Shown: in pieces, positions 1 to 64,000 of the stretch | How the letters are laid out: every line of letters begins with the position of its first letter | Position numbering within the stretch: the first letter of the stretch is position 1 | From: a virus | IMG/VR virus record: IMGVR_UViG_3300031463_000001 | Coordinates: 60,899 to 124,898 of that record | Reading direction: 5' to 3' (one strand) | DNA length: 64,000 nucleotides | Translations under genes and position numbers: made by a program | Notes under the pieces: generated by a model | Databases searched by the model: none | What the model was told of the DNA's origin: nothing | The model's input: only the letters and a program-made list of their open reading frames with translations

Positions 1-442
1 AATGGATTATTCTAGCTAATCTTAAAGCAAATTTATTTTTATCTCCAACTGCTTGTTTAAAAAGTTCTCTAATATTTTTGGGAGGGTTTACCAAAAAGTC
101 TACATAGTGTTCTTTTAACTCTTTAAGTTCGGCTGTATCCTCTACCTTAGATATGACTTTAATTCCCAAAGAGTTTACTTTTTCATTTAATTTTTTTGTA
201 AAATGAGCTAATCTACTAATTTTTTCTTTATTGTAATTAGCTTTTTTTAGTATATCTACTATATTATCTCTACCAAATATTAATGCTTCTTGTAATCCTA
301 ATGTTGTATCTTCCATTTTAGGTAAAAGAGCTTTCACAATCCTTTCTTTTCCTAAACTACATGCAGCTACAAACAATGCATCTTTGTTTACTCTCTTAAC
401 TAATTCTGGATTATCTTTTTTTAATTCTGAGTATATGTTCAT
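1..442 (-). CDS. Ankyrin-like helical protein, partial (runs off the left edge)
   Basis: Not in the ORF track. ATG at 442 with AAGGAGG RBS, open to position 1. Translation MNIYSELKKD...ALFVAACSLGKERIVKALL...GLQEALIFGRDNIVDIL shows two ankyrin-like segments. Confidence 0.6.
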   Translation of the reverse strand, partial: MNIYSELKKDNPELVKRVNKDALFVAACSLGKERIVKALLPKMEDTTLGLQEALIFGRDNIVDILKKANYNKEKISRLAHFTKKLNEKVNSLGIKVISKVEDTAELKELKEHYVDFLVNPPKNIRELFKQAVGDKNKFALRLARIIH

Positions 443-523
443 TTATTTCCTCCTTAAGTTTTTGATTTAAAGTACCTTATAAACAATCCATCTATTTTAA
501 AAATCAAAAACGACAAACAAAAA

Positions 524-769
524 TTACTTCTTTAAGTTTTCTAGTTCCTTAACATATAAATGACCAAATAAAGGTTCTTGTAAAAGAAAAGATTCTATTT
601 TAGGAGGTAATCTTTTTCGGAACGTTACAAAATGCCTATAAAGAAGTCGAGGTTCTTTTATGTTGGGTAATAATGCTGAAGCAATTTTTTTATTTTTTTC
701 AATTAAAGCTTTCTCGAATACTTTAATTATGTTGTTATTATCTTTTAAGAGATCTGAAATACGCATCAC
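524..769 (-). CDS. Short, degenerate member of the repeat-protein family
   Basis: N-cap RISDLLKD...ALIEKNKKIASALLP..KEP. Confidence 0.7.
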   Translation of the reverse strand: MMRISDLLKDNNNIIKVFEKALIEKNKKIASALLPNIKEPRLLYRHFVTFRKRLPPKIESFLLQEPLFGHLYVKELENLKK

Positions 770-790
770 AAAAAAATCAAAAAAGACAAA

Positions 791-1018
791 TCAAATGAAA
801 TCGTAAGGAGGTAAAAAACCTAATTCTTTAACTAGTTTTTCCTGAAGAGGTCGACTAATTTTATTTGTTTTAAAAAAGTATTTTAACCATGCTATTTCCC
901 AATAATTAGGATTATTATATTCTAGATTTCCATGCTTTCTTAAAGTTTGATTTTTTAAAAACCACTTTAAATCTTTCTTGATTTTATCAAAATAATTTAA
1001 ATTATTGTTCATCGACAA
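791..1018 (-). CDS. Hypothetical protein
   Basis: ORF overlapping the upstream gene on the same strand. Confidence 0.5.
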   Translation of the reverse strand: MSMNNNLNYFDKIKKDLKWFLKNQTLRKHGNLEYNNPNYWEIAWLKYFFKTNKISRPLQEKLVKELGFLPPYDFI

Positions 1019-1457
1019 ATAGTGTGGGGTAATCTTTTTTGAATTCGTTAAATTTATTTATTTGTTTTAGAAAAGATAAGTATTCTTTAAGATGAGTACT
1101 TTTAATTATTAAATTTTCAGCTAAAGGAAATCTGTCTTTTAAAATAGTTTTAGCATAATCAAGTGACATTTGAGAATTTGAAGTAGCTATTATGTTTTCT
1201 AATTCAATCCATCTTTCCTTTTTTACTTTAATTAAATAATCAAAAGCTAATATGCTAAACTTTACCAAAATTTGTTCTTTTTCTGGTGGTAACTTTATTT
1301 TTTTATAAATAGCTACCCTATAAATGATTTCAGGATCTTCAATATTTTTTATCAATTTTAAAAGAGTTTTTTTTGATAATCTCATAATTAAATCATAATT
1401 ATTTCGAAGTTCTTGTTCTATTAGTTGAGGATTCTTTAATAAGTTAGATAGATTCAT
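1002..1457 (-). CDS. Repeat-protein family member
   Basis: MNLSNLLKNP N-cap, YAKTILKDRFPLAE repeat, C-cap YLSFLKQINKFNEFKKDYP. Confidence 0.85.
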   Translation of the reverse strand: MNLSNLLKNPQLIEQELRNNYDLIMRLSKKTLLKLIKNIEDPEIIYRVAIYKKIKLPPEKEQILVKFSILAFDYLIKVKKERWIELENIIATSNSQMSLDYAKTILKDRFPLAENLIIKSTHLKEYLSFLKQINKFNEFKKDYPTLFVDEQ

Positions 1458-1495
1458 ATAATTTATTACAACAATATTTAAAATTATTTACCCGA

Positions 1496-1699
1496 TTAAT
1501 CTTTAGAGTACAAAAGATTTTTCAAATCCTCAAAAAACTTATTTTCTAGATTAGGAAATCGTTTCTTTATTTCGTTTATATTTGAATTAATTAAAACATT
1601 TCTGATTTGGCGAGCTAGTAAAAAAGATCCATAAACATCCATTTCATTATATCTTAAAAGAATATTTGCGATATCTAAAAGAGAAATTTCATTTTTCAT
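1496..1699 (-). CDS. Hypothetical protein
   Basis: ORF with GAGGAG RBS at the end of the upstream gene. Confidence 0.55.
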   Translation of the reverse strand: MKNEISLLDIANILLRYNEMDVYGSFLLARQIRNVLINSNINEIKKRFPNLENKFFEDLKNLLYSKD

Positions 1700-1702
1700 T
1701 AA

Positions 1703-2251
1703 TTACTCCTCTTTTAATGTTTCTAACAACAAATCGTATACATCCAAATCAATATCTTTCCATCTAGAATTCCAAGGTTGAGGAAACAAGATTCCCTTTC
1801 CTTTTTTTATTTTATTTATTTCCTCATCACTATCATCAATCAGTATTATATCTTCGTTATCTATTATATCTTTATGAGATGTAGTTAAAATAATATTTTT
1901 AGAAAAACCTGGAAAGTTTTTAGCAATTCCTTTATATTTTCCACTAAATGAATATGGCATACCTACAATAGGTTTACTAAGAAAGAATACTGAATCCTTA
2001 CCTATTTTTTTTACTACCATATTAAAGAGTTCTTTTCCTTTTGGATTTGTTTTAAGATTTTCCCAAAAGGATTCTTCTCTTAATAAGGAGAAAATTTTGG
2101 ATTGGGGAATTTTATATTTGGATTCAAAATAAGGAAAAATGTCATATGTTCCTTTTGGAAATGGATAGGGGTCAATTTCAAGATGAAATTTTTCAAACAA
2201 ACTTTCTACGAAATTAAATAAAACTCCATCTAAGTCAAAAAATACTTTCAT
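1703..2251 (-). CDS. HAD-family 5'(3')-deoxyribonucleotidase
   Basis: DLDGVL motif I, ILIDD motif, C-terminal PWN. Confidence 0.85.
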   Translation of the reverse strand: MKVFFDLDGVLFNFVESLFEKFHLEIDPYPFPKGTYDIFPYFESKYKIPQSKIFSLLREESFWENLKTNPKGKELFNMVVKKIGKDSVFFLSKPIVGMPYSFSGKYKGIAKNFPGFSKNIILTTSHKDIIDNEDIILIDDSDEEINKIKKGKGILFPQPWNSRWKDIDLDVYDLLLETLKEE

Positions 2252-3415
2252 CATCTACCTCTTGACTAAGTCGATAGGCTTGCCTGTTTGTTTAAGGAGC
2301 TCAGACTGGTTAGAATGATTCGGTAACCCATCTTGAGATGAAAATCCCAAAATGTTTCTAGCTCCATTTAAATCTGCATTTAATTTTCTCCCACAAGATT
2401 TACATATTAGTAAGTTTTGTTTTGGTCTATAAGTATCTAGAGAGCCACATAAACCACAAGTCTTACTAGTGTTTTTTGGATTGATGTACTTAACTTGTAT
2501 CCCATTTAGTTTGCATTTATATTCTAGAAAAGTTTGAAACATCTTAAAAGGAAATACGTTATTGATTAAATAATTTCCATTTTTTCCTTTAGATGTACCT
2601 TCTTTTCTAGAACTTGACTTTCGAATATTAGTTAAATTCTCTAGTATAATTTGAGAACCTCCCATTTCTATTAGATACTTAACTAATTCGGAAGTCATTT
2701 TGTGGAAGAAATTTTTAGAATATTTTTCAATTTTATCCTTTTGTTTATGTTTTCTGTACTCCATTTTCTTATGAACATATTGCTTTAAATTAAAACGTTT
2801 ACCATTAGAAAGAGTTATATTTTTTATATTTATGTCTATTCCTAACCTTTGATTTCCTTTAACATTGTTATTCTCTTCTACTTCACAAATAAAATATATT
2901 CTCCAATCTTTATTTATTTTCTTTATTTGTATTTCTTTTATTGAAATTACTTCTTTTAATTTGTTAATAGTTCTTAATCCTTCTAGAGGATAATTTCGTT
3001 TACAAAATCGTATCCAAGCATTATAGTATCCCTCTTTAAATTCTATGTTAAAATTTTGGTAATCAAAAATTAAAGGAATGTTTAACTTTTTGACTTTGTA
3101 GAGTTTTCGTGCTTTAACAGAAGATAATACTTTATCTCTAATATGTTGTATTAATTTAGAATACAGAAAAGGATATTTAGATTTTATTTTTTTATAGGTA
3201 GCTTTATGTATTTCTGACTTTCTATACTCTTTATTTGCCTTTATATACCAAAGGATATATCTAGACACTATTTGTGTATACTTATATTGTTGTTCGAGAA
3301 ACTCTAGTTTCTCTTTGTTTCCTTTTAGGTTACAATAATATGTTAACCTTACCATATATCTTTTCACTATATTATACTCGTATTGATATTATATATAATC
3401 AAACTTTACAAGTTT
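2250..3415 (-). mobile_element. IS200/IS605-family non-autonomous (tnpB-only) element
   Basis: Single tnpB ORF. The 3' end AAGCCTATCGACTTAGTCAAGAGGTAGATGAT resembles IS605 right-end hairpins. Removing 2250-3415 restores an ATGA stop/start overlap between the flanking genes (2-nt ambiguity). Confidence 0.7.
2255..3367 (-). CDS. tnpB: TnpB RNA-guided endonuclease
   Basis: RuvC-I LGIDIN, RuvC-II ILENL, zinc finger CGLC...CKSC, RuvC-III NADLNGARNI; 370 aa. Confidence 0.9.
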   Translation of the reverse strand: MKRYMVRLTYYCNLKGNKEKLEFLEQQYKYTQIVSRYILWYIKANKEYRKSEIHKATYKKIKSKYPFLYSKLIQHIRDKVLSSVKARKLYKVKKLNIPLIFDYQNFNIEFKEGYYNAWIRFCKRNYPLEGLRTINKLKEVISIKEIQIKKINKDWRIYFICEVEENNNVKGNQRLGIDINIKNITLSNGKRFNLKQYVHKKMEYRKHKQKDKIEKYSKNFFHKMTSELVKYLIEMGGSQIILENLTNIRKSSSRKEGTSKGKNGNYLINNVFPFKMFQTFLEYKCKLNGIQVKYINPKNTSKTCGLCGSLDTYRPKQNLLICKSCGRKLNADLNGARNILGFSSQDGLPNHSNQSELLKQTGKPIDLVKR

Positions 3416-3680
3416 ATTTAGTTTTTGTTCTTTTATCTTTTTGTAAACCCCAATATAACAAAACCGAATAAACTATTAAATCAAGCATATTATCTTCTAC
3501 AGATTCAAATTTAGGATTTTTATTATTCCAAAATAAATTTTTAAGTCTTTCTACTTTGTTATACACATAAACAAATACTCCCTTAGAACCTAACATGTAC
3601 CAAGAATCACCATAATCTTTTCCTTTTTCTTTATACAATTTATAAACCTTATCTAGTATTTCTTTAAATTCATCTTTCAT
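3414..3680 (-). CDS. Nucleotide-modification-associated domain (Nmad1/DUF1599-like) protein
   Basis: KxKDYGDSW...KxERL...ESVEDxxxDLxxY pattern. Confidence 0.75.
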   Translation of the reverse strand: MKDEFKEILDKVYKLYKEKGKDYGDSWYMLGSKGVFVYVYNKVERLKNLFWNNKNPKFESVEDNMLDLIVYSVLLYWGLQKDKRTKTK

Positions 3681-3888
3681 TAGTTTTCTCCTCTTCTAAT
3701 TCTTGCATTATTTGAGTTATTTCGTCATTATTTAATCTATACAAATCAAACGTGCTTCCGATTTTTATAACAAGAAGTAATTTAAGTTTAAGGTCTTGAG
3801 TAGTTTTAAGTTGATTAAAATCAGATTTAATCATTCTCTTAACTCCTTCTAGATATACCTTATTCGCATATTCTATTGCTTCAATCAT
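3670..3888 (-). CDS. Hypothetical protein
   Basis: ORF overlapping the next gene in the operon. Confidence 0.55.
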   Translation of the reverse strand: MIEAIEYANKVYLEGVKRMIKSDFNQLKTTQDLKLKLLLVIKIGSTFDLYRLNNDEITQIMQELEEEKTNER

Positions 3889-4095
3889 ATTTTATATACA
3901 AACCTTCCTTTTTTTAATCACCACAGGTAAACTTTTTTCTTTTTTAAGTAAAAAGAATTAATTTTTATTACATCTATTTTTTTACCATCCAAGTAAAGTT
4001 TAACAGTAGGAAATAAATTATCATTCCACAATATTTTTCCAATATAACTTTTTCCTTTCCATACAATATCAATTTTTCTTTTTTTCATAAACTCC

Positions 4096-4371
4096 TCATT
4101 CTTTTTTAGAATTCATATCACTCCAACATTTAGCACATAAATGCATATCATGATCTTTATCATAAAAATAAGTTTTTTTACCACAAAAAGTACAATAGGT
4201 TTCTTTATTTGTATCAATTAAAGTATCCACTTCAAATTTCTCAAAATTTTCATCATATGTAGTAACATCAATTTTTATACCTAAATAAGCTAGATCAATA
4301 TTATATTTTTCGGCAAACTTTTCAATAGTTTTCTCAAACTCTTTTTTAAGATTATTTAATTCATCATGCAT
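4096..4371 (-). CDS. Hypothetical protein with C-terminal zinc finger
   Basis: CTFC...CAKC; AGGAGG RBS. Confidence 0.65.
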   Translation of the reverse strand: MHDELNNLKKEFEKTIEKFAEKYNIDLAYLGIKIDVTTYDENFEKFEVDTLIDTNKETYCTFCGKKTYFYDKDHDMHLCAKCWSDMNSKKE

Positions 4372-5791
4372 ATGGATACACCTCCTTATTTAAATCCAAA
4401 GTAACTTTGATAGGTTTATTTTTTATTTCTTTTTTTACTTTAAAAGTTCCTGGATCTTTTTCACCTAACATTTTAAAAGCAGCTAATCTAAATTGACAAC
4501 ATCCACATTCACCACAACTTATTATTTTGTTATTTTCAATTTTTGGATAATAGCATGAGGTAACATATTCATATGGTACACCTAGTTTTAATCCTAAACT
4601 TACTATTTCGTGTTTTATGAGATGAATAAGAGGAGCTTTAAATCTAACATTAGTATACCAATTTAAAGAATATTTCAAAGTTTTATCAAGTGAATCAATA
4701 AAAGTAATATTGTTATCTGGATATGCTATTCCATCCATTTGTTGAGCTCCCAATGCTACAGTATCAATTTTATTCATTTCAGCCAATGCAGCTGCAATAG
4801 AAGCAAAAATCATATTTCGGTTTGGAACATATGATAAAGTAGATTCAGCATCTTTTATTTTTAATTTAGGATTAGCTTTCTTTTGGCTTAATAAAAGTGA
4901 TGCATTTTTGAAAGGTTTAAATAAAGGTCGAGCATCATAAATCATTAAAGGAGCCTTTAAATGCTGAGCAATTTTTTTAACTGAAAATGTTTCTGCTTTT
5001 TCTGCTGCTTGTCCATAATTAAAATGCAAAAGATTCACTTGGTATCCTATATAATTATAGAGATAAGCAGTAGTAGTACTATCTATTCCTCCACTACAAA
5101 TTACTAAAACTTTTTTATTTGGTTCTCTTCTAAATAATGAGAAACTATCTATTTTTTCATTTTGATATCTAAATAAAGTGTATGGAGGTACTTCTTTTAT
5201 ATCGTTGTTATATTTTGAAAACATTTCTTTTAAAGAAGCTATAATTATTCCATTTCTAGAAGTAATTACATAATGGAGAGGCATAAAATTACTTCCCCAC
5301 CACAAACTTTTATCTTTTAAATTGTAAGCTATTATTGCATAACTTCCTTCAATTTCTTTTAATCCCTCAATTATTCCTTTAATAGAAAATAAAGAAGGTA
5401 AGATAGAGGAATCAACTTTAGATTCAGTTTTAATTTTATATTTTTTTCTTAATTCTAAATCATTACTAATTCCACCGTTATGAACTACTATCCACTCATC
5501 ATTTTGAAATGGTTGAAGATTAATAATGGAATCTCCTGCTCCTTGCATATATTCAATTTCAGGCATTGCTCTACTATTACCTAGAATGACTTTATTATGA
5601 AAAGATATTTCAGATAATCTTTCTTTTATAGGATTTATTTCTTTATCTTGAATTTTTGTGAAATAACTATTATCCAAAGACTTTATTAGAATACCAAATC
5701 CATCTCTTCCTCTTATCCTTAAATTATCTATCATTTGAATTATAGTTTCTTCTTTCTCGTCTACTCTATAAAATCCTACTATCCCACACAT
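4364..5791 (-). CDS. queC: Gat-QueC: class II glutamine amidotransferase fused to 7-cyano-7-deazaguanine synthase
   Basis: N-terminal MCGIVG, RGRDG and VHNG (Ntn GATase); C-terminal SGGIDS PP-loop, YGQ, YVPNRN, YPD, SCY...CGECGCC. Confidence 0.92.
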   Translation of the reverse strand: MCGIVGFYRVDEKEETIIQMIDNLRIRGRDGFGILIKSLDNSYFTKIQDKEINPIKERLSEISFHNKVILGNSRAMPEIEYMQGAGDSIINLQPFQNDEWIVVHNGGISNDLELRKKYKIKTESKVDSSILPSLFSIKGIIEGLKEIEGSYAIIAYNLKDKSLWWGSNFMPLHYVITSRNGIIIASLKEMFSKYNNDIKEVPPYTLFRYQNEKIDSFSLFRREPNKKVLVICSGGIDSTTTAYLYNYIGYQVNLLHFNYGQAAEKAETFSVKKIAQHLKAPLMIYDARPLFKPFKNASLLLSQKKANPKLKIKDAESTLSYVPNRNMIFASIAAALAEMNKIDTVALGAQQMDGIAYPDNNITFIDSLDKTLKYSLNWYTNVRFKAPLIHLIKHEIVSLGLKLGVPYEYVTSCYYPKIENNKIISCGECGCCQFRLAAFKMLGEKDPGTFKVKKEIKNKPIKVTLDLNKEVYPYA

Positions 5792-5848
5792 GAGAATTTC
5801 TCCTTAGTTATTATTACTTCTTTTTTCTTTTTTATTTACCCACTATAA

Positions 5849-7021
5849 TTAAAACAATGACTCAGGTAAATCAATATCTGCTTCTTCAATTTCTCCAGAT
5901 TGAGGTTTTATTCTTTTTTCTTTTTTAGATTTTTCTGTTTCTTCTTCCATCATTAAATTTTCATATTGATTTATTGATTTTAGAAACTCTAAATATTCTT
6001 TCCAACTTTCAATATCTCCTTTTATATAAGGTTCCCAAGAACGTTTTCTATCTTTAAGAACATTTTTAATATATTGGACAGCCCAATAAGGATTTTTCTT
6101 TATAATGTCTTCTCCTTTAGGAAATGGTCCTTTTAATATTTCTGTTGCATATCTATAAGAAAGTTCAGGATTTTGAGCAATTATATCTTCTCCCTCAGGA
6201 AAAGGTTCTTTGAAAAGTTCTGCATATCTAAATGCATTCTCTGGAGTAGAAGTAAATATATGTTTATATTGAAAGGGAGCAAAAGTTATTTCTTCTATAT
6301 ACCTAAAAGCAAGTTCAATATCTTGGGCAATAATTATTTCACCTTCAGGAAATGGGCCCTTTAAAATATCTTTAGCATAATTAAAAACATTTATTGGTGA
6401 GGTTGAATAAGGAGCAAGTAAATTAGCTTTTTCTATATCTTTATTTTCTAGAGCTTCTTGAAATTCTTTTTCAAGTTGGGATGAATTTGTTAATAAAGTT
6501 TTTAATGTAGGATCATTTAATTCAGGATGATCTTTATAAAACTCATTAAGTTTTCCCATTTTTTTAAGATTTTCTATATAGTCATATAAAACTTCTTTAT
6601 TCTTAATAATAGCTTTTTCACCCTCTTTAAATCTAAACCAAAATATTGTCGCATAATAATATGAATAAACTCCGCTAGAAGCAATAGCTGGTTCGCCTGG
6701 AGGCCATTTACGGTGTATGACATCTTTAGCATAAAGATAGCTATATTTACTACTTTTCATTATTTCTTTTTCACCTAATGGAAATCTTTCTCTTAATACT
6801 TTACGTGCATATTCATAACTTGTATCTGGACGAGAGGCTACAATTAATTCCTTTTTATAAGGAAGAGATTTTTGATTTTTTATGGCATAATTTAAAAGAT
6901 TATAAGGATCTTTAGAATACATATAAAGTTTATCCATCATTAACTCATCATTAGTTTCTATAGTTTTTTTAAAAACGTCCTCTAATTTATTTGGATCTTT
7001 TAACAAATCTTCTATATTCAT
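5849..7021 (-). CDS. Repeat-protein family member: two fused units plus an acidic tail
   Basis: N-cap, repeats and C-cap (NEFYKDHP), followed in frame by a second N-cap (ALENKDIEKANLLAP) and more repeats. Confidence 0.9.
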   Translation of the reverse strand: MNIEDLLKDPNKLEDVFKKTIETNDELMMDKLYMYSKDPYNLLNYAIKNQKSLPYKKELIVASRPDTSYEYARKVLRERFPLGEKEIMKSSKYSYLYAKDVIHRKWPPGEPAIASSGVYSYYYATIFWFRFKEGEKAIIKNKEVLYDYIENLKKMGKLNEFYKDHPELNDPTLKTLLTNSSQLEKEFQEALENKDIEKANLLAPYSTSPINVFNYAKDILKGPFPEGEIIIAQDIELAFRYIEEITFAPFQYKHIFTSTPENAFRYAELFKEPFPEGEDIIAQNPELSYRYATEILKGPFPKGEDIIKKNPYWAVQYIKNVLKDRKRSWEPYIKGDIESWKEYLEFLKSINQYENLMMEEETEKSKKEKRIKPQSGEIEEADIDLPESLF

Positions 7022-7689
7022 ATTTTAACCTCTGGATGATCTTTTAAGAATTCATCTAATTTGTTTATGCTTTTAAGAAACTCAACATAAGGTTCTAACC
7101 AATCTGAATTTATTATAGCATCCTCTCCTTTAATAAATCTATCTTTTAACACATCTTTAGCATAAAGATAAGAAGATTCTGGATCTTTAGCAATAGCATC
7201 TTCTCCTTTTGGAAAAGGACCTTTTAACACATTTTTAGCATAAAGATAAGAAGTATAATAATATTGAGCAATAGCATCCTCTCCTTTTGGAAAGGGACCA
7301 TGTAAGACATTATAAGCATAAAGATAAGAAGCAGAATCACCTTGGGCAATAGCATCCTCACCTTTAGGCCACGGTTTATGTAAAACACTTCTAGCATACA
7401 TAGCTGCATGGTCAGGATTTTGAGAAATGACATCTTCTCCTTTAGGAAAAGGTTTATGCAAAATTTCCATAGCATAATAGATAGCACTTTGTGAATTTCT
7501 AGCAATTATATCTTCCCATTCATCTTTAATTTTTCCTTTAACTATTTCATGTGCATACCTATAAGTCAACCATGGATCTTTGACTATTGGAACTAACATT
7601 TCTGCTAATTTTTTATTTTTATCTTCAAGGGCATCTTCTAATAATTCTTTAACTTTATTAGGATCTTTTAATAAATCTGAAATGTTCAT
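7018..7689 (-). CDS. Repeat-protein family member (about 6 repeats)
   Basis: MNISDLLKDP; repeated YAxxVLxGPFPKGEDAIA; LDEFLKDHPEVKI. Confidence 0.92.
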   Translation of the reverse strand: MNISDLLKDPNKVKELLEDALEDKNKKLAEMLVPIVKDPWLTYRYAHEIVKGKIKDEWEDIIARNSQSAIYYAMEILHKPFPKGEDVISQNPDHAAMYARSVLHKPWPKGEDAIAQGDSASYLYAYNVLHGPFPKGEDAIAQYYYTSYLYAKNVLKGPFPKGEDAIAKDPESSYLYAKDVLKDRFIKGEDAIINSDWLEPYVEFLKSINKLDEFLKDHPEVKI

Positions 7690-7742
7690 TCTTCCTTTTT
7701 ATAAAATCAAAAACTACATTTATGAATTATGTTTTTCTTTAA

Positions 7743-8186
7743 CTATACTTTATCTTTTACCTCTGGATGATCTTTTAAGAACTCATCTAGTTTACCTATC
7801 TCTTTTAAGAAATTAACATAATTATCTAACCAAATTGACTTTATTATTGTTTTTTCTCCTTTAATGAATCTATCTCTCAAAATATTCTCTGCATAATAAA
7901 ATCCCACTATAGCATCTTTGGACATAATATCCTCACCTTTAGGAAAGGGATCTCTTATAACATCTCTGACATACCAATAAGTCACATCTGCATCTTGGAT
8001 AATGATATCTTCCCACTCATCTTTAATTTTACTTTTAACTATATCTCTAGCATATTTATAAGTTAACCTTGGATCTTTAACTATAGGAATTAAAGTTTCT
8101 GCTACTTCTTTATTTTCCTTGTCAATAGCTTTTTCCAAAACTTTTATTACTTTATCTTTATTTTTTAACAGATCAGATATATTCAT
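7743..8186 (-). CDS. Repeat-protein family member
   Basis: Same N-cap, repeats and C-cap. Confidence 0.92.
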   Translation of the reverse strand: MNISDLLKNKDKVIKVLEKAIDKENKEVAETLIPIVKDPRLTYKYARDIVKSKIKDEWEDIIIQDADVTYWYVRDVIRDPFPKGEDIMSKDAIVGFYYAENILRDRFIKGEKTIIKSIWLDNYVNFLKEIGKLDEFLKDHPEVKDKV

Positions 8187-8774
8187 ATTTTAACCTTTGG
8201 ATAATCTTTATAGAACTCATTTAGTTTACCTCGTGATTTAAGAAAGCTGATATACTCTTTACGATAATTTCTAATAATAGCCCCTTCACCTTTAATGAAT
8301 CTATCTTTTAATACATTTGTAGCATAATAATAAGAATAATAAGCATTTAAAGCAATAGTATTTTCTCCTTTAATGAATCTATCTTTTAGCACATCTTGAG
8401 CATAATGATATGAACAAAAAACATCCCTAGCAATAGCATTCTCCCCTTTAGGGAATGGTTTCTGTAAAACCTTTTTTGCATATACATAAGAATATTCATA
8501 ATCTTGAGCAATAGCCTCCTCTCCTTTAAGGAATGGTCCATGTAAAACATAGTTAGCATAATAGTATGAATTTTGTGAATCCTGAGCAATAATATCTTCC
8601 CACTCATCTTTAATTTTACCTTTAACTATATCACTTAGCATATAAATAAGTTAACCTTGGATCTTTGGCTAGTGGAATTAAAGTTTCTGCTAATTCTTTA
8701 TTTTTCTTATCAATAGCCATTCTTAATACTTTATTAACTTTATCAGAATCTTTTAACAAATCCACTATATTCAT
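8183..8774 (-). pseudogene. Repeat-protein family member with a +1 frameshift near 8633
   Basis: ATG at 8774 gives MNIVDLLKDS...LTYLYAK then TGA; removing one base from GCTAAGTGATATA restores YAKDIVKGKIKDEW. Confidence 0.8.
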
Positions 8775-8805
8775 AATTTAACCTCTGGATGATCTTTTAA
8801 GAACT
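8748..8805. repeat. 58-bp gene-junction repeat, first of four near-identical copies (others around 9286, 9639 and 10151; weaker copies at other junctions)
   Basis: ATCTTTTAACAAATCCACTATATTCATAATTTAACCTCTGGATGATCTTTTAAGAACT; the 35-nt part starting TCATAATTTAACC is identical at 8771, 9286, 9639 and 10151. Confidence 0.9.
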
Positions 8806-9289
8806 CATTTAATTTATTTATCTCTTTTAAGAAATTAACATAATCAGTCAAATAAAGAAGATCACTAATTATAATCTTCTCACCTTTAATGAATCTATCC
8901 TTTAAAATTTTTCTAGCATACAAATATGACTCAGTAGCAAAATGGGAGATAACCTCTTCCCCTTTAGGAAAGGGACCTTTTAAAATATTCTCAGCATAAT
9001 TAAGAGCATTTATATGATCGCTAGCAATAGCCTCTTCTCCTTTAGGCCACGGACCTTTTATAATTTTAGCAACATACATATGAGTGACATGAGTGTTTTG
9101 AATAATGATATCTTCCCACTCTTCCTTTACTCTACCTTTAACTATTCTTTCTGCATAACGTTCTACCAACCATGGATTTTTGACTATTGGGATTAAAGCT
9201 TCGGCTAATTCTTTATTTTTCTTATTAATAGCGTCTTCCAAAATTTCTCTTGTTTTATTTGGATCTTTTAACAAATCCACTATATTCAT
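8771..9289 (-). CDS. Repeat-protein family member
   Basis: N-cap, repeats and C-cap; ATGA overlaps at both ends. Confidence 0.92.
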   Translation of the reverse strand: MNIVDLLKDPNKTREILEDAINKKNKELAEALIPIVKNPWLVERYAERIVKGRVKEEWEDIIIQNTHVTHMYVAKIIKGPWPKGEEAIASDHINALNYAENILKGPFPKGEEVISHFATESYLYARKILKDRFIKGEKIIISDLLYLTDYVNFLKEINKLNEFLKDHPEVKL

Positions 9290-9642
9290 AATTTAACCTC
9301 TGGATGATCTTTTAAGAACTCATCTAATTTATTTATTTCTTTAAGAAAATCCACATACTCATTTAACCACATTGACTTTATTATTACACCTTCTCCTTTA
9401 ATAAAAGGTTTATGTAAAATGTCTATAGCATAGGAACAAGAACTTTGCGGATCTTGAGCAATAATATTTTCCCACTCATCTTTAACTGGTTTTTTTATTA
9501 GGTAAGCATAACCATAAGTAAGCCAAGGATCTTTGGCCACTGGAACCAACAATTCGGCTAATTCTTTATTTTTATCTGCAAGGGCATCTTCTAATATTTC
9601 TCTAGCTTTATCAGAATCTTTTAACAAATCCTCTATATTCAT
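9286..9642 (-). CDS. Repeat-protein family member (short)
   Basis: N-cap, two repeats, C-cap. Confidence 0.92.
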   Translation of the reverse strand: MNIEDLLKDSDKAREILEDALADKNKELAELLVPVAKDPWLTYGYAYLIKKPVKDEWENIIAQDPQSSCSYAIDILHKPFIKGEGVIIKSMWLNEYVDFLKEINKLDEFLKDHPEVKL

Positions 9643-10154
9643 AATTTAACCTCTGGATGATCTTTTAAGAACTTATTTAATTTATGTTTCCTTTTAAGAA
9701 ACCAAACATAATCATCCAACCAAATTGACTTTATTATTACATTTTCTCCTTTAACAAATCTACCCTTTGATACATCCTTAGCATAATAATAAGAATAATA
9801 AGGATCTCTAGCAATAACATCCTCTCCTCTAATAAAAGGTTTATGTAAAACGTCTTTTGCATATATATAAGAATATTCAGAATTTTGAGCAATAGCATCT
9901 TCTCCTTTAGGCCAAGGTCCATGTAAAATATCTCTAGCATAATAGCAAGAACTCCATGGGTCGTGAGCAATGATATCCTCCCATTCATTTTTGATTTTTC
10001 CTCCAACTATTTTTCTAGCATATAAATGAGTTAAATAAGAATCTTTGACGATTGGAATTAGAGCCTCAGCCAATTCTTTATTTTTATTTACTAATGCATA
10101 TTTCAAAACTTCTCTAGCTTTATTTGAATCTTTTAACAAATCCACTATATTCAT
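9639..10154 (-). CDS. Repeat-protein family member
   Basis: N-cap, repeats and C-cap. Confidence 0.92.
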   Translation of the reverse strand: MNIVDLLKDSNKAREVLKYALVNKNKELAEALIPIVKDSYLTHLYARKIVGGKIKNEWEDIIAHDPWSSCYYARDILHGPWPKGEDAIAQNSEYSYIYAKDVLHKPFIRGEDVIARDPYYSYYYAKDVSKGRFVKGENVIIKSIWLDDYVWFLKRKHKLNKFLKDHPEVKL

Positions 10155-10589
10155 AATTTAACCTCTGGATGATCTTTTAAGAACTCATCTAGTTTACCTA
10201 TTTCTTTAAGAAACTTAATATACACATTTAACCACCTTGACTTTATTATTACACTCTCTCCTTTAATGAATCTTCTTTTTAATATATCTATAGCATAATA
10301 ATAAGAATGCCATGGATCTCTAGCAATAACATCCTCTCCTTTAATAAAAGGTTTATGTAAAACAGTATAAGCATAAGCATATTGCGGAATCAATATCTTG
10401 GGCAATTATATCTTCCCACTCATCCTTAATTTTACCTTTAACTATTTCTCTAACATATAAATAAGTTAAATAAGGATGTTTGGCTATAGGAATTAACATT
10501 TCAGCTAATTCTTTATTTTTATTTTCAATAGCCATTTCTAATGCTTCCTCTAATTTATTTGGATCTTTTAATAAATCTACTATATTCAT
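10151..10589 (-). pseudogene. Repeat-protein family member with a +1 frameshift near 10382
   Basis: Split into ORFs 10353-10589 and 10151-10405; removing one A from TCCGCAATATGCT gives QDIDSAYAYAYTVL, which matches the repeat register. Confidence 0.8.
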
Positions 10590-11023
10590 ATAGCCTCTGG
10601 ATGATCTTTTAAGAACTCTTCTAATTTATTTATTTTACTAAGAAACGTCTTATATTTATTCAACCAAAACTCCTTACTTACGATAACCTCTTCTCCCTCA
10701 ATGAATCTACCTTTTAGAATTTCTTTAGCATAACTATATGAGTATCCATCATTTTTAGCAAAAATCTTTTCACCTTTAGGGAATGGTCCTTTTAAAACAT
10801 TATACGCATAGGCATAGGACATATATATGCTTTGAATAAGTATATCTTCCCACTCATCTTTGATTTTTCCTTTAACTATATTACCTGCATAATAATAAGT
10901 TAACCAAGGATCTTTAACTATAGGAATCAATATCTCGGCTAATTTTTTGTTTTTATCATCAATGATTTTTTCTAATACTTTTTTGACTTTATTCGAATCT
11001 TTTAATAAATCTTCTATGTTCAT
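10586..11023 (-). CDS. Repeat-protein family member (first gene of the array)
   Basis: N-cap, repeats and C-cap EEFLKDHPEAI. Confidence 0.92.
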   Translation of the reverse strand: MNIEDLLKDSNKVKKVLEKIIDDKNKKLAEILIPIVKDPWLTYYYAGNIVKGKIKDEWEDILIQSIYMSYAYAYNVLKGPFPKGEKIFAKNDGYSYSYAKEILKGRFIEGEEVIVSKEFWLNKYKTFLSKINKLEEFLKDHPEAI

Positions 11024-11275
11024 AATAAATATACTAAAAAAGATTATAATTTATATCCTATAAGTTTCCCTATTAAAAACTTTTTTTTGAAGGATTTCTT
11101 TAAACATTATTATATAAATATAATAATCTTTTGTTATTTTTTTGGTTTTTTCTTAGATTCCTCTATAATCAATATTTGTTCTTATATTAAATTTAAAATA
11201 AAATATCTCTTTAAAAATTACCTTATTATTATATAATTACTTATTATAGATTAGTTTATAATAGATCTTATTATA

Positions 11276-11510
11276 AGAAGTATTTTTAGATAAGAATAAA
11301 CATTAGGAAGTATTTTTAGAATTAGAGATAACTTAGTGAGAGGTGGGATTTTGATTTAGAAGTTTCTTAGTGGGAGGTGGGATTTTGATTTAGAGATAAT
11401 TCTAGTAGGTTTTTAAAGTTTTGGCAGGTGGGAGTTTTAAAGTTTTGGTGGGAGTTTGGACCCGCCCAACCACTTCGATCCCACTTGGGTCTCATCCACT
11501 TAGTCCACCT
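11276..11510. repeat. Non-coding short direct repeats with GTGGG/CCAC motifs next to an AT-rich tract
   Basis: CTTAGTG(A/G)GAGGTGGGATTTTGATTTAGA at 11332 and 11366; TTTTAAAGTTTTGG at 11411 and 11435; GAAGTATTTTTAGA twice; switches to C-rich CCACTT repeats at about 11461. Confidence 0.75.
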
Positions 11511-11786
11511 AATTTAAGATCCAAAACCCAAAAAAAGAATAGGAACCACCAACAAAGTACAACAGATAAGGAAGAGGAATTAAAGGAATTAGATAATTCG
11601 TTCGAGCTATAATAGCAAAATCGGAAGAAGTTATTAAAAAATAAATAGAATTTGTTTTGGGAGAAGAAAAAGGAATTAGGAATCAAAAATAAAAAACTAT
11701 TAAAAAACAAATAGAATTTGAAAATGGGATAAGATAGAATTTACCCTAGTGAAAACAAGGAAAGCACAAAAAAAATAGGATTTGGT

Positions 11787-12350
11787 TTAGGAAGGATTTT
11801 TTTCTAGTTCGAATTTTACCTCAGGCCAATTAGATATTGAAGTATTTAGAGTAGGATAATCTTTTAAGAAATCGTTTAATTTATTTATTTTTTTAAGGAA
11901 TTTTATATATTGATTTAACCAATAACGATAATTGATTAGTTTAGGCTCCCACACAAGAAACCTATCTTGTAATATTTCCTCAGTATAGGCTAGTGCGAAA
12001 TAGGGATCGTTTGAGATAGTTTCTTCTCCCATTTCCCATCTATGTTTAAGAACATATGCAGAATAAAAAAAAGCATCTTTTACTTGAGTGGCTATAATAG
12101 GTTCACCTTTAGGGAAAGGTTTATCTATATATCTAGCATAAAGATAGGAACTTTGGGAATCTCTAGCTACTATATCTTCCTCGTTATTGGTTAGAGATTG
12201 ATTTAAATCATGAGCAAATTTATATGTTAAATAAGGATCTTGAACTAGTGGGATTAAAGATTTGGCTAGCGAAATATCTTTATTACTGATAGTTTTAACG
12301 AGTAAAAGTCTTAGTGTTTCTTTATCTTTTAATAGATGGGACAGGTTCAT
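11787..12350 (-). CDS. Repeat-protein family member
   Basis: Likely start MNLSHLLKD at 12350; KPFPKGEPIIA repeats; LNDFLKDYP. Confidence 0.88.
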   Translation of the reverse strand: MNLSHLLKDKETLRLLLVKTISNKDISLAKSLIPLVQDPYLTYKFAHDLNQSLTNNEEDIVARDSQSSYLYARYIDKPFPKGEPIIATQVKDAFFYSAYVLKHRWEMGEETISNDPYFALAYTEEILQDRFLVWEPKLINYRYWLNQYIKFLKKINKLNDFLKDYPTLNTSISNWPEVKFELEKNPS

Positions 12351-12358
12351 AAAATCCT

Positions 12359-12730
12359 CTACCAAAGAAAACGAACATTTTCCAAATCCGATAAATCCTT
12401 TTTTATATGAGGCTCAATTACGTATTCAAATATTCTATATTTATTAGCTAGGCCACTACCAAGTTTCGAGATTAGGAAAAGGTTTTGTGGATGTGATTTT
12501 ATATAGTGTCTTAACTTAGAGATTTCATACTTATAAACAGCCGAATACTCATCAGGTTTAAAGAAAGCGTTATCTTCATTAGAAGGTTTCTTTTTTGTTA
12601 TAAAACCATAGGTATTAGGTTCTTCTCTTAAACTAGCTCCTCCACCTAAACCTATTCTTAAATAATTATCTCCGTAGACAAAGATGAAGTTGGGATGGGT
12701 TCTTAGAAATTCTCTAGTTATTTTTTTCAT
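12359..12730 (-). CDS. Conserved phage protein of unknown function (small alpha/beta fold)
   Basis: FVYGDN..R.G.GG.A.LR.EPN..G..TKK motif, recalled from other phage hypotheticals; probable start MKKITREF. Confidence 0.6.
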   Translation of the reverse strand: MKKITREFLRTHPNFIFVYGDNYLRIGLGGGASLREEPNTYGFITKKKPSNEDNAFFKPDEYSAVYKYEISKLRHYIKSHPQNLFLISKLGSGLANKYRIFEYVIEPHIKKDLSDLENVRFLW

Positions 12731-12941
12731 TCTTTTCTTCCTCTTCTTCAAAAAATATTTCACAATGTAATCTGTTGTGTTTATTGAGTTTAAGCCAATC
12801 AAGAATTTTTGAAATTGGATCGTTTATATCAAAAGTTTTTATTTGTGTCCAACTTTCCCAATCATTTTCGTTGATTTGGCTAGATGTTCTAAAGGAAGTT
12901 ATTGCTTTTAGTTTTTTCATTTCTTTCTCCTTGCTACCCAA
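12714..12941 (-). CDS. Hypothetical protein
   Basis: ORF coupled within the operon. Confidence 0.5.
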   Translation of the reverse strand: MGSKEKEMKKLKAITSFRTSSQINENDWESWTQIKTFDINDPISKILDWLKLNKHNRLHCEIFFEEEEEKNEKNN

Positions 12942-13111
12942 ACACGTTCTTCAAGACCTTCTTCTTTATCGAGATCGTAACCCAACTTCTCAAGTTCATC
13001 TCCAGAGTATGTTTTACCTAATACCAATTTAGAGTGAGTTTGTTTTTGGGGAGATCCCTTTAAAACTTTATAATTATCGTTACCTATATCTAGAACAAGA
13101 TATGTTTTCAT
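12917..13111 (-). CDS. Hypothetical protein
   Basis: AGGAGG RBS. Confidence 0.6.
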   Translation of the reverse strand: MKTYLVLDIGNDNYKVLKGSPQKQTHSKLVLGKTYSGDELEKLGYDLDKEEGLEERVWVARRKK

Positions 13112-13124
13112 ACTTTTCCTCCTA

Positions 13125-13385
13125 TTATTTAACTAGTATTGTATCTTTTATTATCCAGTATTCTCCATTCTCTAATAGATAAATATGATATACTCCTTTA
13201 AAGAGATTAAGTTTAAAGGGAGGTTGTTCTAGTATATTAGTAGTACGAGTTAGCTTAATTTTATATTTGGTTTTTGTATTAGGTGGCAGGATCGGAAAAC
13301 ATTTTTCGAATATAGTTACATTTCCTTCTATCTTTTTTCCTCCTATTTTTATTTTTGCATCCTTTAATCTTAATACCCACTCCAT
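13125..13385 (-). CDS. Hypothetical protein
   Basis: AGGAGGT RBS. Confidence 0.65.
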   Translation of the reverse strand: MEWVLRLKDAKIKIGGKKIEGNVTIFEKCFPILPPNTKTKYKIKLTRTTNILEQPPFKLNLFKGVYHIYLLENGEYWIIKDTILVK

Positions 13386-13393
13386 AACACCTC

Positions 13394-13630
13394 CTATTTA
13401 CTTTTCTTAATTAAATACTTCCTTACGTCTTCGTCAGAGGCGAAAGGAAGGGGGGTACCACAACTAGCACATATGAATTCTCCAGCTTCATATCTGTGGA
13501 TTTCTTTTTGAGTATATGATAACTTATTCTTTTTTAAACTTACTTTAAAGTATACAGAGCCATTTTCTACATACTCTATATCTTTGGCAGATCTTATTTC
13601 TGTTTCGCATTTAGGACATTTTATTTTCAT
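13394..13630 (-). CDS. Zinc-ribbon protein
   Basis: CPKC...CASC; AGGAGG RBS. Confidence 0.7.
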   Translation of the reverse strand: MKIKCPKCETEIRSAKDIEYVENGSVYFKVSLKKNKLSYTQKEIHRYEAGEFICASCGTPLPFASDEDVRKYLIKKSK

Positions 13631-13656
13631 AACCTATCCTCCTATATTTATAATAC

Positions 13657-14058
13657 TTAATGCCACCATAATCTTATGATAGTTAGATCTCCAGTATCAG
13701 TATCTCCCCATCGATTAAAGAGAGCCATCCTAGTTGATGGATCTGAGATACGAGATTCAGGTGGAGAAAGGGAAATAGTATTTATGTCAGAATACTCCCA
13801 ACCTTTGATTAACCTTTTAAATTTGTTTAGTTTTTTATTGGGTACGCTAACATACATCTCATCAGCATTATATACCCCTTGTGGGAGATCCCTAAGAATA
13901 ACTAAATCATGTAAACCAAACCTACCATATACTACCCCTTCCCAAAGATGGGAGTTATTGATTAAGTCTTTATATATTTTCTTTCCATCAAACCTATTAA
14001 ATGAGGTTTCTTTTATTAAGGTTAGGATAGCTTTTTGGATTTTATTTATTTCTTTCAT
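13657..14058 (-). CDS. Hypothetical protein (C-terminal RLWW motif)
   Basis: AGGAGG RBS; same strand as its neighbours. Confidence 0.65.
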   Translation of the reverse strand: MKEINKIQKAILTLIKETSFNRFDGKKIYKDLINNSHLWEGVVYGRFGLHDLVILRDLPQGVYNADEMYVSVPNKKLNKFKRLIKGWEYSDINTISLSPPESRISDPSTRMALFNRWGDTDTGDLTIIRLWWH

Positions 14059-14059
14059 T

Positions 14060-14785
14060 TCATCCTCCTATATTTAACTCGTTTTCTAAATTCTTTTTTA
14101 TTTTTGGATACTCATTTAAGAACTCTTCTAATTTGTTTATCTTTCTCAAAAAACTTATGTAATTGTTTAAATATGTTTTATTTTTCATAATTGATTTTTC
14201 TCCCTCTTTAAATCTATCTTTTAATATCTTGGTTGCATAAATAAATGAGGTATCTGATCTAGTGGATATAGCTTGTTCACCTTTTTCAAATTTACTATGC
14301 ATAATAAGTTGGGCATACTTTAATGATGATATCGGATCTTTAGATATTGTTTCCTCACCTTTCTCAAATCTACCCCCTATTATTTCTGTAGCATATTTAA
14401 GGGAGTAGAAAGATGATTTCGAAATACGATCTTCAGCTTTTTCGAATCTACCATATAATATATTTGAGGCATATTTTAAAGCTATATCCAAATCTTTTAT
14501 AAGAGTTTCCTCTGCTATAGGCCAACGATCCTTTATTACGTGTTCTATGTAATAGAAAGTTACCGTTGGACTTTTTAATATTTTCTTTTCTAATTCAATA
14601 TCCAACTTTTCTTTTTTATATGAAAGATAAACATATATATCATTTTCATCACCTACACCTTTTAATAGCATTCTAACTAGTTCTAAATCTTCTTTGTTTG
14701 GGATACCCCATTTATATAGTTTACTCTTTAATAAATCCTTTGCTTTGTCGGGATCTTTTATTAAATCCGTCATATTCATTTTCAT
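14060..14785 (-). CDS. Repeat-protein family member
   Basis: MNMTDLIKDP; YAxxIxxxRFEKGExxI repeats; KLEEFLNEYP. Confidence 0.9.
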   Translation of the reverse strand: MKMNMTDLIKDPDKAKDLLKSKLYKWGIPNKEDLELVRMLLKGVGDENDIYVYLSYKKEKLDIELEKKILKSPTVTFYYIEHVIKDRWPIAEETLIKDLDIALKYASNILYGRFEKAEDRISKSSFYSLKYATEIIGGRFEKGEETISKDPISSLKYAQLIMHSKFEKGEQAISTRSDTSFIYATKILKDRFKEGEKSIMKNKTYLNNYISFLRKINKLEEFLNEYPKIKKNLENELNIGG

Positions 14786-14851
14786 CTCCTTATTATATAT
14801 ACCTATTTCTTATTTTAAATTTTTAAAAGGAGGAGATCTTTTTCTTTCCAA

Positions 14852-15457
14852 TTATATTTCTTCTACTTTCTTTTCAATCAATTCCAATTTTTTATTTAAT
14901 ATATCTGTTCCAAACTCTTTAACAAACTCTTCCAATTTCTCTATCCTTTTTAAATATTTAAGATAAGGATATAAGAAACTTCCATCCTTTATTAACAACT
15001 TTTCATCCTCCTTATTCATCCTTTCTTTTTTATCATCATCCATATAATAAGTAACTATTTCAAAGAACTTATTTTCATCGAATACCCTATTTCTTTTCCC
15101 TTCGACTATTTCTTTTATAGTGAGGTACATATTGGAGATTGGATTCAAAGTATATTCGTTACAATTCTCAAAGTTGAATCCTTCTGGATCCGCCCAATAA
15201 TCAACCTCTCTTATATATTCTCCTTTCAATATCTCTACCACTTTTTCTTTCTTTAATCCTTTCATTAATTTCTCCGTTGGTACATCACTACATATAAACA
15301 TAGCCACTATTAATTTAACCTCATCTCCATCTTCCCCCTCATAGTCATTTATTAACGTCTTTAACTCTTTTTTTACTTCCAAGGCCTCCTTATCATATAA
15401 GACAAAGTCTCCTAAGGGGCCACTATTCATTACTTTTATTTTTTCTTCTATATTCAT
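14852..15457 (-). CDS. Acidic protein carrying the family C-cap (divergent member)
   Basis: YLKYLKRIEKLEEFVKEF; AGGAGG RBS. Confidence 0.7.
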   Translation of the reverse strand: MNIEEKIKVMNSGPLGDFVLYDKEALEVKKELKTLINDYEGEDGDEVKLIVAMFICSDVPTEKLMKGLKKEKVVEILKGEYIREVDYWADPEGFNFENCNEYTLNPISNMYLTIKEIVEGKRNRVFDENKFFEIVTYYMDDDKKERMNKEDEKLLIKDGSFLYPYLKYLKRIEKLEEFVKEFGTDILNKKLELIEKKVEEI

Positions 15458-15513
15458 ACTTCCTCCTTTTTTTATTATATATAATATTACTAATTATTAT
15501 TTTAAATTTTGTA

Positions 15514-15615
15514 GGATGGGAGAGCAGAAGAGAGAGAACAACTCTCCCATCCAATGGAGGACTTTTTGGGAGATGGGAAAGTAATAATAGGAGGACCGAG
15601 GTTACTTTCCCATCT
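15514..15615 (-). ncRNA. Putative double-hairpin antisense sRNA or 3'UTR element targeting MoxR and vWA translation-initiation regions
   Basis: Perfect 11-bp stem (15514-24/15542-52) and 14-bp stem (15571-84/15602-15), each with a 17-nt loop; loops and linker have exact 10-11-nt complementarity to 18805-15, 17740-49 and 18820-30. Confidence 0.6.
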
Positions 15616-15622
15616 AAATTTT

Positions 15623-16237
15623 TTAGAGATCCTCACAATTATATTCCTTTTCTAATTTGTTTACTAATTTTTTCATAGATTTAGGAAAGAAATTTTTTTC
15701 ATAGAAACATCTTATTACTGGATAGATGGATGGATATTCTTTTACAAATCTATCTAATTCGTTTTTCTTTTTTAATAATTTAAAATAATATTCAGCATAA
15801 CTATATCTTATATGAAGTACATCACTATCTTCTGTCACCTCAAAATCATCTAAATTATCTACTAGATAATCTACTATCATTTTTTCTACGTTCTTATCTT
15901 TTATATCTACTTCAAAATTACTTATATAATATAATGCTGTCTCAGGATCTTTCAATACTAAATCTTTTCCGATCCAATGTTCTGGATCTGGCTCAAGGTC
16001 AAAATTATACATATAAGCCCATGCGAGGTCTGGATCAGATAACATTTGTTTCATTTTATTTTCAGGGAATTCAATATCTATATTGTAATATATTTTATAG
16101 AGTAAGTTAGGATCATTTATGTGAGGTAACAAAGCTTTAATCATATCCTCTTTTTCTTTTTCTTCGTCATTGCTAAATATCTCCCAAACTACATCTTCTA
16201 TTTTTTTGGAGTCTCTTAATAACTCTTCTGTATTCAT
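15623..16237 (-). CDS. Divergent acidic repeat-family member
   Basis: MNTEELLRDS...ALLPHINDPNLLY N-cap; YFKLLKKKNELDRFVKEYP C-cap. Confidence 0.75.
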   Translation of the reverse strand: MNTEELLRDSKKIEDVVWEIFSNDEEKEKEDMIKALLPHINDPNLLYKIYYNIDIEFPENKMKQMLSDPDLAWAYMYNFDLEPDPEHWIGKDLVLKDPETALYYISNFEVDIKDKNVEKMIVDYLVDNLDDFEVTEDSDVLHIRYSYAEYYFKLLKKKNELDRFVKEYPSIYPVIRCFYEKNFFPKSMKKLVNKLEKEYNCEDL

Positions 16238-16429
16238 AACGTCCTCCTTTTTTATTTTTATTTTATAATTATAATACTAAATTAAACAAAATTTTTTATT
16301 TTTTTGTGAACCTGGGGATATGAAAAAATTAATTTAAAAACCCAAACTGAGGGTCTGGTTTTAAGGAATTAAGTTCGAAACTGATTTAAGAGAAGCTTTT
16401 TAGACCCACAGGACTGTTTAATTTTAGTT

Positions 16430-17737
16430 TCACTTCTCATCGAAGACTATCACTCGATGGTCACTCCTTTTCATTCCTTCTAATACCTTTTTCTCCTCCT
16501 CATTTTCGCACAGCCATACAATTTTGGGTTTGGGCCATTTTGTAACTCTCTGACTCCAATATCCATCTGTGACTCCAATTATGAGGTCAATCTCTTTTTC
16601 ATTCTCTTTCAACCAAGTAATGGCTGGCACAATATCAGTTCCACCTCCTCCAGCAAGTTCGACTTTATGTTTGACCTCCCAATCTTTGATCACCCTGAAG
16701 TTAACGTCAAACTCTATGAAGTATTTAACTTCTATTAATTCTTGAGAGATCATCTCTTTAATCCCTCTGATGACTCTCCCATAGAATTTATCACTCTCGA
16801 ATAGAGAGCCAGAAGTATCAAACAAGATCGCAACCCCTATCTTGCTCTCTTTCTTTTTCTTTCCTGGAATGACGATCTCATCATCATCATTCCTTCTATT
16901 AACTCTTGCGTAGCTGTTATCTGCGGTAGAAGGAAGAGTCCCAATTACATTCTTTAACACTTCCTTCCATTTCGCAGGTAACTTTTCTAGGAGGTCAAGA
17001 ATCCTAGATAACTCTCCAGGAAGTTTCCCAGCCAACTTATTCATCTCACTCTTGATTCCCTTCTTTACGTCTTCCTTTATTCTTTCTTTTTCTAAGGGAC
17101 TGTTTTTAAATTCGTCCCTCAGTTTCTCGTGATCGTCAACCGTTTGACGATCTCCTTTTTCTTCGCCCTCACCTCCTTCACCTCCTTCACCTTCTTCACC
17201 TCCTTCACTTCCTTCCTTCCCTTTACCTGCTCCGCTATTTTTCCCATTACATTTACCTCCCTGTGAAGGACAATCTTCATTAATTTTTATATTTTTCTGA
17301 AGTTTCATGAATATCTCTTCTGCGGAATCTTCCTCTTGGACTTCCTTATTGAATTGCCTCAGCCAATCGTGAGTCACAAAAGGCTTTCTACATAATAAGG
17401 GAAGATTCTGATTTATCGTAGCATCCTCAGCCCAGTTGGCCATCATATTCGAAGGTAATCTTTCAAAGTGTCCCATTGCCACATGGAGACACTCGTGCAT
17501 TACAATCTGGGCCAATAATTCTTCTCCATTAACATTTAGTTTGTGGGCCAATTCCTTCAATTTCTTTACATTGACCCACATTTTTTCTTTCCCAACACCC
17601 GCTGGGAAAGGGAGAGTGTCATCTCTAACAATCTCCCTCTTGGTCAGCACATAAACCAACGTGCGACCGTAGGTGGACCTAATTACTACGTTAGTAATTA
17701 GGTCCCTCAACTCTGAGTCTCGAATTTCCAGATTCAT
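16430..17737 (-). CDS. HEXXH metallopeptidase-like plus vWA domain protein (DUF2201-type)
   Basis: HECLH..GH, NWAEDATIN, Gly/Glu-rich linker, MIDAS DTSGS, GGGTD, TDG. Confidence 0.88.
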   Translation of the reverse strand: MNLEIRDSELRDLITNVVIRSTYGRTLVYVLTKREIVRDDTLPFPAGVGKEKMWVNVKKLKELAHKLNVNGEELLAQIVMHECLHVAMGHFERLPSNMMANWAEDATINQNLPLLCRKPFVTHDWLRQFNKEVQEEDSAEEIFMKLQKNIKINEDCPSQGGKCNGKNSGAGKGKEGSEGGEEGEGGEGGEGEEKGDRQTVDDHEKLRDEFKNSPLEKERIKEDVKKGIKSEMNKLAGKLPGELSRILDLLEKLPAKWKEVLKNVIGTLPSTADNSYARVNRRNDDDEIVIPGKKKKESKIGVAILFDTSGSLFESDKFYGRVIRGIKEMISQELIEVKYFIEFDVNFRVIKDWEVKHKVELAGGGGTDIVPAITWLKENEKEIDLIIGVTDGYWSQRVTKWPKPKIVWLCENEEEKKVLEGMKRSDHRVIVFDEK

Positions 17738-18819
17738 TTGTCCTCCATTTTATCAAGTATTTCTTTAAGTTTAGGAATATCTTTTTCGTCTATTCCTAAA
17801 CGTGCTGCAACCCACGTATCAAACTCTTTATCACTGACTTTCCATTTTGGAGCCTCTCGCCATATAGACGAAAGCCAAGCAAGTATCAATTCTCTGTCTT
17901 TGTCTTTCAAGTAGTTAAACACTTTGAGGAAGTCTTCCTTCTTTACTCCCACATTCTTCTTGATGCCTGACTCTAATAAGGTAATCCTATCCCCTTTGTC
18001 TATCTGGTCTAGTAACTCTGGATTTTTGATTACCTCTTCATAGGAAGGCAATTTAGGTTTAAAGTTTACCAACGCCAAAGCAGCTGTCCTTCCTATAAGA
18101 CCTATCAACATTGGAAGACTTATTCCATTTCTTTCTTGCTCGGCTATCAAAGCTCTCTCCCAAGTCCTTGGACAAGCAAAGCCCTGATAGACATCTTCGT
18201 CGAACTCTTCATTAGGAGCAATCAATTTTTCATTTTCGGCGAAGAATCTCTTTAAGAAAGAGCTCATTAAGCCTCTCTTTTCCATGTAGCTTATCCAGCC
18301 TGACTTGTCTCCCTTGACGACGTAGTAACACACTCTGGCTTTCCAAGCCACGTCGTCTTCCCTTACATTGTACTCGCCTGATGGATTGATCGCCCCAAGA
18401 ATTCTCACACTTGAGGGATCAAACTTTAACTCCTTGACCTTCCATTCGGCTAACAATTGAAAGACAGAGTGAGCCAAAGCAGGTTTCGCTCTATTATATT
18501 CGTCTAGGAATATTACGCTTTTCTCTCCCCTGCTCTGTCTCTCAAGTATTTCTCGCCACATAGGCAGAGCTCTCCATTCTACCTCATCTTTCACTTTAAT
18601 AGCAAAGCCAAGGACGTCTCCTACATCCTCAGCCTGGGCTAAGTGAATCACAAATGCTTTCGCACCTGTTGATTCACACGCTTGTAACACTCTGGCTGTT
18701 TTCCCTAAGCCAGTGTTACCCACTAATACCAGTGGCAACATATCTTTCGCCCTTATATGTGCCACTAACTCACTGTCGAGATTTCTCTCGACTATCTTTA
18801 TCTCTTCTCTCTCTTTCAT
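17734..18819 (-). CDS. MoxR-like AAA+ ATPase
   Basis: Walker A GNTGLGKT, Walker B IFLDEYNR, AINP, PRTWE. Confidence 0.88.
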   Translation of the reverse strand: MKEREEIKIVERNLDSELVAHIRAKDMLPLVLVGNTGLGKTARVLQACESTGAKAFVIHLAQAEDVGDVLGFAIKVKDEVEWRALPMWREILERQSRGEKSVIFLDEYNRAKPALAHSVFQLLAEWKVKELKFDPSSVRILGAINPSGEYNVREDDVAWKARVCYYVVKGDKSGWISYMEKRGLMSSFLKRFFAENEKLIAPNEEFDEDVYQGFACPRTWERALIAEQERNGISLPMLIGLIGRTAALALVNFKPKLPSYEEVIKNPELLDQIDKGDRITLLESGIKKNVGVKKEDFLKVFNYLKDKDRELILAWLSSIWREAPKWKVSDKEFDTWVAARLGIDEKDIPKLKEILDKMEDK

Positions 18820-18999
18820 TCGGTCCTCCTTTTTTTAATTTTCCCTTTAACGACAACATGAGGGAAAATTATTTATTTTATAATATATATACAACTAGGC
18901 CTTTAATTTTTTTATTTTTTGAAAGTCTAATTTTAATCCCTCTTAATATCGACGAACGTAGATTTAAACCCGCTGGATTTTTAAATCCTTAAGGAAGAG

Positions 19000-19018
19000 T
19001 CCCCGCTTTATGCGGGGA
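19000..19018. other. GC-rich hairpin (terminator or remnant of an IS605-type end)
   Basis: TCCCCGC-TTTAT-GCGGGGA. Confidence 0.45.
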
Positions 19019-19045
19019 GAGAATTCTAGACTCTGAGGCCCCACC

Positions 19046-19104
19046 TCGATAACATTATTTTATGTTATAATGCTTCATTTCGATAACATTATCTTAGAGT
19101 ATAA
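19046..19104. repeat. Two imperfect 25-bp direct repeats with a 34-bp period; the first overlaps an extended -10 (TGTTATAAT)
   Basis: TCGATAACATTATTTTATGTTATAA and TCGATAACATTATCTTAGAGTATAA. Confidence 0.6.
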
Positions 19105-19329
19105 CCTTGATGATACAAAAGTTTATGCTACTCCCCAAAAACACCCATCAAGGAACACGCTCCACACAAAAACTCAAAAGGGACTCAACACAAAAGGAAC
19201 CTGGTTAATGGTTATGACCCCACGTGAATTTTTTTGCTAAAAAAATCCACTAAAGGGGGAAAATACATCAAAAAAAAGAAGGTAATGATTTTCTTTTTAT
19301 CGTTAAGGATTTATATATTGGAGGTAGTT

Positions 19330-20196
19330 ATGGAAATAGAAAGAATACTAAGAGACCCCACAATATTAGAGAAAGGTTATACAGTGAAGGATGCAAGATT
19401 GAGGAAACTGATAAAACAGGCAACCGAAAAATATTATATGAATTATGGAAATTACAGTGGTGAGGAGTACGTGGAAGCATTTTCAGCTCACCTAGAAGCC
19501 GAAAAAGCATTTAAAAAAGCAGAAGATTTACTATTAGAGGATAAAGAGCTACCTCCAGAGATAATAGATGCAATAGCAAAAGTGCCTCGCTATGCAGAAC
19601 AATTAGGAGAACTTTTGATAGATTTTAATAAAGACGTACCCACTAAGATAAAGGATAGTATTAAATGGCATAGTGACTATTCTAATAATTTTATAGCACA
19701 TTTAATAGAAAAAGATAAAGACGTACCCCAAGAATTTATTGAAAAAATAAATGGGGGTAATTTATCCCGTTTATTTTTTAAATATTTAGAAAGAGGTAAA
19801 ACGATACCTCCCGAAGTTTTGGATAATTTTAGGCATGCCCCAACAACTTCACTAAAGGTAGCTTTAAAGCTTATAGACATGGGTAAAGAGATTCCTCTTC
19901 CCATATTAGAAGGAATAGGACAAGATCATTATGATGCTACAGAATTTGCAGATTATTTATTAGAAAAGAAAGGTGAAGTTGCTCCAGAACCAATTATAAG
20001 AGGATTATTGAAAGACTCTTTTGCAGCAGGTAATTATGCAGTAGATTTAGCAGAATTGGATATTCCTGTTCCTCAACTTTTGATTGATGGATTAGACCCT
20101 TTCCAATTAGGAAGATACAAAGAAGTATTAAGAATGAAGTTTAGTCAACAACATCCGGGTGAAGACCTTCCAGATTATTTGGATTATGGAAGTTAA
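19330..20196 (+). CDS. Divergent helical-repeat protein with a family-like N-terminus
   Basis: GGAGGT RBS before ATG 19330 (MEIERILRDP); about 27-aa repeats of the type L.DKDKDVP.EII..I. Confidence 0.75.
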   Translation: MEIERILRDPTILEKGYTVKDARLRKLIKQATEKYYMNYGNYSGEEYVEAFSAHLEAEKAFKKAEDLLLEDKELPPEIIDAIAKVPRYAEQLGELLIDFNKDVPTKIKDSIKWHSDYSNNFIAHLIEKDKDVPQEFIEKINGGNLSRLFFKYLERGKTIPPEVLDNFRHAPTTSLKVALKLIDMGKEIPLPILEGIGQDHYDATEFADYLLEKKGEVAPEPIIRGLLKDSFAAGNYAVDLAELDIPVPQLLIDGLDPFQLGRYKEVLRMKFSQQHPGEDLPDYLDYGS

Positions 20197-20199
20197 CTC

Positions 20200-20394
20200 C
20201 TAGCTAATGTACACTCTTTTGAGATTTCTTTTCCGAGATATTATATTTTTAAAAAAATCCTTAATCTCATCCAAAGTACCAACACATCGAACTATTCGAT
20301 CTTCGTCGGATACGACATATTTATACCAAGTACCTTCATTTTTTCGACTAATTCTATAAAACACATCTTTTTTGCAACTCATTCTAACCCCCAT
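20200..20394 (-). CDS. Hypothetical protein
   Basis: ORF in a minus-strand run. Confidence 0.45.
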   Translation of the reverse strand: MGVRMSCKKDVFYRISRKNEGTWYKYVVSDEDRIVRCVGTLDEIKDFFKNIISRKRNLKRVYIS

Positions 20395-20407
20395 TCACAA
20401 CATTCCT

Positions 20408-20737
20408 TTATCGAGATTTAATAGTAAAGATTGCAGGATTTATTACACCTTTTTCGTCACCCTTACCAAATTGTTTATTCCAATATAATTTAAACTCTTC
20501 TCCTCGAGGATGAAAGTGAGCTATAGCTGCAGCCATACAACCAGCTTGGAATCCTGTAATATCGCTATCTTTAATTCCTAATCTTTCAGCCTCTTCACAC
20601 GACATTCCTTTATCGAGATTTTCGCACACCTTAACAACAACATCAACGACAGCACTCCCATAAGGATCGTCGTTCTTTTGAACGTAATTTTCCCATTCAT
20701 GTTTTAACTCTTCAGTTTTTGTTGTTATCATTTTCAT
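20408..20737 (-). CDS. Hypothetical protein
   Basis: GGAGGAG RBS; globular-looking sequence. Confidence 0.7.
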   Translation of the reverse strand: MKMITTKTEELKHEWENYVQKNDDPYGSAVVDVVVKVCENLDKGMSCEEAERLGIKDSDITGFQAGCMAAAIAHFHPRGEEFKLYWNKQFGKGDEKGVINPAIFTIKSR

Positions 20738-20762
20738 TTTTTCTCCTCCGTTAAAGATTTTT

Positions 20763-20966
20763 TCATTTTGGTTCCTTACGAAATTTATCTATCTTATCAG
20801 CTAAAGAATTAAAGGAATCTACCTCAAACTTATACTCATCAGGAAGTCCATTTGTTAATATTATTAAGGAAGCATGGATGTGATTAGGATAACATGTTAT
20901 TCTCATTTCCCAATCTTTATATTTTCGTTTTAATTTATTTGTTATAATATCCATTTTATTTTTCAT
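20763..20966 (-). CDS. Hypothetical protein
   Basis: ORF in the operon. Confidence 0.5.
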   Translation of the reverse strand: MKNKMDIITNKLKRKYKDWEMRITCYPNHIHASLIILTNGLPDEYKFEVDSFNSLADKIDKFRKEPK

Positions 20967-20969
20967 AAT

Positions 20970-21233
20970 TTATCCTTTAAAATTTACTTTATATTCTTTT
21001 GGAGGAACATAATAATTAAAGATTGGTTCAAGTTCATTTTCATTTATTATTTGATTATTTTTATCTATGTGAACATAAAATGTTTTTGGAACTTTTGGAG
21101 GAACATAATACTGTTCACTAGATATTTTAACTCCATTTCTAGTAGAGAATGGACCTAGAAAACAGGCTCCTCCAGAATTTATAAACACGATAGCTTTATT
21201 GTAACACTTAATTTTAGACTTTTGTGGTTTCAT
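20970..21233 (-). CDS. Hypothetical protein
   Basis: AGGAGG RBS; YYVPPK occurs twice. Confidence 0.6.
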   Translation of the reverse strand: MKPQKSKIKCYNKAIVFINSGGACFLGPFSTRNGVKISSEQYYVPPKVPKTFYVHIDKNNQIINENELEPIFNYYVPPKEYKVNFKG

Positions 21234-21242
21234 AGTTTCCTC

Positions 21243-21416
21243 CTATTTTATGAATTTCCAACAAATCCAGATCCACACCAAAATCCAACTTAGCATCATA
21301 GTTGTTACAAATTTAACTCTTTCTTTATCACCCTCATTACTGATAAATAGTGTAGAAATTGACGCAAATATCAGCATTGTTATAATTCCTCCACCAATGT
21401 ATAGGAACCAATTCAT
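21243..21416 (-). CDS. Small two-helix membrane protein (57 aa)
   Basis: Not in the ORF track. AGGAGGTG RBS; MNWFLYIGGGIITMLIFASISTLFI...MMLSWILVWIWICWKFIK. Confidence 0.7.
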   Translation of the reverse strand: MNWFLYIGGGIITMLIFASISTLFISNEGDKERVKFVTTMMLSWILVWIWICWKFIK

Positions 21417-21430
21417 TTGAATTCACCTCC

Positions 21431-21832
21431 TTATATATAATTATCTTTTATATATTGTTTTTTAAGATAAAAAATTATTAAATAATTATCTTTCATTAAA
21501 ATCCATTTATAAATTCCGAAAAAATGTTCATTTATAATTTTTGAAATATTATAGTCTGTAAATTCTTGAACAATTTTTGCAAATTTGCTTGAAGTTAATA
21601 TTTCTCTTTGTTCATATTCTATTATTTGATGATCATTGTGTTTAAACATATTCACATTAGTGAATATTTTTTTCTTGTCAAGATATATTCCTTTTTCGGA
21701 AATTGTTATATGTTTTTTCTTTTTAAATATTTTTTTATTCCCCCAACAGTTAAGAACAAATTCTTCAAGATTATTTCTCCAGTTATTATTTTGAAGTTCT
21801 AACTCTAATCTTTTGTATTCTTTTTTATTCAT
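21431..21832 (-). CDS. Hypothetical protein
   Basis: AAGGAG RBS. Confidence 0.6.
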   Translation of the reverse strand: MNKKEYKRLELELQNNNWRNNLEEFVLNCWGNKKIFKKKKHITISEKGIYLDKKKIFTNVNMFKHNDHQIIEYEQREILTSSKFAKIVQEFTDYNISKIINEHFFGIYKWILMKDNYLIIFYLKKQYIKDNYI

Positions 21833-21875
21833 TTTCTCCTTATTACTCCTATTATTTCTTTTTGCATCTTACCGC

Positions 21876-22202
21876 CTATTCTAATGGTTCTATCTCATAA
21901 TTCAAGTTGATTGTTTTATCCATTACATATATAAACCACTTATAAAAAAGTTCTTTTTCAAGTTTAATTATATCCTTATTAGGAAGAGAAGATTTAATAA
22001 TGATAAAAAGTTCATCCCATCCTTCTTCAGGATCTATACAATATTCTAATTGAAGATGAGATTTATAACCTAAAATACTATTAATTTTTTGTGCAGAATC
22101 CAAAAGAATTTTAATTAATTTTTTATTTTGAGAAAGAAAATTCTTAATATCATCAGGATTCTTAAATTCAAAAATATTTTCAAGTTTTTCGACTTTGTTC
22201 AT
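21876..22202 (-). CDS. Hypothetical protein
   Basis: ATGA-coupled; DPEE..DELFIII motif. Confidence 0.6.
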   Translation of the reverse strand: MNKVEKLENIFEFKNPDDIKNFLSQNKKLIKILLDSAQKINSILGYKSHLQLEYCIDPEEGWDELFIIIKSSLPNKDIIKLEKELFYKWFIYVMDKTINLNYEIEPLE

Positions 22203-22687
22203 TTTTTCCTTTTTATATTATTCATTTTTCTTTTAAGTTTTTGCTTTAATTCAGAAATTTCTTTCAAAGCCTTATTAAAAAGGTCTTCACTTACCCATCG
22301 ACATTTTTCTGGAGTATTATCTTCGTAAACCAATACGTTCCAGTTACATCCTAATATTTCTACGTTTCTTATTGTATAAGAAAACAAAGCTCTTTCTATT
22401 TCGTTTCCTATTGTTATTATTTCTATTTTGGTATATCTAGCTTTTTTATTTATACTCTCTTTTATAAATTCTTTAAATCTTCCACAATTAGGATCTACCT
22501 CTCCTATATATGCCACATAACATTTCTTTACATCATAGCACCTCAAATCATTCCACTTTATAGCTCCATATTCAAATTTTCTTTCTATTTCTTTTTTTAC
22601 CTCTCCATTTTCATAGAAAGATTCTATTAATGCATTTATTTCTTCTTTAATTTTTTCTTCTTCTTTAATTTTTTCTTCTTCGTTCAT
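22199..22687 (-). CDS. Hypothetical protein
   Basis: AGGAGGT RBS; N-terminal EEEKIK tandem duplication. Confidence 0.6.
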   Translation of the reverse strand: MNEEEKIKEEEKIKEEINALIESFYENGEVKKEIERKFEYGAIKWNDLRCYDVKKCYVAYIGEVDPNCGRFKEFIKESINKKARYTKIEIITIGNEIERALFSYTIRNVEILGCNWNVLVYEDNTPEKCRWVSEDLFNKALKEISELKQKLKRKMNNIKRKK

Positions 22688-22770
22688 TTTAACCTCCTAT
22701 TACTTTTTTGGTTTTTTGGGATTAATTTTTTTTGAATATTCTTTTTTTGAATTCTTAAAGGGTGAACCTC

Positions 22771-23115
22771 CTAATTAATGCACTTCATAACATGTTTCAT
22801 AAATAAATAAGCAATCCAACAAACAAAGAAAATGCCAAAAATTAGATAAGGAACAAAAGAAAGAGGATAACCTAAAGTTTCCCATTTTGAAACCGAATTA
22901 TTTAAATGGGGAGAATTAAGGTAATTAAGGGAAAGCTTTTTGATTGAGTTATTGATAAGATCAAGTTCCTTAAATGTTTCTTTCTTAGCCATATTTAAAG
23001 GTTTCCCAGCGGAAACTTTATTTCGTATAACTTGAGCAGCCTGTCGAGCAGTATTCTGAACTATCTCCAAAGAATAAATTTCTTGACGAACTTTTACATC
23101 ATCCCTTTTATTCAT
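22771..23115 (-). CDS. Protein with a C-terminal transmembrane helix
   Basis: PLSFVPYLIFGIFFVCWIAYLF; GGAGG RBS. Confidence 0.65.
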   Translation of the reverse strand: MNKRDDVKVRQEIYSLEIVQNTARQAAQVIRNKVSAGKPLNMAKKETFKELDLINNSIKKLSLNYLNSPHLNNSVSKWETLGYPLSFVPYLIFGIFFVCWIAYLFMKHVMKCIN

Positions 23116-23204
23116 AAGCTTCCTCCAATAATGATATTACACATATGGTTTAGTTTTTTTTGCCCTTTCGAATTATCGTTTATGATTTAAATAGAAGAAT
23201 TAGT

Positions 23205-23813
23205 ATGAAAAAAGAAAGTAAAATAAATATTGTTGATTTATTAAAAGATCCAAATAAAGCTAAAGAAGTATTAACAATGGCTATAGATAATGGAAATAAA
23301 GAATTAGCCGAATTGTTAATTCCTATAGCCAAAGATCCCTATTTAACGTATAGTTATGCCTACTTAATAAATAAACCAGTTAAAGATGAGTTTGAAGATA
23401 TTATTGCTAAAAATTCTTTTTATTCTTATCAATATGCATTAGATATTTTACAGGGACCTTTCCTAAAAGGAGAAGATGCTATCTCTAAAAGTTCAGAATA
23501 TTCTTATAGATATGCCTTAAATATTTTACATAAACCATTTCCTAAGGGTGAGGATGCCATTACTAAAAATTCTTTTTATTCTTATCATTATGCTGCAGAT
23601 GTTTTACATAAACCATTTCCTAAAGGAGAAAATACTATTGCTGGAGATTCTTTTTATTCTTATAATTATGCTAAAGATATATTAAAAGATAGATTTATTA
23701 AAGGAGAAAAAACAATAATAAATTCAGAATGGTTAAATGATTATATTAGGTTTCTTAAAGAGATAAATAAACTAGATGAATTCTTAAATGATCATCCAGA
23801 GGTTAAATTATGA
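23205..23813 (+). CDS. Repeat-protein family member
   Basis: MKKESKINIVDLLKDP; NSFYSYxYA repeats; LDEFLNDHPEVKL. Confidence 0.92.
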   Translation: MKKESKINIVDLLKDPNKAKEVLTMAIDNGNKELAELLIPIAKDPYLTYSYAYLINKPVKDEFEDIIAKNSFYSYQYALDILQGPFLKGEDAISKSSEYSYRYALNILHKPFPKGEDAITKNSFYSYHYAADVLHKPFPKGENTIAGDSFYSYNYAKDILKDRFIKGEKTIINSEWLNDYIRFLKEINKLDEFLNDHPEVKL

Positions 23814-24166
23814 ATATATCAAAGTTGTTAAAAGATCCAAAAAAATTTGATGATTTTTTGTATCATGAAATTCAACATAACGATTTTTCAACATCTAGAA
23901 TACTTATTCCTTATACAAAAAATCCAGCAATTATTCACGCTTTTCTAAAAAAATTTAAAGTTAAAATTCCTTCATTAGAAAATTTAATTACTCAAAATCC
24001 ACATTTGGCATTAAGTTATATTGATAATGTTATTAAAGATCGCTGGCTTCCTGGAGAAGAAGCCATTCTTAAAAATGAAGAAGATTTGGAATATTATAAA
24101 GACTTCCTTAAATCTATTGGTAAACTAGACGAATTCTTAAAAGATCATCCAGAGGTTAAGAATTGA
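23810..24166 (+). CDS. Repeat-protein family member
   Basis: MNISKLLKDP...LDEFLKDHPEVKN. Confidence 0.9.
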   Translation: MNISKLLKDPKKFDDFLYHEIQHNDFSTSRILIPYTKNPAIIHAFLKKFKVKIPSLENLITQNPHLALSYIDNVIKDRWLPGEEAILKNEEDLEYYKDFLKSIGKLDEFLKDHPEVKN

Positions 24167-24221
24167 ATTCTAAAATTGAAGGTATTTCATTTTTTGAGAA
24201 AATTAATTTGAAGAGGAATAA

Positions 24222-25034
24222 ATGAAAAAACTTATAAAATTAATAAAAGAAGGTAAGATAAATATTGGAGAAATATTAAAAAATCCTTTAATATTAAAGA
24301 GTTACAAATGGGAAGATGTTGAAGCATATGGAAAAGAAGTACTTGAAAGAACCCAAAAAACTGAAAAAGAATTAGAAGAAACCTTAACTGAAGCGTGGGA
24401 AAAATATGGTAATGAATATTTTTTAATTCCAATTGAGGAGTTGGGTTTAAATGAGTCTGTAATTAGATTACTTAAAAGTGAAGGAATTAAGAATGTAAGT
24501 GAATTAGCTTCTCTTACTGAGGATGATTTAAGAAATGTAGTGTATCTATCTGAAAAAACTATAGATCTTATAAAAGAAAAATTGAAAGAAATGGGATTAG
24601 AACTAGGAGAAGGAAAAGAGTTTGATGTTGAAAAAATGAATCCCTATAGAATAAATATCAAATTTGAGGAGTTATTGCATAATAAAGATGAAGAAAGGGC
24701 TACAAAACTTTTACCTTACATAGATAAACCAGACTTATTAGTTAATTATGCAATTAATTTTAATACTAAACTACCCCCAGAACAAGAACAAATAGTTGCT
24801 AAAAATCCTTATGCTTCATTAGCTTATGCACTTAAAGTATTAAAAGATAGATTTATTCTGGGAGAACCTTCAATAGTAAAAATGTATGATGAGATGAGAA
24901 GAAAGATGCCCCAAAAAGGAGAAGAAAACCTAATGGCTACTATACAGGCTCTTATTCATGAATATTTTATAATGCTAAATTCAGTAGGTAAGCTGGAAGA
25001 TTTTATGAAAGATTATCGGAATCTTTTTCATTAA
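24222..25034 (+). CDS. Repeat-family member carrying an RNA polymerase alpha-CTD-like domain
   Basis: PIEELGL...IRLLKSEGIKNVSELASLTEDDL...LSEKTIDLIKEKLKEMGLEL matches the alpha-CTD HhH consensus; flanked by family caps. Confidence 0.85.
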   Translation: MKKLIKLIKEGKINIGEILKNPLILKSYKWEDVEAYGKEVLERTQKTEKELEETLTEAWEKYGNEYFLIPIEELGLNESVIRLLKSEGIKNVSELASLTEDDLRNVVYLSEKTIDLIKEKLKEMGLELGEGKEFDVEKMNPYRINIKFEELLHNKDEERATKLLPYIDKPDLLVNYAINFNTKLPPEQEQIVAKNPYASLAYALKVLKDRFILGEPSIVKMYDEMRRKMPQKGEENLMATIQALIHEYFIMLNSVGKLEDFMKDYRNLFH

Positions 25035-25239
25035 CTTTTTTGAATATATTAACCAACTCGATTTCGTTAAATTCTTCGTTTGTTTCATTAATCTTGTATT
25101 TTATGTTTTCTAATCCTTTCACACTATAGTTAATTAGATTTGACATTTGATTAAATGTTAAATCCATATTTCCTACACCGGGTTCAATTCTATTAAATGT
25201 ACAATTCATATATTTATTTTTAAATTCATCTTTGTTCAT
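25003..25239 (-). CDS. Hypothetical protein
   Basis: Likely start MNKDEF after GAGGAG. Confidence 0.5.
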   Translation of the reverse strand: MNKDEFKNKYMNCTFNRIEPGVGNMDLTFNQMSNLINYSVKGLENIKYKINETNEEFNEIELVNIFKKVNEKDSDNLS

Positions 25240-25359
25240 ATTTTCTCCTCTTTTTTTAAGATATGAAAACGAATTTTTGGTATATTTAAAGTTAAACATT
25301 TTAACCAAAATTTTAATGCTTTAAATAAATTAGAGGTAGCAAAATATTTTTCAGGTTTT

Positions 25360-25716
25360 TTATCTCGCGCTATTTCTATAACTATTTTCATTAATCATTC
25401 TCCTCAATTTTGCCTTTATTTCATTTAATGAAGATATTAATTTATTTATTTTTTTAAAATTTTTTGCTTGTTTTTCAGTTAAAACTAAAATATCATCCTC
25501 TTTTTCAAACGAATAAGTAAGATTATCTAATGTAATTTTGTCATTTAAAAGTTTTCCTTCATATATATGTATAGGAATAGATGGGTTACAAATATCTTTA
25601 ATTACTTCATGTAGTATAATTTTATCTATGGCTTTAAATTTTTTAACTTCTTTCATACTTTTTAAACAAGTTTTTTTAAAAATTATTTCCCCAATAAAAT
25701 TAGGAAAGTTGTTCAA
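25360..25716 (-). CDS. Hypothetical protein
   Basis: ORF overlapping the upstream gene. Confidence 0.5.
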   Translation of the reverse strand: MNNFPNFIGEIIFKKTCLKSMKEVKKFKAIDKIILHEVIKDICNPSIPIHIYEGKLLNDKITLDNLTYSFEKEDDILVLTEKQAKNFKKINKLISSLNEIKAKLRRMINENSYRNSAR

Positions 25717-26269
25717 TTGTGCGAGAATCCCAATTTTCTAAATCCCAATTTATTACATATTCAATAGTTTTAAGTTGGTTGGTACTTTTATAGAATTTTA
25801 GGGCAGGTATATGATATATTTTATAACTAGGTTTAATAAAGAAAATGGATGTTTGATATAAAGTTCTTTTAAATAAACAAGATTTTAATATTTCTAGAGG
25901 TTTCTCAAAATTAGGACACACCACAAAGTTTACACCCTGAAAATAAGAAAATCCGTCCGAAATAACTAAACCAAAAGTTATAAAAGATCCTTTTTCTTTT
26001 ACTTTAAAATGAAGTTCAATAACAAAAGAAGAATTTATTTTTATTACATTTTTAGGAATTTCTATTTTTGATTTATTCAGAAAATCTACAAAAAAAGATG
26101 AACCTAAAGGTTTATGATTAAAAGGTTTACCATTATCAAAATAAATATAAAGACCTTCATTAACTATAGGAAGATTTTTAAAATCAGGAAAAGTTACAAA
26201 TATAGGAATTAAAGCATTATTTTTTCTAATCTTAAATCTGATTATTGGAATATTTTTAAGTCGATTCAT
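25700..26269 (-). CDS. Hypothetical protein
   Basis: 189-aa ORF. Confidence 0.6.
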   Translation of the reverse strand: MNRLKNIPIIRFKIRKNNALIPIFVTFPDFKNLPIVNEGLYIYFDNGKPFNHKPLGSSFFVDFLNKSKIEIPKNVIKINSSFVIELHFKVKEKGSFITFGLVISDGFSYFQGVNFVVCPNFEKPLEILKSCLFKRTLYQTSIFFIKPSYKIYHIPALKFYKSTNQLKTIEYVINWDLENWDSRTIEQLS

Positions 26270-26561
26270 TAGATGACAAAAAACTTAATACTTTTTCTAG
26301 ATAATTGAGAGAGGTATTTATTTGATTTAATTCTTTTTTAATATTTAATTTTTTTTGAATTAATCCTTTTAAAGAAGTTTCCATATATAAATTTCTTTCT
26401 CTGTCTGTTCGTATATTTAAGTAAACCTCATCTTTTCTTAATATATTAAATTGAGCGTCCAAAATTTCAATTTCTATATCTAATATTTGGTTTTCTAACT
26501 TACACTTTTTTTCTCCTAATTCTTTATATTCATCTAATAATTTTTTTAATTCATTTGTCAT
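26256..26561 (-). CDS. Coiled-coil protein
   Basis: Heptad-rich helical sequence; preceded by the shared upstream motif. Confidence 0.6.
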   Translation of the reverse strand: MTNELKKLLDEYKELGEKKCKLENQILDIEIEILDAQFNILRKDEVYLNIRTDRERNLYMETSLKGLIQKKLNIKKELNQINTSLNYLEKVLSFLSSNEST

Positions 26562-26718
26562 ACTCGATTTATTAAAATTGAAAACGACAAATTTTCAGTT
26601 AAGTTTGGTTTTCCCAAAAATATATGTTGAAATTCACTAAAACGCGAAATTTAGTTCATGAAAATGTGGGTAGCCTTAAAAAATAAAGAGAATTAAGTAA
26701 CCAATTTTTAATAAAATC

Positions 26719-27072
26719 ATGTCTGTTACTAAATATCAACTATTAAATTATTTGTTTTTAATAGGAGATTTTGAAAAAATAAAAGAAAAATGGGATACAT
26801 ATAAAGAAGACTGGTTTATTGTAAGATCTTTAATGAATAATGCTTTATTTTATAAAAAATTGGAGTTAGTTTATTTTTTCTTAGAAAAGAATATAGATTA
26901 TCCTCAAGAAGACTTATTCCATTACGCACTTAAGTATCAAGAGGATAAATTATGGAATTTGGTAAAAAATAAAGAAGACTTTATACCTCTTATCAAAGAA
27001 GAGGCATACAAAAATAAGGATATGTGGTTAATTTCTAAAATAGAAGAATTAGAAAAAATTAAGGAGGTTTAA
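26719..27072 (+). CDS. Small helical (ankyrin-like) protein
   Basis: LMNNALFYKKLELVYFFLEKNID and LFHYALKY segments. Confidence 0.55.
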   Translation: MSVTKYQLLNYLFLIGDFEKIKEKWDTYKEDWFIVRSLMNNALFYKKLELVYFFLEKNIDYPQEDLFHYALKYQEDKLWNLVKNKEDFIPLIKEEAYKNKDMWLISKIEELEKIKEV

Positions 27073-27404
27073 TGAATAAGCATTGGAGAAATAAAGGGAT
27101 TAATATGTTTATATTGATTTCACCTTTATTAATCATATCATTAATTTTACTTATTCTTTTTCATAAAAGTAAAGTTAATTCAAGTTATTATGGTAAAGTT
27201 TTTTCTAAATCCATACGGTCAAACCATACGTATGTTGTTTTAGCATTAGAAGGGATTGATGAAGAATTTAAATTTGATAATTCCGATTTTTTTCAAGATG
27301 ATCTTGTTGTTGGAGAATATATAGAAGTTAATTGCGATAGTAATGGAGAATGTAAACCAGTATTTTTAAACCAATCTAAAAGGGTGGAAATGGTAATTGA
27401 GTGA
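27072..27404 (+). CDS. Membrane-anchored protein
   Basis: N-terminal hydrophobic helix; AGGAGG RBS. Confidence 0.65.
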   Translation: MNKHWRNKGINMFILISPLLIISLILLILFHKSKVNSSYYGKVFSKSIRSNHTYVVLALEGIDEEFKFDNSDFFQDDLVVGEYIEVNCDSNGECKPVFLNQSKRVEMVIE

Positions 27405-27641
27405 TTTGCGAAAAAGCTTCTAATAAAAAATAAAGGTATTAAGATTTAAGATTAATAATCTAAGAAATAATAATAATAATAATAAATAATAAATAATAAT
27501 ATATATAAATAAAAGATTTAAAGATTAATGATTTAACGATAATCGAAGACGACTCCACCCACTTCCACTTAATTCTCACTTACCCACTCACCTACTCTTA
27601 TCTTAAACTGCTTGTCGAACTCGATTTAATTGAATTATGAT

Positions 27642-27690
27642 GGTCGGACTATCGAAGGGTTTCGTCCCTAGAGAATGCCGACCTTTTTTT
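27642..27690 (+). terminator. Extended hairpin plus T7 tract (terminator, attenuator or small RNA)
   Basis: GGTCGG...AGGG-TTTCGT-CCCT...CCGACC-TTTTTTT. Confidence 0.55.
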
Positions 27691-27810
27691 ATTTAAGGGC
27701 AAAAATTTCCGAGTTTAGTTGTAAAAATATTCTTGGTCCGAAGGATAATGAGTTTAAGAATCTGGAAATTCGAAAGCCCAATTTTTTAATAAAATTTTTG
27801 TAAATAATTT

Positions 27811-29199
27811 ATGATTAGTTTGAATGTAGGTAATGTTGATACTACAATAAAAGATGCTCCTATTGAAGTAATTAAAGCGCTTGATGAAGCTTTATCTATA
27901 GAAGTTCCAGGTGCATTTTTTGCTAAAAACAAGATTAATTATTTTTGGGATGGTAAGAAACATTTATATTCAGTTAAGAAAGGAACTTTTCCTACAGGGT
28001 GTATTCGTAGAGTTTTAAATGTGTTAAACCGAATGGGGTACGAATACCAAATAGAAGATTTAAGAGAAATACCCACTCAACTAGAACGACCTCTTTATTT
28101 AAAAGCTCACCTAAGAGATTATCAAGAACAAGCCATAGATACTTTAATTAATCGACAACGAGGAGTTGTACAACTAGCTACAGGAGGAGGAAAAAGTTTG
28201 ATATTAGCGGGTTTATGCTCCAAATTAAATTTACCCACTTTAGTATTAACCCACAGACAGGAATTAATGTATCAACTAGAAGAAACCTTTATAAAAAATT
28301 TGAGAGGTAAAGGTTCAAGAAAACCCTTAATAGGTTTAGTAGGTGATGGCAATACTAAATGGGGTCATATAACCATAGGGATGATGCAAGCTATGGATGT
28401 AAAGAAATATATTAAAGAGTTGAGTAAGATTAAGATGGTTTTGGTGGACGAATGTCATCATTTACCTTGTAATACTATGGTAGACATAATGAAGTATTTA
28501 GATAATGCATATTATAGGTTTGGTGTTTCAGCTACTAGTTTTAGAGAGGATGGGATGGATTTAATGATTGAAGCTTACCTAGCTCCTATATATTATAATC
28601 TTAGTAGTGCAGAGTTAATAAGGATGGGTTATTTGAGTCCTATTAAAGTTTTTTTTATTCCATTTAATGATACCAAAACTTATAAAAATGATTTAACTTA
28701 TGTTCAATTATATAGTGAGGCAATAGAACAAAACGAAAAGAGGAATAATTTGATAGTTGAGGTGGTGAAGAGAATATTGGCTAAAAACAAAACTTGTTTA
28801 GTGGCTGTATCGAGGATAGAACATGGAAAGATATTAACTCAAAAAATTAAATCTTTTTATCCTGAAGTTGAATTTGTGGAAGGGAAAGATAAAAGTGAAA
28901 GAAGAAAAAAGATTATTAAAAAATTAAATTTAAAGGAAATTAAATGTGTAGTATGTACTACAGTTTTTGGAGAAGGGATAGATATACCTACCCTTGAAGT
29001 ATTAGTTTCTGCTAAAGCTCAAGATAGTGGTATTGATGCCCTTCAACTTGCGGGTAGAGTAATGAGACGAACAGAAGATAAGATTGAGGGTTGGGTGATA
29101 GATTTTTTTGATATGCATCATAAGTTTTTTAGGCGACATGCAATAAAAAGAAAAAAAATATTTAAAGAAGAAAAATTTGAGGTTGTGGAGGCTTTATGA
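27811..29199 (+). CDS. SF2 DNA helicase (UvsW/XPB-like)
   Basis: LRDYQ Q-motif, ATGGGKS, VDECH, SAT, EGIDIP, QLAGRVMR. Confidence 0.92.
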   Translation: MISLNVGNVDTTIKDAPIEVIKALDEALSIEVPGAFFAKNKINYFWDGKKHLYSVKKGTFPTGCIRRVLNVLNRMGYEYQIEDLREIPTQLERPLYLKAHLRDYQEQAIDTLINRQRGVVQLATGGGKSLILAGLCSKLNLPTLVLTHRQELMYQLEETFIKNLRGKGSRKPLIGLVGDGNTKWGHITIGMMQAMDVKKYIKELSKIKMVLVDECHHLPCNTMVDIMKYLDNAYYRFGVSATSFREDGMDLMIEAYLAPIYYNLSSAELIRMGYLSPIKVFFIPFNDTKTYKNDLTYVQLYSEAIEQNEKRNNLIVEVVKRILAKNKTCLVAVSRIEHGKILTQKIKSFYPEVEFVEGKDKSERRKKIIKKLNLKEIKCVVCTTVFGEGIDIPTLEVLVSAKAQDSGIDALQLAGRVMRRTEDKIEGWVIDFFDMHHKFFRRHAIKRKKIFKEEKFEVVEAL

Positions 29200-29447
29200 A
29201 ATATATGATAAAAGATTTTGAAAATAATATTTTGTTTAAGAGTGATTTTTTAGATGATTTAATTCCTTTAAATATGGAGGGTAGGTTGTTTGTGGAAGAT
29301 AGTGAAGTGTGTTATGTTTATACGTTTGAATCTACTACAATTAGAAGTGTGTTGATGAAAATTAGAAACAAAATAAAAAATATTGAGGTTCGAAAGCATA
29401 ATCTCGAAAAAGAAATGAAATTGTTGGAAGTTTTGGAAACTTTGTAA
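29196..29447 (+). CDS. Hypothetical protein
   Basis: ATGA-coupled to the helicase. Confidence 0.6.
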   Translation: MKYMIKDFENNILFKSDFLDDLIPLNMEGRLFVEDSEVCYVYTFESTTIRSVLMKIRNKIKNIEVRKHNLEKEMKLLEVLETL

Positions 29448-29450
29448 GTT

Positions 29451-29465
29451 TGTCGAGATTGATTT
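29451..29465 (+). promoter_or_regulatory. Putative phage promoter motif T(G/A)TCG-N5-GATTT (representative copy)
   Basis: TGTCG-AGATT-GATTT, 11 nt before the ATG; similar copies at 501, 774, 7704, 19298, 23174, 26575, 27613 and 53134, each oriented with the downstream gene. Confidence 0.6.
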
Positions 29466-29476
29466 CTTTAAAGAAG

Positions 29477-30119
29477 ATGAATATAGCTGATTTATTAAAA
29501 AATCCAGAAAAACTAAATGATGTTTTTAGAGATGTATTAGATAAGGGAGATAAAGAATCAGCTAGGATATTACTTCCATATGTAAGTCCTTTTTTTTTAT
29601 TATAAGTATTTAGAACAGCTTGGAGAAAGGGTTCCCCTTGAATTCGAATCTAAATTATTTGGTTTGTCAGATTTTTCAAAAGGAGGATATGAGTATGTAA
29701 ATGTTATTTCAGGGAAGGATTTATATGATTCTTTTCTTAAAGATTGGGGAGATAAATATGCAAATAAAATAGTTAATGCATTAGCTAATTCTTATGATTA
29801 TGGGCCTCTAATAGAGGGTGCAGTTAAAACAACTAAAGAATATTCAGATCGAGTTTTTTTACCTCTTTTGAATTATGATTTTGATAGGACTAGTGATTCT
29901 TGGGGAACATTATTAACAATTCTTTTAACTAATTATAATTACAGATTACCTCCGGAGATATTATCTAAATTGGGTAAAGATGATTTAAAAGCATTAAAGA
30001 AATATTTAGGAGTTTATGAGAAATTAGTAGAGGAAAGAGAGGGGGATAGATATGCGGAAGATTCATATGACTTAATTAATGAATCTTATAAGTATTTGAA
30101 AAATAATTTAAGAAAGTAA
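29477..30119 (+). pseudogene. Family N-cap fused to an unrelated C-terminal domain, frameshifted at a T9 run (29590-29598)
   Basis: ATG 29477 MNIADLLKNP...LLPYVSPFFLL*; T8 would read through into ORF 29664-30119. Confidence 0.75.
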
Positions 30120-30123
30120 AAGA

Positions 30124-30171
30124 GTGAACATAGGTGAATTCTTAAAAGATCATTCAGAGGTAGAATTATGA
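30124..30171 (+). other. Collapsed empty family cassette (15-codon mini-ORF)
   Basis: GTG AAC ATA GGT GAA TTC TTA AAA GAT CAT TCA GAG GTA GAA TTA TGA = MNIG joined directly to EFLKDHSEVEL*, overlapping the next ATG. Confidence 0.75.
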
Positions 30172-30728
30172 ACATAGAAGATTTATTAAAACATCCAGAA
30201 AAAGCAAGAACGTTTTTGGACAAGGCTATTTTTGGTGGAAACAAAAAATTAGCTGAAATTTTAATTCCAATAGTTAAACATCCTTATTCAACTTATTTAT
30301 ATGCAAAAGAAATAGTTAAGGGAAAAATAAAAGATGAATGGGAATATATTATTGCTCAAGATCCTTATGCTTCTCTTGATTATGCCTTTAACATTCTAAA
30401 AGGTCCATTTCCAAAAGGAGAAGATGCAATTGCTAGAGATTCATATACTTCTTATAATTATGCTGTTATTTTAGAAAGACCGTGGCCAAAGGGAGAGGAT
30501 GTTATTGCTAGAGATCCAAGATTTGCTTATTATTATGCTAGATATGTGTTGAAGGATAGATTTCCAAAAGGAGAAAAAGAAATTATTAGTAGTGAGATTA
30601 CTGATCCGGGTAATGATTTTGGTGAAAATGGTGAATCAGGTTTTTCTTCTTATGTTAAGTTTTTGAAATCAATAAATAAATTAGACGAATTCTTAAAAGA
30701 TCATCCGGAGGTAAAAGATAGAGTATGA
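30168..30728 (+). CDS. Repeat-protein family member
   Basis: N-cap, repeats and C-cap. Confidence 0.92.
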   Translation: MNIEDLLKHPEKARTFLDKAIFGGNKKLAEILIPIVKHPYSTYLYAKEIVKGKIKDEWEYIIAQDPYASLDYAFNILKGPFPKGEDAIARDSYTSYNYAVILERPWPKGEDVIARDPRFAYYYARYVLKDRFPKGEKEIISSEITDPGNDFGENGESGFSSYVKFLKSINKLDEFLKDHPEVKDRV

Positions 30729-31189
30729 ATATAGAAGATTTATTAAAACATCCAGAAAAAGCACAAATGGCTTTGCGAGAAGCTATTTGGAATAATGATG
30801 CAAAATTAGCAGAAGCTTTAATACCAATAGCAAGAGATCCACATTTAACTCTTAATTATGCTCAAAATATAGTTAAGGGAAAAGTTAAAATTGAGTTTGA
30901 AGATATTATAGCCCGAGATGGAGAAGCTTCTTTTTATTATGCTTATGAAGTCTTAAATGGTCCCTTTCCTAGAGGAGAATATGCAATTGCTGAAAATGAA
31001 GATCTTTCATTAGATTATGCGATTAAAGTATTAAAGGATAGATTTCCAAAAGGAGAAGAAGCAATTATATATGTAGCTTTAAAGCATGATGATGATGTAT
31101 ATTTATGGAGATATACGGATTTTCTTAAAGAGATTGGTAAACTAGACGAATTCTTAAAAGATCATCCTGAGGTAAAAGATATAGAATGA
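30725..31189 (+). CDS. Repeat-protein family member
   Basis: N-cap, repeats and C-cap. Confidence 0.92.
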   Translation: MNIEDLLKHPEKAQMALREAIWNNDAKLAEALIPIARDPHLTLNYAQNIVKGKVKIEFEDIIARDGEASFYYAYEVLNGPFPRGEYAIAENEDLSLDYAIKVLKDRFPKGEEAIIYVALKHDDDVYLWRYTDFLKEIGKLDEFLKDHPEVKDIE

Positions 31190-31710
31190 ACATAGGTGAT
31201 TTACTAAAAGAAGGAGCGGATAGTGTTTTCGATAAAGCAATAAAAGAAAAAAATAAAGAGTTAGCAGATTTTCTAATTAAGTTTATAAAAGATCCTTTTC
31301 TTCTTTTCGATTATGCAGCTAAATTTAATGAAAAATTAAAACCTGAATTTGAAGATATTATTGCTAAAAATTGGGATACATCCTTTTATTATGCACTTCA
31401 TTTTAAAAATCCTTTTCCTAAAGGTGAAGATATAATGGCAAAAGATTTGTATACTGCCTATCATTATGCAGCTGATGTTTTACAAGGACCATTTCCAAAA
31501 GGTGAACCTATAATTTCTCAATTTCCATATTCATCATATTATTATGCTAAAAGGATATTGCATGATAGATTTCCAAAAGGAGAAAAAGCAATTATTGATA
31601 GCAAAGATCAAGAAAATGATGAAGATTATTTTAGACTCTATATTAAATTTTTAAAATCCATTAATAAACTAGATGAATTCTTAAAAGATCATCCAGAAGT
31701 TAAATTATGA
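31186..31710 (+). CDS. Repeat-protein family member
   Basis: N-cap, repeats and C-cap. Confidence 0.92.
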   Translation: MNIGDLLKEGADSVFDKAIKEKNKELADFLIKFIKDPFLLFDYAAKFNEKLKPEFEDIIAKNWDTSFYYALHFKNPFPKGEDIMAKDLYTAYHYAADVLQGPFPKGEPIISQFPYSSYYYAKRILHDRFPKGEKAIIDSKDQENDEDYFRLYIKFLKSINKLDEFLKDHPEVKL

Positions 31711-32897
31711 ATATAGAAGATTTGTTAAGGGATCCAAATAGGGTTAAAGAATTATTAGATGAAGTTATTAATAATGGAAACAAAAAATTAGCTAAAGTTT
31801 TACTTCCATTAGTTGAAAAAGAGTCAACTAGATATGGTTACATAGAGTCATTATTGAAGGGTAGAGAAATTGTAGCTGATTTCGAATCACGATTACCTGT
31901 TTTGATTAAACAGTATAAGGCTCACAATCCAGAATTATCTGAAAGTGAAGCCGAAGCTAAGATTCGTGAATTGAATCAATATGATCCAACGGGTTTAAAA
32001 GCTACATATACACCCTGGATTGTAAAACAGTATTTGGAAGATTCATCATTCGATTTGGATTTAGCTAAACAAGTTTTGAAGGATCTTGAAAAGGTTGTTT
32101 TACATAAGAAACTACCTGCAGGATTCGATATTGGAAAGTTTAACTTAAATGAATTGAAATCGAAACTTCAACCAATACTTGAGCCAATTGAAGAGTCGGA
32201 AAAGGAGAAGGAAGAGATTAAAAAAGAAGGTCCAATAGGTCAATCATTAATCTCTGAAGAGGGTTATGAAATTATTGAAGTTACTGATCCAAAAGATAGT
32301 GTAAGATTCTGTAAAAAATATCATATTAGGTCTTGGTGTGTAAAGGATTTGGAGTATGCAGAGTTTTACGTTCCTCTCTACTTCGTTTTAAAGAATGGTT
32401 CGCCAAAAGGTGCATGGTCAGAATATGATAAAAAGCTCAGTAATCGACAAGATTTAGATGAGTGGGATCTTGATGAAAGAGATTTTATAGCAAAACTATT
32501 AAGAAAAGTTAGACCTAATTTAACAATAAAGACAAAAGAAGAAATGAAAAGGGAAGCTTTGAATTCTCCGGAGAAAGCTTATAATTATGCATTTAAGGTT
32601 AAAGGAAGATTTCCAGAAGGAGAACCTATAATAGCAAAAAGTCCTAAATATGCTTATTATTATGCAAGAGATGTTATTAAAGAAAGATTTCCTAAAGGGG
32701 AGCCTGCTATAGCAAAAGATTTTTATTTTGCGTGTCTGTATGCAAAATTTGTTATTAAAGGAAGATTTTTAGAAGGAGAAGCTGTAATAATAAATTCAAA
32801 TTATTTTGATGATTATGTTGAGTTTCTTAAAGAAATAAATAAACTAGATGAGTTCCTAAAAGATCACCCAGAAGTTAAAAATTACAAGTCTTTTTAA
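31707..32897 (+). CDS. Repeat-family member with a large inserted domain
   Basis: N-cap, then about 230 aa of unrelated sequence (DPTG...YTPWIVK...SWCV...PLYFV), then repeats and C-cap. Confidence 0.88.
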   Translation: MNIEDLLRDPNRVKELLDEVINNGNKKLAKVLLPLVEKESTRYGYIESLLKGREIVADFESRLPVLIKQYKAHNPELSESEAEAKIRELNQYDPTGLKATYTPWIVKQYLEDSSFDLDLAKQVLKDLEKVVLHKKLPAGFDIGKFNLNELKSKLQPILEPIEESEKEKEEIKKEGPIGQSLISEEGYEIIEVTDPKDSVRFCKKYHIRSWCVKDLEYAEFYVPLYFVLKNGSPKGAWSEYDKKLSNRQDLDEWDLDERDFIAKLLRKVRPNLTIKTKEEMKREALNSPEKAYNYAFKVKGRFPEGEPIIAKSPKYAYYYARDVIKERFPKGEPAIAKDFYFACLYAKFVIKGRFLEGEAVIINSNYFDDYVEFLKEINKLDEFLKDHPEVKNYKSF

Positions 32898-32974
32898 AAT
32901 TAAGTTTCTTCCATCTTAAGGGGGAAATTCTTTTCTATTTTTGTGTATAATAATCTATTATTGAAGGAGAAAAA

Positions 32975-34333
32975 ATGAATATTGAGAAGAGTTTCCTTAA
33001 AAAATTATTAAGTAATTCTAGTTTTTTAGATAGAGCATTATTTAGAGGAATTGATTCAAGTTTTTTTGTTGAACCTTCCTATTCATGGTTAATGGAAGTT
33101 ATAATATGGTTTTATTCCAAATATAGAGTATTACCCACCAAAGAAGATATTAGGTCTATAGTTGATTGTTCTAATAAATTAGATGATTTTAGAAAACAAG
33201 ATATTTTAGTTGTTTTAGAAGATTTGTTTAGTAGTGAGGATATATCTTCCGATTTTAATTTTTTGATGGACTCATTGTTAACTCATTATCAAGAAAATCA
33301 ACTTAAAATGCTTTTATTTTCTACTTCATCTAAATTGAGAGAAGGTAGAAAAGATGTTTTAAGTGATTTAAAAGATAAACTTATTGAGTTAGAGAATAAG
33401 ATTAGTTTTAAAGGGGATGAGGTTAATTTAGGAAAAGATTCTTTAGCTAGAATAACTAAATATGAAGAAGGAAAAGTTGATAATACAAGAGGAGTTGAAT
33501 TAGGATTTCCAACTTTTGATAATCTAACTTGGGGATTGAAAGAGGGTTGGGTAGTAGTTGTTTTAGGAGCAAATAAGTCGGGTAAAAGTGTATTTTTGTT
33601 GAATTCAGCTATTAATGCCTATCAAAAAGGAAAAAATGTTTTGTTTGTATCTTTAGAAATTCCAAAAGATCAATTTCTTTATAGATATGATTCTTGTAGA
33701 AGTGGAATTGTTTATGATAGGTTGGTGAGAGGATTAACTTCAAAAGATGAATTAGAGATTATTAAGAAAAATTTAAAGGAAGACTTAGAAAGAAGTAATA
33801 TTTTTTATTTAGTGGATATTGTTAATTTTTCTGCTCATACTCTTTATAGTCTTGTAAAACGTTTACCATTTAAACCTGATTTAGTTGTAATTGATTATAT
33901 GGGATTAATGAAAACAACTTCTAGGGGAGATAAGATGTGGGAAATTTTTTCTAAAATTGGGTTAGAATTAAGAGAAGTTGCTAGAGTTTTAAAATTTCCA
34001 GTATTAACAGCCATGCAAGTTAATAGAGAGGCATATAAAAATAATGAGAAAGATGTTTATGGGGTAGAGGATATAGCTTTATCTTTTTTGTTAACATGTC
34101 ATGTTGATTTGGTGATGTCTTTAAAAATTTTAAATAGGCAAGCTATATATGAGGGAAATAATGATGGAGTTGAATTGGCTTCCACTATAGTAGCATCCAG
34201 AGTTAGTAAAGGGGGTAAATTTTCTATTTGGGCAGATTTTTCTAGGATGCAAATGAAAGAATTTAAAGTGGATACCACATCGAATAATTCTAGTTCTGAT
34301 TTACCTAATTCATCTGAGGTATTAAAATGGTAA
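32975..34333 (+). CDS. dnaB: DnaB-like replicative helicase
   Basis: GFPTFD, Walker A GANKSGKS, FVSLE, VVIDYM, TAMQVNR. Confidence 0.9.
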   Translation: MNIEKSFLKKLLSNSSFLDRALFRGIDSSFFVEPSYSWLMEVIIWFYSKYRVLPTKEDIRSIVDCSNKLDDFRKQDILVVLEDLFSSEDISSDFNFLMDSLLTHYQENQLKMLLFSTSSKLREGRKDVLSDLKDKLIELENKISFKGDEVNLGKDSLARITKYEEGKVDNTRGVELGFPTFDNLTWGLKEGWVVVVLGANKSGKSVFLLNSAINAYQKGKNVLFVSLEIPKDQFLYRYDSCRSGIVYDRLVRGLTSKDELEIIKKNLKEDLERSNIFYLVDIVNFSAHTLYSLVKRLPFKPDLVVIDYMGLMKTTSRGDKMWEIFSKIGLELREVARVLKFPVLTAMQVNREAYKNNEKDVYGVEDIALSFLLTCHVDLVMSLKILNRQAIYEGNNDGVELASTIVASRVSKGGKFSIWADFSRMQMKEFKVDTTSNNSSSDLPNSSEVLKW

Positions 34334-34494
34334 TGATTTTGATATTGAGTATACTAATAGGAATCTTGATAGGATCATTATGTTATAGAAAAGGTTTTAA
34401 AGATGGAGGACATAAAGCAATAGAAATTTATAAACAGGAAATTTTTAAGGATGATGATGAGATAATCATTATGCATAAAGGAGGGTTTAAATGA
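34327..34494 (+). CDS. Small membrane-anchored protein (55 aa)
   Basis: Not in the ORF track; MVMILILSILIGILIGSLCYRKGFKDG; overlaps both neighbours. Confidence 0.6.
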   Translation: MVMILILSILIGILIGSLCYRKGFKDGGHKAIEIYKQEIFKDDDEIIIMHKGGFK

Positions 34495-35180
34495 TGCAAA
34501 AATATAATGTAGTAGAAATATTTGGTCCTACTATTCAAGGAGAAGGTTGTTTAATAGGAAAGAAGGTAAGTTTTATAAGATTTTGGGGATGCGATTATAG
34601 ATGTGCTTTTTGTGATACTAAGTATGCTTATGAAGAAAAAAATTATATGAAAATGACTGTTTCATCTATAATTAAGAAACTTGAAAAAAATTATACTTCT
34701 ACAGTAGTAATTACAGGAGGAAATCCTTGCATATATGATTTAACTGAATTAATAAAAGAATTAAAAGAAAGAGGATTTTTTGTTTGTGTAGAAACTCAAG
34801 GAAGTCTTTTTCCTGATTGGTTAAGTTTAGTTGATTTAGTAGTAATTTCACCTAAACCTCCTTCAGCAAAAACAAAAAATTTTGATATTAAAAATTTTGG
34901 AATAAGTTCGAGATATTTACTTAATTACATAATTAAACCTGTAGTAGATATAAATAATAAAGAGGATATGAAATGGTTGGATAAATTATATGAAGAATTA
35001 GGAGAAAGTACTCTTTTTTATATTCAATTATGCACCTATAAAAAAGATAATCAAATTTCATTATTAAAAAGGTATAGAAAACTTGTTGAATATGTTATGA
35101 AAAAGAAAGATTGGAAGGAGGTATTTGTTTTACCACAACTTCATTCTTTAACGTGGGGAATAAAAAGTAGAGGAGTTTAG
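34491..35180 (+). CDS. queE: 7-carboxy-7-deazaguanine synthase (radical SAM)
   Basis: EIFGPTIQGEG, CDYRCAFCDT, ITGGNP, VETQG, ISPK, LPQLH. Confidence 0.93.
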   Translation: MMQKYNVVEIFGPTIQGEGCLIGKKVSFIRFWGCDYRCAFCDTKYAYEEKNYMKMTVSSIIKKLEKNYTSTVVITGGNPCIYDLTELIKELKERGFFVCVETQGSLFPDWLSLVDLVVISPKPPSAKTKNFDIKNFGISSRYLLNYIIKPVVDINNKEDMKWLDKLYEELGESTLFYIQLCTYKKDNQISLLKRYRKLVEYVMKKKDWKEVFVLPQLHSLTWGIKSRGV

Positions 35181-35191
35181 TTAAATATAAG

Positions 35192-35662
35192 ATGATTAAA
35201 TTATCTATAACAGATTTATTAAGACAATATGGTATCGATTATGTTAAAATTGGTGAAAACACTTATAGAGCAATGTGTCCTTTTCATAATGATTCAACTA
35301 AACCTAATTTGACTATTTATGAAAAAACTAATTCATTTTATTGTTTTGCATGTCATGCAGGAGGGGGAATATTAGATTTTATATCTTTATATGAAGGTAT
35401 TTCTAAAGAAGATGCATTAACATGTATTTTAAATTCAATAACTTATGATTCAATTGAAGAGAATTTAAAAACAGATAAAAATATACTAAAAAATTTTAAT
35501 GAGTCTTTAATTTATTTTTGTAGTAAAAAAACTAGAGAAAATCCAAAACTTCAAACTTATTTTTATACTAATTATATAAAGTGGATAGCTTCATTTATAG
35601 ATTATAAAGAAATGAAAAATATAGTGGAGGAAATAAATAAATATGAAAATCAAAACAGTTAA
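35192..35662 (+). CDS. DnaG primase zinc-binding (CHC2) domain, stand-alone
   Basis: CPFH...P...FYCFAC..GG. Confidence 0.88.
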   Translation: MIKLSITDLLRQYGIDYVKIGENTYRAMCPFHNDSTKPNLTIYEKTNSFYCFACHAGGGILDFISLYEGISKEDALTCILNSITYDSIEENLKTDKNILKNFNESLIYFCSKKTRENPKLQTYFYTNYIKWIASFIDYKEMKNIVEEINKYENQNS

Positions 35663-35876
35663 CATAAATAAATCCTATGGTAAAACTATAATGATGGATA
35701 ATTATAGTTTTAAATTTTCTACTTCTATTACATGGGAAGTAGAATTAGAAGATGAATCTAAGTTGAGTGAGATAAGTCAGGAGTTGCAAAAAAAAGTTGA
35801 AAATATAGTAAATAATGATATATTGAGAAACCAAGATGTAATGAGTAAGTTAACGGGAGGAAAAAATGTTAAGTAA
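35643..35876 (+). CDS. Hypothetical protein
   Basis: GGAGG RBS; coupled. Confidence 0.6.
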   Translation: MKIKTVNINKSYGKTIMMDNYSFKFSTSITWEVELEDESKLSEISQELQKKVENIVNNDILRNQDVMSKLTGGKNVK

Positions 35877-36441
35877 AGAAGATTATAGTAAATATATAAA
35901 TGAATTGAATAGTGTTGAAATAAAGAATGATACAAATCCTTTTACTATAGGGGTAGAGGAATTCGTAAAAATACTTAATTCTATAAAATGTTCTATGGAT
36001 AGAGTACACCAAATAATGATGATAGCATTGCAAAATAGGATGGAGGTGAAAAGTAAATATGAATTAGAAAAAACGTTATTTGATCAAAAAGTGAATTCAT
36101 TATTGGTTGTTGATGAAGGAGTACGAGCCGAAAAATCAGCCGAAAGTAGAAAAGCTGCGGCTTTAGTTAAATGTAATGAGGATTTAGTAAGATTGGCTAC
36201 ATTAGAACAAGAATTATTTCTAGCAGAATCTTTTTTATCTTTAGTTAGAAGAGTTTATTCTCAATTAAGAATGAATCTTTATATAATGAGTGAAGAAAGA
36301 GCTATGTTTCAAGTTAGTTTAAGTTTAGAAGGTAAATATGTTAAACCCGAGGCAACAATAAAAAGAAAATTGAAAATAGATGATGAAGATTCTGATGAAG
36401 AATTAGTTGATGATTCTCTACCAAAAGAGAGTGAGGGTTAG
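35866..36441 (+). CDS. Coiled-coil protein, possible recombination mediator
   Basis: Long helices and an acidic tail; lies near SSB and RecA (function inferred). Confidence 0.5.
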   Translation: MLSKEDYSKYINELNSVEIKNDTNPFTIGVEEFVKILNSIKCSMDRVHQIMMIALQNRMEVKSKYELEKTLFDQKVNSLLVVDEGVRAEKSAESRKAAALVKCNEDLVRLATLEQELFLAESFLSLVRRVYSQLRMNLYIMSEERAMFQVSLSLEGKYVKPEATIKRKLKIDDEDSDEELVDDSLPKESEG

Positions 36442-36449
36442 GAGGATTT

Positions 36450-36959
36450 ATGGAAAAGGTTGACATAAATGGTATAATAAATGAATTAAAAGCTCGTTCG
36501 AATACAATTACAGATATCGATAAGGAAGATCTTGGTGATGTTATTGAGTTTTACGAGAAACATAAGGATGGTGAGTATTTTGGGACGACATTGAGCTACA
36601 ATACGGAGGAATATTTACGAGAGTTTCGTGAACTTTGGAATAAATACGAGAAAGTCGAGTTCGTATATATAAGTAAACGTGCAAGTATATTTTGGGTAAG
36701 TGGAGTTCGAGCTGTGGATGTTGTGAAAAAGTATAACCTAACAATTTCGTTTTTCGATTGTGATGAGGAGAAAATGAAGCATATAACAGAGGCAGAGAAA
36801 GCATTGGTTAGAGCTGGAGTACATTTTGATACAGGATACGATTTTCAAGAGAAAAGGCGAGATTGGTTTTTTGACTGGTCATTGAGGGGGGCAATTGTAA
36901 AGTTAAAGGATAGTTTAGGGGAAGGAAAACGAGAAGGACAGAAAACATTCGAATTGTAG
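36450..36959 (+). CDS. Hypothetical protein
   Basis: AGGAGG RBS. Confidence 0.65.
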   Translation: MEKVDINGIINELKARSNTITDIDKEDLGDVIEFYEKHKDGEYFGTTLSYNTEEYLREFRELWNKYEKVEFVYISKRASIFWVSGVRAVDVVKKYNLTISFFDCDEEKMKHITEAEKALVRAGVHFDTGYDFQEKRRDWFFDWSLRGAIVKLKDSLGEGKREGQKTFEL

Positions 36960-37008
36960 GGGTAAATTTTTAGGAGAAATAAAGTTAATTTAATAAGGAG
37001 GTATTAAT

Positions 37009-37443
37009 ATGATAATAGATAAAAGATCAGGAGCACCACAAATTCCAGAGGGCGAATATGAGGCTGAATTAGAATCTGTGGCTGAGGAGGTTGCAACCTT
37101 TAGTGGAGGAGATACTTATCCTTACCTAAAGTTTAAGTTCAACATACTAAATCAAGAATACTTTGGGAAAAAGGTAGATGCATCTGTTCCAAATAATTTT
37201 TCTATTGGAACTAAATTGGAGAGTTTGTTAAAGGGATTTGGAATAGATATAAGTAAAGTATCTCAAGTTGATACCGACCAATTAATTGGTGTTAAAGTTA
37301 AAGTGTTAGTAGAACATGTGACTAATAAGAAAGGGTTTAAATATGCAAATGTTACTAAGGTTTTACCCTTAAAACGTGCAAACTCAGAAACGCCTCAACC
37401 TAACTTAGGCCCTAAGAAATCAACATCAGAAATTCCTTTTTAA
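37009..37443 (+). CDS. Phage single-stranded DNA-binding protein (DUF669-like OB fold)
   Basis: IPEGEYEA..., beta-rich core, SSB-type C-terminus EIPF; next to recA. Confidence 0.7.
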   Translation: MIIDKRSGAPQIPEGEYEAELESVAEEVATFSGGDTYPYLKFKFNILNQEYFGKKVDASVPNNFSIGTKLESLLKGFGIDISKVSQVDTDQLIGVKVKVLVEHVTNKKGFKYANVTKVLPLKRANSETPQPNLGPKKSTSEIPF

Positions 37444-37452
37444 AAAAAGATT

Positions 37453-39411
37453 ATGGAGAACAAAGATATAAATAAGGTGTTGAAAAAGATAGAAGATTCC
37501 TATGGGGTACGTATCCGCAAATTGAACGATTTTAAAGAACAGGTGGATAGTATCCCATCGGGATCTCTTATTTTAGATGAAGCACTAGGAGTAGGAGGAT
37601 ATCCAAGGGGAAGATTAGTTGAGGTTTATGGAGAATTTAGTTCGGGTAAATGTGTTTCAGCAAATTCATATCTTTTTACTGAAGAGGGTCTTTTAACATT
37701 AAAAGAGTTGAATCCTTCTTTAAAAAATCAAACTTTTAAAGAATTAAAAATTTCTCTTTTAACTAATAAATTTCTTGCTAAAAGTAAATATATATATAAT
37801 GATGGATTTAAAAGAAGTTTAAAAATTTTTACTGAAAGTGGTTTTGAATTGATAGGATCTCTAGAAACAACTAAAGTTATGGTTTTAAGTGGTGAAGGTT
37901 TAAAATGGGTTCCTCTTAAAGATTTGAAAATTGGAGATGTAATTTTAATAGGAAAAGAAGGAAATGTTTTTGGCAAAACAAAAATAAAAAAATCTTTAAA
38001 ACAAATTTATGAATGGGGAAAGAGTTATGGAAAATCTTTTAATAATAAAAAATTTCCAATTGAAATAAGAAAAGCTCCAAAGGAACAGGTGATTGCTTTT
38101 TTGGGAGGATTGATTGAATCTGTGGGAAGTATATATGAGTCTTGTTTGTTTTTTAGTTTACCTGAAGAATGGATTAAAATTATTCAATTGTTTCTTTTAG
38201 ATTTTGGAATTGTTTCTTATAGAAAAGTGTTAATTAATAGTCATTTAAATACTTTGTTTGTAATTAAAAACAATTTGATAAGATTTAAATTAATTTTTAA
38301 TAAATATTGTAAATTTTGTAAAGATATAGTTTCTTCTGAAGGACTTGAAATGATTCCATTTGGATGGATTTTAATGGAAAAATTTAAGAAATTTATTAAG
38401 CCTGATTATAGGATGGATTTAAGCAGAAAAAATGCTACAAGATATGAGATAATTGAATTACTTAAATTATTTTCTAAATATAGAGGAAATCCTTTATATA
38501 CTTTATTAAGAGAGGTGGTTGTAGGAAATTATGTTTTTGATGAAGTAAAAGAATTATCTATTATAGAGAAAGAGGAGGTTTGGGATTTAACAATTCCATT
38601 TTTTCATAATTTTGTTGCTAATGGAATTGTGGTTCATAATACTCTTTTAGGTTTATTGGGGATAGCAAGTGTTCAGAAAAAAGGAGGTAAAGCATTATTT
38701 ATTGATGCAGAATATACATTAGATTTAAAATGGGCTAAAACTTTAGGAGTAAATATAGATGAATTGTATGTAATTCAAGAAAATTGTTTGGAAACAGTAA
38801 TAAATATTATAGAAAAAATTTTAGATGAATCTTTGTTTGACTTAATTGTGGTTGATTCAGTAACAGCTTTAATTCCTCAAAAAGAATTAAATGGAGAGAT
38901 GGAGGATCAAAATATAGCTTTGCAAGCTCGATTAATGTCACAAGCTTTACGAAGGTTGGTGGGTAAATTAAGTAAAAGTAAAGCAGTGATTCTTTTTATA
39001 AACCAGCTAAGAGATAATGTAGGAGTGTTGTTTGGAGATCCTTCAGTTACTCCAGGAGGTAGAGCTTTAAAATTTTATTCTTCAGTTAGAATTAAAGTAG
39101 GTAAAGAATCTGGAAGTGATATTAAGAAAGATGGGATTAAGATAGGACATAGATTAAAATTTAAAGTTGAAAAAAATAAAGTAGCTGCTCCTTTTAAAGA
39201 AGGAAGTACTTTATTGTATTATGGTAAAGGTATAGATGAAATAAGAGAACTTTTAGAGTTTGGAATGTTGAAAAATGTGATTAAATTAACTGGAAATACA
39301 TATATTTATAGGGAATCTAAGTGGGTTGGATTTGAAAAAATGTTAGAGGAATTTAGAAATAATAACGATTTAGTAGCAGATCTTAAAAAAGATCTAAATT
39401 TGTCTTCATGA
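37453..39411 (+). CDS. recA: RecA recombinase with an intein
   Basis: LGVGGYPRGR.VE.YG..SSGK, FIDAE, VVDSV, ARLMSQALR, FINQLR, TPGGRALKFYSSVR, KNKVA.PF. Confidence 0.95.
   Translation: MENKDINKVLKKIEDSYGVRIRKLNDFKEQVDSIPSGSLILDEALGVGGYPRGRLVEVYGEFSSGKCVSANSYLFTEEGLLTLKELNPSLKNQTFKELKISLLTNKFLAKSKYIYNDGFKRSLKIFTESGFELIGSLETTKVMVLSGEGLKWVPLKDLKIGDVILIGKEGNVFGKTKIKKSLKQIYEWGKSYGKSFNNKKFPIEIRKAPKEQVIAFLGGLIESVGSIYESCLFFSLPEEWIKIIQLFLLDFGIVSYRKVLINSHLNTLFVIKNNLIRFKLIFNKYCKFCKDIVSSEGLEMIPFGWILMEKFKKFIKPDYRMDLSRKNATRYEIIELLKLFSKYRGNPLYTLLREVVVGNYVFDEVKELSIIEKEEVWDLTIPFFHNFVANGIVVHNTLLGLLGIASVQKKGGKALFIDAEYTLDLKWAKTLGVNIDELYVIQENCLETVINIIEKILDESLFDLIVVDSVTALIPQKELNGEMEDQNIALQARLMSQALRRLVGKLSKSKAVILFINQLRDNVGVLFGDPSVTPGGRALKFYSSVRIKVGKESGSDIKKDGIKIGHRLKFKVEKNKVAAPFKEGSTLLYYGKGIDEIRELLEFGMLKNVIKLTGNTYIYRESKWVGFEKMLEEFRNNNDLVADLKKDLNLSS
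37651..38640 (+). mobile_element. Intein (330 aa) with a degenerate LAGLIDADG homing endonuclease, in the RecA P-loop
   Basis: Begins CVSANS after SSGK; ends VWDLTIP..HNFVANGIVVHN before Thr; AFLGGLIESVG motif. Confidence 0.92.
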
Positions 39412-40319
39412 TTAAATCAATAAAGTTGAATAATTTTCAATCTCATGCTTCATCATTGTTAGAATTAAGTGATGGTTTTACAGGTATAATTGGTGCATCA
39501 AGAAGTGGAAAGTCATCTCTTGTAAGAGCTTTAAGGTGGTTATTTTTTGGAAAATGGAGATCTTCTTATATTAGACATAATTCGAAAACATCAAGTATTG
39601 AAGTAAAAATTGATAAAGATGATGTTAGGTGGGTAAAAGGTGAAACAATAAATAAACTTATTATTAATGGTAAAACATTTACAGGATTTGGGAACGATTT
39701 ACCTGAAGAGTTTTTAAAAATATTTAAATGGATTTCTTTAGGGGAGGATCTTATAATTGCATCACAAGATGATCCACCTTTTTTACTTTTTAATAAATCT
39801 CTTGAAAGATGTAATGTTTTTGATAATTCTGTAGGTGTTACTAATATTCTTTTGTGGATTGAGGATATAAAAAATAGAATTAACCAAAAAGTTAACTTAA
39901 TTAAAAAATCGGAAGAAGAAGTTGATTTAGTAGATAATAAATTAAAAAAGTTAAAAGATGTTGAAGTTAAATTAAATAAAGTTAAAATTTTGCAGGGTGA
40001 AGTTTTAAAACTTAATAAAAAGAAAGAGGATTTAGATAAAATAATTAAATTAAATATTTTTATAAGAAATAAAGAAAATGAATTAAAAACGATAACCTCA
40101 AAATTAATAAATTTACAGAAATATGAAAATATTATTTTAGATTTTTATGTGAAAGAAAAATTGTTTGATTTAAAAGAAAATATAAGAGAAAAGAAGATTA
40201 ATTTAGATGAAATTGATAAAATTTTAGAAAAAAAACAAAATGAATTAAAAGAATTAGTTAAGAATGGAGTAATATGTCCTATATGTAAACGACCCATTGA
40301 AGATATAAGTGAAATATGA
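39408..40319 (+). CDS. SbcC/Rad50 N-terminal half (Walker A, coiled coil, zinc hook)
   Basis: LNNFQSH, GASRSGKS, Q-loop SQ, terminal CPIC. Confidence 0.85.
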   Translation: MIKSIKLNNFQSHASSLLELSDGFTGIIGASRSGKSSLVRALRWLFFGKWRSSYIRHNSKTSSIEVKIDKDDVRWVKGETINKLIINGKTFTGFGNDLPEEFLKIFKWISLGEDLIIASQDDPPFLLFNKSLERCNVFDNSVGVTNILLWIEDIKNRINQKVNLIKKSEEEVDLVDNKLKKLKDVEVKLNKVKILQGEVLKLNKKKEDLDKIIKLNIFIRNKENELKTITSKLINLQKYENIILDFYVKEKLFDLKENIREKKINLDEIDKILEKKQNELKELVKNGVICPICKRPIEDISEI

Positions 40320-41164
40320 AATTTTTATTTACTACGGATTGGCATCTTTCTGATAAAATTCCTACTTCAAGAACAGAATTGTATTTAAATAATCAATGGA
40401 ATAAAGTAAAGGAAGTTTTATCTATAGCAGAATCGTATAAAGTTGATTTCATTTTACATGGTGGGGATTTGTTTGATGAATATAATATTTCTTTTTTGGT
40501 AATTTCGAATTTAGTTAATATTCTTAAAAATTCTAAAATTCCCTTTTTGGTGATTCCTGGAAATCATGATTTATATGGAAATAATGTTAATTCTTTAAAT
40601 AAATGTGCCATATATATTGTTTCTTTAATAAAAGTTATTGATTTAGTAATTAAACCTATTGTTATTGATAAATTTAAATTTGTACCTGTTTTACCTGATC
40701 AAATAGATAAAATAGATTGGATAGGAGATATTTATATAGTTCATAATTTGGTTACACCTAATCCGCTCCCATTTAAGCATGTTTTATGTAAAGATTTAGA
40801 TTTATTTAATGATAAATTATTCTTATGTGGAGATTTTCATCAACCTTATGAATATAAAGGAAAAAGTCTTTTTTTAAATCCGGGATGTTTAGGGAGAAGA
40901 TCCATAAGTGAAAAAAATATTGATTTAGCAGTATATATAATAAATATGGAACCTTTTAATTATCAGAAAGTATTTTTAAAAAGTAAAGTAGACGATTTTG
41001 TGATGAAAATAGAAGATAAAAAATTTGATTTTTTAAATAAGAAAATAGATATTGATTTAACTAATTTTAGAATTAAGGATATAATATTGAAAGTAGAAGA
41101 AAATTTGAAAATAAGTAAAGAAGCACGTAGTTTGATTGAAGAGGAGATAAATAAATATGTTTGA
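40316..41164 (+). CDS. sbcD: SbcD/Mre11 metallophosphoesterase nuclease
   Basis: DWH, GGDLFD, PGNHD, VH, GDFH, NPG. Confidence 0.9.
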   Translation: MKFLFTTDWHLSDKIPTSRTELYLNNQWNKVKEVLSIAESYKVDFILHGGDLFDEYNISFLVISNLVNILKNSKIPFLVIPGNHDLYGNNVNSLNKCAIYIVSLIKVIDLVIKPIVIDKFKFVPVLPDQIDKIDWIGDIYIVHNLVTPNPLPFKHVLCKDLDLFNDKLFLCGDFHQPYEYKGKSLFLNPGCLGRRSISEKNIDLAVYIINMEPFNYQKVFLKSKVDDFVMKIEDKKFDFLNKKIDIDLTNFRIKDIILKVEENLKISKEARSLIEEEINKYV

Positions 41165-41393
41165 GAAAGTAAAAAAATTGAAAAGTGAAATTGAAGATTT
41201 AATTTTGAAAAAGACAAAAATAGAAGTTGAGTTAGAAAGTTTAAAAAAGGAACTTTATGAAATATTAGAAGAAAACTCACTTCCTAAAAATATAGATGAT
41301 AAAAAAATTGATGAAATGTATAATGAAGCTTTGAAAAAAATTGAGGAAATTAAAAATGAATTTAATAACGAATTTAGAGACTACCAAAATTAA
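41157..41393 (+). CDS. Short coiled-coil protein
   Basis: GAGGAG RBS; heptad pattern. Confidence 0.6.
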   Translation: MFEKVKKLKSEIEDLILKKTKIEVELESLKKELYEILEENSLPKNIDDKKIDEMYNEALKKIEEIKNEFNNEFRDYQN

Positions 41394-41985
41394 ATTAGAA
41401 CAATTATTAATTGAAAAAGCTAGGTTATTGGAATCTAGTACTGAAATAAAAAGAGAGGTTAAAAATTTGGAAAAAGAAAAAAAGATTTTAGAAGAGGTAA
41501 AAGATTGCTTGTTGAAATCTCAAGAAGAAGTTAGGAAACAGTCTATTTCTTTTACTGAAAATATTGTTAATTGGGGATTAAAAGAAATTTTTAATAATCC
41601 CAATTTAGAATTTAAAATAGAATTAGTTTATAAATGGAATAAACCGGAAATGAATTTTTTAGTAAGATTTGATAAAAATGTACCATTTATAGATGTGGTA
41701 GATGGTGAAGCAGGAGGAATGAAAGATATTATAGGAGTTATGTTAAGATTTGCAATAATTTTGTTAAATAATAGATTTGATTTTCCTATAATATTGGATG
41801 AAGTTGGGAAACATGTAAGTAAAGAATATAGAAAGAATTTTGCAAAATTTTTAAAAGTTTTTAGTGAAAAATTTCAAAAACAAATTATTTTAATAACTCA
41901 TCAAGATGAGGTTATTGAAGAATGTCATAAGGTAATAAAATTTAAATTAGGGAATAAAAATGAAACTACAATTAACATTGATTAA
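41356..41985 (+). CDS. SbcC/Rad50 C-terminal half
   Basis: Coiled coil, then signature-like EAGG, Walker B IILDE and H-loop LITH. Confidence 0.85.
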   Translation: MNLITNLETTKIKLEQLLIEKARLLESSTEIKREVKNLEKEKKILEEVKDCLLKSQEEVRKQSISFTENIVNWGLKEIFNNPNLEFKIELVYKWNKPEMNFLVRFDKNVPFIDVVDGEAGGMKDIIGVMLRFAIILLNNRFDFPIILDEVGKHVSKEYRKNFAKFLKVFSEKFQKQIILITHQDEVIEECHKVIKFKLGNKNETTINID

Positions 41986-42265
41986 GGTGAGTGTGAAAGA
42001 TGAAATTGAATTAAAAAAAATAAAAACAATTTTGGCTTCATTTTATCCTAAAATACCAAGATATGTATTAGTGGAAAATAAGAGAAAATATTTAATTAAA
42101 GCTACTTTAATGGTAAATAATTTAGAGGAAATAAGATCTTATTTTAATGTTACTGATAAAGAGTGGAGAATTTTTAAAGAAGGAATTAAGGCTAGAAAGG
42201 GTGAAGCAATAGTTTTAGTTAATTCTAGAATAATAGAATGGGAAAGATTAAAAAAGAATGTCTAA
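41960..42265 (+). CDS. Hypothetical protein
   Basis: Coupled ORF. Confidence 0.55.
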   Translation: MKLQLTLIKVSVKDEIELKKIKTILASFYPKIPRYVLVENKRKYLIKATLMVNNLEEIRSYFNVTDKEWRIFKEGIKARKGEAIVLVNSRIIEWERLKKNV

Positions 42266-42806
42266 TAAAGGATATTCATTAGAAAGAGAAATTGAGTTAC
42301 TGTTTATTGATATAGCTGGTTTATCTCCTGATGTTCCTTTTTTTAAACGTCCTCATAGAGTTTCTTTTTCAGGAGCAATGAGAGGAGAAAAAGGAGATGT
42401 GGTAGGATTATTCAATTTTTTAAATTATCCTTTATTAGTAGAATGTAAAAGTAGGTGTATAAAAAATAAAAGGGATCAAGTAATATATCTAGAAAATGAG
42501 TGGCTTCCTAAAATTGACGAAGAAGCCCGATTAATTGAAGCTCTTCCTTTATTAATAGTTTCATTTAAAAGAAAACAGATAAAAAGAATATGGGTAATAA
42601 TGAATAAAAAAAATTTTGAAAAATTATTTGGATTAGTTAATGATATACCTAGTGTAAAATTGAAAAGGGGAAAAAAGAATATAGTTTTATGTTATAATAT
42701 TATAACGAAATATGATATACTTCAATTTGAAGATTTAATTATGTTTCCATTAGAAAGATTAACAAATAGATTAAAGGAGATAAGAGATGGAATGCGAAAA
42801 ATGTAG
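42258..42806 (+). CDS. Hjc-type PD-(D/E)xK Holliday junction resolvase
   Basis: KGYSLERE, R...SGA, GDV, LVECK. Confidence 0.75.
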   Translation: MSNKGYSLEREIELLFIDIAGLSPDVPFFKRPHRVSFSGAMRGEKGDVVGLFNFLNYPLLVECKSRCIKNKRDQVIYLENEWLPKIDEEARLIEALPLLIVSFKRKQIKRIWVIMNKKNFEKLFGLVNDIPSVKLKRGKKNIVLCYNIITKYDILQFEDLIMFPLERLTNRLKEIRDGMRKM

Positions 42807-45129
42807 TTTAAATAAGAATAAAAATCATTTCTTAAAGGGTTGGGGATCTTTGGATGCCTCAATAGTATTTGTAGGAGAAATAGCTGAAGAGGAAGATCTT
42901 AAAGCTAAAAAATTATTATCAGGTTTGTTAGGTGTTTATTTTAATAGAACAATTTCTAGTTATTTTAATATGGAAGATATTTATTATACTACGGCACTTA
43001 AATGTCGACCCATTGGATGGAGAAGTACTGCAGTAAAAAATGATGATATATTTATATGTAGGGAAGATTTAAAGAATGAATTAGATAATTTAAAGAATAA
43101 GAAAGTTATTGTAGCTATGGGAAATATTGCTTTAAGATCTTTAATAAAAAGTAAAAATGCTCAAATAATGAAATATAGGGGAAATCCTATATGGAGTGAT
43201 GAATTTCAATGTTGGATTTTTCCTGTTTTGAATATTGTTACTGTTTTTAAAGTTCCTCAATATCAATCTGTTTTTTTAATGGATTTGATTAAAATTAAAC
43301 AACTTTTAAATTCTTCTTTTTCTATTCAAAATAATTTACCCCAAACTTATATATTAACAAATAGAGAAGATTTAGAAAGAGAATTAAATAATTTATCTAC
43401 TAAAGGAGTATATGCTATAGATATAGAAACTAGTGGATTTGATTGGAATAAAGATATTATAGGAGGTATTTCTTTTTGTTATTCATCAGATAAAACTTTT
43501 TATGTTCCCCTTAAGGATGGAGATGGAAATAAATATTGGGAGGATGAAGTTGAGATATTAAAAAGAATAACTCAGACTGATGCAAAAAAAGTTTTTGCAA
43601 ATGGTAAATTTGATATTAAATTTTTAACAATTAATGGTTCTCCTGTTAAAAATTTTTATTTTGATGTAATTCTGGCTCATTCAATAATTGATGAAAATTT
43701 ACAAGGAATGCATGATATTAAAACTTTATCTAATCTTTATTTGAATTTGAATCATTATGAACAAGAATTAGAGGATTATAAAAAGAAAAATAAAGAATGT
43801 AAAGAAAATTATTTAAAAATTCCTTTAGCTATTTTGGGTAAATATGGAGCTATTGATAGTTGGGTAACTTTTGAATTATATAAAATATTTATTAAAAAAT
43901 TAGTAGAGGAAGAACTATTTAAATTTCATCATGATTTTCAGATTCCTTTGTCAAATTTTTTAATGGAGATGGAGTTGAATGGAGTTTATGTTTTTGAAGA
44001 TAAAGCTTTAAAATTAAAAGAAGATTGTTTAAAGGAAATGGATGAAATACAAAAAAAGTTGAATGAGTTGATTGGAGAATCTATTAATTTAAATTCTAAT
44101 AAACAATTAAGTAATGCGATTAAAAAAATGGGATTAAAAATTCCTAAGGGAGGAATGACAGCTACAGGTTTAGTGGCTACTTCAGAAGAATGTATGCAAA
44201 AAATTAGTGAAATGAATCCTCAATGTGAATTACCCCAACTTATTATAAGATATAGGAAAAATGCTAAAATAGTGAGTACTTTTGTGGATGGTATGCTTAA
44301 ATTAAGAGATGAGAATGGAAGAGTTCATCCAGATTTTATTCAACATGATGTGGTTACAGGTAGAGTTGTTACAAGGAATCCTAATTTACAAGGTATTCCT
44401 AGAGATAATAGGGTTAGATCACTTTTTGGAGTTCCATTTGGAAAAAAATTGGTAGAAATGGATTATAACGCAGCTGAAGTTAGGGTATGGGCTCATTATA
44501 TTAATGATAAAAATTTAATTGATGCATTTAAAGAAGATATAGATATTTATAAATATATGGCACAAAAGATTTTTGGTGTTCCTATTGATCAAGTTACGCA
44601 TGATCAAAGACAACAAATGAAAGGAGTTGTATTAGGATTAATGTATGGTAGAGGAGTGTGGTCGATTGCGGATGAATTTAAAATGTCAGTTGAGGATGCT
44701 CAACTTATAGTAAATTCTTTTTTCCAACAATTTCCTAATGCTTTAAGATGGATGAATTTAACTAAAAAATTTTTAAAAGAAAAAGGTTATGTAAGAAGTT
44801 TGTTTGGTAGGAAAAGAAGATTATTAGGAGTTAATAGTTTTAATGAACAAATTAGAGAGGAAGCATATAGACAATCTATTAATTTTCCTATTCAATCCTC
44901 CACATCAGATTTAAATTTTTTAGTTGGAATGCGAACGATGGAACAAAGTAAAAAACAAAATTTAAAGGTTAAAGTTATTTTGGCAGTTCATGATTCGTTA
45001 TTATTTGAGGCAGATGAAAAAGATGTAGATCCTTTTATAAAGATAATAAATGAACAAATTGAAAAAATTCCTTTAAGAGTCCCATTGAAAAATGATATTA
45101 AGGTAAGTGAATGTTGGTCGAAAACTTAA
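42787..45129 (+). CDS. polA: Family A DNA polymerase with N-terminal family-4 UDG-like domain and 3'-5' exonuclease
   Basis: CxxC..., VFVGE, KCRP (UDG); DIET, NGKFD, Y...D (exonuclease); TGR, PNLQ, DY...E.R, R...K....GLMYG, HD (polymerase A). Confidence 0.93.
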   Translation: MECEKCSLNKNKNHFLKGWGSLDASIVFVGEIAEEEDLKAKKLLSGLLGVYFNRTISSYFNMEDIYYTTALKCRPIGWRSTAVKNDDIFICREDLKNELDNLKNKKVIVAMGNIALRSLIKSKNAQIMKYRGNPIWSDEFQCWIFPVLNIVTVFKVPQYQSVFLMDLIKIKQLLNSSFSIQNNLPQTYILTNREDLERELNNLSTKGVYAIDIETSGFDWNKDIIGGISFCYSSDKTFYVPLKDGDGNKYWEDEVEILKRITQTDAKKVFANGKFDIKFLTINGSPVKNFYFDVILAHSIIDENLQGMHDIKTLSNLYLNLNHYEQELEDYKKKNKECKENYLKIPLAILGKYGAIDSWVTFELYKIFIKKLVEEELFKFHHDFQIPLSNFLMEMELNGVYVFEDKALKLKEDCLKEMDEIQKKLNELIGESINLNSNKQLSNAIKKMGLKIPKGGMTATGLVATSEECMQKISEMNPQCELPQLIIRYRKNAKIVSTFVDGMLKLRDENGRVHPDFIQHDVVTGRVVTRNPNLQGIPRDNRVRSLFGVPFGKKLVEMDYNAAEVRVWAHYINDKNLIDAFKEDIDIYKYMAQKIFGVPIDQVTHDQRQQMKGVVLGLMYGRGVWSIADEFKMSVEDAQLIVNSFFQQFPNALRWMNLTKKFLKEKGYVRSLFGRKRRLLGVNSFNEQIREEAYRQSINFPIQSSTSDLNFLVGMRTMEQSKKQNLKVKVILAVHDSLLFEADEKDVDPFIKIINEQIEKIPLRVPLKNDIKVSECWSKT

Positions 45130-47554
45130 AAAAATAGATGAGGAGAAAAATATGACCGAATTAACTTTAACTCAAGAAAAAGTAATAAAAGATAAATATT
45201 TGAAGGGGAATGAAAAAATAGAAGATATGTTTGAAAGAGTAGCTCATAATATAACTATGGCTGAAGTGTTATATGATGTTGGAGTTCCTAAAACAGAAGT
45301 TTTGAAAGGAGTGGAACATAAAATTATTTTTAATGAAGATAAAAAGAGTTTTATAATAGTAATGAATGAAATGGATAGAGAAACTAATTTTTTTACTTAT
45401 TTAAATAATTTAAGTAAAGTTTATGAGGTAAATAAAAAGAATTATGAAAAAGTTTATAATTATTTTTATGATATGATGTCTTCTTTTAAATTTTTACCTA
45501 ATTCTCCTACTTTAATGAACGCGGGTAGGTATTTACAACAATTAGCTGCTTGTTTTGTTATCCCTATTGAAGATAATATGGAAAGTATTCTTAATGCTAA
45601 TTGGGCTCAAGGTATAATACAAAAATCTGGAGGAGGTACAGGGTTCTCTTTTGGTAATATTAGAATGAAGGGAGATAAAGTAAAAAAGACTGGAGGAGTT
45701 GCTTCTGGAGCTGTTACATTTATGCAATTGTTTGATAAGATGACTGAAGTGATTAAACAGGGAGGAGTACGACGAGGAGCTAATATGGGAATATTACCCT
45801 ATTGGCATCCTGAAATAGTTGATTTCATAAAAATGAAAAATAAACCAGGAATAATGGAAAATTTTAATATTTCGGTAGCAGTAGATGATGATTTTATGAA
45901 GGCATTAGAAGAAGGACAAGATATTGATTTAGTAAATCCTCGAGATAATAGTAAAGTAGGGAAAATAAATTCAAAAGAATTGTTTAATATGATAGTTGAG
46001 AATGCTTGGAGATTAGGTGATCCGGGTTTAATTTTTTTAGATACAATTAATAAAGATAATCCAACTCCTCATATTGGAAAAATAGAAGCAACTAATCCTT
46101 GTGGAGAACAACCTTTGTTAGGTTGGGAATCCTGTAATTTAGGTTCAATAAATTTATCTAAATTTGTAAAGGGTGAAATTACTAAAGGAAAAATTGATTG
46201 GGATGATTTAAGAGAAACGGTGCATTATGCAGTAAGATTTTTGGATAATGTTATTGATGTGAATAATTATCCGATATCTAAAATAGAATATATGGTTAAA
46301 TCGAATCGAAAAATTGGATTAGGTATTATGGGTTGGGCAGAAACATGTGTTAAATTAGGAGTAAGATATGATAGTGAAGAAGGTTTAAATAAAGCAAAAG
46401 AAATTATGAAATTTATTCAAGAGGAAGCTTTGAATATGTCCTCTCAACTAGCTTTAGAGAGAGGTTGCTTTTTAAATTGGAAAGGATCTATTTATGATAA
46501 AGATAGTAAATATTTTAAGGGAACTAATTTAAAATTAAGAAATGCATCCCGAACTACTATTGCGCCTACGGGTACAATAGCTTTAGCTGCAGGATTACAA
46601 GGTAGTGGAATTGAGCCCTTTTTTGCTTTATCATATGTGAGATATAATGCTAAAGCTTTAGAAATGTTAAAGAAGGGAGAAGTTCCAAATGAAAAAGATT
46701 TTTATGTTGAAATAAATCCTTTATTTGAAAAAATAGCAAAGCAAAATAATTATTTTGGATTAAAGAAAGAAGATTTATGGAAAAAGATAGAAATAAACCA
46801 TAAATCTATTAGAGGTTTAAAAGAAATTCCTCAATCAATACAAGATTTATTTCCTACCTCACATGATATAAATTTTGAATATCATATAAGAATTCAGGCA
46901 GCTTTTCAAGAATATACGGATAATGCTGTTTCTAAAACAATTAATTTAAAAAAAGAAGCAACTTTAGAAGAGGTTGAAAAAGCTTATTTACTAGCTTATA
47001 AATTAGGATGTAAAGGAATAACAATATATAGGGATGGGTGTAAAGATTTTCAAGTATTGAATTTAAAGGCTGATAAACCAAAGGTAACTAAGAAAAAATT
47101 TATGGAAGGTGTTTCGTCGGAATATTATTTAATGCAAACTGGGTATGGCCCATTACATATTCACTTTAATTTTGAAGAAGATAAGATATTACAAGTATTT
47201 TCTAGTTTACCTCCTTTGGGAACTGAGTTAAGTGGATTGACTTCTTTAATAGGTATTTTATTATCAAAGTATTTTGAGTTGGGGGGAGATCCAACTAAAA
47301 TAATTAAACATTTGAATTCTATAAAAGGTGATAAACCTTATGGGTTTGGTGAATTTAAAGTAAATTCTATTCCTCATGCAGTTGCATTAGCTATGTTGAA
47401 ATTTTTGAAAAAGCGTGGGGAAAATATTTCGTTTATTTCGAGTAATAATTATAAGATGAATTTTTGTCCTAAATGTTATTCTACCAATGTAAGTTACGAA
47501 AGTGGATGTTCGGGAATAACTTGTCATGATTGTGGATATTCAGAATGTTCTTGA
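45107..47554 (+). CDS. nrdJ: Class II (adenosylcobalamin-dependent) ribonucleotide reductase; true start probably 45152
   Basis: PNSPTLMNAG, ACFV, GGGTG, RRGANM, TNPCGEQ, CNLGS, TIAPTG, SKTIN, YRDG; C-terminal zinc ribbon CPKC...CHDCGYSEC. Confidence 0.92.
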   Translation: MNVGRKLKKIDEEKNMTELTLTQEKVIKDKYLKGNEKIEDMFERVAHNITMAEVLYDVGVPKTEVLKGVEHKIIFNEDKKSFIIVMNEMDRETNFFTYLNNLSKVYEVNKKNYEKVYNYFYDMMSSFKFLPNSPTLMNAGRYLQQLAACFVIPIEDNMESILNANWAQGIIQKSGGGTGFSFGNIRMKGDKVKKTGGVASGAVTFMQLFDKMTEVIKQGGVRRGANMGILPYWHPEIVDFIKMKNKPGIMENFNISVAVDDDFMKALEEGQDIDLVNPRDNSKVGKINSKELFNMIVENAWRLGDPGLIFLDTINKDNPTPHIGKIEATNPCGEQPLLGWESCNLGSINLSKFVKGEITKGKIDWDDLRETVHYAVRFLDNVIDVNNYPISKIEYMVKSNRKIGLGIMGWAETCVKLGVRYDSEEGLNKAKEIMKFIQEEALNMSSQLALERGCFLNWKGSIYDKDSKYFKGTNLKLRNASRTTIAPTGTIALAAGLQGSGIEPFFALSYVRYNAKALEMLKKGEVPNEKDFYVEINPLFEKIAKQNNYFGLKKEDLWKKIEINHKSIRGLKEIPQSIQDLFPTSHDINFEYHIRIQAAFQEYTDNAVSKTINLKKEATLEEVEKAYLLAYKLGCKGITIYRDGCKDFQVLNLKADKPKVTKKKFMEGVSSEYYLMQTGYGPLHIHFNFEEDKILQVFSSLPPLGTELSGLTSLIGILLSKYFELGGDPTKIIKHLNSIKGDKPYGFGEFKVNSIPHAVALAMLKFLKKRGENISFISSNNYKMNFCPKCYSTNVSYESGCSGITCHDCGYSECS

Positions 47555-47580
47555 TAAGATATTAAGGAGAAGGTAAATTT

Positions 47581-47787
47581 ATGATAAACGTTGAAGAGTT
47601 TGAAGGTATACTAGAACAACTTTCTTCATTAGAAATTGATGAGTTTATGCAGGGAAAGTTTATTCGAAAATTAAAAGATTTGGATTTTACTAAGGAAGAT
47701 TGTAAAAATTTATATTTATATATCTTACTTAGGGCGTATATAGGTTTAGGAGTTAGAGGTGTAATAAAAAAAGAAGGAGGTAAATAA
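47581..47787 (+). CDS. Hypothetical protein
   Basis: AAGGAG RBS. Confidence 0.55.
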   Translation: MINVEEFEGILEQLSSLEIDEFMQGKFIRKLKDLDFTKEDCKNLYLYILLRAYIGLGVRGVIKKEGGK

Positions 47788-48575
47788 TGAAATTGTCATT
47801 TGAGATACCTGTACGTTATTTGGAAGAACTTTCAGCTTATACAGATTTTGATTTTGTATTAGCGCACTTATTAGGTAATTCAACCTATTTAAATTTTTAT
47901 AAAAAGCAAGTTGAAAAGAATAGATTTGTAATATTAGATAATTCTGCTTTTGAATTATCCCAACCTATTAATGGAAATGAATTGATTAGGTTAACAAAAC
48001 TTTTGAATCCTTCATTAGTGATTGCTCCTGATTATTTGAATAATGATAAAGCTACTTTGAATGAAGTAAAATCTTTTATTGAATTAGTTCAAAAAGAAAA
48101 ATTAAAAGTAAAAATAGGAGGAGTAGTACAAGGAGATAGTTTAGATAAATGGTTGAATTGTTATAAAGAATATAAAAAATTACCTATTGATCTTATTTGT
48201 ATTCCTTTTGATGTTCCCTTTAATGTAAGAAATATTAAAGTAGGTTCTGTAACCCAACAGTGGATGTTGAATAGATTACACTTAATTAAATATCTTTTAA
48301 AAGAAAAATTACTTATAAATAAGCCACATCATTTGTTAGGTGCATCTAATCCAATAGAAATTTTAGGTTATAGTAATTTTCCAATAGAAATGTCTATGGA
48401 TACCTCATCTCCTATAGTGCATGGTTTAAATTTAGTAAAATTTAATGAAAAGGGATTACCTGGAGAAAAGATAAAAGATAAAATGGATTTTTTTGTAGTG
48501 GCTAGTGCAAAACAAATGGATGCTATATTGTATAATATAAATACTTTAAAGAATTGGCAAACTTTTTTAGATTAA
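47787..48575 (+). CDS. TGT-fold protein, candidate DpdA-type DNA-guanine transglycosylase
   Basis: ILDNSAFE (compare TGT DSGGF), APD, GVVQG, HLLG, SMDTS; located among deazaguanine synthesis genes. Confidence 0.7.
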   Translation: MKLSFEIPVRYLEELSAYTDFDFVLAHLLGNSTYLNFYKKQVEKNRFVILDNSAFELSQPINGNELIRLTKLLNPSLVIAPDYLNNDKATLNEVKSFIELVQKEKLKVKIGGVVQGDSLDKWLNCYKEYKKLPIDLICIPFDVPFNVRNIKVGSVTQQWMLNRLHLIKYLLKEKLLINKPHHLLGASNPIEILGYSNFPIEMSMDTSSPIVHGLNLVKFNEKGLPGEKIKDKMDFFVVASAKQMDAILYNINTLKNWQTFLD

Positions 48576-48585
48576 GGAGGAAATA

Positions 48586-49080
48586 ATGCTAAATAAAATA
48601 TTTAAAAAGAAAAGAATTAATAATGAAACTATAGGAGAAATTCTAGTTATAAAAGTAAAAAGATTAGATAAAGAATTGCCTTTACCAAAAAGAGCCTATC
48701 CTACTGATTCAGGTTGGGATTTGTATAGTAGAGAAGATATTAAAATACCTCCTAAATCGTATAAATCAATAAATTGTGGAGTTATTTTTTCTATGCCTCC
48801 AGATGTAGAATGTCAAGTTAGAGGAAGAAGTGGATTTGCATTTAAAGGAGTTTTTGCTCATTTCGGAACTGTTGATTCAAATTTTAGAGGTGAAGTGGGA
48901 CCAATTTTATTTAATATGAATGATATTCCATTTACTATTTATAAAGGAGAAAGAGTATGCCAGGTGGTATTTGTACCTAAATTAGGAAAGTATTATAAAG
49001 ATATTAAGATGGTTGAAGTAGAAGAAATAGATGAAACGGATAGGGGAAGTAAAGGTTTTGGAAGTACAGGAGTTAAATAA
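48586..49080 (+). CDS. dut: Trimeric dUTPase
   Basis: SGWDL, GRSG, GTVDSNFRGE, GERVCQ, RGSKGFGSTG. Confidence 0.95.
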   Translation: MLNKIFKKKRINNETIGEILVIKVKRLDKELPLPKRAYPTDSGWDLYSREDIKIPPKSYKSINCGVIFSMPPDVECQVRGRSGFAFKGVFAHFGTVDSNFRGEVGPILFNMNDIPFTIYKGERVCQVVFVPKLGKYYKDIKMVEVEEIDETDRGSKGFGSTGVK

Positions 49081-49081
49081 T

Positions 49082-49318
49082 ATGAAATTAAAAAATTCAA
49101 TTAAAGGAGTACAACATTCTCTCATAGAAGAACCCGTTACTAGGTTTGAGAAAAAGATATTGAAAGAAGTTGAAGTTGTTTTTGAAAATAAAATATGTAT
49201 ATTTGGATATTCGCATAAAGAAGCAAAAAAAGAAATTGAGGAAGAGTTGGAATTGTTTTTTGATAGAATAAGGTATTTAGTAAATGAAAATATTTTTAGG
49301 AGAAAGAAGAATGTCTAA
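49082..49318 (+). CDS. Hypothetical protein
   Basis: Likely start MKLKNS after AGGAG. Confidence 0.5.
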   Translation: MKLKNSIKGVQHSLIEEPVTRFEKKILKEVEVVFENKICIFGYSHKEAKKEIEEELELFFDRIRYLVNENIFRRKKNV

Positions 49319-50156
49319 TCTACCCGATGTACAAAATTCGAAAGATTTGAGAAATTTACCTATAAATAGAGTGGGTGTAGATAATGTTCCTTTTTTAATT
49401 CAAATTAAAACTAAAAAAGGAGATTTCCTTAAATTACATTCCAATGTTTCTCTTTTTAGTTCCCTTAATCATGATATGAGGGGTACTAATATGTCAAGGT
49501 ATTTGGAGGTACTTTATGATTGGAAAGATTCTTTATCAGGAGATAATATTAACGATCTTTTAAATAAATTGAAAGATAAATTAAAATCGGATGATGTTTA
49601 TGTAAAAACTTCTTTTAAGTATCCAATTGAAGTAAAATCACCCATTTCTAAAAAAGTAGGTTATAACTTTTTTGATTGTGATTTTGTGGGTTTATTAAAA
49701 AATAATGAATATAAATTTTTGGTTTCGGTAGAAGGTATTGTTACAACTTATTGTCCTTGTTCTAAAGAGATGAGTTTAGTAGATTTAGAAAAGGGATGTG
49801 GATGGGGAGCACACGCACAAAGAAGTCATGTTAGAATAATGACTTTAACTAATCCTCCACAGCCTGGAATGTGGATTGAAGATATTACAGCAATTATTAA
49901 TGAATCCGGGTCATCTAATGTTTATCCTCTTTTAAAAAGGCCGGATGAAAAGTATGTAACTGAACAGGGATATAAAAATGCTAAATTTGTGGAAGATGTT
50001 GCTAGAGATGCTTCTTTACTTTTGCAAAAGGTTATTAATTTAAAATGGTTTTCTGTTAAAGTATCAAGTCAAGAATCAATACATCAGCATAATGCTGTTT
50101 GTTATATAATAAGAGAAAAAGTTGATAATGAATGGAAGGTAGCTAATTCTATATGA
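49311..50156 (+). CDS. folE2: GTP cyclohydrolase IB
   Basis: LPDVQ, I.RVGV, GTNMSR, CPCS, AHAQRS, LKRPDEK, FVED, ESIHQHNA. Confidence 0.93.
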   Translation: MSNLPDVQNSKDLRNLPINRVGVDNVPFLIQIKTKKGDFLKLHSNVSLFSSLNHDMRGTNMSRYLEVLYDWKDSLSGDNINDLLNKLKDKLKSDDVYVKTSFKYPIEVKSPISKKVGYNFFDCDFVGLLKNNEYKFLVSVEGIVTTYCPCSKEMSLVDLEKGCGWGAHAQRSHVRIMTLTNPPQPGMWIEDITAIINESGSSNVYPLLKRPDEKYVTEQGYKNAKFVEDVARDASLLLQKVINLKWFSVKVSSQESIHQHNAVCYIIREKVDNEWKVANSI

Positions 50157-50171
50157 AAATAGGAGAGTTAA

Positions 50172-50846
50172 ATGATTATTAAAAAAGATAATAGCACGGG
50201 TTTATTGATTAGTAAAATATCTAAATACTTAGAAGAACATCCTGAAAAAGCTTCTACTTCAACTAAATTATCTCCTACCTATATAATAAAATGTGAACGT
50301 CAAGCTTTTTATAAATTAAAGGGAATTCCTCAAGAAACATCTAGAGATTTTAAATCTAGATTGATTGCTATGGGGGGAAATTCAATTCACAAAAAATTTG
50401 AAGATTTATTTAGAAATATGGGAATTTTAGTTGATTCAGAAAAACTTATATTTCATTCTACCTATCCTTTTTTAGGTTTTGTAGATGCAATTATAAAAAT
50501 TGATGATGAAACTTACATAGTTGAAATTAAATCGATTAATAAAGAAGGATTTGGAAAATTAAATAAACCTCATGAAGAGCATGTATTGCAAGTAAAAATG
50601 TATATGTTAATTATGAATATAAAAAAAGCTATAATTTTTTATGAGAATAAAGATTCTCAAGATTTAAAAGAATTTAAGGTTGATTTGAATCCTGAATTTG
50701 AAAGTTGGTTTAATGAAAAAATGAATAGGATTTTGACATACTATAAAGAAAATAAGATTCCATCTAGAATATGTGCTACTGAAGTAGATGGTAAATATCA
50801 GTGGTGTCCTTATGCAAAATATTGTTTTCAAGATATTAATGAATAG
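50172..50846 (+). CDS. Cas4-like PD-(D/E)xK exonuclease (not CRISPR-associated)
   Basis: CER, G..IH, GFVD, VEIKS, Q...Y, terminal CPY...C. Confidence 0.8.
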   Translation: MIIKKDNSTGLLISKISKYLEEHPEKASTSTKLSPTYIIKCERQAFYKLKGIPQETSRDFKSRLIAMGGNSIHKKFEDLFRNMGILVDSEKLIFHSTYPFLGFVDAIIKIDDETYIVEIKSINKEGFGKLNKPHEEHVLQVKMYMLIMNIKKAIIFYENKDSQDLKEFKVDLNPEFESWFNEKMNRILTYYKENKIPSRICATEVDGKYQWCPYAKYCFQDINE

Positions 50847-50855
50847 GAGGTTTGA

Positions 50856-51275
50856 GTGACTTATATATCGAGATCATTTTCTTTTCCAGCTGCACATAGA
50901 TTGATGTACCATAAAGGTAAATGTAGAAATCTACATGGACATCGTTATGAGGTAACTGTATTTGTAAAAGGTAAAGATAATACTTTTGCAAATAAGCATA
51001 ATTTTGTATTTGATTTTAATGCTTTTAAAATTATTATAGGTGATTGGATTGATGAGCATTTAGATCATACTACTTTAGTAAGTGAAAAAGATATTGAATT
51101 ATTAGAGATAGTTAAAAAATTAAATTCAAAGTATTATGTATTAGAAGATAGTAGCTCAGAAATGATTGCACTTCATCTTAAAAAAGTTTTTCAAAATTTA
51201 TTAAAAAATAGAGGATTGAAAGTATTTAAAGTAATTGTTTCCGAGTCACCAAATACAAATGCAATTATTGAGTAA
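50856..51275 (+). CDS. queD: 6-carboxy-5,6,7,8-tetrahydropterin synthase
   Basis: F.AAHRL, GKC.NLHGH, DF, LDH, SSE, V.ES. Confidence 0.93.
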   Translation: MTYISRSFSFPAAHRLMYHKGKCRNLHGHRYEVTVFVKGKDNTFANKHNFVFDFNAFKIIIGDWIDEHLDHTTLVSEKDIELLEIVKKLNSKYYVLEDSSSEMIALHLKKVFQNLLKNRGLKVFKVIVSESPNTNAIIE

Positions 51276-51870
51276 ACGTCAAATATCTATGCAAACTTTA
51301 GCTAAGTTTGATGTTTTTGAAATTGAAAAAGGGAAATGTAATTATTTTGGCGATTCTATAAAAGTTGATGATATTAGGGAAGGAGTTTATTTTCCTCTTT
51401 ATTATTTTAATAAAAAATTGTTGGGGTATGCATTAAGAAAATTACATGATTCAAATGAAAAGTGGGTTTATTCAAAATCGTTTAAAAGAAATCATTTTTT
51501 ATATGGGTTTGTTGAAAATTTTAAAGCTATTAAAGAAAAAAAAGAAGTTATTTTGGTGGAAGGATTATTTGATTGTTTAAAATTGGTAGATGAAGGTTTT
51601 ACTAATACTGTAAGTAGTTTTGGAACTTTATTTACTTTTTATCATTTTGTATTATTATATCCATTAGTTAATAAAATAATTTTGATACCTGATTCGGATG
51701 AAGGTGGAAATAAAATGATAGAAAAAGTTAAGGAAATAATAAATAATAAATTAGAATTAGATATAATAAAATTACCTAAAAATTATGATCCAGATGATTT
51801 TTTAATTAAATATGGGAAAAAAGCTTTTTCAAATTTGATTTTAAAAAAAGGAGGAGAGTATGCTAAGTGA
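51235..51870 (+). CDS. DnaG primase catalytic (TOPRIM) part, lacking the zinc finger
   Basis: LYG, ILVEG.FD, N.V...GT, DSDEGG, DPDD. Confidence 0.88.
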   Translation: MFPSHQIQMQLLSKRQISMQTLAKFDVFEIEKGKCNYFGDSIKVDDIREGVYFPLYYFNKKLLGYALRKLHDSNEKWVYSKSFKRNHFLYGFVENFKAIKEKKEVILVEGLFDCLKLVDEGFTNTVSSFGTLFTFYHFVLLYPLVNKIILIPDSDEGGNKMIEKVKEIINNKLELDIIKLPKNYDPDDFLIKYGKKAFSNLILKKGGEYAK

Positions 51871-52162
51871 TGAAGATAAGATGGATAATACGCAGGAATT
51901 TAATTATTTTGAGAAATTGTCTAATTTTTCTGCAGAAAATATGAAAATGAATTCTGTTGATTTACCTAAGATTAAAATTAAACTTAGAGGTAAAGAATAT
52001 GAAATATTTGCTACTGATCCTTTAGGGGCAATATTTTGTTCTTTGATTGAATTAAATAATAAAAAAGTAGATCAAATTTTAAATAGTTTTAAAATAACAT
52101 TAAAAGATGTGAAGGGTAATATTATATTTCCTGTAAAGGAGAATAAAAATGGAAGAAAATAA
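51860..52162 (+). CDS. Hypothetical protein
   Basis: AGGAGG RBS. Confidence 0.6.
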   Translation: MLSDEDKMDNTQEFNYFEKLSNFSAENMKMNSVDLPKIKIKLRGKEYEIFATDPLGAIFCSLIELNNKKVDQILNSFKITLKDVKGNIIFPVKENKNGRK

Positions 52163-52799
52163 ACCCTCTCGTATAGAAAAAGTTTTTTTGGATACTTTAA
52201 ATGTTTCATGGGGAAATACTGAAGTATTAAATTCTTCGGGTTGGTATTTTTTATATTATGGGAATTTGAATTGTTTAAGAAACTTTTTAACTTTTTTACC
52301 TTCTAAATTGGATGCTTACAAATTATGGCAACCTTCTTATAAAGTAAAAAAAGAAAAAAATAGATCAGTAATAGAAACTAAACGATTACTTTTTCCAGGT
52401 TATGCTTTTTTTAAGACTTTAGATATAATGAACGTGGATTGTTTTATAAAGGATTATTTTAAAGATTTTTATTTTTATTTTTTAAAGAAAGGAAGAGAAT
52501 TTGCAACGTTAACTGCTGAGGAAGAAGAATGGATTTTAAAATTAGAAGAAATTTGGACTAAAATAGTAGAAGAACATTGTAAATTTAAAAAAGGAGATGT
52601 TGTAAGGTTAAAAAATGCTTATTGGGGAAATTTAGTAGGTAAAGTAGTAGATATAGATGAACCTAAACAAATTGCAACGGTAGAGTTTGTATTTTTTCAA
52701 ACTCGTACTATATTGTTTAAAGTAGATTTGAATACTTTGGAAAATTTAACTCCACCTGAGGAATTTTTAGGAATTCTTTTGGATGAAAAAGATTATTAA
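52149..52799 (+). CDS. NusG/RfaH-family transcription antitermination factor
   Basis: WY..., LLFPGY.F (NGN domain); FKKGD.V.L....G..G.V (KOW). Confidence 0.85.
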   Translation: MEENKPSRIEKVFLDTLNVSWGNTEVLNSSGWYFLYYGNLNCLRNFLTFLPSKLDAYKLWQPSYKVKKEKNRSVIETKRLLFPGYAFFKTLDIMNVDCFIKDYFKDFYFYFLKKGREFATLTAEEEEWILKLEEIWTKIVEEHCKFKKGDVVRLKNAYWGNLVGKVVDIDEPKQIATVEFVFFQTRTILFKVDLNTLENLTPPEEFLGILLDEKDY

Positions 52800-53145
52800 A
52801 GATCCCTTTTGGGATTATGAAAATGATATCCTAAACGATTTTTCTAGAGTAGAACTTAGTTTAGGTGAATTTACTAATTTTTTAAATTTTGATTTAACAG
52901 ATGAAGATATAAATAAAGAATTGAAAAAAAGGCGTTTTTGTCATCAAGAATCTCAAAAATTAATGAAATATGTGATTGATAATTTTAATGAAAAACAAAT
53001 AAAAATTTTTATTTATTTTTTTATTTTTGAGTTAACACAGGTTGAAATAGGTGAATTGATGAAAATTTCTCAAGCTTATGTGTCTTTTATATTAAAAACC
53101 ATGAAAAAAAAGATTTTAGATGATTTCTATGCTTGTAAAAAATGA
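52783..53145 (+). CDS. Sigma-70 region-4-like HTH protein
   Basis: EKQ..IF.......LTQ.EIG..M.ISQ.YVS. Confidence 0.8.
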   Translation: MKKIIKDPFWDYENDILNDFSRVELSLGEFTNFLNFDLTDEDINKELKKRRFCHQESQKLMKYVIDNFNEKQIKIFIYFFIFELTQVEIGELMKISQAYVSFILKTMKKKILDDFYACKK

Positions 53146-53163
53146 TTTTTTATAGGAGGAGCA

Positions 53164-54876
53164 ATGGTGAATAATCTTGTAAGTGGTTTAGTTAAGATTA
53201 ATGATGTTACACGTGCCAAGGAGTTAGATTTAATTTCTGGAGTAAAATCTAATCCAGTAATAGTTTCGGGTGTAATTGATGTAACATACAAAGATGAAGA
53301 TTTAACAAATGTTGTAGAAGAGGAAGAAGCATTTAGATATAATTGGAGTGCTTCCTTTATGGGAACAGATGTTTCAGATAAAAATAGTTGGTCAATTTCA
53401 GGAAATTTTTCTGCCGAAGATGAGGAAATAATAATTCAAAAGATATTTGATAAAATAAAAGAAGCTTATTTAAATCCAACAAATGAAGTTGAAAGGAGAT
53501 TAAGGGCGGCATTAAATGAAATAACGAGTCGATTAAGTAAGGGGATATCTTTTTTTGAGGATAAATTTTTTGATTATCTTTTTGAAAAATTTAATTATTT
53601 AATAAATATTTATTTAACTTCTGTGGGGGATTTTGAGTTGCAAAAAAATACATTTATGGAAGTCTTATATCAATCGTTAGAATATGTTAAGAGGCTAATT
53701 GAAGATATGGCTACTCAGAAAGGAGTAGTTTTAAGTAATATGGATGAGGTTATTTCTTTTATAGAGAGTAATGAAGATGTTAAGAATTATGTTAGAAATT
53801 ATTTAAAAAATGCTTTAACTTCTTCGTATATTTCTAAGTTTAAAAGTTTAGGGGGGGAAGAAACTTTAGAAGATGAGGAAGAAGAAACTAAAAAGAAACA
53901 TTATCGTAAAGAAATTCCTTTTTCAGACTTAGCTTCTTATTTTTCAAAAGGTGAAGAAGAGGAGGAAGATTTAACCACAGTGGAGGATATTCTTTCTGAA
54001 AAAGCGATGAAAGAAGGATTTATTGATGAATTAACATTAGAAAAGAGTATAGAAGGAGAAAAAGAATTTAACCAAAAAGTGAATAAAATAAAAGAAATGT
54101 TAAAGAAAGAAAATGCAATGAATGCTTTAAAATTATTTGAAAAAATTATGGATATTTTGGAAAATGGATTTAATGAAGCTGATTTACAACTTTTAGAAAG
54201 TAAAGGAATAGAATTAAATCTAGCATCTAATAAATTATGGTCAACTTTACTAAATATGAATGAATCGTCTGTAAGTGAAGCATTTAAAAAATTAAGATTT
54301 GTTTTTACTGGAGTATTTCCTTTATCTTTTAAAAGAACAACAGAAATTGATGTTATTGAGGAGTTTGTAAATTCTAGAGATGTTGTTAATGTTAAAGAAG
54401 AAATAAAAAATCTTTTGCCAGAACAGGTAGATTTTTTTAAGACTATTTTAAAAAGTTTAGTTAATGATATTGAATATGATGTTTTAATTGATTTTTTCTT
54501 TAATAATAAACCGATTTCATCTATTTTGGATCATTATGATATAGGTACTACAGAATTAGCTAATGCGATACAGAAAGGAATGCTTTTTTATAAAAAATAT
54601 ATACCTCTTTATAGAAGTTTAAATATTTATTTAAATAAAGGTGATGTTAAAGATGAAATTAGATATATGAAAACTGAATTAAGTAATAGTGAAATATTTG
54701 ATATTTTTTTATCTAAATTAAATTCATTATTATCACAGGAAGAGTGGGATATTTTTAATGAGTATATATTTGATAAGAAAAATTTAGTTGAATTAGTTGA
54801 AGAAAAGTATGATTTAAATTCATTAAAGAAAGCGTTGGAGGTTGCAGTTAATTTGTTGAAAAGTTTAAAAAAATAA
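53164..54876 (+). CDS. Large acidic helical protein with possible sigma-region-4-like segments
   Basis: 570-aa ORF with AGGAGG RBS; HTH-like segments LLNMNESSVSEAFKKL and EYDVLIDFFFNNKPISSI. Confidence 0.6.
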   Translation: MVNNLVSGLVKINDVTRAKELDLISGVKSNPVIVSGVIDVTYKDEDLTNVVEEEEAFRYNWSASFMGTDVSDKNSWSISGNFSAEDEEIIIQKIFDKIKEAYLNPTNEVERRLRAALNEITSRLSKGISFFEDKFFDYLFEKFNYLINIYLTSVGDFELQKNTFMEVLYQSLEYVKRLIEDMATQKGVVLSNMDEVISFIESNEDVKNYVRNYLKNALTSSYISKFKSLGGEETLEDEEEETKKKHYRKEIPFSDLASYFSKGEEEEEDLTTVEDILSEKAMKEGFIDELTLEKSIEGEKEFNQKVNKIKEMLKKENAMNALKLFEKIMDILENGFNEADLQLLESKGIELNLASNKLWSTLLNMNESSVSEAFKKLRFVFTGVFPLSFKRTTEIDVIEEFVNSRDVVNVKEEIKNLLPEQVDFFKTILKSLVNDIEYDVLIDFFFNNKPISSILDHYDIGTTELANAIQKGMLFYKKYIPLYRSLNIYLNKGDVKDEIRYMKTELSNSEIFDIFLSKLNSLLSQEEWDIFNEYIFDKKNLVELVEEKYDLNSLKKALEVAVNLLKSLKK

Positions 54877-54879
54877 ATT

Positions 54880-55596
54880 ATGGCTAGAAAGAAATTTCCG
54901 CAAGAAGTTGATTTTTTTGTAAGAGATTATATAAAGTCTAATAAAGAAGTTGATTTTTTGAATTTGTATTATATTGTTAGAGATAAATATTATAGTCAAT
55001 TTAAAAAATTCCCTAATTTAGATGAGTTCAAATTGATGATGTCTAAACTTATCCAAGATGTAAAAAGTACTCAAATTTTAGCAACTTCATCCGTTGAAAA
55101 TTTTAAAAATTCTGGTAATGAGAATAAGATTAGTTTAAATTCCATAGATGATATTTTGAAATTGAAAAATAAGATATTAACATCTGAGAATGATGCTTTT
55201 GATAAAAAAGAAGCTTTAGAACTTATTATAAGTACAATAATAACTAGAATAAATAATTTAGAAGAAAATAATGAAGGATTTAATGATAAGGTAGAAATGT
55301 TAATTAGTAGATATTTAACAGAAATTAGACAGATAATAGTTGAGATGACTAAATTACAAAAGGAACTTCAAGAAGAAATTGATAATAAATTTCAGTTAAT
55401 ATTAGAGGGTTTATTAGTAGAATTTTTAGTTTATACCCTTTCTACATTAAAAGAGATTTATGGAGAAGATTCTAGAATGCAAATTACTTTAGATAAAATT
55501 AAAAAATATTGTAGAGAATCTGCTTCTATTTTATTAAAAAAAGTTGATTTTTCTAAGGTGGATATTAATAATTTAGGAGTAAAGTATGATCGATAA
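54880..55596 (+). CDS. Hypothetical helical protein
   Basis: 238-aa ORF in the operon. Confidence 0.65.
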   Translation: MARKKFPQEVDFFVRDYIKSNKEVDFLNLYYIVRDKYYSQFKKFPNLDEFKLMMSKLIQDVKSTQILATSSVENFKNSGNENKISLNSIDDILKLKNKILTSENDAFDKKEALELIISTIITRINNLEENNEGFNDKVEMLISRYLTEIRQIIVEMTKLQKELQEEIDNKFQLILEGLLVEFLVYTLSTLKEIYGEDSRMQITLDKIKKYCRESASILLKKVDFSKVDINNLGVKYDR

Positions 55597-55852
55597 TAAA
55601 AATGATTATTATTGGTTATCAATAATGGCAGATAGAAAAGCTCATGATTTTAATGAAATTGTTTGGTTTAGATGGAATTTGAATGAGAAAAAAGAAGATG
55701 TGCGTAAGTTGTTTTATAAATTTAAAAAAATGATGGAATATGGATGGATTAAATGTGATAATTTGGATAAACCTTATTATAGGCGTAATTTTATGTTAAC
55801 TGAAAAAGGCGGAGCTTATTTTGATGTTTTAAAACGTAAATTTCAAAAATAG
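55586..55852 (+). CDS. Small winged-helix-like protein
   Basis: M..YGWI...FMLTEKG wing motif. Confidence 0.55.
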   Translation: MIDNKNDYYWLSIMADRKAHDFNEIVWFRWNLNEKKEDVRKLFYKFKKMMEYGWIKCDNLDKPYYRRNFMLTEKGGAYFDVLKRKFQK

Positions 55853-55862
55853 GAGGTTTCAA

Positions 55863-57020
55863 ATGAGTAATTGGTTATTAGATTTATTAAGAGGAAAGTT
55901 TTATAGAGATGAAGGAGAAAAAATAGAAAAAATTGCTAAAAAAGAGAAAAAATTTGATGCTTGGTTAAACATAAAAGAAATAGATGATGAAGTAGCTCAA
56001 TGGAAAAAAGAAATGGTTGATCAAGTAAAAGATTTAGATAATTTTGTATTAGCCGAATTTTTAGCCGAAGAAGATTTAAAAGGTAAAGATGTTGAAGATT
56101 ATTCATTACTTTTTCAATCTTATTATAAAAAAGTGTTGAATAATAGAGAACAAATGGAAAAACTTTTACTTTCTAAATTGTTTGATGATAATCCTAATTA
56201 TATTCCTCAAATTTTTGATGAAAATGATGAGGGTGTGGCCAAAATAAAAAGAAAAGCAAATATTAAAGTTTCTCGTAGTGATGATGTATGGGAATTGCAA
56301 ATTAAAAATGAAAATGATAAAGTTTTGGTAAGAAAAATAACAGATGAAAATGAAAGAATTGATTTAGTTGAAAAAGATTTAATGAATGAAATGATTGAAA
56401 CAAAAGTTTCAGATGTAGAAAATGTAGTTAATAAGGTGGCTAAAGTAAATGGTGTTCTAAATGAAACAGTAGAAAATATTTTAAGAAGAGCTATATTAGA
56501 AAAAAAGATAGGTTTTTTTGATGAAAATATTTTAATGAAAGTTGGAAAAATTTTGAAAAGTTCACAGGATATACATAAGTGGGGATTTAACATTTCTTTA
56601 TTTGATGTTGATGATGTAATGTATAATAAAGTGAAAGGATTTGAATGTGAAAAAAGGGGTAATATAGTTGATGTATTTATTCCTGTTTCTAAAAAGAAAC
56701 CCTTAAATGATTTAACTTTGAAAGAATCTATAAAAAAATTGAATAGTAAAGATTTTTCTTTGAGGAGTAATAAATATGTAGATTATTATAAAAGATGTGT
56801 AAAAGCTGATGAAAATGAAATTTATAAGATATTAGAGGAATTGAAAGAGGACGGAGACGAAGAACTTTATAATCAGTTAATGTTTGATTTATCACAAGAT
56901 GAGATAATAGATATAAATGAAAGAGTTGAAGGAGAAGGATCCCCTATGGGATATTCAAGTATGGATGGTTCAGGTGTTTTTATTGAGCCTGCAAAAAAGA
57001 ATATATATGATGGGAGGTAA
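55863..57020 (+). CDS. Hypothetical, probable virion or head protein
   Basis: AGGAGG RBS; located in the operon leading to terminase. Confidence 0.6.
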   Translation: MSNWLLDLLRGKFYRDEGEKIEKIAKKEKKFDAWLNIKEIDDEVAQWKKEMVDQVKDLDNFVLAEFLAEEDLKGKDVEDYSLLFQSYYKKVLNNREQMEKLLLSKLFDDNPNYIPQIFDENDEGVAKIKRKANIKVSRSDDVWELQIKNENDKVLVRKITDENERIDLVEKDLMNEMIETKVSDVENVVNKVAKVNGVLNETVENILRRAILEKKIGFFDENILMKVGKILKSSQDIHKWGFNISLFDVDDVMYNKVKGFECEKRGNIVDVFIPVSKKKPLNDLTLKESIKKLNSKDFSLRSNKYVDYYKRCVKADENEIYKILEELKEDGDEELYNQLMFDLSQDEIIDINERVEGEGSPMGYSSMDGSGVFIEPAKKNIYDGR

Positions 57021-57755
57021 ATGATGGATGATGTTAAAGAAGAAAATAAATTTATTAATCCACCCAATATAACTAAAACTAGAATTATTAGATTTGATAA
57101 TCAAAAAAATGTTTGGGTTGTTTATGTTAATGTAAAAGAACAATATATGTTTGGTACAGAAGGAGAAGCAATTGCATTTTTGAAACAAGCTTATTCTTGT
57201 CCTCATATTAGAGTTATAGGAAGTTATAGGGACAAGAGTAGTTTAAGGTTGGGGCATCTTTATGAGATATTAAAAGTATATAATAATATAGTGAAAGCTC
57301 GTTCTTTACATAGTGGAAAGATTGAATATTTGAATAGGAAGGATGTAAAAGTGTATCCCTTATTTTTAAAAAGAGTTATAAACGCTACTGTTAATTCAAT
57401 TAAAAATTTTAGATTTAATTTAGGTGATTCAGTAGCTATTATCAAGAATGTATTTTTGAATGGATTATCTTATAAACAAAAATCGGGTATAGTATCAGAC
57501 AGATGGATAAATTTTGAGAAATTTGAACCTGTTAATTATTATAGAGTAGATGTAGAAGGTTTAAATTCAATTAATGTACCAGAATCATTTTTAGTAAAAT
57601 ATACAATACGAAAAAAGGCTTCTGTGAAATATATGGATTTTGATAGTAAAGAAGTAAAAGAAATAAGTGAATTTGGTTTAACAGATGAAACTAACTTACC
57701 TGATGAAGTTACAAAGGATGGTAAAAAATATAAAAAAATTGTTGTTTCAGACTAG
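57021..57755 (+). CDS. Hypothetical protein with SH3-like beta segments
   Basis: FNLGDSV...G.V...Y.V...VPE..L pattern. Confidence 0.6.
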   Translation: MMDDVKEENKFINPPNITKTRIIRFDNQKNVWVVYVNVKEQYMFGTEGEAIAFLKQAYSCPHIRVIGSYRDKSSLRLGHLYEILKVYNNIVKARSLHSGKIEYLNRKDVKVYPLFLKRVINATVNSIKNFRFNLGDSVAIIKNVFLNGLSYKQKSGIVSDRWINFEKFEPVNYYRVDVEGLNSINVPESFLVKYTIRKKASVKYMDFDSKEVKEISEFGLTDETNLPDEVTKDGKKYKKIVVSD

Positions 57756-57761
57756 GAGGTA

Positions 57762-58163
57762 ATGATGCGTGTTCTTAAAGCAAAAAAAGAAATTGATTTA
57801 TTGAGTAAGGTTAGTTTTAAAGGAAAGATTGGAAGAGTTGTTGGAATTTCTCCTGCTTTAGTTACAGTTGCTTTTAGGGATGGAGAGGTGAAAACTTTAA
57901 GTAGAGAAGATATTTTACCAGGAGAAGAAGAATTTGAAATTAAAGAACCTGTTAAGATTTTAGTAGATGGAGATTTTTATGATGGGATGATAATTAAACG
58001 ATTAAAAGATAATTTGTATTTAGTAATAATGGAGGGTAATCAATTTGTATCTGATGGGGAATTTTTAGATAAGTTAAGAAAATATACAGGACCATTTGAT
58101 GGTTGGAATGATACAAATTTAGGAAAAGATGAGTATAAAGATTATTGGAAAGAACCCCATTAA
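57762..58163 (+). CDS. Hypothetical protein with tandem SH3/Tudor-like segments
   Basis: V.F.G..G.V...VTV.F.DG; AGGAGG RBS. Confidence 0.6.
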   Translation: MMRVLKAKKEIDLLSKVSFKGKIGRVVGISPALVTVAFRDGEVKTLSREDILPGEEEFEIKEPVKILVDGDFYDGMIIKRLKDNLYLVIMEGNQFVSDGEFLDKLRKYTGPFDGWNDTNLGKDEYKDYWKEPH

Positions 58164-58185
58164 ATTTTTTTAGAAAGGAGGAGAA

Positions 58186-58395
58186 ATGATAGGAAATGTT
58201 TATAAGAAGTTAGAAAACTTAAAGTGTTATAATTGTAGAACAGACTTGACTCCAGAAACTATAAAGAAAATTAGTTTGTCTGAAGGGAGGGCAACTTTAT
58301 TTTGTCCTAATTGTAATTGTTTTTTAGGTTTGTTAGATGCAACTAATAATTCTCAACTAAAACCTAAAAATAAGTCAAATAAGTTGAAAAAATAA
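58186..58395 (+). CDS. Zinc-ribbon protein
   Basis: CYNC...CPNC; AGGAGG RBS. Confidence 0.65.
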   Translation: MIGNVYKKLENLKCYNCRTDLTPETIKKISLSEGRATLFCPNCNCFLGLLDATNNSQLKPKNKSNKLKK

Positions 58396-61224
58396 ATGAT
58401 TTTTTTAAAGCGTGGTATTTATTTTAAATTAAAGGATTTTCCTTTTTTGGTTAAGGATATTGATTATAATTTTAGTGTACCTGATATAAGTTTTGTTAAA
58501 AAACTTTCTTTTATATTGAGGAAACATTTTAATTTACCAATAATACATTCAAATATAGAAGATTTTTTTATCAATACTAATAACATAGGAGAAAGTGAAT
58601 TTTTAATTTCGTTTCCAAATTTAGTTTTAATGAAAAAAAGTGATTTTTCTCCTACTTTAGCTATTTCTCCAGTTTATGATTTAGAGATAACCATGCCTAT
58701 TGATGTAATGTATTCTGATGAAAAAAATGATACTGAAAAAAGTTATACTATTCCAGATTTTGTAGAACATCGAGATTTTGATTTAGAGGGGATGTCTGAA
58801 TTAAGCTTATTATATGAAATTTATACGAAAAATAACTCAACTGATTTTGTTTTAAAAATTTTAAGGGATGAGGATGATTTTGTATACTTTAGTTTGAATA
58901 AAGATAATGAAAAAATAAGTCTGAAAAAAATAGATTTAGAAAATGAGGATAAATTACATTTAATAGATAAAGGTTGGATGAAATTTGTAAATAAAGGATT
59001 TATTAGATTTTTTGGTCATTTTTTGAATGGAAAATTTACAATAGATAAGAAAAATGAGATTTTTGTTTTAGATAAAGTAGCTCGACAACCTAACACTACT
59101 TGGGAAATTAATGAACCTTATGCACCTTTGGAGTGGGCATTTCCTGCAAATGTATCAAGTGATAAGAGTTTATATTTACAGGTGTGGCCTTATCAATGGG
59201 CTAAATATCCAGGAGAAAATATACTTTCAACATTATTAGAGTTAATGAGAACTTTAGGAGATAAAAGTTTAGAAGAAAAAGTACCTGATAAGAAAAAAGT
59301 AAAAAAAATAGATGATGTTGAAGATTTTTTAAAAGAAATGAATAAAGAAGGAAGTATTTGTTGGTATACATGGAAAAATGGTTATAGTGATAAAACTACA
59401 TTTAAAAATTTTTTAAAAGGTTGGTTAATAAAAAAAGCAGATGAAAAAGATTTAACGAGATTAACCGATAAAGATAAAGTTAAATTTTATAATGAAGTTA
59501 AAATGGTAAGGGATGAACTTCAGAAAAAATTTGATGGAACCGAATTAAAATCAGAATTATTTAAACGTCTAAAAATTACATTTCCTGATTTAAAAGATGA
59601 AACTATTTTTAGGGCAATTGATAAAATAATGAAAGAAGCTAATGTTTATGAAGATAAAGAACAGCCAGTAATATTAGGAGATGATTATGGAACGGAGTTA
59701 TTTCCTCATCATGATTTTCCAGAAAATACTAATGATGTTAAGATAGATATACCTTTTCATTTAGATGAGCTTGATAGGAGTTATATTTTTGATTTACCTA
59801 CTGCAGGAGCTTATTTGATTGCTCTTCCTAATGGAGATCAATTTATAGTGGATGAAAAAGATTTAGAATTATTTAAAAAGAAAAGTTTAAAGAAAAAATT
59901 AAGTAAACAAGTGATAGAAGCAATTAAAAAAATAGGTGAAGAGAAAAAAGAAGAAAAACCTGTAATACCTTCGATAACTCAAAGAGTTAGAAAGCTTTTA
60001 GATCCTTTGAGAGAGAAAGTATGGAAGGCTAAGGGTGAAAGGATATCTGCGACAACATTTGATGAAGAGGAAATAGAAAAAAATTTAGGACTTGTAATAG
60101 ATACGGGTGATCCTCTTTATGTTAATGCAATATTGGTTTCTGTAAAGGGTGAAAAAGTTGAAAAGAATTCAGAAGGTAAACCTTATTGGATTATACCTTT
60201 AGAGATTGGGATAGCTTTTGAAAAAAATATTCAACAGTATACAGGGGAAGTTTGGGTGTCTTTTTCAAAATTGAAAGATGAAGAAGATTTTTCATTTAAT
60301 TTTAATATTGATGAAGTTGAAGTTTTTGTTATGTTGAAAGGATGGAGGGGATTAGGAAAAATATTGGAAGCATTATATAATCAATTAAGAGAAATTAAAA
60401 GAATATATCCTAAAACTAATCTTCCAGATTTTAAAATGACATTTAGATTTAATATATTAGGAAAAGAAAGTGAGGAAACAGTAGATCGTATTAGGTCTGA
60501 AATAGAAAAGGACGCTAGAGATCTTTTTGAAGAAACGTTAAAATATGTTTTAAAAAGTGAAAAAAATAAATTAGAGGAGTTTGAAAAAATTTTAGAGGGA
60601 ATAAAAAGATTAAAGAAGGAAGTAAATATTCGAATAGAAGTAACGGAAAAAGAAAAATCAGATTTTTTAATATCTTTTTTGGTAAATGTTACTTTACCTC
60701 AAAAAACTTTTGAAATACCTTTAAATTTTTCTTTAAAGCCAGTATCTTCTTCCTCTTTAATTGAGATAGATGGGATAAAAGTTGGGGTTGAAATAGGAAA
60801 TACAAAAGAGTTTGGTGACTTTTTGGAAGGAGTTATTAAAGAGAAACTTGAAATATATAAAACTTATGGAGTTTTGACTAAAATAAATGTGAATATTTAT
60901 GCTCCATCAGAAACAACAACTATTGAATTAACATCGGGTGATCCTTTAAAAGAAATATTTAATAAGATTATTGAGTTAGTAAAAAAAGATTTAATAAAAA
61001 CGTGGGGAGAAACACTTAAAGGAAAACAAGAAATGCAAAAAATGGTGGCAGAGGGTAAAAAAATTACACCTAAGGAATGGGTAAAAGAACAATTAGGTGA
61101 GGATAAATTTACAGAATTAGAAAAAGAAATAGGTTCAAAAGGATATTATGTTGATGAAGTAACAAATTTAATGATTCAAGAGTATCCACTTGATGAAAAA
61201 TTTTACTTGGTCACAAAAAGGTAG
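58396..61224 (+). CDS. Large hypothetical protein (942 aa), probable virion protein
   Basis: Long ORF in the late-type operon; no recognisable motif. Confidence 0.65.
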   Translation: MIFLKRGIYFKLKDFPFLVKDIDYNFSVPDISFVKKLSFILRKHFNLPIIHSNIEDFFINTNNIGESEFLISFPNLVLMKKSDFSPTLAISPVYDLEITMPIDVMYSDEKNDTEKSYTIPDFVEHRDFDLEGMSELSLLYEIYTKNNSTDFVLKILRDEDDFVYFSLNKDNEKISLKKIDLENEDKLHLIDKGWMKFVNKGFIRFFGHFLNGKFTIDKKNEIFVLDKVARQPNTTWEINEPYAPLEWAFPANVSSDKSLYLQVWPYQWAKYPGENILSTLLELMRTLGDKSLEEKVPDKKKVKKIDDVEDFLKEMNKEGSICWYTWKNGYSDKTTFKNFLKGWLIKKADEKDLTRLTDKDKVKFYNEVKMVRDELQKKFDGTELKSELFKRLKITFPDLKDETIFRAIDKIMKEANVYEDKEQPVILGDDYGTELFPHHDFPENTNDVKIDIPFHLDELDRSYIFDLPTAGAYLIALPNGDQFIVDEKDLELFKKKSLKKKLSKQVIEAIKKIGEEKKEEKPVIPSITQRVRKLLDPLREKVWKAKGERISATTFDEEEIEKNLGLVIDTGDPLYVNAILVSVKGEKVEKNSEGKPYWIIPLEIGIAFEKNIQQYTGEVWVSFSKLKDEEDFSFNFNIDEVEVFVMLKGWRGLGKILEALYNQLREIKRIYPKTNLPDFKMTFRFNILGKESEETVDRIRSEIEKDARDLFEETLKYVLKSEKNKLEEFEKILEGIKRLKKEVNIRIEVTEKEKSDFLISFLVNVTLPQKTFEIPLNFSLKPVSSSSLIEIDGIKVGVEIGNTKEFGDFLEGVIKEKLEIYKTYGVLTKINVNIYAPSETTTIELTSGDPLKEIFNKIIELVKKDLIKTWGETLKGKQEMQKMVAEGKKITPKEWVKEQLGEDKFTELEKEIGSKGYYVDEVTNLMIQEYPLDEKFYLVTKR

Positions 61225-61234
61225 GAGGAATATT

Positions 61235-62314
61235 ATGAATATAAATCCAATTAGGTTTCTTAAAGAAAAACTAGTTTTTCAAGAAAAGGAGAAAGAAAAT
61301 ATTGAGTTATCTCAAGTTTCAAGAATTATTTATAATAAGATACTTCCTAATTTTCCTTCTTTTAAGCTGGTAGATTTAGTTAAAAAAAGTGAAACTGAAT
61401 TTGAAGGAGTAGGAAGGTTTTTATTTAAAAGAGCTTCACATCTAGTAAAATTTGCAGTTAAAAAAGAAGATAATGAAGTAAAAATTGATGTAGATAAAAT
61501 AAAAGAAACTTTAGATAATGTATCTGAATCTTACCCAAATGAGTTTAGTTTAAGTAATTATTTGAAAGAAAATGAAAATTCTTTAGAGGAAATATTAAAA
61601 GAAGTAGCTACTTCTAAAGAATATTTAATAAAACCTGATGATGAATTTAAAGGTATTCCTAGGATTATAAAATTCTTTTTTGAGGAAACTTTAACTAAAA
61701 AAGGAAATATAGAAAAGGATGATTTAAAGAAATTAATTAATGATATATTTATTAATGAAAATTATTTAGTTGATCCAGGAGAAATAAAAGAAGTTATTGC
61801 TAAATCTAAAAAGACACCTAAAAATAAAAAAATTGATATGTTTAAGAGAGAATTGCCTTATGATTTAACTACTGATGAGGGAGAAGTTAAAAAAGTTAAA
61901 GCAGTAGTTTATTCTAAAAAAGAACAACCTGAATCAGAAGATGATATTTCTTTAGTTTTTGAGGGAGAGAGTTTAAATAAAGATGATTTAGATTTCTATA
62001 ATGAGTATTATGCATTTGATTCCCGAATAAAGGGGGATGTATTGAATAAAGTTAAGAAAGTTGCATCAGGAACAATTTCAGTACCTTGGGGATATTTATC
62101 TCCTGTAATTAGGTTAAATAAAGATTTTTTGCCTCCAGATTTGGAAGAAGGAGATGTGATTGAAGTAGATGGATTTAATTTAAAATTGATAAATAAAAAA
62201 GAGAACTTATTATCTACTAAACCTCAAGATGAAGGTAGTTATTGGGTTTTTGAAGTAGTAAGTTCAGTAAGTGAAGATAAAGTAAAAGATAAGAAACAAA
62301 TAAATAATTTGTGA
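61235..62314 (+). CDS. Hypothetical protein
   Basis: AGGAGG RBS before ATG 61235 (MNINPIRF). Confidence 0.65.
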   Translation: MNINPIRFLKEKLVFQEKEKENIELSQVSRIIYNKILPNFPSFKLVDLVKKSETEFEGVGRFLFKRASHLVKFAVKKEDNEVKIDVDKIKETLDNVSESYPNEFSLSNYLKENENSLEEILKEVATSKEYLIKPDDEFKGIPRIIKFFFEETLTKKGNIEKDDLKKLINDIFINENYLVDPGEIKEVIAKSKKTPKNKKIDMFKRELPYDLTTDEGEVKKVKAVVYSKKEQPESEDDISLVFEGESLNKDDLDFYNEYYAFDSRIKGDVLNKVKKVASGTISVPWGYLSPVIRLNKDFLPPDLEEGDVIEVDGFNLKLINKKENLLSTKPQDEGSYWVFEVVSSVSEDKVKDKKQINNL

Positions 62315-62322
62315 GGAGGTAG

Positions 62323-62859
62323 ATGATGGAAAAAATTGAATTAAATGAAAAATTTTTAATAATGAAAAATAATGATGTATTTAATGTAGAACTTTTGTTA
62401 AAATATTTTGGAGATTTTTTTAGAGTAATGTTGATAGACTCTACTACAGAAGAGATATTAATTTCTAAAATATTTGAAGATAAAGAAGAAGCTTTATCTT
62501 TTTTTTATGAGATTCAAGCTAAATTAAAAGAAATTAAGGATTATATTTTAGATAATAAAGAGGATAAAGCAGGAGCACTTTCTAAAAAATTAATGGATTT
62601 TTCAAAGAGTTTGGAAGATGAAATTATTTCTCCTCATGAACTTAGTTTGGAAGATGAAGAAGAAAAAGATTTAAAAGAGAATGCATCTTTTTTAGGTTCG
62701 TTAAGTAAAAAAGGTTATTTTTTTGATATGTATAAAAAAGATAAAAATGTGATAGGTATACTTTTTAAAGGAAAAAATGTTGTTGAATTGAAAAAAATAA
62801 ATTCTATTAAGTTTAATGATATTGAAGATGCTCAAATCTTTTTTGAAAATTTAAAATGA
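62323..62859 (+). CDS. Hypothetical protein just upstream of terminase
   Basis: AGGAGGT RBS; ATGA overlap with terL. Confidence 0.6.
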   Translation: MMEKIELNEKFLIMKNNDVFNVELLLKYFGDFFRVMLIDSTTEEILISKIFEDKEEALSFFYEIQAKLKEIKDYILDNKEDKAGALSKKLMDFSKSLEDEIISPHELSLEDEEEKDLKENASFLGSLSKKGYFFDMYKKDKNVIGILFKGKNVVELKKINSIKFNDIEDAQIFFENLK

Positions 62860-64000
62860 TTAATTATGAACTTTTAAGAGGATCATTTTATAAAGGACTA
62901 GATTTTCATTTAGATTATCTTTCTGATAATATAAAGTTAATAGAACACTATTTTAAAATAAAGTTGTATCCAAATCAACTTGAAATTATTCAAAGTATTC
63001 TTGACCCTAAAATAAAGTATATTTTGGTAATGCAAGCTCGAGGAGGAGGAAAAAGTTTTTCAGTTAGTTTAGGACTTTTGATTTTAAGTATATTTCATCC
63101 TAATTTAAGTATAGGAATTTTTGCACCCAAAGAAGATCAAGCTATTAGATTATTGAATATTATAAGGTCTTTTTTAGAAAATTCAAATTGTTTTTTTAGA
63201 AGTTTAATTGAAACTCGGAATATGTCGAGTACTAAATTACAATTAAAAAATGGATCTTATTTTTTGGCTATGTCAGCTCATGAACAGACTTTGCAAGAAG
63301 GATGGCATTTTTCAGTAATGTGTATAGATGAAGCAATGAGAGTTTCTGATGTTTCTATGACTACTCGATTATTACCTATGTTAGGAGCTGAAGAGAGAGT
63401 AAAATTAATAAAAGTAGGAATTCCTTTATTTAAGAATCATTTTTATAAAAGTGCTCAATCCTCTCAATATAAGAAATTAATCAGAAAATGGAATGAATGT
63501 GATAGATTACTAGAGAGTGGTTATGTAATGTATAAAGATGAAAAAGTTTCAAAATATGTATTAGATCGAATGCCTTTATCCTTTAAAATGAAATTTTTTC
63601 CAGATAAAAAAGAATTTCATTATGAAGGGGATATGAGTGAATTTGATTTTAAAATTCAATATAATATGGAATGGGCTGAAGATGTTTCGTTAGTTTTAAC
63701 AGGAGATGATTCGGAAAAACTTGTTGGAGATTTTTTACCTTTAGAAATGGGTAAGTCGGAACTTTACTTTTTTGGTTTAGATCCCGCTAGTGGAACTTTA
63801 GGACGAAAAGATAAAGAATTAGATTTTACTGCATTATGTATATGGAGATTGAATGGAGAAAGGTTTGAGAAAGTTTTTGCTAAAGAGTGGCAAGGAGATA
63901 TTTTACAACAAATAGAGGAAGTTAAAGATATTCTTACCAATAAATTTAAATGCAAGATGGGTTGTGTTGATTTTAGTAATGTAGGATCTGTTTTTGTAGA
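62856..64000 (+). CDS. terL: Terminase large subunit, partial (runs off the right edge)
   Basis: Not in the ORF track. MINYELL...LYPNQ, Walker A ARGGGKS, FAP..DQA, Walker B CIDEA, nuclease motif FGLDPA...DFTA. Confidence 0.88.
   Translation, partial: MINYELLRGSFYKGLDFHLDYLSDNIKLIEHYFKIKLYPNQLEIIQSILDPKIKYILVMQARGGGKSFSVSLGLLILSIFHPNLSIGIFAPKEDQAIRLLNIIRSFLENSNCFFRSLIETRNMSSTKLQLKNGSYFLAMSAHEQTLQEGWHFSVMCIDEAMRVSDVSMTTRLLPMLGAEERVKLIKVGIPLFKNHFYKSAQSSQYKKLIRKWNECDRLLESGYVMYKDEKVSKYVLDRMPLSFKMKFFPDKKEFHYEGDMSEFDFKIQYNMEWAEDVSLVLTGDDSEKLVGDFLPLEMGKSELYFFGLDPASGTLGRKDKELDFTALCIWRLNGERFEKVFAKEWQGDILQQIEEVKDILTNKFKCKMGCVDFSNVGSVFV

What the first reader, a model, noticed from the sequence alone, without database searches (positions are those of the whole stretch)
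524..32897. Expanded family (~24 genes) of capped Tyr-rich helical repeat proteins resembling a natural binder library
Seen: about 24 loci on both strands share some or all of the N-cap MNIxDLLKDP...KNKELAExLIP..KDP, a variable number (up to about 6 per unit) of a ~25-aa repeat (YAxxVLxGPFPKGEDAIAxDxxxSxx) and the C-cap YxxFLKxIxKLDEFLKDHPEVKL. Framework positions are constant, while the positions around S-x-x-Y-A-x-x vary widely and are rich in Tyr, Trp, Phe and Ser. Established: capped solenoids with aromatic variable faces (ankyrin, HEAT, armadillo) are binding scaffolds. Inference: a diversifying arsenal of host-protein binders for anti-defence or host takeover. I do not recognise a named family.
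Basis: partly seen in the sequence, partly recalled or inferred. Interest (0 to 1): 0.88.

Follow-up and report, generated by a model that had tools for sequence, protein, structure and literature searches.

The report
Phage arrays of tyrosine-faced repeat proteins
A hot-spring phage carries about three dozen copies of a small helical-repeat protein whose exposed, tyrosine-rich positions and copy number change quickly between strains; this looks like a natural panel of protein binders from a large, unnamed, phage-only family whose targets are still unknown.

Summary
My own HMMs of the N-cap, the 26-aa repeat and the C-cap hit 25 ORFs in the window. These make 24 loci once two frameshifted genes are merged and one collapsed mini-ORF is added. 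Twelve more ORFs lie upstream in the same 124.9-kb phage genome.

AlphaFold gives a confident alpha-solenoid (pLDDT 96.9). It has no specific match in PDB, Pfam, NCBIfam or PHROGs. The automatic label HTH_35 / "lambda repressor-like" is a partial-match artefact.

The repeat belongs to a very large family: 5980 representatives at 50% identity. It is found almost only on phage and metagenome contigs. Most relatives are single genes with an unknown ~260-aa N-terminal domain plus repeats, and window gene 31707-32897 keeps that form. Another phage holds an independent 25-gene array.

Repeat positions 1, 4, 7, 8 and 23-26 are hypervariable and enriched in Tyr and Trp. Strains with 95-97% identical flanks differ by gene gain and loss, chimeras and in-register unit deletions.

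Positive selection is not shown: dN/dS is 0.70 at variable sites against 0.28 in the framework. The target, the timing of expression and the host are all unknown. A binder panel is the best reading, and packaging into the virion is a live rival. The scan met this family before on another phage (e1-5757437).

The parts
524..769 (-). N-cap-only ORF (81 aa) followed by a non-repeat tail; a divergent or remnant member
   Evidence: N-cap HMM 45 bits, no unit, no C-cap
1002..1457 (-). Divergent member, 151 aa: N-terminal motif, 1 unit, C-cap
   Evidence: Unit 20-35 bits, C-cap 31 bits; N-terminal motif
5849..7021 (-). 390-aa double module: an in-frame fusion of two family genes, with an internal C-cap at aa 144-168 and then a second N-cap-like stretch with more units
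   Evidence: N-cap 32 bits, 5 units, internal C-cap 30 bits; 96.8% nt identical orthologue in L052
7018..7689 (-). Canonical member, 223 aa, 5 units plus a degenerate first unit; this is the protein that was modelled
   Evidence: N-cap 78, C-cap 70 bits, 5 units; AF2 pLDDT 96.9, pTM 0.88
7743..8186 (-). Canonical member, 147 aa, 2 units
8183..8774 (-). Member broken by a 1-nt frameshift after the N-cap (N-cap ORF 8631-8774; 4 units plus C-cap ORF 8183-8641)
   Evidence: the same sequence in a contig of run X1 with 0 differences (record 3)
8771..9289 (-). Canonical member, 172 aa, 3 units
9286..9642 (-). Canonical member, 118 aa, 1 unit
   Evidence: 93% nt orthologue in L052
9639..10154 (-). 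Canonical member, 171 aa, 3 units
10151..10589 (-). Member broken by a frameshift (N-cap ORF 10353-10589; 2 units plus C-cap ORF 10151-10405)
   Evidence: run X1 contigs cover it with 0 differences (records 7 and 8)
10586..11023 (-). Canonical member, 145 aa, 2 units; first gene of the leftward tandem array
11787..12365 (-). Divergent member, 192 aa, 2 units, C-cap
   Evidence: N-cap 38, C-cap 43 bits
14060..14785 (-). Divergent member, 241 aa, 3-5 units (RFEKGE type), C-cap
14852..15457 (-). 201-aa protein that carries only the C-cap
   Evidence: C-cap HMM 22 bits; no Pfam family at E<=0.001
15623..16237 (-). 204-aa acidic protein with the N-terminal motif, degenerate DPxxAxxY helices and a weak C-cap
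   Evidence: C-cap 12 bits; N-terminal motif
23160..23813 (+). Canonical member, 217 aa, 4 units; short N-terminal extension before the N-cap
23810..24166 (+). Divergent member, 118 aa, 1 unit
24222..25034 (+). Fusion of an RNA polymerase alpha-CTD-like helix-hairpin-helix domain with a family module (N-cap-like stretch, 1 unit, weak C-cap)
   Evidence: PF03118 E 4.9e-9, 36.2 bits against cut-off 23.8, profile positions 8-67 of 67; unit 19-28 bits, C-cap 11 bits
29477..30119 (+). N-cap joined to an unrelated C-terminal domain. Here it is split at a T9 run (N-cap ORF 29477-29605, then ORF 29664-30119). In strain L088 the N-cap reads on into the homologue of the start of 29664-30119 in one ORF, which is in turn frame-broken further downstream
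   Evidence: N-cap 45 bits; sequence; L088 ORFs 309-908 and 868-1290
30124..30171 (+). Collapsed family gene: a 15-codon mini-ORF that joins the first 4 codons of an N-cap to the last 11 of a C-cap
   Evidence: translation VNIGEFLKDHSEVEL*
30168..30728 (+). Canonical member, 186 aa, 3 units
30725..31189 (+). Canonical member, 154 aa, 2 units. Strain L088 carries a version that lacks exactly two units and ends with the C-terminus of gene 31707-32897
31186..31710 (+). Canonical member, 174 aa, 3 units
   Evidence: 95% nt orthologue in L053 and L088
31707..32897 (+). 396-aa member of the widespread form: N-cap, a ~230-aa domain shared with most distant relatives (NTD; helices plus a small alpha/beta part), 3 units, C-cap
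   Evidence: NTD HMM E 3e-27; AF2 pLDDT 86.4; units and caps

Best explanation
These genes encode a phage-specific, so far unnamed family of small soluble alpha-solenoid proteins. Each protein is a stack of 26-residue units (a 12-residue helix, a PFPKGE turn and a 7-residue helix) between a lineage-specific N-cap and C-cap.

The core-facing residues are fixed. The helix start, positions 4, 7 and 8 on one side of the long helix, and the loop before it are hypervariable and rich in Tyr, Trp, Asp and His. The most likely function is a panel of protein-binding modules with different specificities. They would be made in the infected cell and aimed at host or competitor proteins.

The panel is kept diverse in four ways:
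- recombination between near-identical gene junctions, which gains or loses whole genes;
- recombination between units, which changes unit number in register;
- fusion of neighbouring genes;
- decay by frameshift.

Shown here: the family, the predicted fold, the variable-site pattern and composition, the restriction to phages, independent expansions, and strain-level turnover. Inferred: that the proteins bind other proteins, and that the targets are host proteins.
For: - Family and caps: 37 ORFs in the genome, 25 of them in the window; 87 units.
- Fold: AF2 pLDDT 96.9, pTM 0.88, with alternating 12- and 7-residue helices. Structure searches give only generic solenoid matches: Foldseek PDB best E 0.23 and VIA best Z 7.3.
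- Variable sites: positions 1, 4, 7, 8 and 23-26 have 2.5-3.65 bits; Tyr is 3.2x and Trp 2.8x background, while Ile, Leu and Val are depleted (0.28-0.40x). The independent array L010 has its highest entropies at positions 4, 26 and 8, with 7 and 1 (1.99 bits each) next.
- No uniform charge: pI 4.65-9.99.
- Substitution rates: dN/dS is 0.70 at variable codons, 0.28 at framework codons and 0.25-0.41 in the caps, from 11 close pairs.
- Turnover: the flanks are 95-97% identical, but the arrays are rearranged, with chimeric genes and exact one-unit deletions.
- Junctions: 65-68 of 70 nt are identical, with exact runs of 41-64 nt, at four junctions. There is also a collapsed mini-ORF.
- Distribution: 5980 representatives at E<=0.001. 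In 185,579 species genomes only 3 of 108 were confirmed, all on small MAG contigs. The nearest Atlas clusters by features, and 7 of 10 rows by structure, are 80-100% viral where taxa are on record.
- Copy number: 3 matches each in three 192-234 kb phage records, against 47 and 14 in two array-bearing records.
- No reverse transcriptase in the genome, so diversification is not by a diversity-generating retroelement.
Against: - No binding partner, expression data or host is known.
- Pooled dN/dS at variable sites is below 1, so relaxed constraint explains it as well as diversifying selection does.
- The one-face claim rests on sequence periodicity only. The variability-moment test over the whole helix was not significant (1508 of 10000 permutations), and model coordinates could not be inspected.
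- Genomic contexts are mixed and include virion modules.
- The caps are about 84-90% identical in protein, and the N-terminal decapeptide heads proteins that lack the repeats. This hints at a shared function beyond capping.
- The paralogues are old: synonymous sites are near saturation. The diversity is therefore not recent.
Confidence: 0.5

Rival explanations
1. The proteins are packaged inside the capsid as internal or core proteins and are ejected with the DNA. The conserved N-terminal decapeptide or N-cap would act as a capsid-targeting signal. They may still be binders that act on the host at the moment of entry. The comparison is with T4 internal proteins, which share a short N-terminal targeting sequence and vary between T-even phages (recalled, not from a call).
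For: - In the T4-like locus L024, the block between the head maturation protease (phrog_207, E 2e-57) and a scaffold-position gene plus the major head protein (phrog_138, E 3e-94) holds six family ORFs and four other small ORFs, all on one strand.
- In L016, L011 and L029 the family genes follow the major head protein and a homing endonuclease.
- Neighbour families recur: gp23-type capsid protein in 7 loci and prohead protease in 6.
- In this genome four members lie between an HNH endonuclease and the tail sheath gene, on the late strand.
- The decapeptide M-x-I-S-D-L-L-K-x-P also heads non-repeat proteins.
Against: - Most members of this genome lie among replication and accessory genes, not virion genes.
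- Other neighbour families are a helicase (10 loci), DnaB (6) and PhoH (6).
- In T4-like phages the spaces near head genes are also common insertion sites, often next to homing endonucleases.
- No protease cleavage site or proteomic evidence is available.
- Distant relatives lack this N-cap.
Confidence: 0.2
2. The proteins form an adaptor library. The conserved caps dock all paralogues to one common partner, for example a protease or AAA+ machine such as the AAA_5 / VWA-metallopeptidase pair encoded between the arrays. The variable faces recruit different targets to it. This would be analogous to poxvirus ankyrin proteins with a conserved C-terminal F-box-like motif (recalled).
For: - The caps are far better conserved than the units: aa identity 0.84 (first 10 residues) and 0.90 (C-cap core) against 0.45-0.50 in the units.
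- Caps occur alone on other proteins: C-cap only at 14852-15457, and N-cap plus another domain at 29477-30119.
- The N-terminal decapeptide alone heads non-repeat proteins upstream in the genome.
- An AAA_5 ATPase (17734-18819) and a DUF2201 VWA-like protein with a putative metallopeptidase domain (16430-17737) lie between the arrays.
Against: - No partner has been identified.
- The caps are lineage-specific, and the L010 array has quite different caps. Any hub would have to differ between lineages.
- Conserved caps are also expected simply for folding and solubility of short solenoids.
Confidence: 0.1
3. The proteins have a structural or bulk role with no specific binding, for example scaffold, filler or decoy. 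The variable positions are merely unconstrained surface residues that drift.
For: - dN/dS at variable sites is 0.70, not above 1.
- The paralogues are old, with saturated synonymous sites.
- 2 of 24 loci are frameshifted, and further loci are fragments or remnants.
Against: - Free drift on an exposed surface in this AT-rich genome should favour Lys, Asn, Ile and Phe. What is seen is a 3.2x excess of Tyr and 2.8x of Trp with Ile at 0.28x.
- The same pattern recurs in an unrelated array.
- Many intact paralogues are kept in several lineages, and orthologues are retained at 93-97% identity between strains.
Confidence: 0.12
4. The proteins are transcription regulators or sequence-specific nucleic-acid binders. 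This is the reading behind the automatic HTH_35 / 'lambda repressor-like' label. An alternative version is a PUF-, TALE- or PPR-like one-unit-one-base code.
For: - The whole-protein HTH_35 score is 39.6 bits against a cut-off of 25 for 7018-7689. Several homologues carry that Pfam label or the JGI name.
- Aromatic variable residues could stack on bases.
- One member is fused to an alpha-CTD-like domain.
Against: - The HTH_35 match covers only profile positions 33-49 of 75 and is summed over units. In the 20 HTH_35 rows listed for 30 long relatives no single stretch passes.
- The model is a solenoid, not a five-helix HTH.
- There are only 1-5 units per protein and no uniform positive charge (pI 4.65-9.99).
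- No Pfam match to PUF, PPR or TAL families at E<=1.
Confidence: 0.04

Closest known systems
HEAT-like / PBS-lyase-type alpha-solenoids and the artificial alphaRep binder library built on them (PMC3754942 and PMC5703948; I saw only the search listing and abstracts)
   Same: Short two-helix units are stacked into a capped solenoid. The framework is constant and a few surface positions per unit are randomised to make binders. Both come from thermophile-associated settings.
   Different: - The unit here is 26 aa, against about 31 aa as I recall.
- No Pfam HEAT, HEAT_2 or HEAT_PBS match at E<=1.
- Structure matches are only generic (Z up to 7.3).
- These are natural phage paralogue arrays, not a designed library.
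Expanded ankyrin-repeat gene families of poxviruses, giant viruses and Wolbachia (for example PMC3563639, listing and abstract only), including the poxvirus form of variable repeats plus a conserved C-terminal F-box-like motif (recalled)
   Same: A virus or symbiont genome carries tens of paralogous repeat proteins with variable surfaces and variable repeat number, thought to bind host proteins. The terminal module is conserved.
   Different: - The repeat is different: 26 aa with two helices and no beta-hairpin, against 33 aa.
- No Ank or PRANC Pfam match.
- The host is a prokaryote.
- One distant relative (P0129) carries true ankyrin repeats next to these units.
Leucine-rich repeat variant (LRV, PF01816)
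   Same: Very short (about 24 aa) all-helical units form a solenoid. It appears among weak structural neighbours: Atlas row 9, TM 0.58 by query, and BFVD rows named LRV at E 0.9-2.
   Different: No Pfam LRV match at E<=1. TM by target is only 0.27. The signature motif is different (YA..VL.GPFPKGE).
T4 internal proteins (IPI-III) and other capsid-targeted, injected proteins (recalled)
   Same: A short conserved N-terminal peptide heads otherwise diverse proteins. The genes vary strongly between related phages, and some relatives lie in head-gene clusters.
   Different: There is no sequence or fold relation. Packaging and cleavage are untested, and most copies here lie outside virion modules.
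Pfam HTH_35 (PF13693) / NCBIfam SfsB (NF007670), the names that automatic pipelines attach
   Same: A 17-residue stretch of each unit resembles profile positions 33-49.
   Different: The domain is never matched end to end. The NCBIfam score is 28 bits against a cut-off of 150. The predicted fold is different.

Membership tests
Pfam HTH_35 (PF13693), Ner/SfsB-like helix-turn-helix | End-to-end match to the ~75-position domain | tested here: not met
   The best stretch covers profile positions 33-49 of 75. In the 20 HTH_35 rows listed for 30 long relatives, 0 single stretches pass; the score is a sum over units.
Pfam HTH_35 (PF13693), Ner/SfsB-like helix-turn-helix | Compact lambda-repressor-like helical bundle fold | tested here: not met
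   The AF2 model is a 17-helix solenoid of alternating 12- and 7-residue helices, pLDDT 96.9. NCBIfam SfsB scores 28.1 bits against a cut-off of 150.
HEAT / HEAT_PBS / ARM alpha-solenoids | Sequence match to a curated HEAT or ARM-type repeat model | tested here: not met
   No such family at E<=1 for the 10 window proteins scanned.
HEAT / HEAT_PBS / ARM alpha-solenoids | Structural superposition clearly above background | tested here: inconclusive
   Best VIA Z is 7.3 (AP-3 subunit, 204 residues aligned, rmsd 5.5). This lies in the range the tool calls common for helical repeats. Foldseek best E is 0.23.
Ankyrin repeats | 33-aa unit with helix-turn-helix plus beta-hairpin; Pfam Ank models | tested here: not met
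   The period is 26 aa. There are no strands in the model and no Ank match at E<=1.
Leucine-rich repeat variant (PF01816) | Match to the LRV model or a clear structural match | tested here: inconclusive
   No Pfam match at E<=1. Only weak structural rows were found.
PUF / TALE / PPR code-type nucleic-acid binders | Units of 34-36 aa, usually 8 or more, with a basic binding surface | tested here: not met
   The units are 26 aa, 1-5 per protein. pI is 4.65-9.99. No Pfam match. PUF and PPR chains appear only as generic solenoid hits at Z about 5.
Diversity-generating retroelement targets | A reverse transcriptase plus a template/variable repeat pair | tested here: not met
   PF00078 finds nothing in the 124.9-kb genome at E<=0.01. 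The closest in-genome paralogue pair is 84% identical in DNA.
PcfJ-like (PF14284), considered for the N-terminal domain of 31707-32897 and its relatives | Match to the PcfJ model above its cut-off | tested here: inconclusive
   Lead from the Atlas: clusters with PcfJ on 32-33% of members, score 0.91-0.92. Only 2 of 34 aligned relatives match, best E 0.054. There is no match in the window's own genome at E<=1.
GNAT acyltransferase fold, considered for the alpha/beta part (aa 176-273) of 31707-32897 | Full GNAT core with an acyl-CoA binding motif | tested here: inconclusive
   VIA Z is 5-7.5 over about 80-94 residues, only part of a GNAT core. Foldseek E is above 0.3. No Pfam acetyltransferase match.
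Capsid-targeted internal proteins (T4 IP type) | Presence in the virion and removal of the N-terminal peptide by the prohead protease | not testable with these tools
   Only the shared N-terminal decapeptide and the head-module neighbourhoods in relatives could be seen.

The most novel reading that the evidence does not exclude
The caps are functional address labels, not just solenoid caps. The family would be a phage-made library of binders that is either loaded into the capsid and injected with the DNA, or docked to one common phage machine. Each paralogue would then neutralise or redirect a different host protein, for example a defence protein, at the earliest moment of infection. Arrays would be reshuffled by recombination at near-identical junctions, and perhaps helped by neighbouring homing endonucleases, in line with the SegB-driven amplification of anti-defence loci reported in the abstract of PMC13096335.
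Probability: 0.2. Interest if true: 0.85.

Novelty: new variant of a known kind. Interest (0 to 1): 0.64.

Why it matters
Expanded, fast-changing repeat-protein families are a hallmark of host manipulation in poxviruses, giant viruses and intracellular bacteria. I know of no equivalent described for bacteriophages, and four full-text searches found none.

Here a 26-residue solenoid family with thousands of members is seen almost only in phages. It is wrongly labelled as a transcription regulator by automatic pipelines. It has expanded independently to 25-37 genes in at least two lineages.

If the proteins are binders, three things follow:
- They are a natural, thermostable, very small scaffold (118-223 aa) with a readable set of variable positions.
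- Their targets would point to host factors that matter in phage infection.
- Correcting the HTH_35 label would remove a systematic annotation error in viral metagenomes.

Tried and rejected
- Self-association. Complex prediction with two copies of the 223-aa protein and its alignment returned 'no answer' (score 0.00 in two runs). I take nothing from this either way.
- RNA evidence. The look-up of sequencing runs listed no RNA holder, so expression is untested.
- Promoters. Sigma-70-type scans gave fewer sites than shuffles: 70 against 96.4 and 66 against 87.3. They are uninformative in this AT-rich DNA.
- Structured RNA. Rfam gave 0 matches in the window at gathering thresholds. No tRNA was found.
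- Host inference. I searched with the IS605-type TnpB gene (2255-3367). Its relatives reach 88% identity but are nearly all unnamed metagenome proteins; the only organism names, at 38-43% identity, are MAG labels (an archaeon, a Patescibacteria bacterium). MAG labels on family-bearing contigs (Nanopusillaceae, Aenigmatarchaeota, Omnitrophota, Pacearchaeota) sit on contigs of 2.7-100 kb. I treat them as probable mis-binned viral contigs, not as host evidence.
- Habitat. Runs X2-X4 (hot springs metagenomes, three studies) hold 90-99% similar pieces when laid. Run X1 is labelled sediment metagenome.
- Helical variability moment. Not significant over the whole long helix: 1508 of 10000 permutations reach it.
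- Junction conservation. A genome-wide test over 18 paralogues showed only a modest excess of synonymous identity (N1-10: 0.80 against 0.62 expected; C-cap: 0.71 against 0.65). The near-identity is local to the 8771-10154 sub-array.
- N-terminal domain. A PcfJ or GNAT identity stayed inconclusive.
- Homing endonucleases. An HNH-like gene lies within 6 kb of family genes in 8 of 62 loci of 8 kb or more. There is no control, and some of these loci are redundant.
- Literature. Four full-text searches found no paper describing this family. Supplements were not consulted.
- Phage records. The INPHARED collection held one weak match: Salicola phage SCTP-2 gene 435, a hypothetical protein, 20% of the query.
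- 3D mapping.

Full report
CONTEXT. The window is the right half (60899-124898) of a single 124,898-bp virus contig. Its last 211 nt repeat its first 211 nt at 99.5% identity. GC content is 22-38%.

The window encodes these phage genes:
- a family-A DNA polymerase with many phage relatives;
- a superfamily-2 helicase, a Gat-QueC fusion, an AAA_5 ATPase next to a DUF2201 VWA-like/metallopeptidase protein, and a sigma-70 region-4-like protein at 21.6 bits, below the 24.1-bit cut-off;
- an IS605-type TnpB.

The left half of the genome holds portal, head-protease, major head, tail sheath and tape-measure genes. Related DNA is found in contigs of three hot-spring metagenome studies. The host is unknown.

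OBSERVATION. I built three HMMs from eight seed genes: N-cap, 26-aa unit and C-cap. Searched against all 546 ORFs of 30 aa or more, they hit 37 ORFs, 25 of them within window 524-32897. Two pairs of these are single genes interrupted by a 1-nt frameshift. A 15-codon mini-ORF at 30124-30171 joins the start of an N-cap to the end of a C-cap. An iterated unit HMM finds 87 units in 30 ORFs. The period is 26 aa, or 78 nt. Canonical genes have 1-5 units after a degenerate first unit and are 118-223 aa long. Neighbouring genes overlap by ATGA.

Special cases:
- a 390-aa in-frame fusion of two family genes (5849-7021);
- a fusion with an RNA polymerase alpha-CTD-like domain (24222-25034; PF03118, E 4.9e-9);
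- an N-cap on an unrelated domain (29477-30119; in strain L088 the N-cap reads on into that domain in one ORF);
- a protein with only the C-cap (14852-15457);
- a 396-aa gene with a large domain between the N-cap and the units (31707-32897).

The copies are not assembly artefacts. Their DNA identity is about 60-70%. Synonymous codon identity is close to the codon-usage expectation (0.63-0.71 observed, 0.57-0.65 expected). Contigs of run X1 reproduce them, frameshifts included, with 0 differences. X1 may be the source sample, so this is not fully independent.

VARIABLE AND FIXED POSITIONS. In 72 strong units Y5, A6, V/I9, L10, F/W14, K16, G17, E18 and I21 are nearly fixed. Positions 1, 4, 7, 8 and 23-26 carry 2.5-3.65 bits. 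At these eight positions the composition relative to the genome's other ORFs is:
- Tyr 13.7% against 4.3% (3.2x);
- Trp 2.8x, Asp 2.1x, His 1.9x;
- Ile, Leu and Val depleted to 0.28-0.40x;

On the model's 12-residue helix (unit positions 25 to 10) the fixed residues fall at 2, 5, 6, 9 and 10, and the variable ones at 26, 1, 4, 7 and 8. This is the pattern of one buried and one exposed side. A formal variability-moment test over the whole helix is not significant, however (1508 of 10000 permutations), and I could not inspect coordinates. The proteins have no uniform charge (pI 4.65-9.99).

FOLD AND FAMILY. AlphaFold2 with a 31-sequence alignment gives pLDDT 96.9 and pTM 0.88. The model has 17 helices: the cap helices at each end, and between them long (12-residue) and short (7-8-residue) helices in alternation.

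Searches for a known relative gave the following:
- Sequence search of PDB finds nothing at E<=1.
- Foldseek against PDB has no hit better than E 0.23.
- The exhaustive structural search peaks at Z 7.3 (AP-3 subunit, a Phytophthora LWY effector, TPRs, designed repeat proteins). The tool itself calls this range non-specific for helical repeats.
- In BFVD the best rows are two uncharacterised viral proteins. One has no name in the tables and the length (648 aa) of Salicola phage SCTP-2 gene 435. The other is from an uncultured Caudovirales phage, TM 0.55.
- Pfam gives only HTH_35, always as a short piece (profile positions 33-49 of 75) summed over units.
- NCBIfam gives SfsB at 28 bits against a cut-off of 150.
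- PHROGs gives phrog_28193, of unknown function.

The names 'HTH_35' and 'lambda repressor-like predicted transcriptional regulator' attached to relatives are therefore artefacts. The family is effectively unnamed.

DISTRIBUTION.
- A word-based search found 388 relatives at E<=0.001 among 4857 candidates of similar length.
- A profile search of 1.84 billion cluster representatives found 5980 at E<=0.001, 4004 at 1e-10 and 823 at 1e-30, up to 2253 aa long with 17 matched stretches.
- Only 3 of 108 candidates were confirmed in one genome each of 185,579 prokaryote species, all on MAG contigs of 2.7-18 kb.
- The ESM Atlas neighbours by features, and 7 of the 10 rows by structure, are 80-100% viral where taxa are on record; three structural rows are bacterial or mixed.
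- The N- and C-caps of this window occur only in this genome and in 12 loci (11 distinct, since L002 and L047 are one stretch) of the 125 loci held.

Most distant relatives have another form. Of 150 non-repeat segments of 120 aa or more, 88 form one homologous group, and 56 of those are N-terminal. This is a domain of about 260 aa with conserved DP..Y..W, KDIN.Y and G.GT.WCT motifs, followed by the units. Window gene 31707-32897 carries this domain (E 3e-27). Its model (pLDDT 86.4) shows helices plus a small alpha/beta part. That part resembles half a GNAT fold only weakly (Z up to 7.5 over about 90 residues; Foldseek E above 0.3). A PcfJ lead from the Atlas was not confirmed.

Large phage records of 192-234 kb have 3 matches each. 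The record of L010 has 47 and that of L002 has 14. L010 is an independent expansion. It holds 25 tandem ORFs with 141 units in 16.5 kb, with caps of its own. Its highest entropies are at positions 4, 26 and 8, with 7 and 1 next, and these positions are rich in Trp, Tyr and Glu.

EVOLUTION OF THE ARRAYS. Metagenome contigs L046, L051, L052, L053 and L088 come from close strains, with flanks 92-97% identical. Inside the arrays the content differs in several ways:
- L052 has, next to the conserved 390-aa gene, a 119-aa gene. Its N-part resembles the window's frameshifted gene 10353-10589, and its C-part equals the C-terminus of 7018-7689.
- L088 has a copy of gene 30725-31189 that lacks exactly the degenerate first unit and one canonical unit. 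It ends with the C-terminus of gene 31707-32897, and the gene order is permuted.
- L046 keeps both flanks but little of the four upstream genes.

In 11 close pairs (84-97% nt identity) Nei-Gojobori counts give these dN/dS values:
- variable codons 0.70 (47.2 non-synonymous, 13.8 synonymous changes);
- framework codons 0.28;
- N-cap 0.41, C-cap 0.25, other codons 0.33.

The variable sites are therefore 2.5 times less constrained, but omega above 1 is not shown. The N-cap has the highest dS (0.24) and, in some pairs, most of the differences. This fits exchange of N-caps between paralogues.

Four junctions (8774, 9289, 9642, 10154) are 65-68 of 70 nt identical, with exact runs of 41-64 nt, while the gene interiors are about 65-70% identical. 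Over all nine junctions the mean is 0.69. These junctions carry the end of the C-cap, the GAGGT ribosome-binding site, the ATGA overlap and the start of the N-cap. They are obvious substrates for gain and loss of whole genes. Short-read contigs break there, and alternative joints appear in run X1. The N-terminal D-L-L-K-D and the C-terminal E-F-L-K-D-H share an LKD-coding stretch, which explains the collapsed mini-ORF. No reverse transcriptase is present.

GENOMIC CONTEXT. In this genome the members lie in five clusters:
- one of four genes between an HNH endonuclease and the tail sheath gene, on the late strand;
- the others among replication and accessory genes on both strands.

Among relatives, the recurrent neighbours within 6 kb are a helicase (10 loci), ClpP (8), T4-type major capsid protein (7), prohead protease (6), DnaB (6) and PhoH (6). 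In L024 six family ORFs and four other small ORFs lie between the head maturation protease and the scaffold-position and major head genes. In L016, L011 and L029 the family genes follow the capsid gene and a homing endonuclease. No single context is conserved. The family behaves like accessory cargo of plastic regions, but the repeated link with head genes keeps a virion role open.

INTERPRETATION. The best-supported reading (about 0.5) is a panel of small protein binders. The supporting features are a rigid capped solenoid, a fixed core, Tyr/Trp-rich variable positions of the kind seen in binding sites, many intact paralogues, independent expansions, and rapid birth, death and reshuffling. 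The link to host defence or takeover is inference only.

The rivals are:
- virion-packaged, injected proteins addressed by the N-terminal peptide (about 0.2; compatible with binding);
- an adaptor library docked through the caps to a common machine (about 0.1);
- unconstrained surfaces of a bulk or structural protein (about 0.12);
- nucleic-acid binding or transcription regulation (about 0.04).

In principle the closest known systems are the natural HEAT-like repeats behind the alphaRep library and the ankyrin expansions of poxviruses, giant viruses and Wolbachia. Membership in any of these families failed or stayed inconclusive. An earlier follow-up in this scan (e1-5757437) described the same kind of array in an uncultured T4-like phage and reached a similar verdict. 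I did not re-examine that genome.

LIMITS. There is no expression, proteomic or binding evidence, and no host. The dN/dS values come from few changes, and recombination was not modelled. Of the papers cited, I saw only listings and abstracts.

Noticed in passing
window 63790-64000 and genome 1-211: The last 211 nt of the 124,898-bp contig repeat its first 211 nt at 99.5% identity. A gene also runs across the ends (window ORF 62856-63998 continues in genome ORF 60-608). The record is therefore probably a closed or terminally redundant genome, although it is classed 'linear' with 76% estimated completeness.
   Followed up: partly
genome 51539-52117, 52117-52689, 54278-54844, 54901-55236 (upstream of the window): The N-terminal decapeptide M-x-I-S-D-L-L-K-x-P also heads three paralogous acidic proteins and a further small protein. 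These lack the N-cap helices, the units and the C-cap. It may be a separate tag.
   Followed up: partly
window 16430-18819 (-): An AAA_5 (MoxR-like) ATPase lies next to a protein with a DUF2201 VWA-like domain and a putative metallopeptidase domain, between the family clusters. It is a possible partner machine, untested.
   Followed up: no
window 24222-25034 (+): A phage protein with an RNA polymerase alpha-subunit C-terminal-domain-like helix-hairpin-helix (PF03118, above the cut-off) is fused to a family module. It could tie one member to transcription.
   Followed up: no
genome 22481-23728; L016 7619-9286; L011 5624-7354; L029 8304-9119: HNH or homing endonuclease genes lie directly upstream of family genes in this genome and in several T4-like relatives. 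Overall 8 of 62 loci of 8 kb or more have one within 6 kb, with no control. Compare the SegB-driven amplification of anti-defence loci (PMC13096335, abstract).
   Followed up: partly
window 2-442 (-) and genome 58890-61340: Two adjacent paralogous proteins (377 and 419 aa) start with a family-like MNIY.ELKK motif followed by repeated helical segments. There was no Pfam match for the part inside the window. They may be another repeat family.
   Followed up: no
window 2255-3367 (-): An IS605-type TnpB gene sits inside the phage genome. Its relatives, up to 88% identical, are known only from metagenomes.
   Followed up: partly
window 37453-39411 (+): By eye, the RecA-like ORF (652 aa) looks interrupted by an intein-like insertion. 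In relatives L016 and L024 the portal genes carry HNH or intein insertions.
   Followed up: no
window 19234-20196 (+): A 320-aa protein has an internal MEIERILRDP start-like motif and its own ~27-aa helical repeats (VP..I.. type). It had no Pfam match above noise. It may be a further solenoid family of this phage.
   Followed up: no

What the first reader, a model, noticed from the sequence alone, without database searches (positions are those of the whole stretch)
5849..11023. Cassette-like array: genes act as spacers between near-identical 58-bp junctions encoding C-cap, RBS, stop/start and N-cap
Seen: nine family genes in tandem, nearly all joined by ATGA overlaps. The junction ...TTCTTAAAAGATCATCCAGAGGTTAAATTATGAATATAGTGGATTTGTTAAAAGAT is nearly invariant at 8771, 9286, 9639 and 10151 (spacings 515, 353 and 512 bp), even at synonymous sites, while gene interiors diverge. 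The PEV codons supply the GAGGT SD for the next gene, and TTAAAAGAT occurs in frame at both ends of these genes. Inference: any crossover between junctions adds, removes or shuffles whole expressed units, giving an accordion or integron-like array possibly driven by the phage RecA. The same junction recurs in the arrays near 23.8 kb and 30.1-31.7 kb.
Basis: partly seen in the sequence, partly recalled or inferred. Interest (0 to 1): 0.8.

Follow-up and report, generated by a model that had tools for sequence, protein, structure and literature searches.

The report
Recombining tandem gene array in phage
A virus from hot-spring and sediment samples carries rows of similar small helical-repeat genes whose boundaries are almost letter-for-letter identical, and related viruses show that whole genes and repeat units have been gained, lost and swapped by ordinary homologous recombination rather than by an integron-like machine.

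Summary
Nine family units lie head to tail on the minus strand (5849-11023). Seven are intact and two are frameshifted. Seven of eight boundaries are ATGA overlaps. The 56-bp junction occurs five times with at most 3 mismatches, against 0 expected.

Junction conservation exceeds protein constraint. At amino-acid-identical codons, 169 of 170 comparisons are codon-identical in the junction core, against 211 of 304 in the flanking caps. The three longest direct exact repeats of the 124.9-kb record are these junctions.

Related metagenome contigs differ in gene number and order. They show whole-gene indels with crossovers inside the junction, chimeric genes, N-cap patches and indels in steps of the 78-nt repeat. 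A more distant lineage uses a different junction design, which is uniform within that lineage.

No tyrosine recombinase, serine recombinase or reverse transcriptase was found, and the junction forms no hairpin. An automated scan found no strong excess of breakpoints at junctions.

Best reading: a translationally coupled tandem multigene family evolving by unequal crossover and gene conversion. The junction is conserved through cap residues, the ribosome-binding site, the stop/start overlap and local homogenisation. The accordion idea is supported; the integron analogy is not.

Other first-stage notes and follow-ups of this scan describe the same family in this genome. No look-alike on other DNA turned up.

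The parts
10586..11023 (-). W1, first gene of the array (145 aa); it is not preceded by a junction
   Evidence: ortholog R1 in L017
10151..10589 (-). W2, a family unit split by a frameshift (78 aa + 84 aa; 439 nt)
   Evidence: Its N-cap is 88-90% identical to R9, the ninth gene of the relative's array
9639..10154 (-). W3 (171 aa)
   Evidence: no clear ortholog in L017/L016
9286..9642 (-). W4 (118 aa, one repeat)
   Evidence: ortholog R4, interior 97-98% identical
8771..9289 (-). W5 (172 aa); modelled as an all-alpha solenoid
   Evidence: pLDDT 95.9, 13 helices; the tail HPEVKL lies beyond the last helix
8183..8774 (-). W6, a family unit split by a frameshift (47 aa + 152 aa; 592 nt); absent from the relative L017
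7743..8186 (-). W7 (147 aa); a chimera relative to L017: R6-like from 8120 to 7895, with a tail and downstream spacer like those after R8
7690..7742 (-). 53-nt spacer, the only boundary that is not an overlap; orthologous to the spacer before R9
7018..7689 (-). W8 (223 aa, five repeats); positional ortholog of R9 (119 aa). They differ by 312 nt = 4 x 78
5849..7021 (-). W9 (390 aa), the long last gene with a family N-cap; ortholog R10 at 96-97% identity
8748..8803 (-). junction core W5>W6: C-cap end, GAGGT, ATGA overlap, N-cap start
   Evidence: 0 mismatches; part of 61-63-nt exact repeats
9263..9318 (-). junction core W4>W5
   Evidence: 0 mismatches; 64-nt exact repeat shared with 10128
9616..9671 (-). 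junction core W3>W4
   Evidence: 1 mismatch
10128..10183 (-). junction core W2>W3
   Evidence: 0 mismatches
6995..7050 (-). junction core W8>W9
   Evidence: 3 mismatches
30124..30171 (+). remnant in which an N-cap start is fused in frame to a C-cap end (VNIGEFLKDHSEVEL*), directly before the next family gene
30168..32897 (+). second array in the window (186, 154, 174 and 396 aa) with variant junctions; reordered in L028/L031
23160..24166 (+). two-gene array with the same junction; colinear in the relative L025
37453..39411 (+). RecA homolog interrupted in one open frame (likely an intein); a candidate recombinase for the exchanges
   Evidence: PF00154: positions 1-67 and 66-262 in a single 655-aa open frame

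Best explanation
The array is a tandem multigene family. Each gene encodes a capped helical-repeat protein: a 63-aa N-cap, one to five 26-aa repeats, and a C-cap. The genes are probably read as one translationally coupled operon.

The 'junction' is where three constraints overlap on the same roughly 56 nt:
- the last helix and tail of one protein;
- the Shine-Dalgarno GAGGT plus the overlapping stop/start ATGA that hands ribosomes to the next gene;
- the first nine codons of the next protein.

These constraints keep the junctions similar enough for homologous recombination. Gene conversion and unequal crossover between paralogs then remove the remaining synonymous differences, which yields 61-64-nt perfect direct repeats.

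All genes share one register. An in-register exchange in the junction, the caps or the 78-nt repeats therefore leaves intact, expressed genes. It can add or remove whole genes, make chimeras, or change the repeat number.

Shown here: the architecture, the synonymous excess, the lineage-specific junction designs, and the structural differences between relatives with their breakpoints. Inferred: translational coupling, the enzyme responsible (possibly the phage RecA), and any adaptive value of the turnover.
For: Architecture; fold.

Overlaps and SD: 7 of 8 ATGA overlaps. GGAG/GAGG lies upstream of 13 of 18 family junctions and 40 of 77 other long ORFs, against 8.7% of random sites.

Synonymous excess: 169 of 170 in the core against 211 of 304 in the flanks.

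Codon choice: the junction uses codons that are rare in this genome. TTC is 8% of Phe codons in the background but fills 16 of 19 junction positions. GAG is 21% in the background but 14 of 19 at the junction. Other arrays vary at these sites, so the sites are not strictly fixed by function.

Array dialects: identity of the first 27 nt is 0.891 within arrays and 0.843 between arrays. Only 3 of 5000 label shuffles give as large a difference.

Exact repeats: the junctions are the three longest direct exact repeats of the record. Of family exact repeats of 35 nt or more, 15 of 18 lie in junction zones, which are 18% of the arrays.

Relatives:
- Same-locus arrays hold 9 units (window), 10 (L017/L016), 9 plus a fragment (L021) and 7 (L030).
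- The A2 and B3 whole-gene indels have crossovers in the junction core or at +35..+40.
- W8 and R9 differ by exactly 4 x 78 nt, and W7 is a chimera.
- Array E shows 78- and 81-nt indels and a C-cap crossover.
- The L021/L023 lineage has a different junction tail, uniform in arrays at two loci. Seven of its 8 N-caps sit in two adjoining lineage-only parts of the tree, and the group label needs 2 changes against a shuffled mean of 7.6.

RecA is present.

Phage precedent: T4 amplifies genes by recombination at 6-10-bp microhomologies (PMC9391042, passages read).
Against: - The automated breakpoint scan shows no clear excess at junctions: 9 inside, 21 outside and 17 unresolved, with a zone share of 0.20. 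The junction is therefore not shown to be the preferred crossover site.
- Window junctions are about as similar to those of the close relative L017/L016 as to each other. Ongoing within-genome homogenisation since that split is therefore not demonstrated.
- One two-gene array is unchanged in its relative (L025).
- No expression data exist. Only assembled contigs were available, so no variants within a population could be seen.
- The record is 76% complete by CheckV, so a recombinase could lie in the missing part.
- The order of genes across 61-64-nt repeats rests on the original assembly. An independent contig set of the likely source run breaks at these junctions.
Confidence: 0.7

Rival explanations
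1. The junction is a selected adaptor: a standardised recombination-and-expression module kept identical because shuffling, gain and loss of whole binder genes is itself advantageous. On this reading the array is a homologous-recombination diversity generator, functionally like antigenic-variation cassette systems.
For: - The junctions are the three longest direct exact repeats of the record.
- Whole-gene indels have crossovers inside the junction.
- The N-half of W2 has its nearest relative at position 9 of the related array.
- An in-frame TTAAAAGAT flanks every gene, and one remnant shows that it has been used.
- The family takes 15.1% of the record.
Against: - Breakpoints are not clearly enriched at junctions.
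- Many exchanges are intragenic.
- Two of nine units are frameshifted, as expected for passive birth-and-death evolution.
- A related lineage manages with a different, non-overlapping junction.
- No population data are available.
Confidence: 0.17
2. Junction identity is pure purifying selection on the two cap peptides and on translation signals (SD, spacing, start context). Recombination plays no role in keeping the junctions alike.
For: - The N-terminal peptide and its codons also open at least four non-family genes elsewhere in the record.
- The last 12-14 nt (GAGGTTAAATTATG) persist in L017 even where the C-cap protein differs (R3>R4).
- The organism uses SD sequences generally.
Against: - The same synonymous sites vary between arrays and lineages: CCA/CCG/CCT, GAG/GAA, GTT/GTA, TTA/TTG, AAT/AAC.
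- Each array has its own dialect.
- The L021 lineage has a different tail design that is uniform across two loci.
- Mosaic genes and patches are seen directly.
Confidence: 0.1
3. The array is an integron-like or other site-specific cassette system: a dedicated recombinase excises and inserts gene cassettes at the junction.
For: Only the regular alternation of conserved junctions and variable genes.
Against: - No PF00589 or PF00239 match in the record, while the controls gave matches in 14 and 12 of 14 genomes.
- No reverse transcriptase.
- The junction has no significant secondary structure as RNA (z -0.65 to +1.34, 5 junctions) or as DNA on either strand (z -1.17 to +0.02).
- Breakpoints are spread through the genes.
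- The junction consists of direct repeats, not inverted ones.
Confidence: 0.03

Closest known systems
Recombination-driven gene amplification in phage T4 (dmd-tifA amplification; PMC9391042, passages read)
   Same: Tandem copy-number change in a phage genome through homologous recombination between short direct repeats that flank the unit, with no site-specific enzyme.
   Different: In T4 the repeats are chance 6-10-bp microhomologies, the copies are identical, and the events arise under laboratory selection. Here the repeats are 56-64-nt functional gene boundaries, the units are diverged paralogs, and the differences are seen between natural relatives.
Poxvirus genomic accordions and homogenisation of gene arrays (PMC6115191, abstract seen in the listing; Elde et al. 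2012, seen only as a reference)
   Same: Viral tandem gene arrays that expand, contract and homogenise by recombination.
   Different: The poxvirus arrays are recent copies of a single gene. This array holds old, diverged paralogs that differ in repeat number and are joined by overlapping stop/start codons.
Integron gene-cassette arrays (recalled, not from a call)
   Same: Variable genes alternate with conserved boundary elements, and the genes are read in one direction.
   Different: There is no IntI-type recombinase, no attC hairpin, and the boundaries are coding sequence. See the membership test.
Translationally coupled operons with ATGA stop/start overlaps and an SD inside the upstream gene (textbook knowledge, recalled)
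   Same: A four-base overlap, with GAGG 7-8 nt before the ATG and lying in the last codons of the upstream gene.
   Different: Here the same coupling module is repeated at nearly every boundary of a paralog array and also specifies the conserved protein caps.
Tandem gene arrays evolving by unequal crossover and gene conversion, e.g. in Trypanosoma brucei (PMC1855330, abstract seen in the listing)
   Same: Polycistronic tandem paralogs with concerted and birth-and-death evolution.
   Different: This is a viral genome of about 125 kb, and the units are small repeat proteins that also slip internally in 78-nt steps.

Membership tests
Integron cassette array | IntI-type tyrosine recombinase encoded beside the array | tested here: not met
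   PF00589 gave 0 matches in the 124,898-bp record, while controls matched in 14 of 14 genomes. The record is 76% complete by CheckV, so absence is not proven.
Integron cassette array | attC sites: imperfect inverted repeats that fold as single-stranded hairpins at each cassette boundary | tested here: not met
   Five junctions folded as RNA gave z -0.65 to +1.34. Two junctions folded as DNA on both strands gave z -1.17 to +0.02. The junction holds direct repeats, not inverted ones.
Integron cassette array | Excised circular cassettes | not testable with these tools
   Only assembled contigs of the runs were available.
Tandem multigene family under unequal crossover / gene conversion (genomic accordion) | Paralogs in tandem, in the same orientation | tested here: met
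   Nine units in the focal array and 36 family ORFs or fragments in the record.
Tandem multigene family under unequal crossover / gene conversion (genomic accordion) | Copy number and order differ between close relatives | tested here: met
   Focal locus: 9, 10, 9+ and 7 units. Array A: one gene lost and one gained. Array C: 4 against 3. Array E: reordered. The two-gene array is unchanged.
Tandem multigene family under unequal crossover / gene conversion (genomic accordion) | Breakpoints lie in sequence shared by the paralogs and keep the register | tested here: met
   Crossovers fall in the junction core, at +35..+40, in the C-cap and in the repeats. Shifts are 443 and 593 nt (one gene) and 78, 81 and 312 nt (repeat units).
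Tandem multigene family under unequal crossover / gene conversion (genomic accordion) | Concerted evolution: paralogs of one genome share states that orthologs lack | tested here: inconclusive
   Met for the distant lineage: the L021/L023 junction design is uniform across two loci, and 7 of 8 N-caps sit in two adjoining lineage-only parts of the tree (2 label changes against a shuffled mean of 7.6). Array dialects also exist. Against the close relative L017/L016, however, paralog and cross-genome junction identities are alike, and many genes pair as orthologs.
Translationally coupled operon | Stop and start codons overlap or abut, with an SD inside the upstream coding sequence | tested here: met
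   Seven of 8 boundaries are ATGA overlaps. GAGG/GGAG lies at -20..-4 in 13 of 18 family junctions.
Translationally coupled operon | Downstream translation depends on upstream translation; a single transcript | not testable with these tools
   No RNA run was listed. The promoter/terminator scan was at chance level: 33 found against 39.1 expected.
Diversity-generating retroelement | Reverse transcriptase with a template/variable repeat pair | tested here: not met
   PF00078 gave 0 matches in the record.

The most novel reading that the evidence does not exclude
The gene boundary is a built-in, self-propagating adaptor. Every gene ends with the next gene's ribosome site and start. Every gene is also flanked by the same in-frame 9-15-nt word. 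Any exchange between any two family members, at any of the five arrays, therefore yields an intact and expressed gene. On this reading the virus carries a homologous-recombination engine that continually re-sorts a library of about 36 binder-like proteins. That would be a phage counterpart of antigenic-variation cassette systems, maintained by selection for evolvability.
Probability: 0.18. Interest if true: 0.8.

Novelty: new variant of a known kind. Interest (0 to 1): 0.52.

Why it matters
Tandem amplification and contraction is known as a fast adaptive route in poxviruses and in laboratory-evolved T4. Natural, long-standing arrays of diverged paralogs in a tailed virus are less well documented. 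This locus and its metagenomic relatives give a natural series of whole-gene gains and losses, chimeras and repeat-number changes that can be mapped to the base.

The boundary shows how protein caps, a ribosome-binding site and a stop/start overlap can be packed into one stretch. That stretch then doubles as recombination homology. If the proteins are binders aimed at host factors, as their solenoid fold and variable repeat number suggest, the arrangement would explain how such a repertoire is renewed without any dedicated machinery.

There is also a practical point. The 61-64-nt repeats break short-read assembly graphs, so such arrays are likely to be mis-assembled or under-reported in viral metagenomes.

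Tried and rejected
- Megablast of the array against 50,697 phage records gave no match. A tblastn of W8 found only a 45-residue match in Salicola phage SCTP-2, so no annotated relative was available.
- Searching viral contigs with the neighbouring Gat-QueC protein found nothing. The family alignment found one viral contig and 19 metagenome loci.
- The genome-contig scan gave only two short MAG contigs, which were not used further.
- Sequencing runs: no RNA holder was listed, and all four runs are kept as contigs. The many 'joints' have short sides (21-44 nt) at 88% likeness and sit among paralogs. I treat them as cross-mapping, not as evidence of variants or circles. Contigs cannot show rare variants.
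- The sigma-70 promoter and terminator scan was at chance level and placed nothing at the junctions.
- The Foldseek search of PDB found no match at E <= 0.001. The top rows were designed helical-repeat proteins at E about 0.2, so no fold family is claimed.
- The Pfam hit HTH_35 (39.6 bits for W8) comes from a 17-residue motif repeated in the repeats. I do not read it as a DNA-binding domain.
- I expected breakpoints to be enriched at junctions. The automated scan did not show this clearly, so that stronger claim is dropped.
- My first C-cap identity table contained at least one artefact of short free-end alignments: W6 against R10 at 100%. I rely instead on the sliding-window maps.
- The ungapped three-way picture for the W6 indel was out of register upstream because the tails differ in length. 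That event is therefore described only as bounded by the two junction regions.

Full report
**Setting.** The window is the second half of a 124,898-bp IMG/VR virus record (28% G+C, CheckV estimate 76% complete). An HMM built from six window members finds 36 family ORFs or fragments in the record. They cover 18,921 nt, or 15.1% of it, mostly in five tandem arrays. The proteins are modular: a 63-residue N-cap beginning MNIxDLLKD, one to five 26-residue repeats (…SYxYAxxVLxGPFPKGEDAI…), a variant last repeat, and a C-cap ending …KLDEFLKDHPEVK(L or DKV). An AlphaFold2 model of W5, made with ten paralogs as the alignment, is a confident all-alpha solenoid (mean pLDDT 95.9, 13 helices). The last six residues, HPEVKL, lie beyond the final helix. 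Foldseek finds no solved structure at E <= 0.001.

**Check of the observation.** The focal array holds nine units on the minus strand, W1 to W9. Two of them, W2 and W6, are split by a one-base frame error into 78 + 84 and 47 + 152 residues. Seven of eight boundaries are ATGA overlaps. The exception is a 53-nt spacer before W8. The stated spacings of 515, 353 and 512 bp are correct. TTAAAAGAT occurs 42 times in the window against 9.3 expected. It stands as a pair 44 nt apart at every junction, once in the C-cap of the upstream gene and once in the N-cap of the downstream gene, in frame in both. Junction variants recur in the arrays at 23.8 kb and 30.7-31.7 kb.

**Is the junction more conserved than the proteins require?** Yes. 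I compared the five near-identical junctions pairwise, counting only codons that encode the same amino acid. In the core (last ten codons of the upstream gene plus first nine of the downstream gene) the codon itself is the same in 169 of 170 comparisons. In the remaining cap codons it is the same in 211 of 304. The ten pairs come from five sequences and are not independent, so the p-value printed there is inflated. The contrast is nevertheless large.

The core also uses codons that are rare in this genome. Phe TTC is 8% of Phe codons in 77 non-family ORFs but is used at 16 of 19 family C-caps. Glu GAG is 21% in the background but 14 of 19 at the junction. GAG is explained by the Shine-Dalgarno sequence. 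The organism plainly uses SD sequences: GGAG/GAGG lies upstream of 40 of 77 other long ORFs against 8.7% of random sites, and upstream of 13 of 18 family junctions.

The other sites are not fixed by function. CCA/CCG/CCT, GTT/GTA, TTA/TTG and AAT/AAC all occur at other junctions of the same record and in relatives. Each array has its own 'dialect': identity of the first 27 nt is 0.891 within arrays and 0.843 between arrays, and only 3 of 5000 label shuffles do as well. The focal junctions are the three longest direct exact repeats in the whole record (64, 63 and 61 nt). Of exact family repeats of at least 35 nt, 15 of 18 lie in junction zones, which make up about 18% of the arrays.

**Related genomes.** A family alignment retrieved one viral contig and 19 metagenome loci. 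L017 and L016 are identical over a 3061-nt overlap. They flank the same locus at 88-97% identity. Their array reads 146, 144, 155, 118, 174, 144, 171, 252, 119 and 390 aa. The window's array reads 145, 146 (frameshifted), 171, 118, 172, 197 (frameshifted), 147, 223 and 390 aa.

A sliding 60-nt map gives these relationships:
- W1=R1, W4=R4 (interior 97-98% identical) and W9=R10.
- W7 equals R6 over 8120-7895, but carries the tail and downstream spacer that follow R8 in the relative. Part of R6, all of R7 and most of R8 are therefore missing from the window, through an in-register exchange in the last repeat or C-cap.
- W8 is the positional ortholog of R9. It has the same upstream spacer and a 98-100% identical C-part from 7145, but is 312 nt (4 x 78) longer.
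- W6 has no counterpart.
- The N-half of W2 is 88-90% identical to R9, the ninth gene of the relative, and only about 75% identical to R2.

Two more distant contigs have an array at the same place, upstream of the Gat-QueC gene, which is about 80% identical. They carry nine units plus a fragment (L021) and seven units (L030).

**Other arrays.** L018 covers the array at 44.6-48.2 kb of the record, with flanks 94-97% identical. It lacks gene A2. The crossover lies within the junction core, since the sequence switches from the A1>A2 junction to the A2>A3 junction between the SD region and about +24. L018 also has an extra gene, B3, with a crossover at about +35 to +40 of the N-cap. In addition, the first 25-110 nt of B5 match A6 rather than A5, a conversion-like patch.

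L019 has three genes where the record has four, and those genes are mosaics of the four. L028 and L031 show the array at 29.5-32.9 kb of the window in a different order. They carry 78- and 81-nt indels inside one gene and a crossover in the C-cap about 30-60 nt before the stop.

At 30124-30171 the window itself carries a 48-nt remnant reading VNIGEFLKDHSEVEL*. This is an N-cap start fused to a C-cap end across the similar words GATTTATTAAAAGAT and GAATTCTTAAAAGAT, directly in front of the next family gene. One array, the two-gene one at 23160-24166, is colinear with its relative L025.

**Concerted evolution.** In L021, and in L023 from the same metagenome (which maps to another array locus), the boundary is built differently. 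The tail is extended (…HPEVKEED stop), the SD GGAGGA lies in the added codons, and four bases separate stop and start. This design is uniform in the junctions seen at both loci. The window's record uses its own design at all five arrays. The L021 paralogs are 72-91% identical along their whole length. Seven of its eight N-caps sit in two adjoining lineage-only parts of the tree, and the group label needs only 2 changes against a shuffled mean of 7.6. The boundary design is therefore a property of the genome, not of the locus, as expected if paralogs exchange sequence.

Against the close relative the picture is different. Many genes pair as orthologs (W1-R1, W4-R4, W7-R6, W9-R10, A1-B1, A3-B2, A6-B6). 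Window junctions are no more alike among themselves than they are to the L017/L016 junctions. Homogenisation since that recent split is therefore not demonstrated.

**What it is not.** The record has no match to the phage-integrase, resolvase or reverse-transcriptase families, while the control genomes did give matches. A quarter of the genome may be missing, so this absence is not proof. The junction has no significant fold as RNA (five junctions, z -0.65 to +1.34) or as DNA on either strand (z -1.17 to +0.02). Its repeats are direct, not inverted. These results fail two defining features of integrons.

**Is the junction a crossover hotspot?** Not shown. An automated scan looked for changes of best-matching diagonal between six relative contigs and the record. 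It gave 47 breakpoints: 9 wholly inside junction zones, 17 unresolved and 21 outside, with zones covering 20% of the scanned span. L028 and L031 carry the same events, so some are counted twice. Whole-gene indels do have junction breakpoints, but exchanges plainly occur all along the genes. The junction is simply the longest perfect homology.

**Mechanism proposed.**
- Shown: the modular architecture; the overlap of cap codons, SD and stop/start; the synonymous excess; the array- and lineage-specific boundary designs; and natural rearrangements that keep the register.
- Inferred: the array is read as a translationally coupled operon. The three overlapping constraints keep boundaries similar enough for homologous recombination. 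Gene conversion and unequal crossover then make them identical. Because all units share one register, the products are intact genes.

The phage encodes a RecA homolog interrupted within one open frame. Whether this enzyme, a host enzyme or replication slippage does the work is untested. In T4, recombination between 6-10-bp microhomologies is enough to amplify genes in tandem (PMC9391042, passages read). Poxvirus arrays likewise expand and homogenise by recombination (PMC6115191, abstract in the listing).

**Caveats.**
- The order of genes across 61-64-nt repeats depends on the original assembly.
- Contigs of the likely source run (X1), assembled independently, cover the array with 0-5 differing letters but end at or near 7022, 8775, 9290, 9661 and 10155. 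These are the junctions, as expected for repeats longer than the assembler's word.
- The colinearity of W1-W5 with R1-R5 supports the order.
- No raw reads, RNA data or long reads were available.

**Verdict.** The 'integron-like' part is rejected. The case is a well-resolved viral example of a known evolutionary mode with an unusual, compact boundary design.

Noticed in passing
window 37453-39411 (+): RecA homolog whose Pfam match is split (positions 1-67 and 66-262) by about 330 residues within one 655-aa open frame. This is probably an intein.
   Followed up: partly
window 4364-5791 (-): A glutamine-amidotransferase/QueC fusion (QueC 8e-52, GATase_7 1e-10) lies directly downstream of the array. 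Such a gene suggests a 7-deazaguanine pathway (recalled). It also marks the same locus in L021 and L030.
   Followed up: partly
G000 record ends (first and last 211 nt; the last 211 nt = window 63790-64000): The first and last 211 nt of the record are identical at 210 of 211 positions, although the record is classed as linear and 76% complete. It may be a circular or terminally redundant genome.
   Followed up: partly
window 10151-10589 and 8183-8774 (-): Two of the nine units carry a one-base frame error. Contigs of the likely source run agree with the window on either side of both sites (pieces 3, 7 and 8). These are probably real pseudogenes or split genes.
   Followed up: partly
G000 51539-55236 (upstream of the window's start): Four non-family genes (192, 190, 188 and 111 aa) open with the same peptide, and three with nearly the same codons (M-N/K/D-I-S-D-L-L-K-Y-P). 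They are not preceded by a family C-cap.
   Followed up: partly
window 11024-11786: The 760-nt non-coding stretch upstream of W1 contains blocks that are 95-100% identical to L017 (around 11750, 11660 and 11285), set among much less conserved sequence. It may hold the array's promoter or another element.
   Followed up: no
G000 51446 / 85141 (window 24243) and G000 59605 / 60916 (window 18): Exact repeats outside the family: a 62-nt inverted pair and a 55-nt direct pair, with further 31-38-nt pairs beside the latter. They suggest other paralogous genes.
   Followed up: no
L021 708-5646: The same-locus array of a more distant relative has paralogs that are 72-91% identical over their whole length and repeated sizes (252, 174, 227, 174, 252, 201 aa). 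This looks like a recent expansion or strong homogenisation.
   Followed up: partly
proteins P0008, P0017, P0036, P0040, P0041, P0043, P0045; L034, L035: Family members sit on contigs binned into MAGs labelled Aenigmatarchaeota, Nanopusillaceae, Nitrososphaerota, Pacearchaeota and Omnitrophota. The binning is inconsistent, so the host stays open. Bacterial-type RecA and general SD use are seen in the record.
   Followed up: no

Follow-up and report, generated by a model that had tools for sequence, protein, structure and literature searches.

A conserved twin-hairpin element beside phage MoxR/vWA-like genes that may act as an anti-Shine-Dalgarno regulatory RNA with two guides

Introduction

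Why should a short gap between two phage genes hold two perfect hairpins in tandem, and why should their loops and linker match the translation starts of genes that lie upstream? The question is raised by a viral contig of 124,898 bp (28% G+C, estimated to be 76% complete), the second half of which, a 64-kb stretch of DNA referred to here as the window, supplies all coordinates given below. The element in question (15514-15615) fills most of a 165-nt gap (15458-15622) that is flanked by two minus-strand genes. Pairing of C-rich loops or 3′ untranslated regions (3′UTRs) with Shine-Dalgarno sequences is well established in bacteria. To our knowledge, few regulatory RNAs are known from large AT-rich environmental phages, and almost none from uncultured ones.

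An original prediction held that the element is a three-guide antisense RNA, in which both hairpin loops and the linker would silence an upstream MoxR/vWA operon by kissing-loop pairing with its translation-start regions. Here, we address how much of this reading stands when the locus is examined for structure, complementarity, chance matching, target ranking and conservation, and we weigh it against four other explanations.

Results

The element lies at the 3′UTR position of a gene downstream of MoxR-like and vWA-like genes

All genes neighboring the element are on the minus strand. The AAA_5 (MoxR-like) ATPase gene (17734-18819; 361 aa; PF07728 AAA_5, E 5e-8) is followed by a gene (16430-17737; 435 aa) whose product matches DUF2201_N and DUF2201, i.e., a putative metallopeptidase plus a VWA-like domain (PF13203 and PF09967, E 2e-13 and 2e-7), and the start of this vWA-like gene overlaps the stop of the ATPase gene. 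These Pfam matches bear out the MoxR and vWA identities that the two genes had been given beforehand. Farther along the same strand are a gene coding for 204 aa (15623-16237), of which the element would be the 3′UTR, and, downstream of the element, a gene coding for 201 aa (14852-15457); searches of Pfam and PHROG returned no match for either protein. An AT-rich, promoter-like stretch (15458-15513) separates the 201-aa gene from the element. In addition, a terminator-like hairpin (16342-16358) is located after the vWA-like gene; transcripts of the ATPase and vWA-like genes may therefore usually stop short of the element, which makes action in cis uncertain.

Two perfect hairpins are joined by an 18-nt linker

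Read in the direction of the genes, hairpin 2 comes first (15571-15615, minus strand), beginning 7 nt past the stop codon of the 204-aa gene (15623-15625). It consists of a perfect 14-bp stem, the arms of which (AGATGGGAAAGTAA/TTACTTTCCCATCT, 15571-15584 and 15602-15615) form a perfect inverted repeat, and of a 17-nt loop, here called loop B. The linker (15553-15570, 18 nt) is followed by hairpin 1 (15514-15552), in which a perfect 11-bp stem, again a perfect inverted repeat (GGATGGGAGAG/CTCTCCCATCC, 15514-15524 and 15542-15552), encloses a CU-rich loop of 17 nt (loop A). The two perfect stems contain 7 and 5 G-C pairs. Thus, the stems of 11 and 14 bp and the single-stranded segments of 17 to 18 nt that had been proposed can be read directly from the DNA, with loops of 17 and 17 nt and a linker of 18 nt.

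The minus strand folded with −48.6 kcal/mol (z −7.3) and the plus strand with −53.4 kcal/mol (z −5.8), and 0 of 200 shuffles were as good in either case. In the predicted folds, GUCCUCC lies unpaired in loop B, and a second copy of this motif, in the linker, is only partly free. More specifically, both the minimum free energy (MFE) and the centroid structure pair the anti-Shine-Dalgarno sequence of the linker with UGUGAGGAU (15629-15637, minus strand), i.e., the last codons of the 204-aa open reading frame (ORF), thereby closing a helix round hairpin 2. By this prediction, the linker is partly sequestered, opening it costs 5.4 kcal/mol, and the net energy of its best pairing is only −9.6. A search of Rfam 15 with 12000-21000 (E up to 1) gave nothing on the element and one unrelated weak match at 19742-79; as far as such a search can tell, the element does not belong to a known RNA family.

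Loop B and the linker are complementary to ribosome-binding sites of upstream genes

On the minus strand, loop B carries UCGGUCCUCCU (15589-15599), a sequence that includes GUCCUCC and can pair along its whole length with the 11 nt ahead of the AAA_5 start codon (AUG); in terms of DNA, the plus strand at 15589-99 has the reverse complement of 18820-30, which directly precedes the ATPase ATG. A segment of loop A (15528-38, minus strand) is the reverse complement of 18805-15, i.e., nt +5 to +15 of the same gene. The two sites bracket the AUGA of the ATPase gene, where the target region of the mRNA (18805-18830, minus strand) reads AGGAGGACCGA, then AUGA, then AAGAGAGAGAA. Likewise, the linker guide (GUCCUCCAUU in the RNA sense; 15553-62, minus strand) is complementary to the ribosome site of the DUF2201 (vWA-like) gene (AAUGGAGGAC, 17740-17749, minus strand). 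Each of the three matches is the sole exact copy within the 64-kb window, and all three were found at the MoxR-like and vWA-like starts where they had been predicted, with AUGA bracketed as described. A further ribosome site of the GGAGGAC type belongs to the 204-aa gene (16241-16247, minus strand), matching loop B over 8 nt and the linker over 7 nt.

With regard to the antisense reading as such, the minus strand does expose anti-Shine-Dalgarno sequence, but of the three guides proposed only loop B and the linker are supported by the comparisons below. The wording "kissing-loop" is loose, because the targets are linear ribosome sites and not loops. The early or toxic character that the original prediction gave to the module found no support.

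A rare Shine-Dalgarno variant is clustered around the element

The heptamer GGAGGAC occurs 7 times in the 124,898-bp genome when both strands are counted, and 5 of the 7 copies fall within 3.3 kb at this locus. Three of them serve as ribosome sites for the three consecutive upstream genes, and no other of the 127 called starts has this heptamer; two more are inverted inside the element (GTCCTCC on the gene strand).

Any single match of 10 to 11 nt is nothing special. Against the 125-kb genome, the element has 43 exact matches of at least 10 nt, the longest of which (13 nt) is at the ribosome site of another gene (13117-29), and ribosome-site regions share at least 11 nt in 106 of 8001 pairs and at least 10 nt in 202 of 8001. 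The combination of matches, by contrast, is exceptional. As raw counts of antisense 10-mers were swamped by A/T runs, we replaced them by energy-filtered counts, in which an antisense block had to match a start region exactly and to reach −14 kcal/mol or lower. By this measure, three antisense blocks on two adjacent genes were present in 1 of 94 intergenic region-strands, namely the element alone. When windows of 102 nt were slid along the genome, 64 of 14,682 reached three blocks, and these fell into 15 clusters: 10 are inverted junction repeats of gene families, 4 consist of repeats of one short word, and three different sequences are found in the cluster of the element alone. Single matches in the genome, a large number of which would weaken the original prediction, are common (43), but the triple match to two adjacent genes has no second example.

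In a separate comparison, hairpin 2 was considered as an inverted copy of the ATPase leader. The two are identical at 21 of 25 positions and the leader came first, but with a score of 30 versus 27, 26 and 25 for other genes, which hardly stands out from background.

The ATPase and vWA-like starts rank first as predicted targets

To rank targets across the genome, we used a scan that combines duplex energy with accessibility; it is home-made, IntaRNA-like and crude, it covered 171 approximate gene starts, and its gene calls as well as its energies are to be read as approximations. For loop B, the ATPase start was first of 171 at an accessibility-corrected −19.1 kcal/mol, versus −12.8 for the runner-up. 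For the linker, ranks 1, 2 and 3 of 171 were taken by the vWA-like gene (−9.6 kcal/mol), the ATPase gene (−7.7) and the 204-aa gene (−7.4), the last of which was third of 171 for loop B as well. Thus, within the limits of a crude scan, the MoxR and vWA starts come out on top for loop B and the linker, respectively, as had been anticipated. For loop A, the ATPase start only tied for first among the 171 (−11.7 versus −11.7). A simpler scan of 127 starts agreed with this ranking, and a whole-element duplexfold against the leaders was discarded, as it produced artificial long-range interior loops.

A close relative keeps the stems and carries one compensatory change

Relatives of the locus are scarce. 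A blastn search with 14800-19000 against a phage collection gave no match, searches of viral contigs with the 204-aa, ATPase and 201-aa proteins, an ATPase alignment and P0002 gave no related loci, and a scan of genome contigs gave one 27%-identical match that was of no use. A metagenome scan yielded four loci (L002-L005), and only L002 and L003 reach the position of the element. L002, which is collinear and ~87% identical, is the only close relative.

The stems of L002 show 0 changes in 50 nt, versus 3 substitutions and 3 indels in the loops and linker, and the hairpin loops differ in length (15 versus 17 nt in hairpin 1 and 20 versus 17 nt in hairpin 2). All five local copies of GGAGGAC/GTCCTCC are kept. 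The feature is real, conserved and nonrandom, and its description as a non-coding, structured and conserved element is supported.

In loop B, L002 has a C>U change opposite a G>A change in the ribosome site of the ATPase gene: CCUCGGUCC pairs with GGACCGA in the window, and CCUUGGUCC pairs with GGACCAA in L002. Since the change in the guide is matched by that in the target, the 11-nt match survives in L002. The window target scored −22.8 with its cognate guide versus −20.7 with the L002 guide, and the L002 target scored −21.0 with its cognate guide versus −19.0 with that of the window. We estimate the chance of such a compensatory pair arising alone at ~0.05, given one change in each 11-mer; the covariation is that of a single pair in a single informative relative. 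The linker 10-mer and its target in the vWA-like gene are unchanged; here, further changes of L002 in the linker and in the second codon of the vWA-like gene add four pairs (CUCA with UGAG), and the duplex strengthens from −17.0 to −20.5 kcal/mol.

The guide in loop A is of low complexity and behaves differently: 2 nt are lost in L002, the target is altered without compensation, and the match shrinks from 11 to 8 nt, its energy weakening from −17.5 to −11.2 kcal/mol. This decay means that two guides are supported, not three. The covariation of loops and targets that had been proposed as a check is thus seen for one pair, loop B and the ATPase site, in a single close relative, but not for loop A.

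L003 is more distant, with 70% ATPase identity, a different gene order and ribosome sites of the GGAGGAA type, and neither the twin-hairpin element nor GGAGGAC sites were found in it; this joint absence counts in favor of the regulatory reading. Searches for the hairpin-2 pattern and for a word comprising linker plus stem gave 0 matches. The hairpin-1 stem pattern was found in 6 viral contigs, which were treated as unrelated: five have a differing G+C content (0.33-0.50), and the record of the sixth (L006, G+C 0.29) contains no ATPase homologue. Beyond what had been noted before, the analysis brought out the 204-aa gene as a third GGAGGAC gene, a linker that is predicted to be partly sequestered, and this distant relative without the arrangement.

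Other explanations are considered less likely

The alternative that survives best, though we regard it as unlikely, is that the hairpins are plain 3′-end structures, such as a terminator, a stabilizing hairpin, a processing site or a hairpin-plus-promoter cassette; the loops would then have no targets, and the matches would stem from chance and a ribosome-site-like composition. Like intrinsic terminators, the element is made of G+C-rich perfect hairpins directly after a gene; it begins only 7 nt past a stop codon and sits just before the AT-rich promoter-like stretch. In L002, a third copy of the stem of hairpin 1 encloses a short loop (4-10 nt) and is followed by the promoter-like TACAAA(A)TTT(T)AAAA. 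Four DNA runs gave no coverage of hairpin 2 or of the ATPase start, but a contig of one of them, X2, carries an extra hairpin of this type. That this stem recurs with a short loop beside the same promoter-like sequence may point to a generic role of hairpin 1, other than as a guide. In L003, the corresponding place is taken by another hairpin, a single one, before a similar promoter-like stretch. Moreover, the loops differ between relatives as if only the stems matter, and matches of 10-11 nt are as common as stated above (43 for the element).

Several observations speak against this explanation. The minus-strand sequence after hairpin 2 reads CCCAAAAAG and that after hairpin 1 reads TACAAAATTT, with no U-run in either place. 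In contrast, in the five terminator-like hairpins of the genome, one of which has a 15-nt loop, a T-run follows the stem immediately on the sense strand; because the element has no such run, it does not appear to be an ordinary terminator. It further differs from intrinsic terminators in its 17-nt loops and in its tandem hairpins with a conserved linker, and a terminator scan in which loops of 3-8 nt were required listed neither hairpin, both loops being 17 nt. Further points against plain 3′-end structures are that 5 of the 7 genomic GGAGGAC copies lie within 3.3 kb, that the triple match is unique in the genome, that the intended genes rank top, and that L002 carries a compensatory change.

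A small RNA from the plus strand strikes us as improbable. Such an RNA of ~130 nt would end at hairpin 2 plus UUUUUU and would mimic AGGAGGACCGA/AAUGGAGGAC as a decoy for a protein, an anti-Shine-Dalgarno RNA or 30S subunits, and, as an antisense RNA, it would also be complementary to the 204-aa mRNA at its 3′ end. The plus strand has a TATAAT hexamer (15480-85), its fold is very stable too, and hairpin 2 is followed there by AAATTTTTT, with a T6 run (15619-24) starting 3 nt past the stem. However, scoring of both strands for promoter-like sites gave none there, AAA separates the T-run from the stem, unlike in the terminators of the genome, and the neighboring genes are all on the minus strand. 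The changes in L002 bear on the same point: an A>G change in the helix closing hairpin 2 (A-U to G.U) keeps the pair on the minus strand only, and the extra hairpin copy holds a G.U pair that is an A.C mismatch on the other strand, so that both wobble-type changes would be A.C mismatches in a plus-strand RNA. The transcribed strand is probably the gene-sense (minus) strand.

We give still less credence to control at the DNA level, in which the four GATGGGARAG arms, or the GGAGGAC/GTCCTCC copies, would be protein sites governing the adjacent promoter or the three upstream genes. The arm sequences are conserved without compensatory stem changes, hairpin 1 directly adjoins promoter-like sequence in two contexts, and a double-stranded site works in either orientation, which would fit the inverted copies. 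Yet the spacing of the arms is not kept (17 versus 15 nt, 17 versus 20 nt, and 4-10 nt in the third copy), as fits a hairpin, and a dimer operator is unlikely because of this variation; in addition, the three GGAGGAC copies lie exactly at Shine-Dalgarno positions, pointing to the RNA level, and the shared sequence amounts to only 7-11 bp.

Finally, that the element codes for a small protein is scarcely credible, and this reading was rejected: a 44-aa ORF (15502-15636, minus strand, GTG start) and a 45-aa ORF at the same place in L002 are open across the element in both phages, share the same stop and translate alike in their first and last thirds, but in L002 the ORF would have to begin at a different start codon, in another frame, deletions of 1 nt and 2 nt shift the frame over ~11 middle residues, the start overlaps the end of the upstream gene and lacks a good ribosome site, the stretch is open in several frames, and nucleotides are conserved where amino acids are not.

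Discussion

Taken as a whole, the locus is most likely to encode an anti-Shine-Dalgarno kind of regulatory RNA for which two guides are supported, a reading that we put forward with less than even confidence. We infer that the RNA exists, that it is transcribed from the minus strand and that it represses its targets. As a structure in the 3′UTR of the 204-aa gene, it could be part of that mRNA, part of a read-through operon transcript or a fragment derived from either. It would display GUCCUCC twice, in the 17-nt loop of hairpin 2 and again in the linker, and these copies would pair with GGAGGAC, the rare Shine-Dalgarno variant of the ATPase, vWA-like and 204-aa genes; flanking bases would lengthen the pairing to 11 nt for the ATPase gene and to 10 nt for the vWA-like gene. 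Covering of the ribosome-binding site up to the start codon, whether in trans or by folding back in cis, would be expected to lower translation, and occlusion would be strongest at the ATPase site. Against this, pairing over 11 bp would be expected to put steric strain on a 17-nt loop bound to a long mRNA. Loop A may provide an auxiliary contact at most.

A more specific version of this mechanism is possible, albeit doubtful. A private variant of the ribosome site, GGAGGAC, on three genes, together with a twin hairpin that holds two GUCCUCC readers and derives gene-by-gene specificity from their flanks, would amount to a self-contained, address-coded off-switch, the guide and address of which would co-evolve, as seen once between the window and L002.

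Known systems offer partial parallels, and our tentative preference is for a gene-sense 3′UTR or small RNA that blocks the ribosome sites of upstream genes in the manner of the C-rich loops of RsaE/RoxS or of the icaR 3′UTR. The RsaE/RoxS RNAs of low-GC Gram-positive bacteria have several unpaired C-rich motifs, situated in loops and linkers, that pair with G-rich, ribosome-site-like sequences in a number of mRNAs (PMC5419742). The same multi-motif anti-Shine-Dalgarno logic within one small structured RNA is proposed for the element, but the two have no sequence or structure homology, and the element is phage-encoded, sits at a 3′UTR position and is a prediction only. Its motif is GUCCUCC and not CCCC/UCCC, and its proposed targets are neighboring genes rather than a metabolic regulon.

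In Staphylococcus aureus, a UCCCCUG motif in the icaR 3′UTR base-pairs, either in cis or in trans, with the Shine-Dalgarno region, which keeps ribosomes from loading and gives rise to a substrate for RNase III (PMC3868564). The element may resemble this case in that it begins 7 nt past a stop codon and has an 8-nt match to the site of that very gene. It differs in having two motifs, the best matches of which (11 and 10 nt) are to two other upstream genes, which may be on a separate transcript, and again it is a prediction only.

The c4 antisense RNA of the immI operon of phages P1 and P7 is encoded in the operon that it represses (c4, icd, ant1/2; PMC8198154). In both cases, the RNA, proposed as such for the element, is a phage regulatory RNA alongside its target genes. 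In contrast to the element, c4 lies upstream of its targets, is processed from a transcript and serves in lysogeny/immunity, and no such context appears in the examined part of the element's phage. Rfam includes a C4 RNA family; the element is without an Rfam match, and c4 is another family of RNA. Citron and Schuster reportedly described, in 1990 and 1992, that c4 has two short complementary segments, one of which lies over a ribosome site, and that P1 and P7 are said to differ by matched changes of guide and target.

A literature search for such an element beside phage MoxR/vWA genes, or for a phage anti-Shine-Dalgarno small RNA, found no described equivalent. What would be new is the instance and the arrangement, not the principle. 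If the reading is true, a phage tags the ribosome sites of one module with a rare extension, encodes a matching anti-Shine-Dalgarno RNA nearby and thereby switches the module off. It would also provide a rule for searching metagenomes, namely clustered rare Shine-Dalgarno variants beside their reverse complement in hairpin loops, and the element itself would represent a compact and portable translational repressor.

Putative transcript signals around the twin hairpins

The stop codon of the vWA-like gene is followed 72 nt later, on the gene (minus) strand, by a terminator-like hairpin (window 16342-16358; CCAGACCCTCAGTTTGG, then GTTTTTAAAT) that is kept in L002, the close metagenome relative. 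The transcript of the ATPase and vWA-like genes probably ends there. A perfect TATAAT hexamer (15638-15643, minus strand), likewise kept in L002, falls within the last part of the 204-aa ORF; on the gene strand it precedes hairpin 2 by 22 nt. No good -35 element was found for this hexamer, and it is absent from the list returned by the scan tool; it could mark the start of an independent small RNA.

As for the product of the DUF2201 gene (16430-17737), the protein matches phrog_1314 (E 3e-46), a PHROG family labeled "HNH endonuclease." This label looks misleading, because Pfam assigns metallopeptidase-like and VWA-like domains to the same protein.

Other hairpins in the genome and its relatives

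Across the intergenic gaps of the whole genome, nine of the 10 perfect hairpins combine a 5' arm of the GGGAGA/GGGAAG type with a 3' arm of the UCUCCC type, and therefore the stems themselves consist of SD-like and anti-SD-like sequence. The pyrimidine-rich arm comes first solely in the remaining hairpin, that of the ATPase leader (18836-18871), in which an 11-bp stem (arms UUUUCCCU and AGGGAAAA) encloses a 14-nt loop. This hairpin ends 5 nt before the AGGAGGACCGA word, and its GGGAAA/UUUCCC core is similar to the stem of hairpin 2.

In the distant relative L003, we observed a 13-bp hairpin (L003:4071-4103) whose arms, TATAGGAGGGGAT and ATCCCCTCCTATA, represent an SD mimic and an anti-SD. A gene carrying a AGGAGGGAG ribosome site follows 47 nt downstream, and the hairpin is a possible cis-acting, SD-sequestering switch. 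Gene order in L003 differs from that in window 14836-16270: the homologue of the 201-aa gene immediately follows the vWA-like gene, and that of the 204-aa gene lies ~1.7 kb farther along.

L002 carries ~120 additional nt (L002:3321-3440) directly 3' of the vWA-like stop codon, corresponding to the gap near 16425 in the window. Within this extra segment, the hairpin-1 stem (GGATGGGAGAG...) occurs for a third time, here capped by a short loop and containing a G.U pair; the same promoter-like sequence as at hairpin 1 (TACAAATTTTAAAA) follows it. The same junction is also present in one contig of DNA run X2. The extra L002 segment looks like a duplicated or mobile cassette comprising a hairpin plus a promoter.
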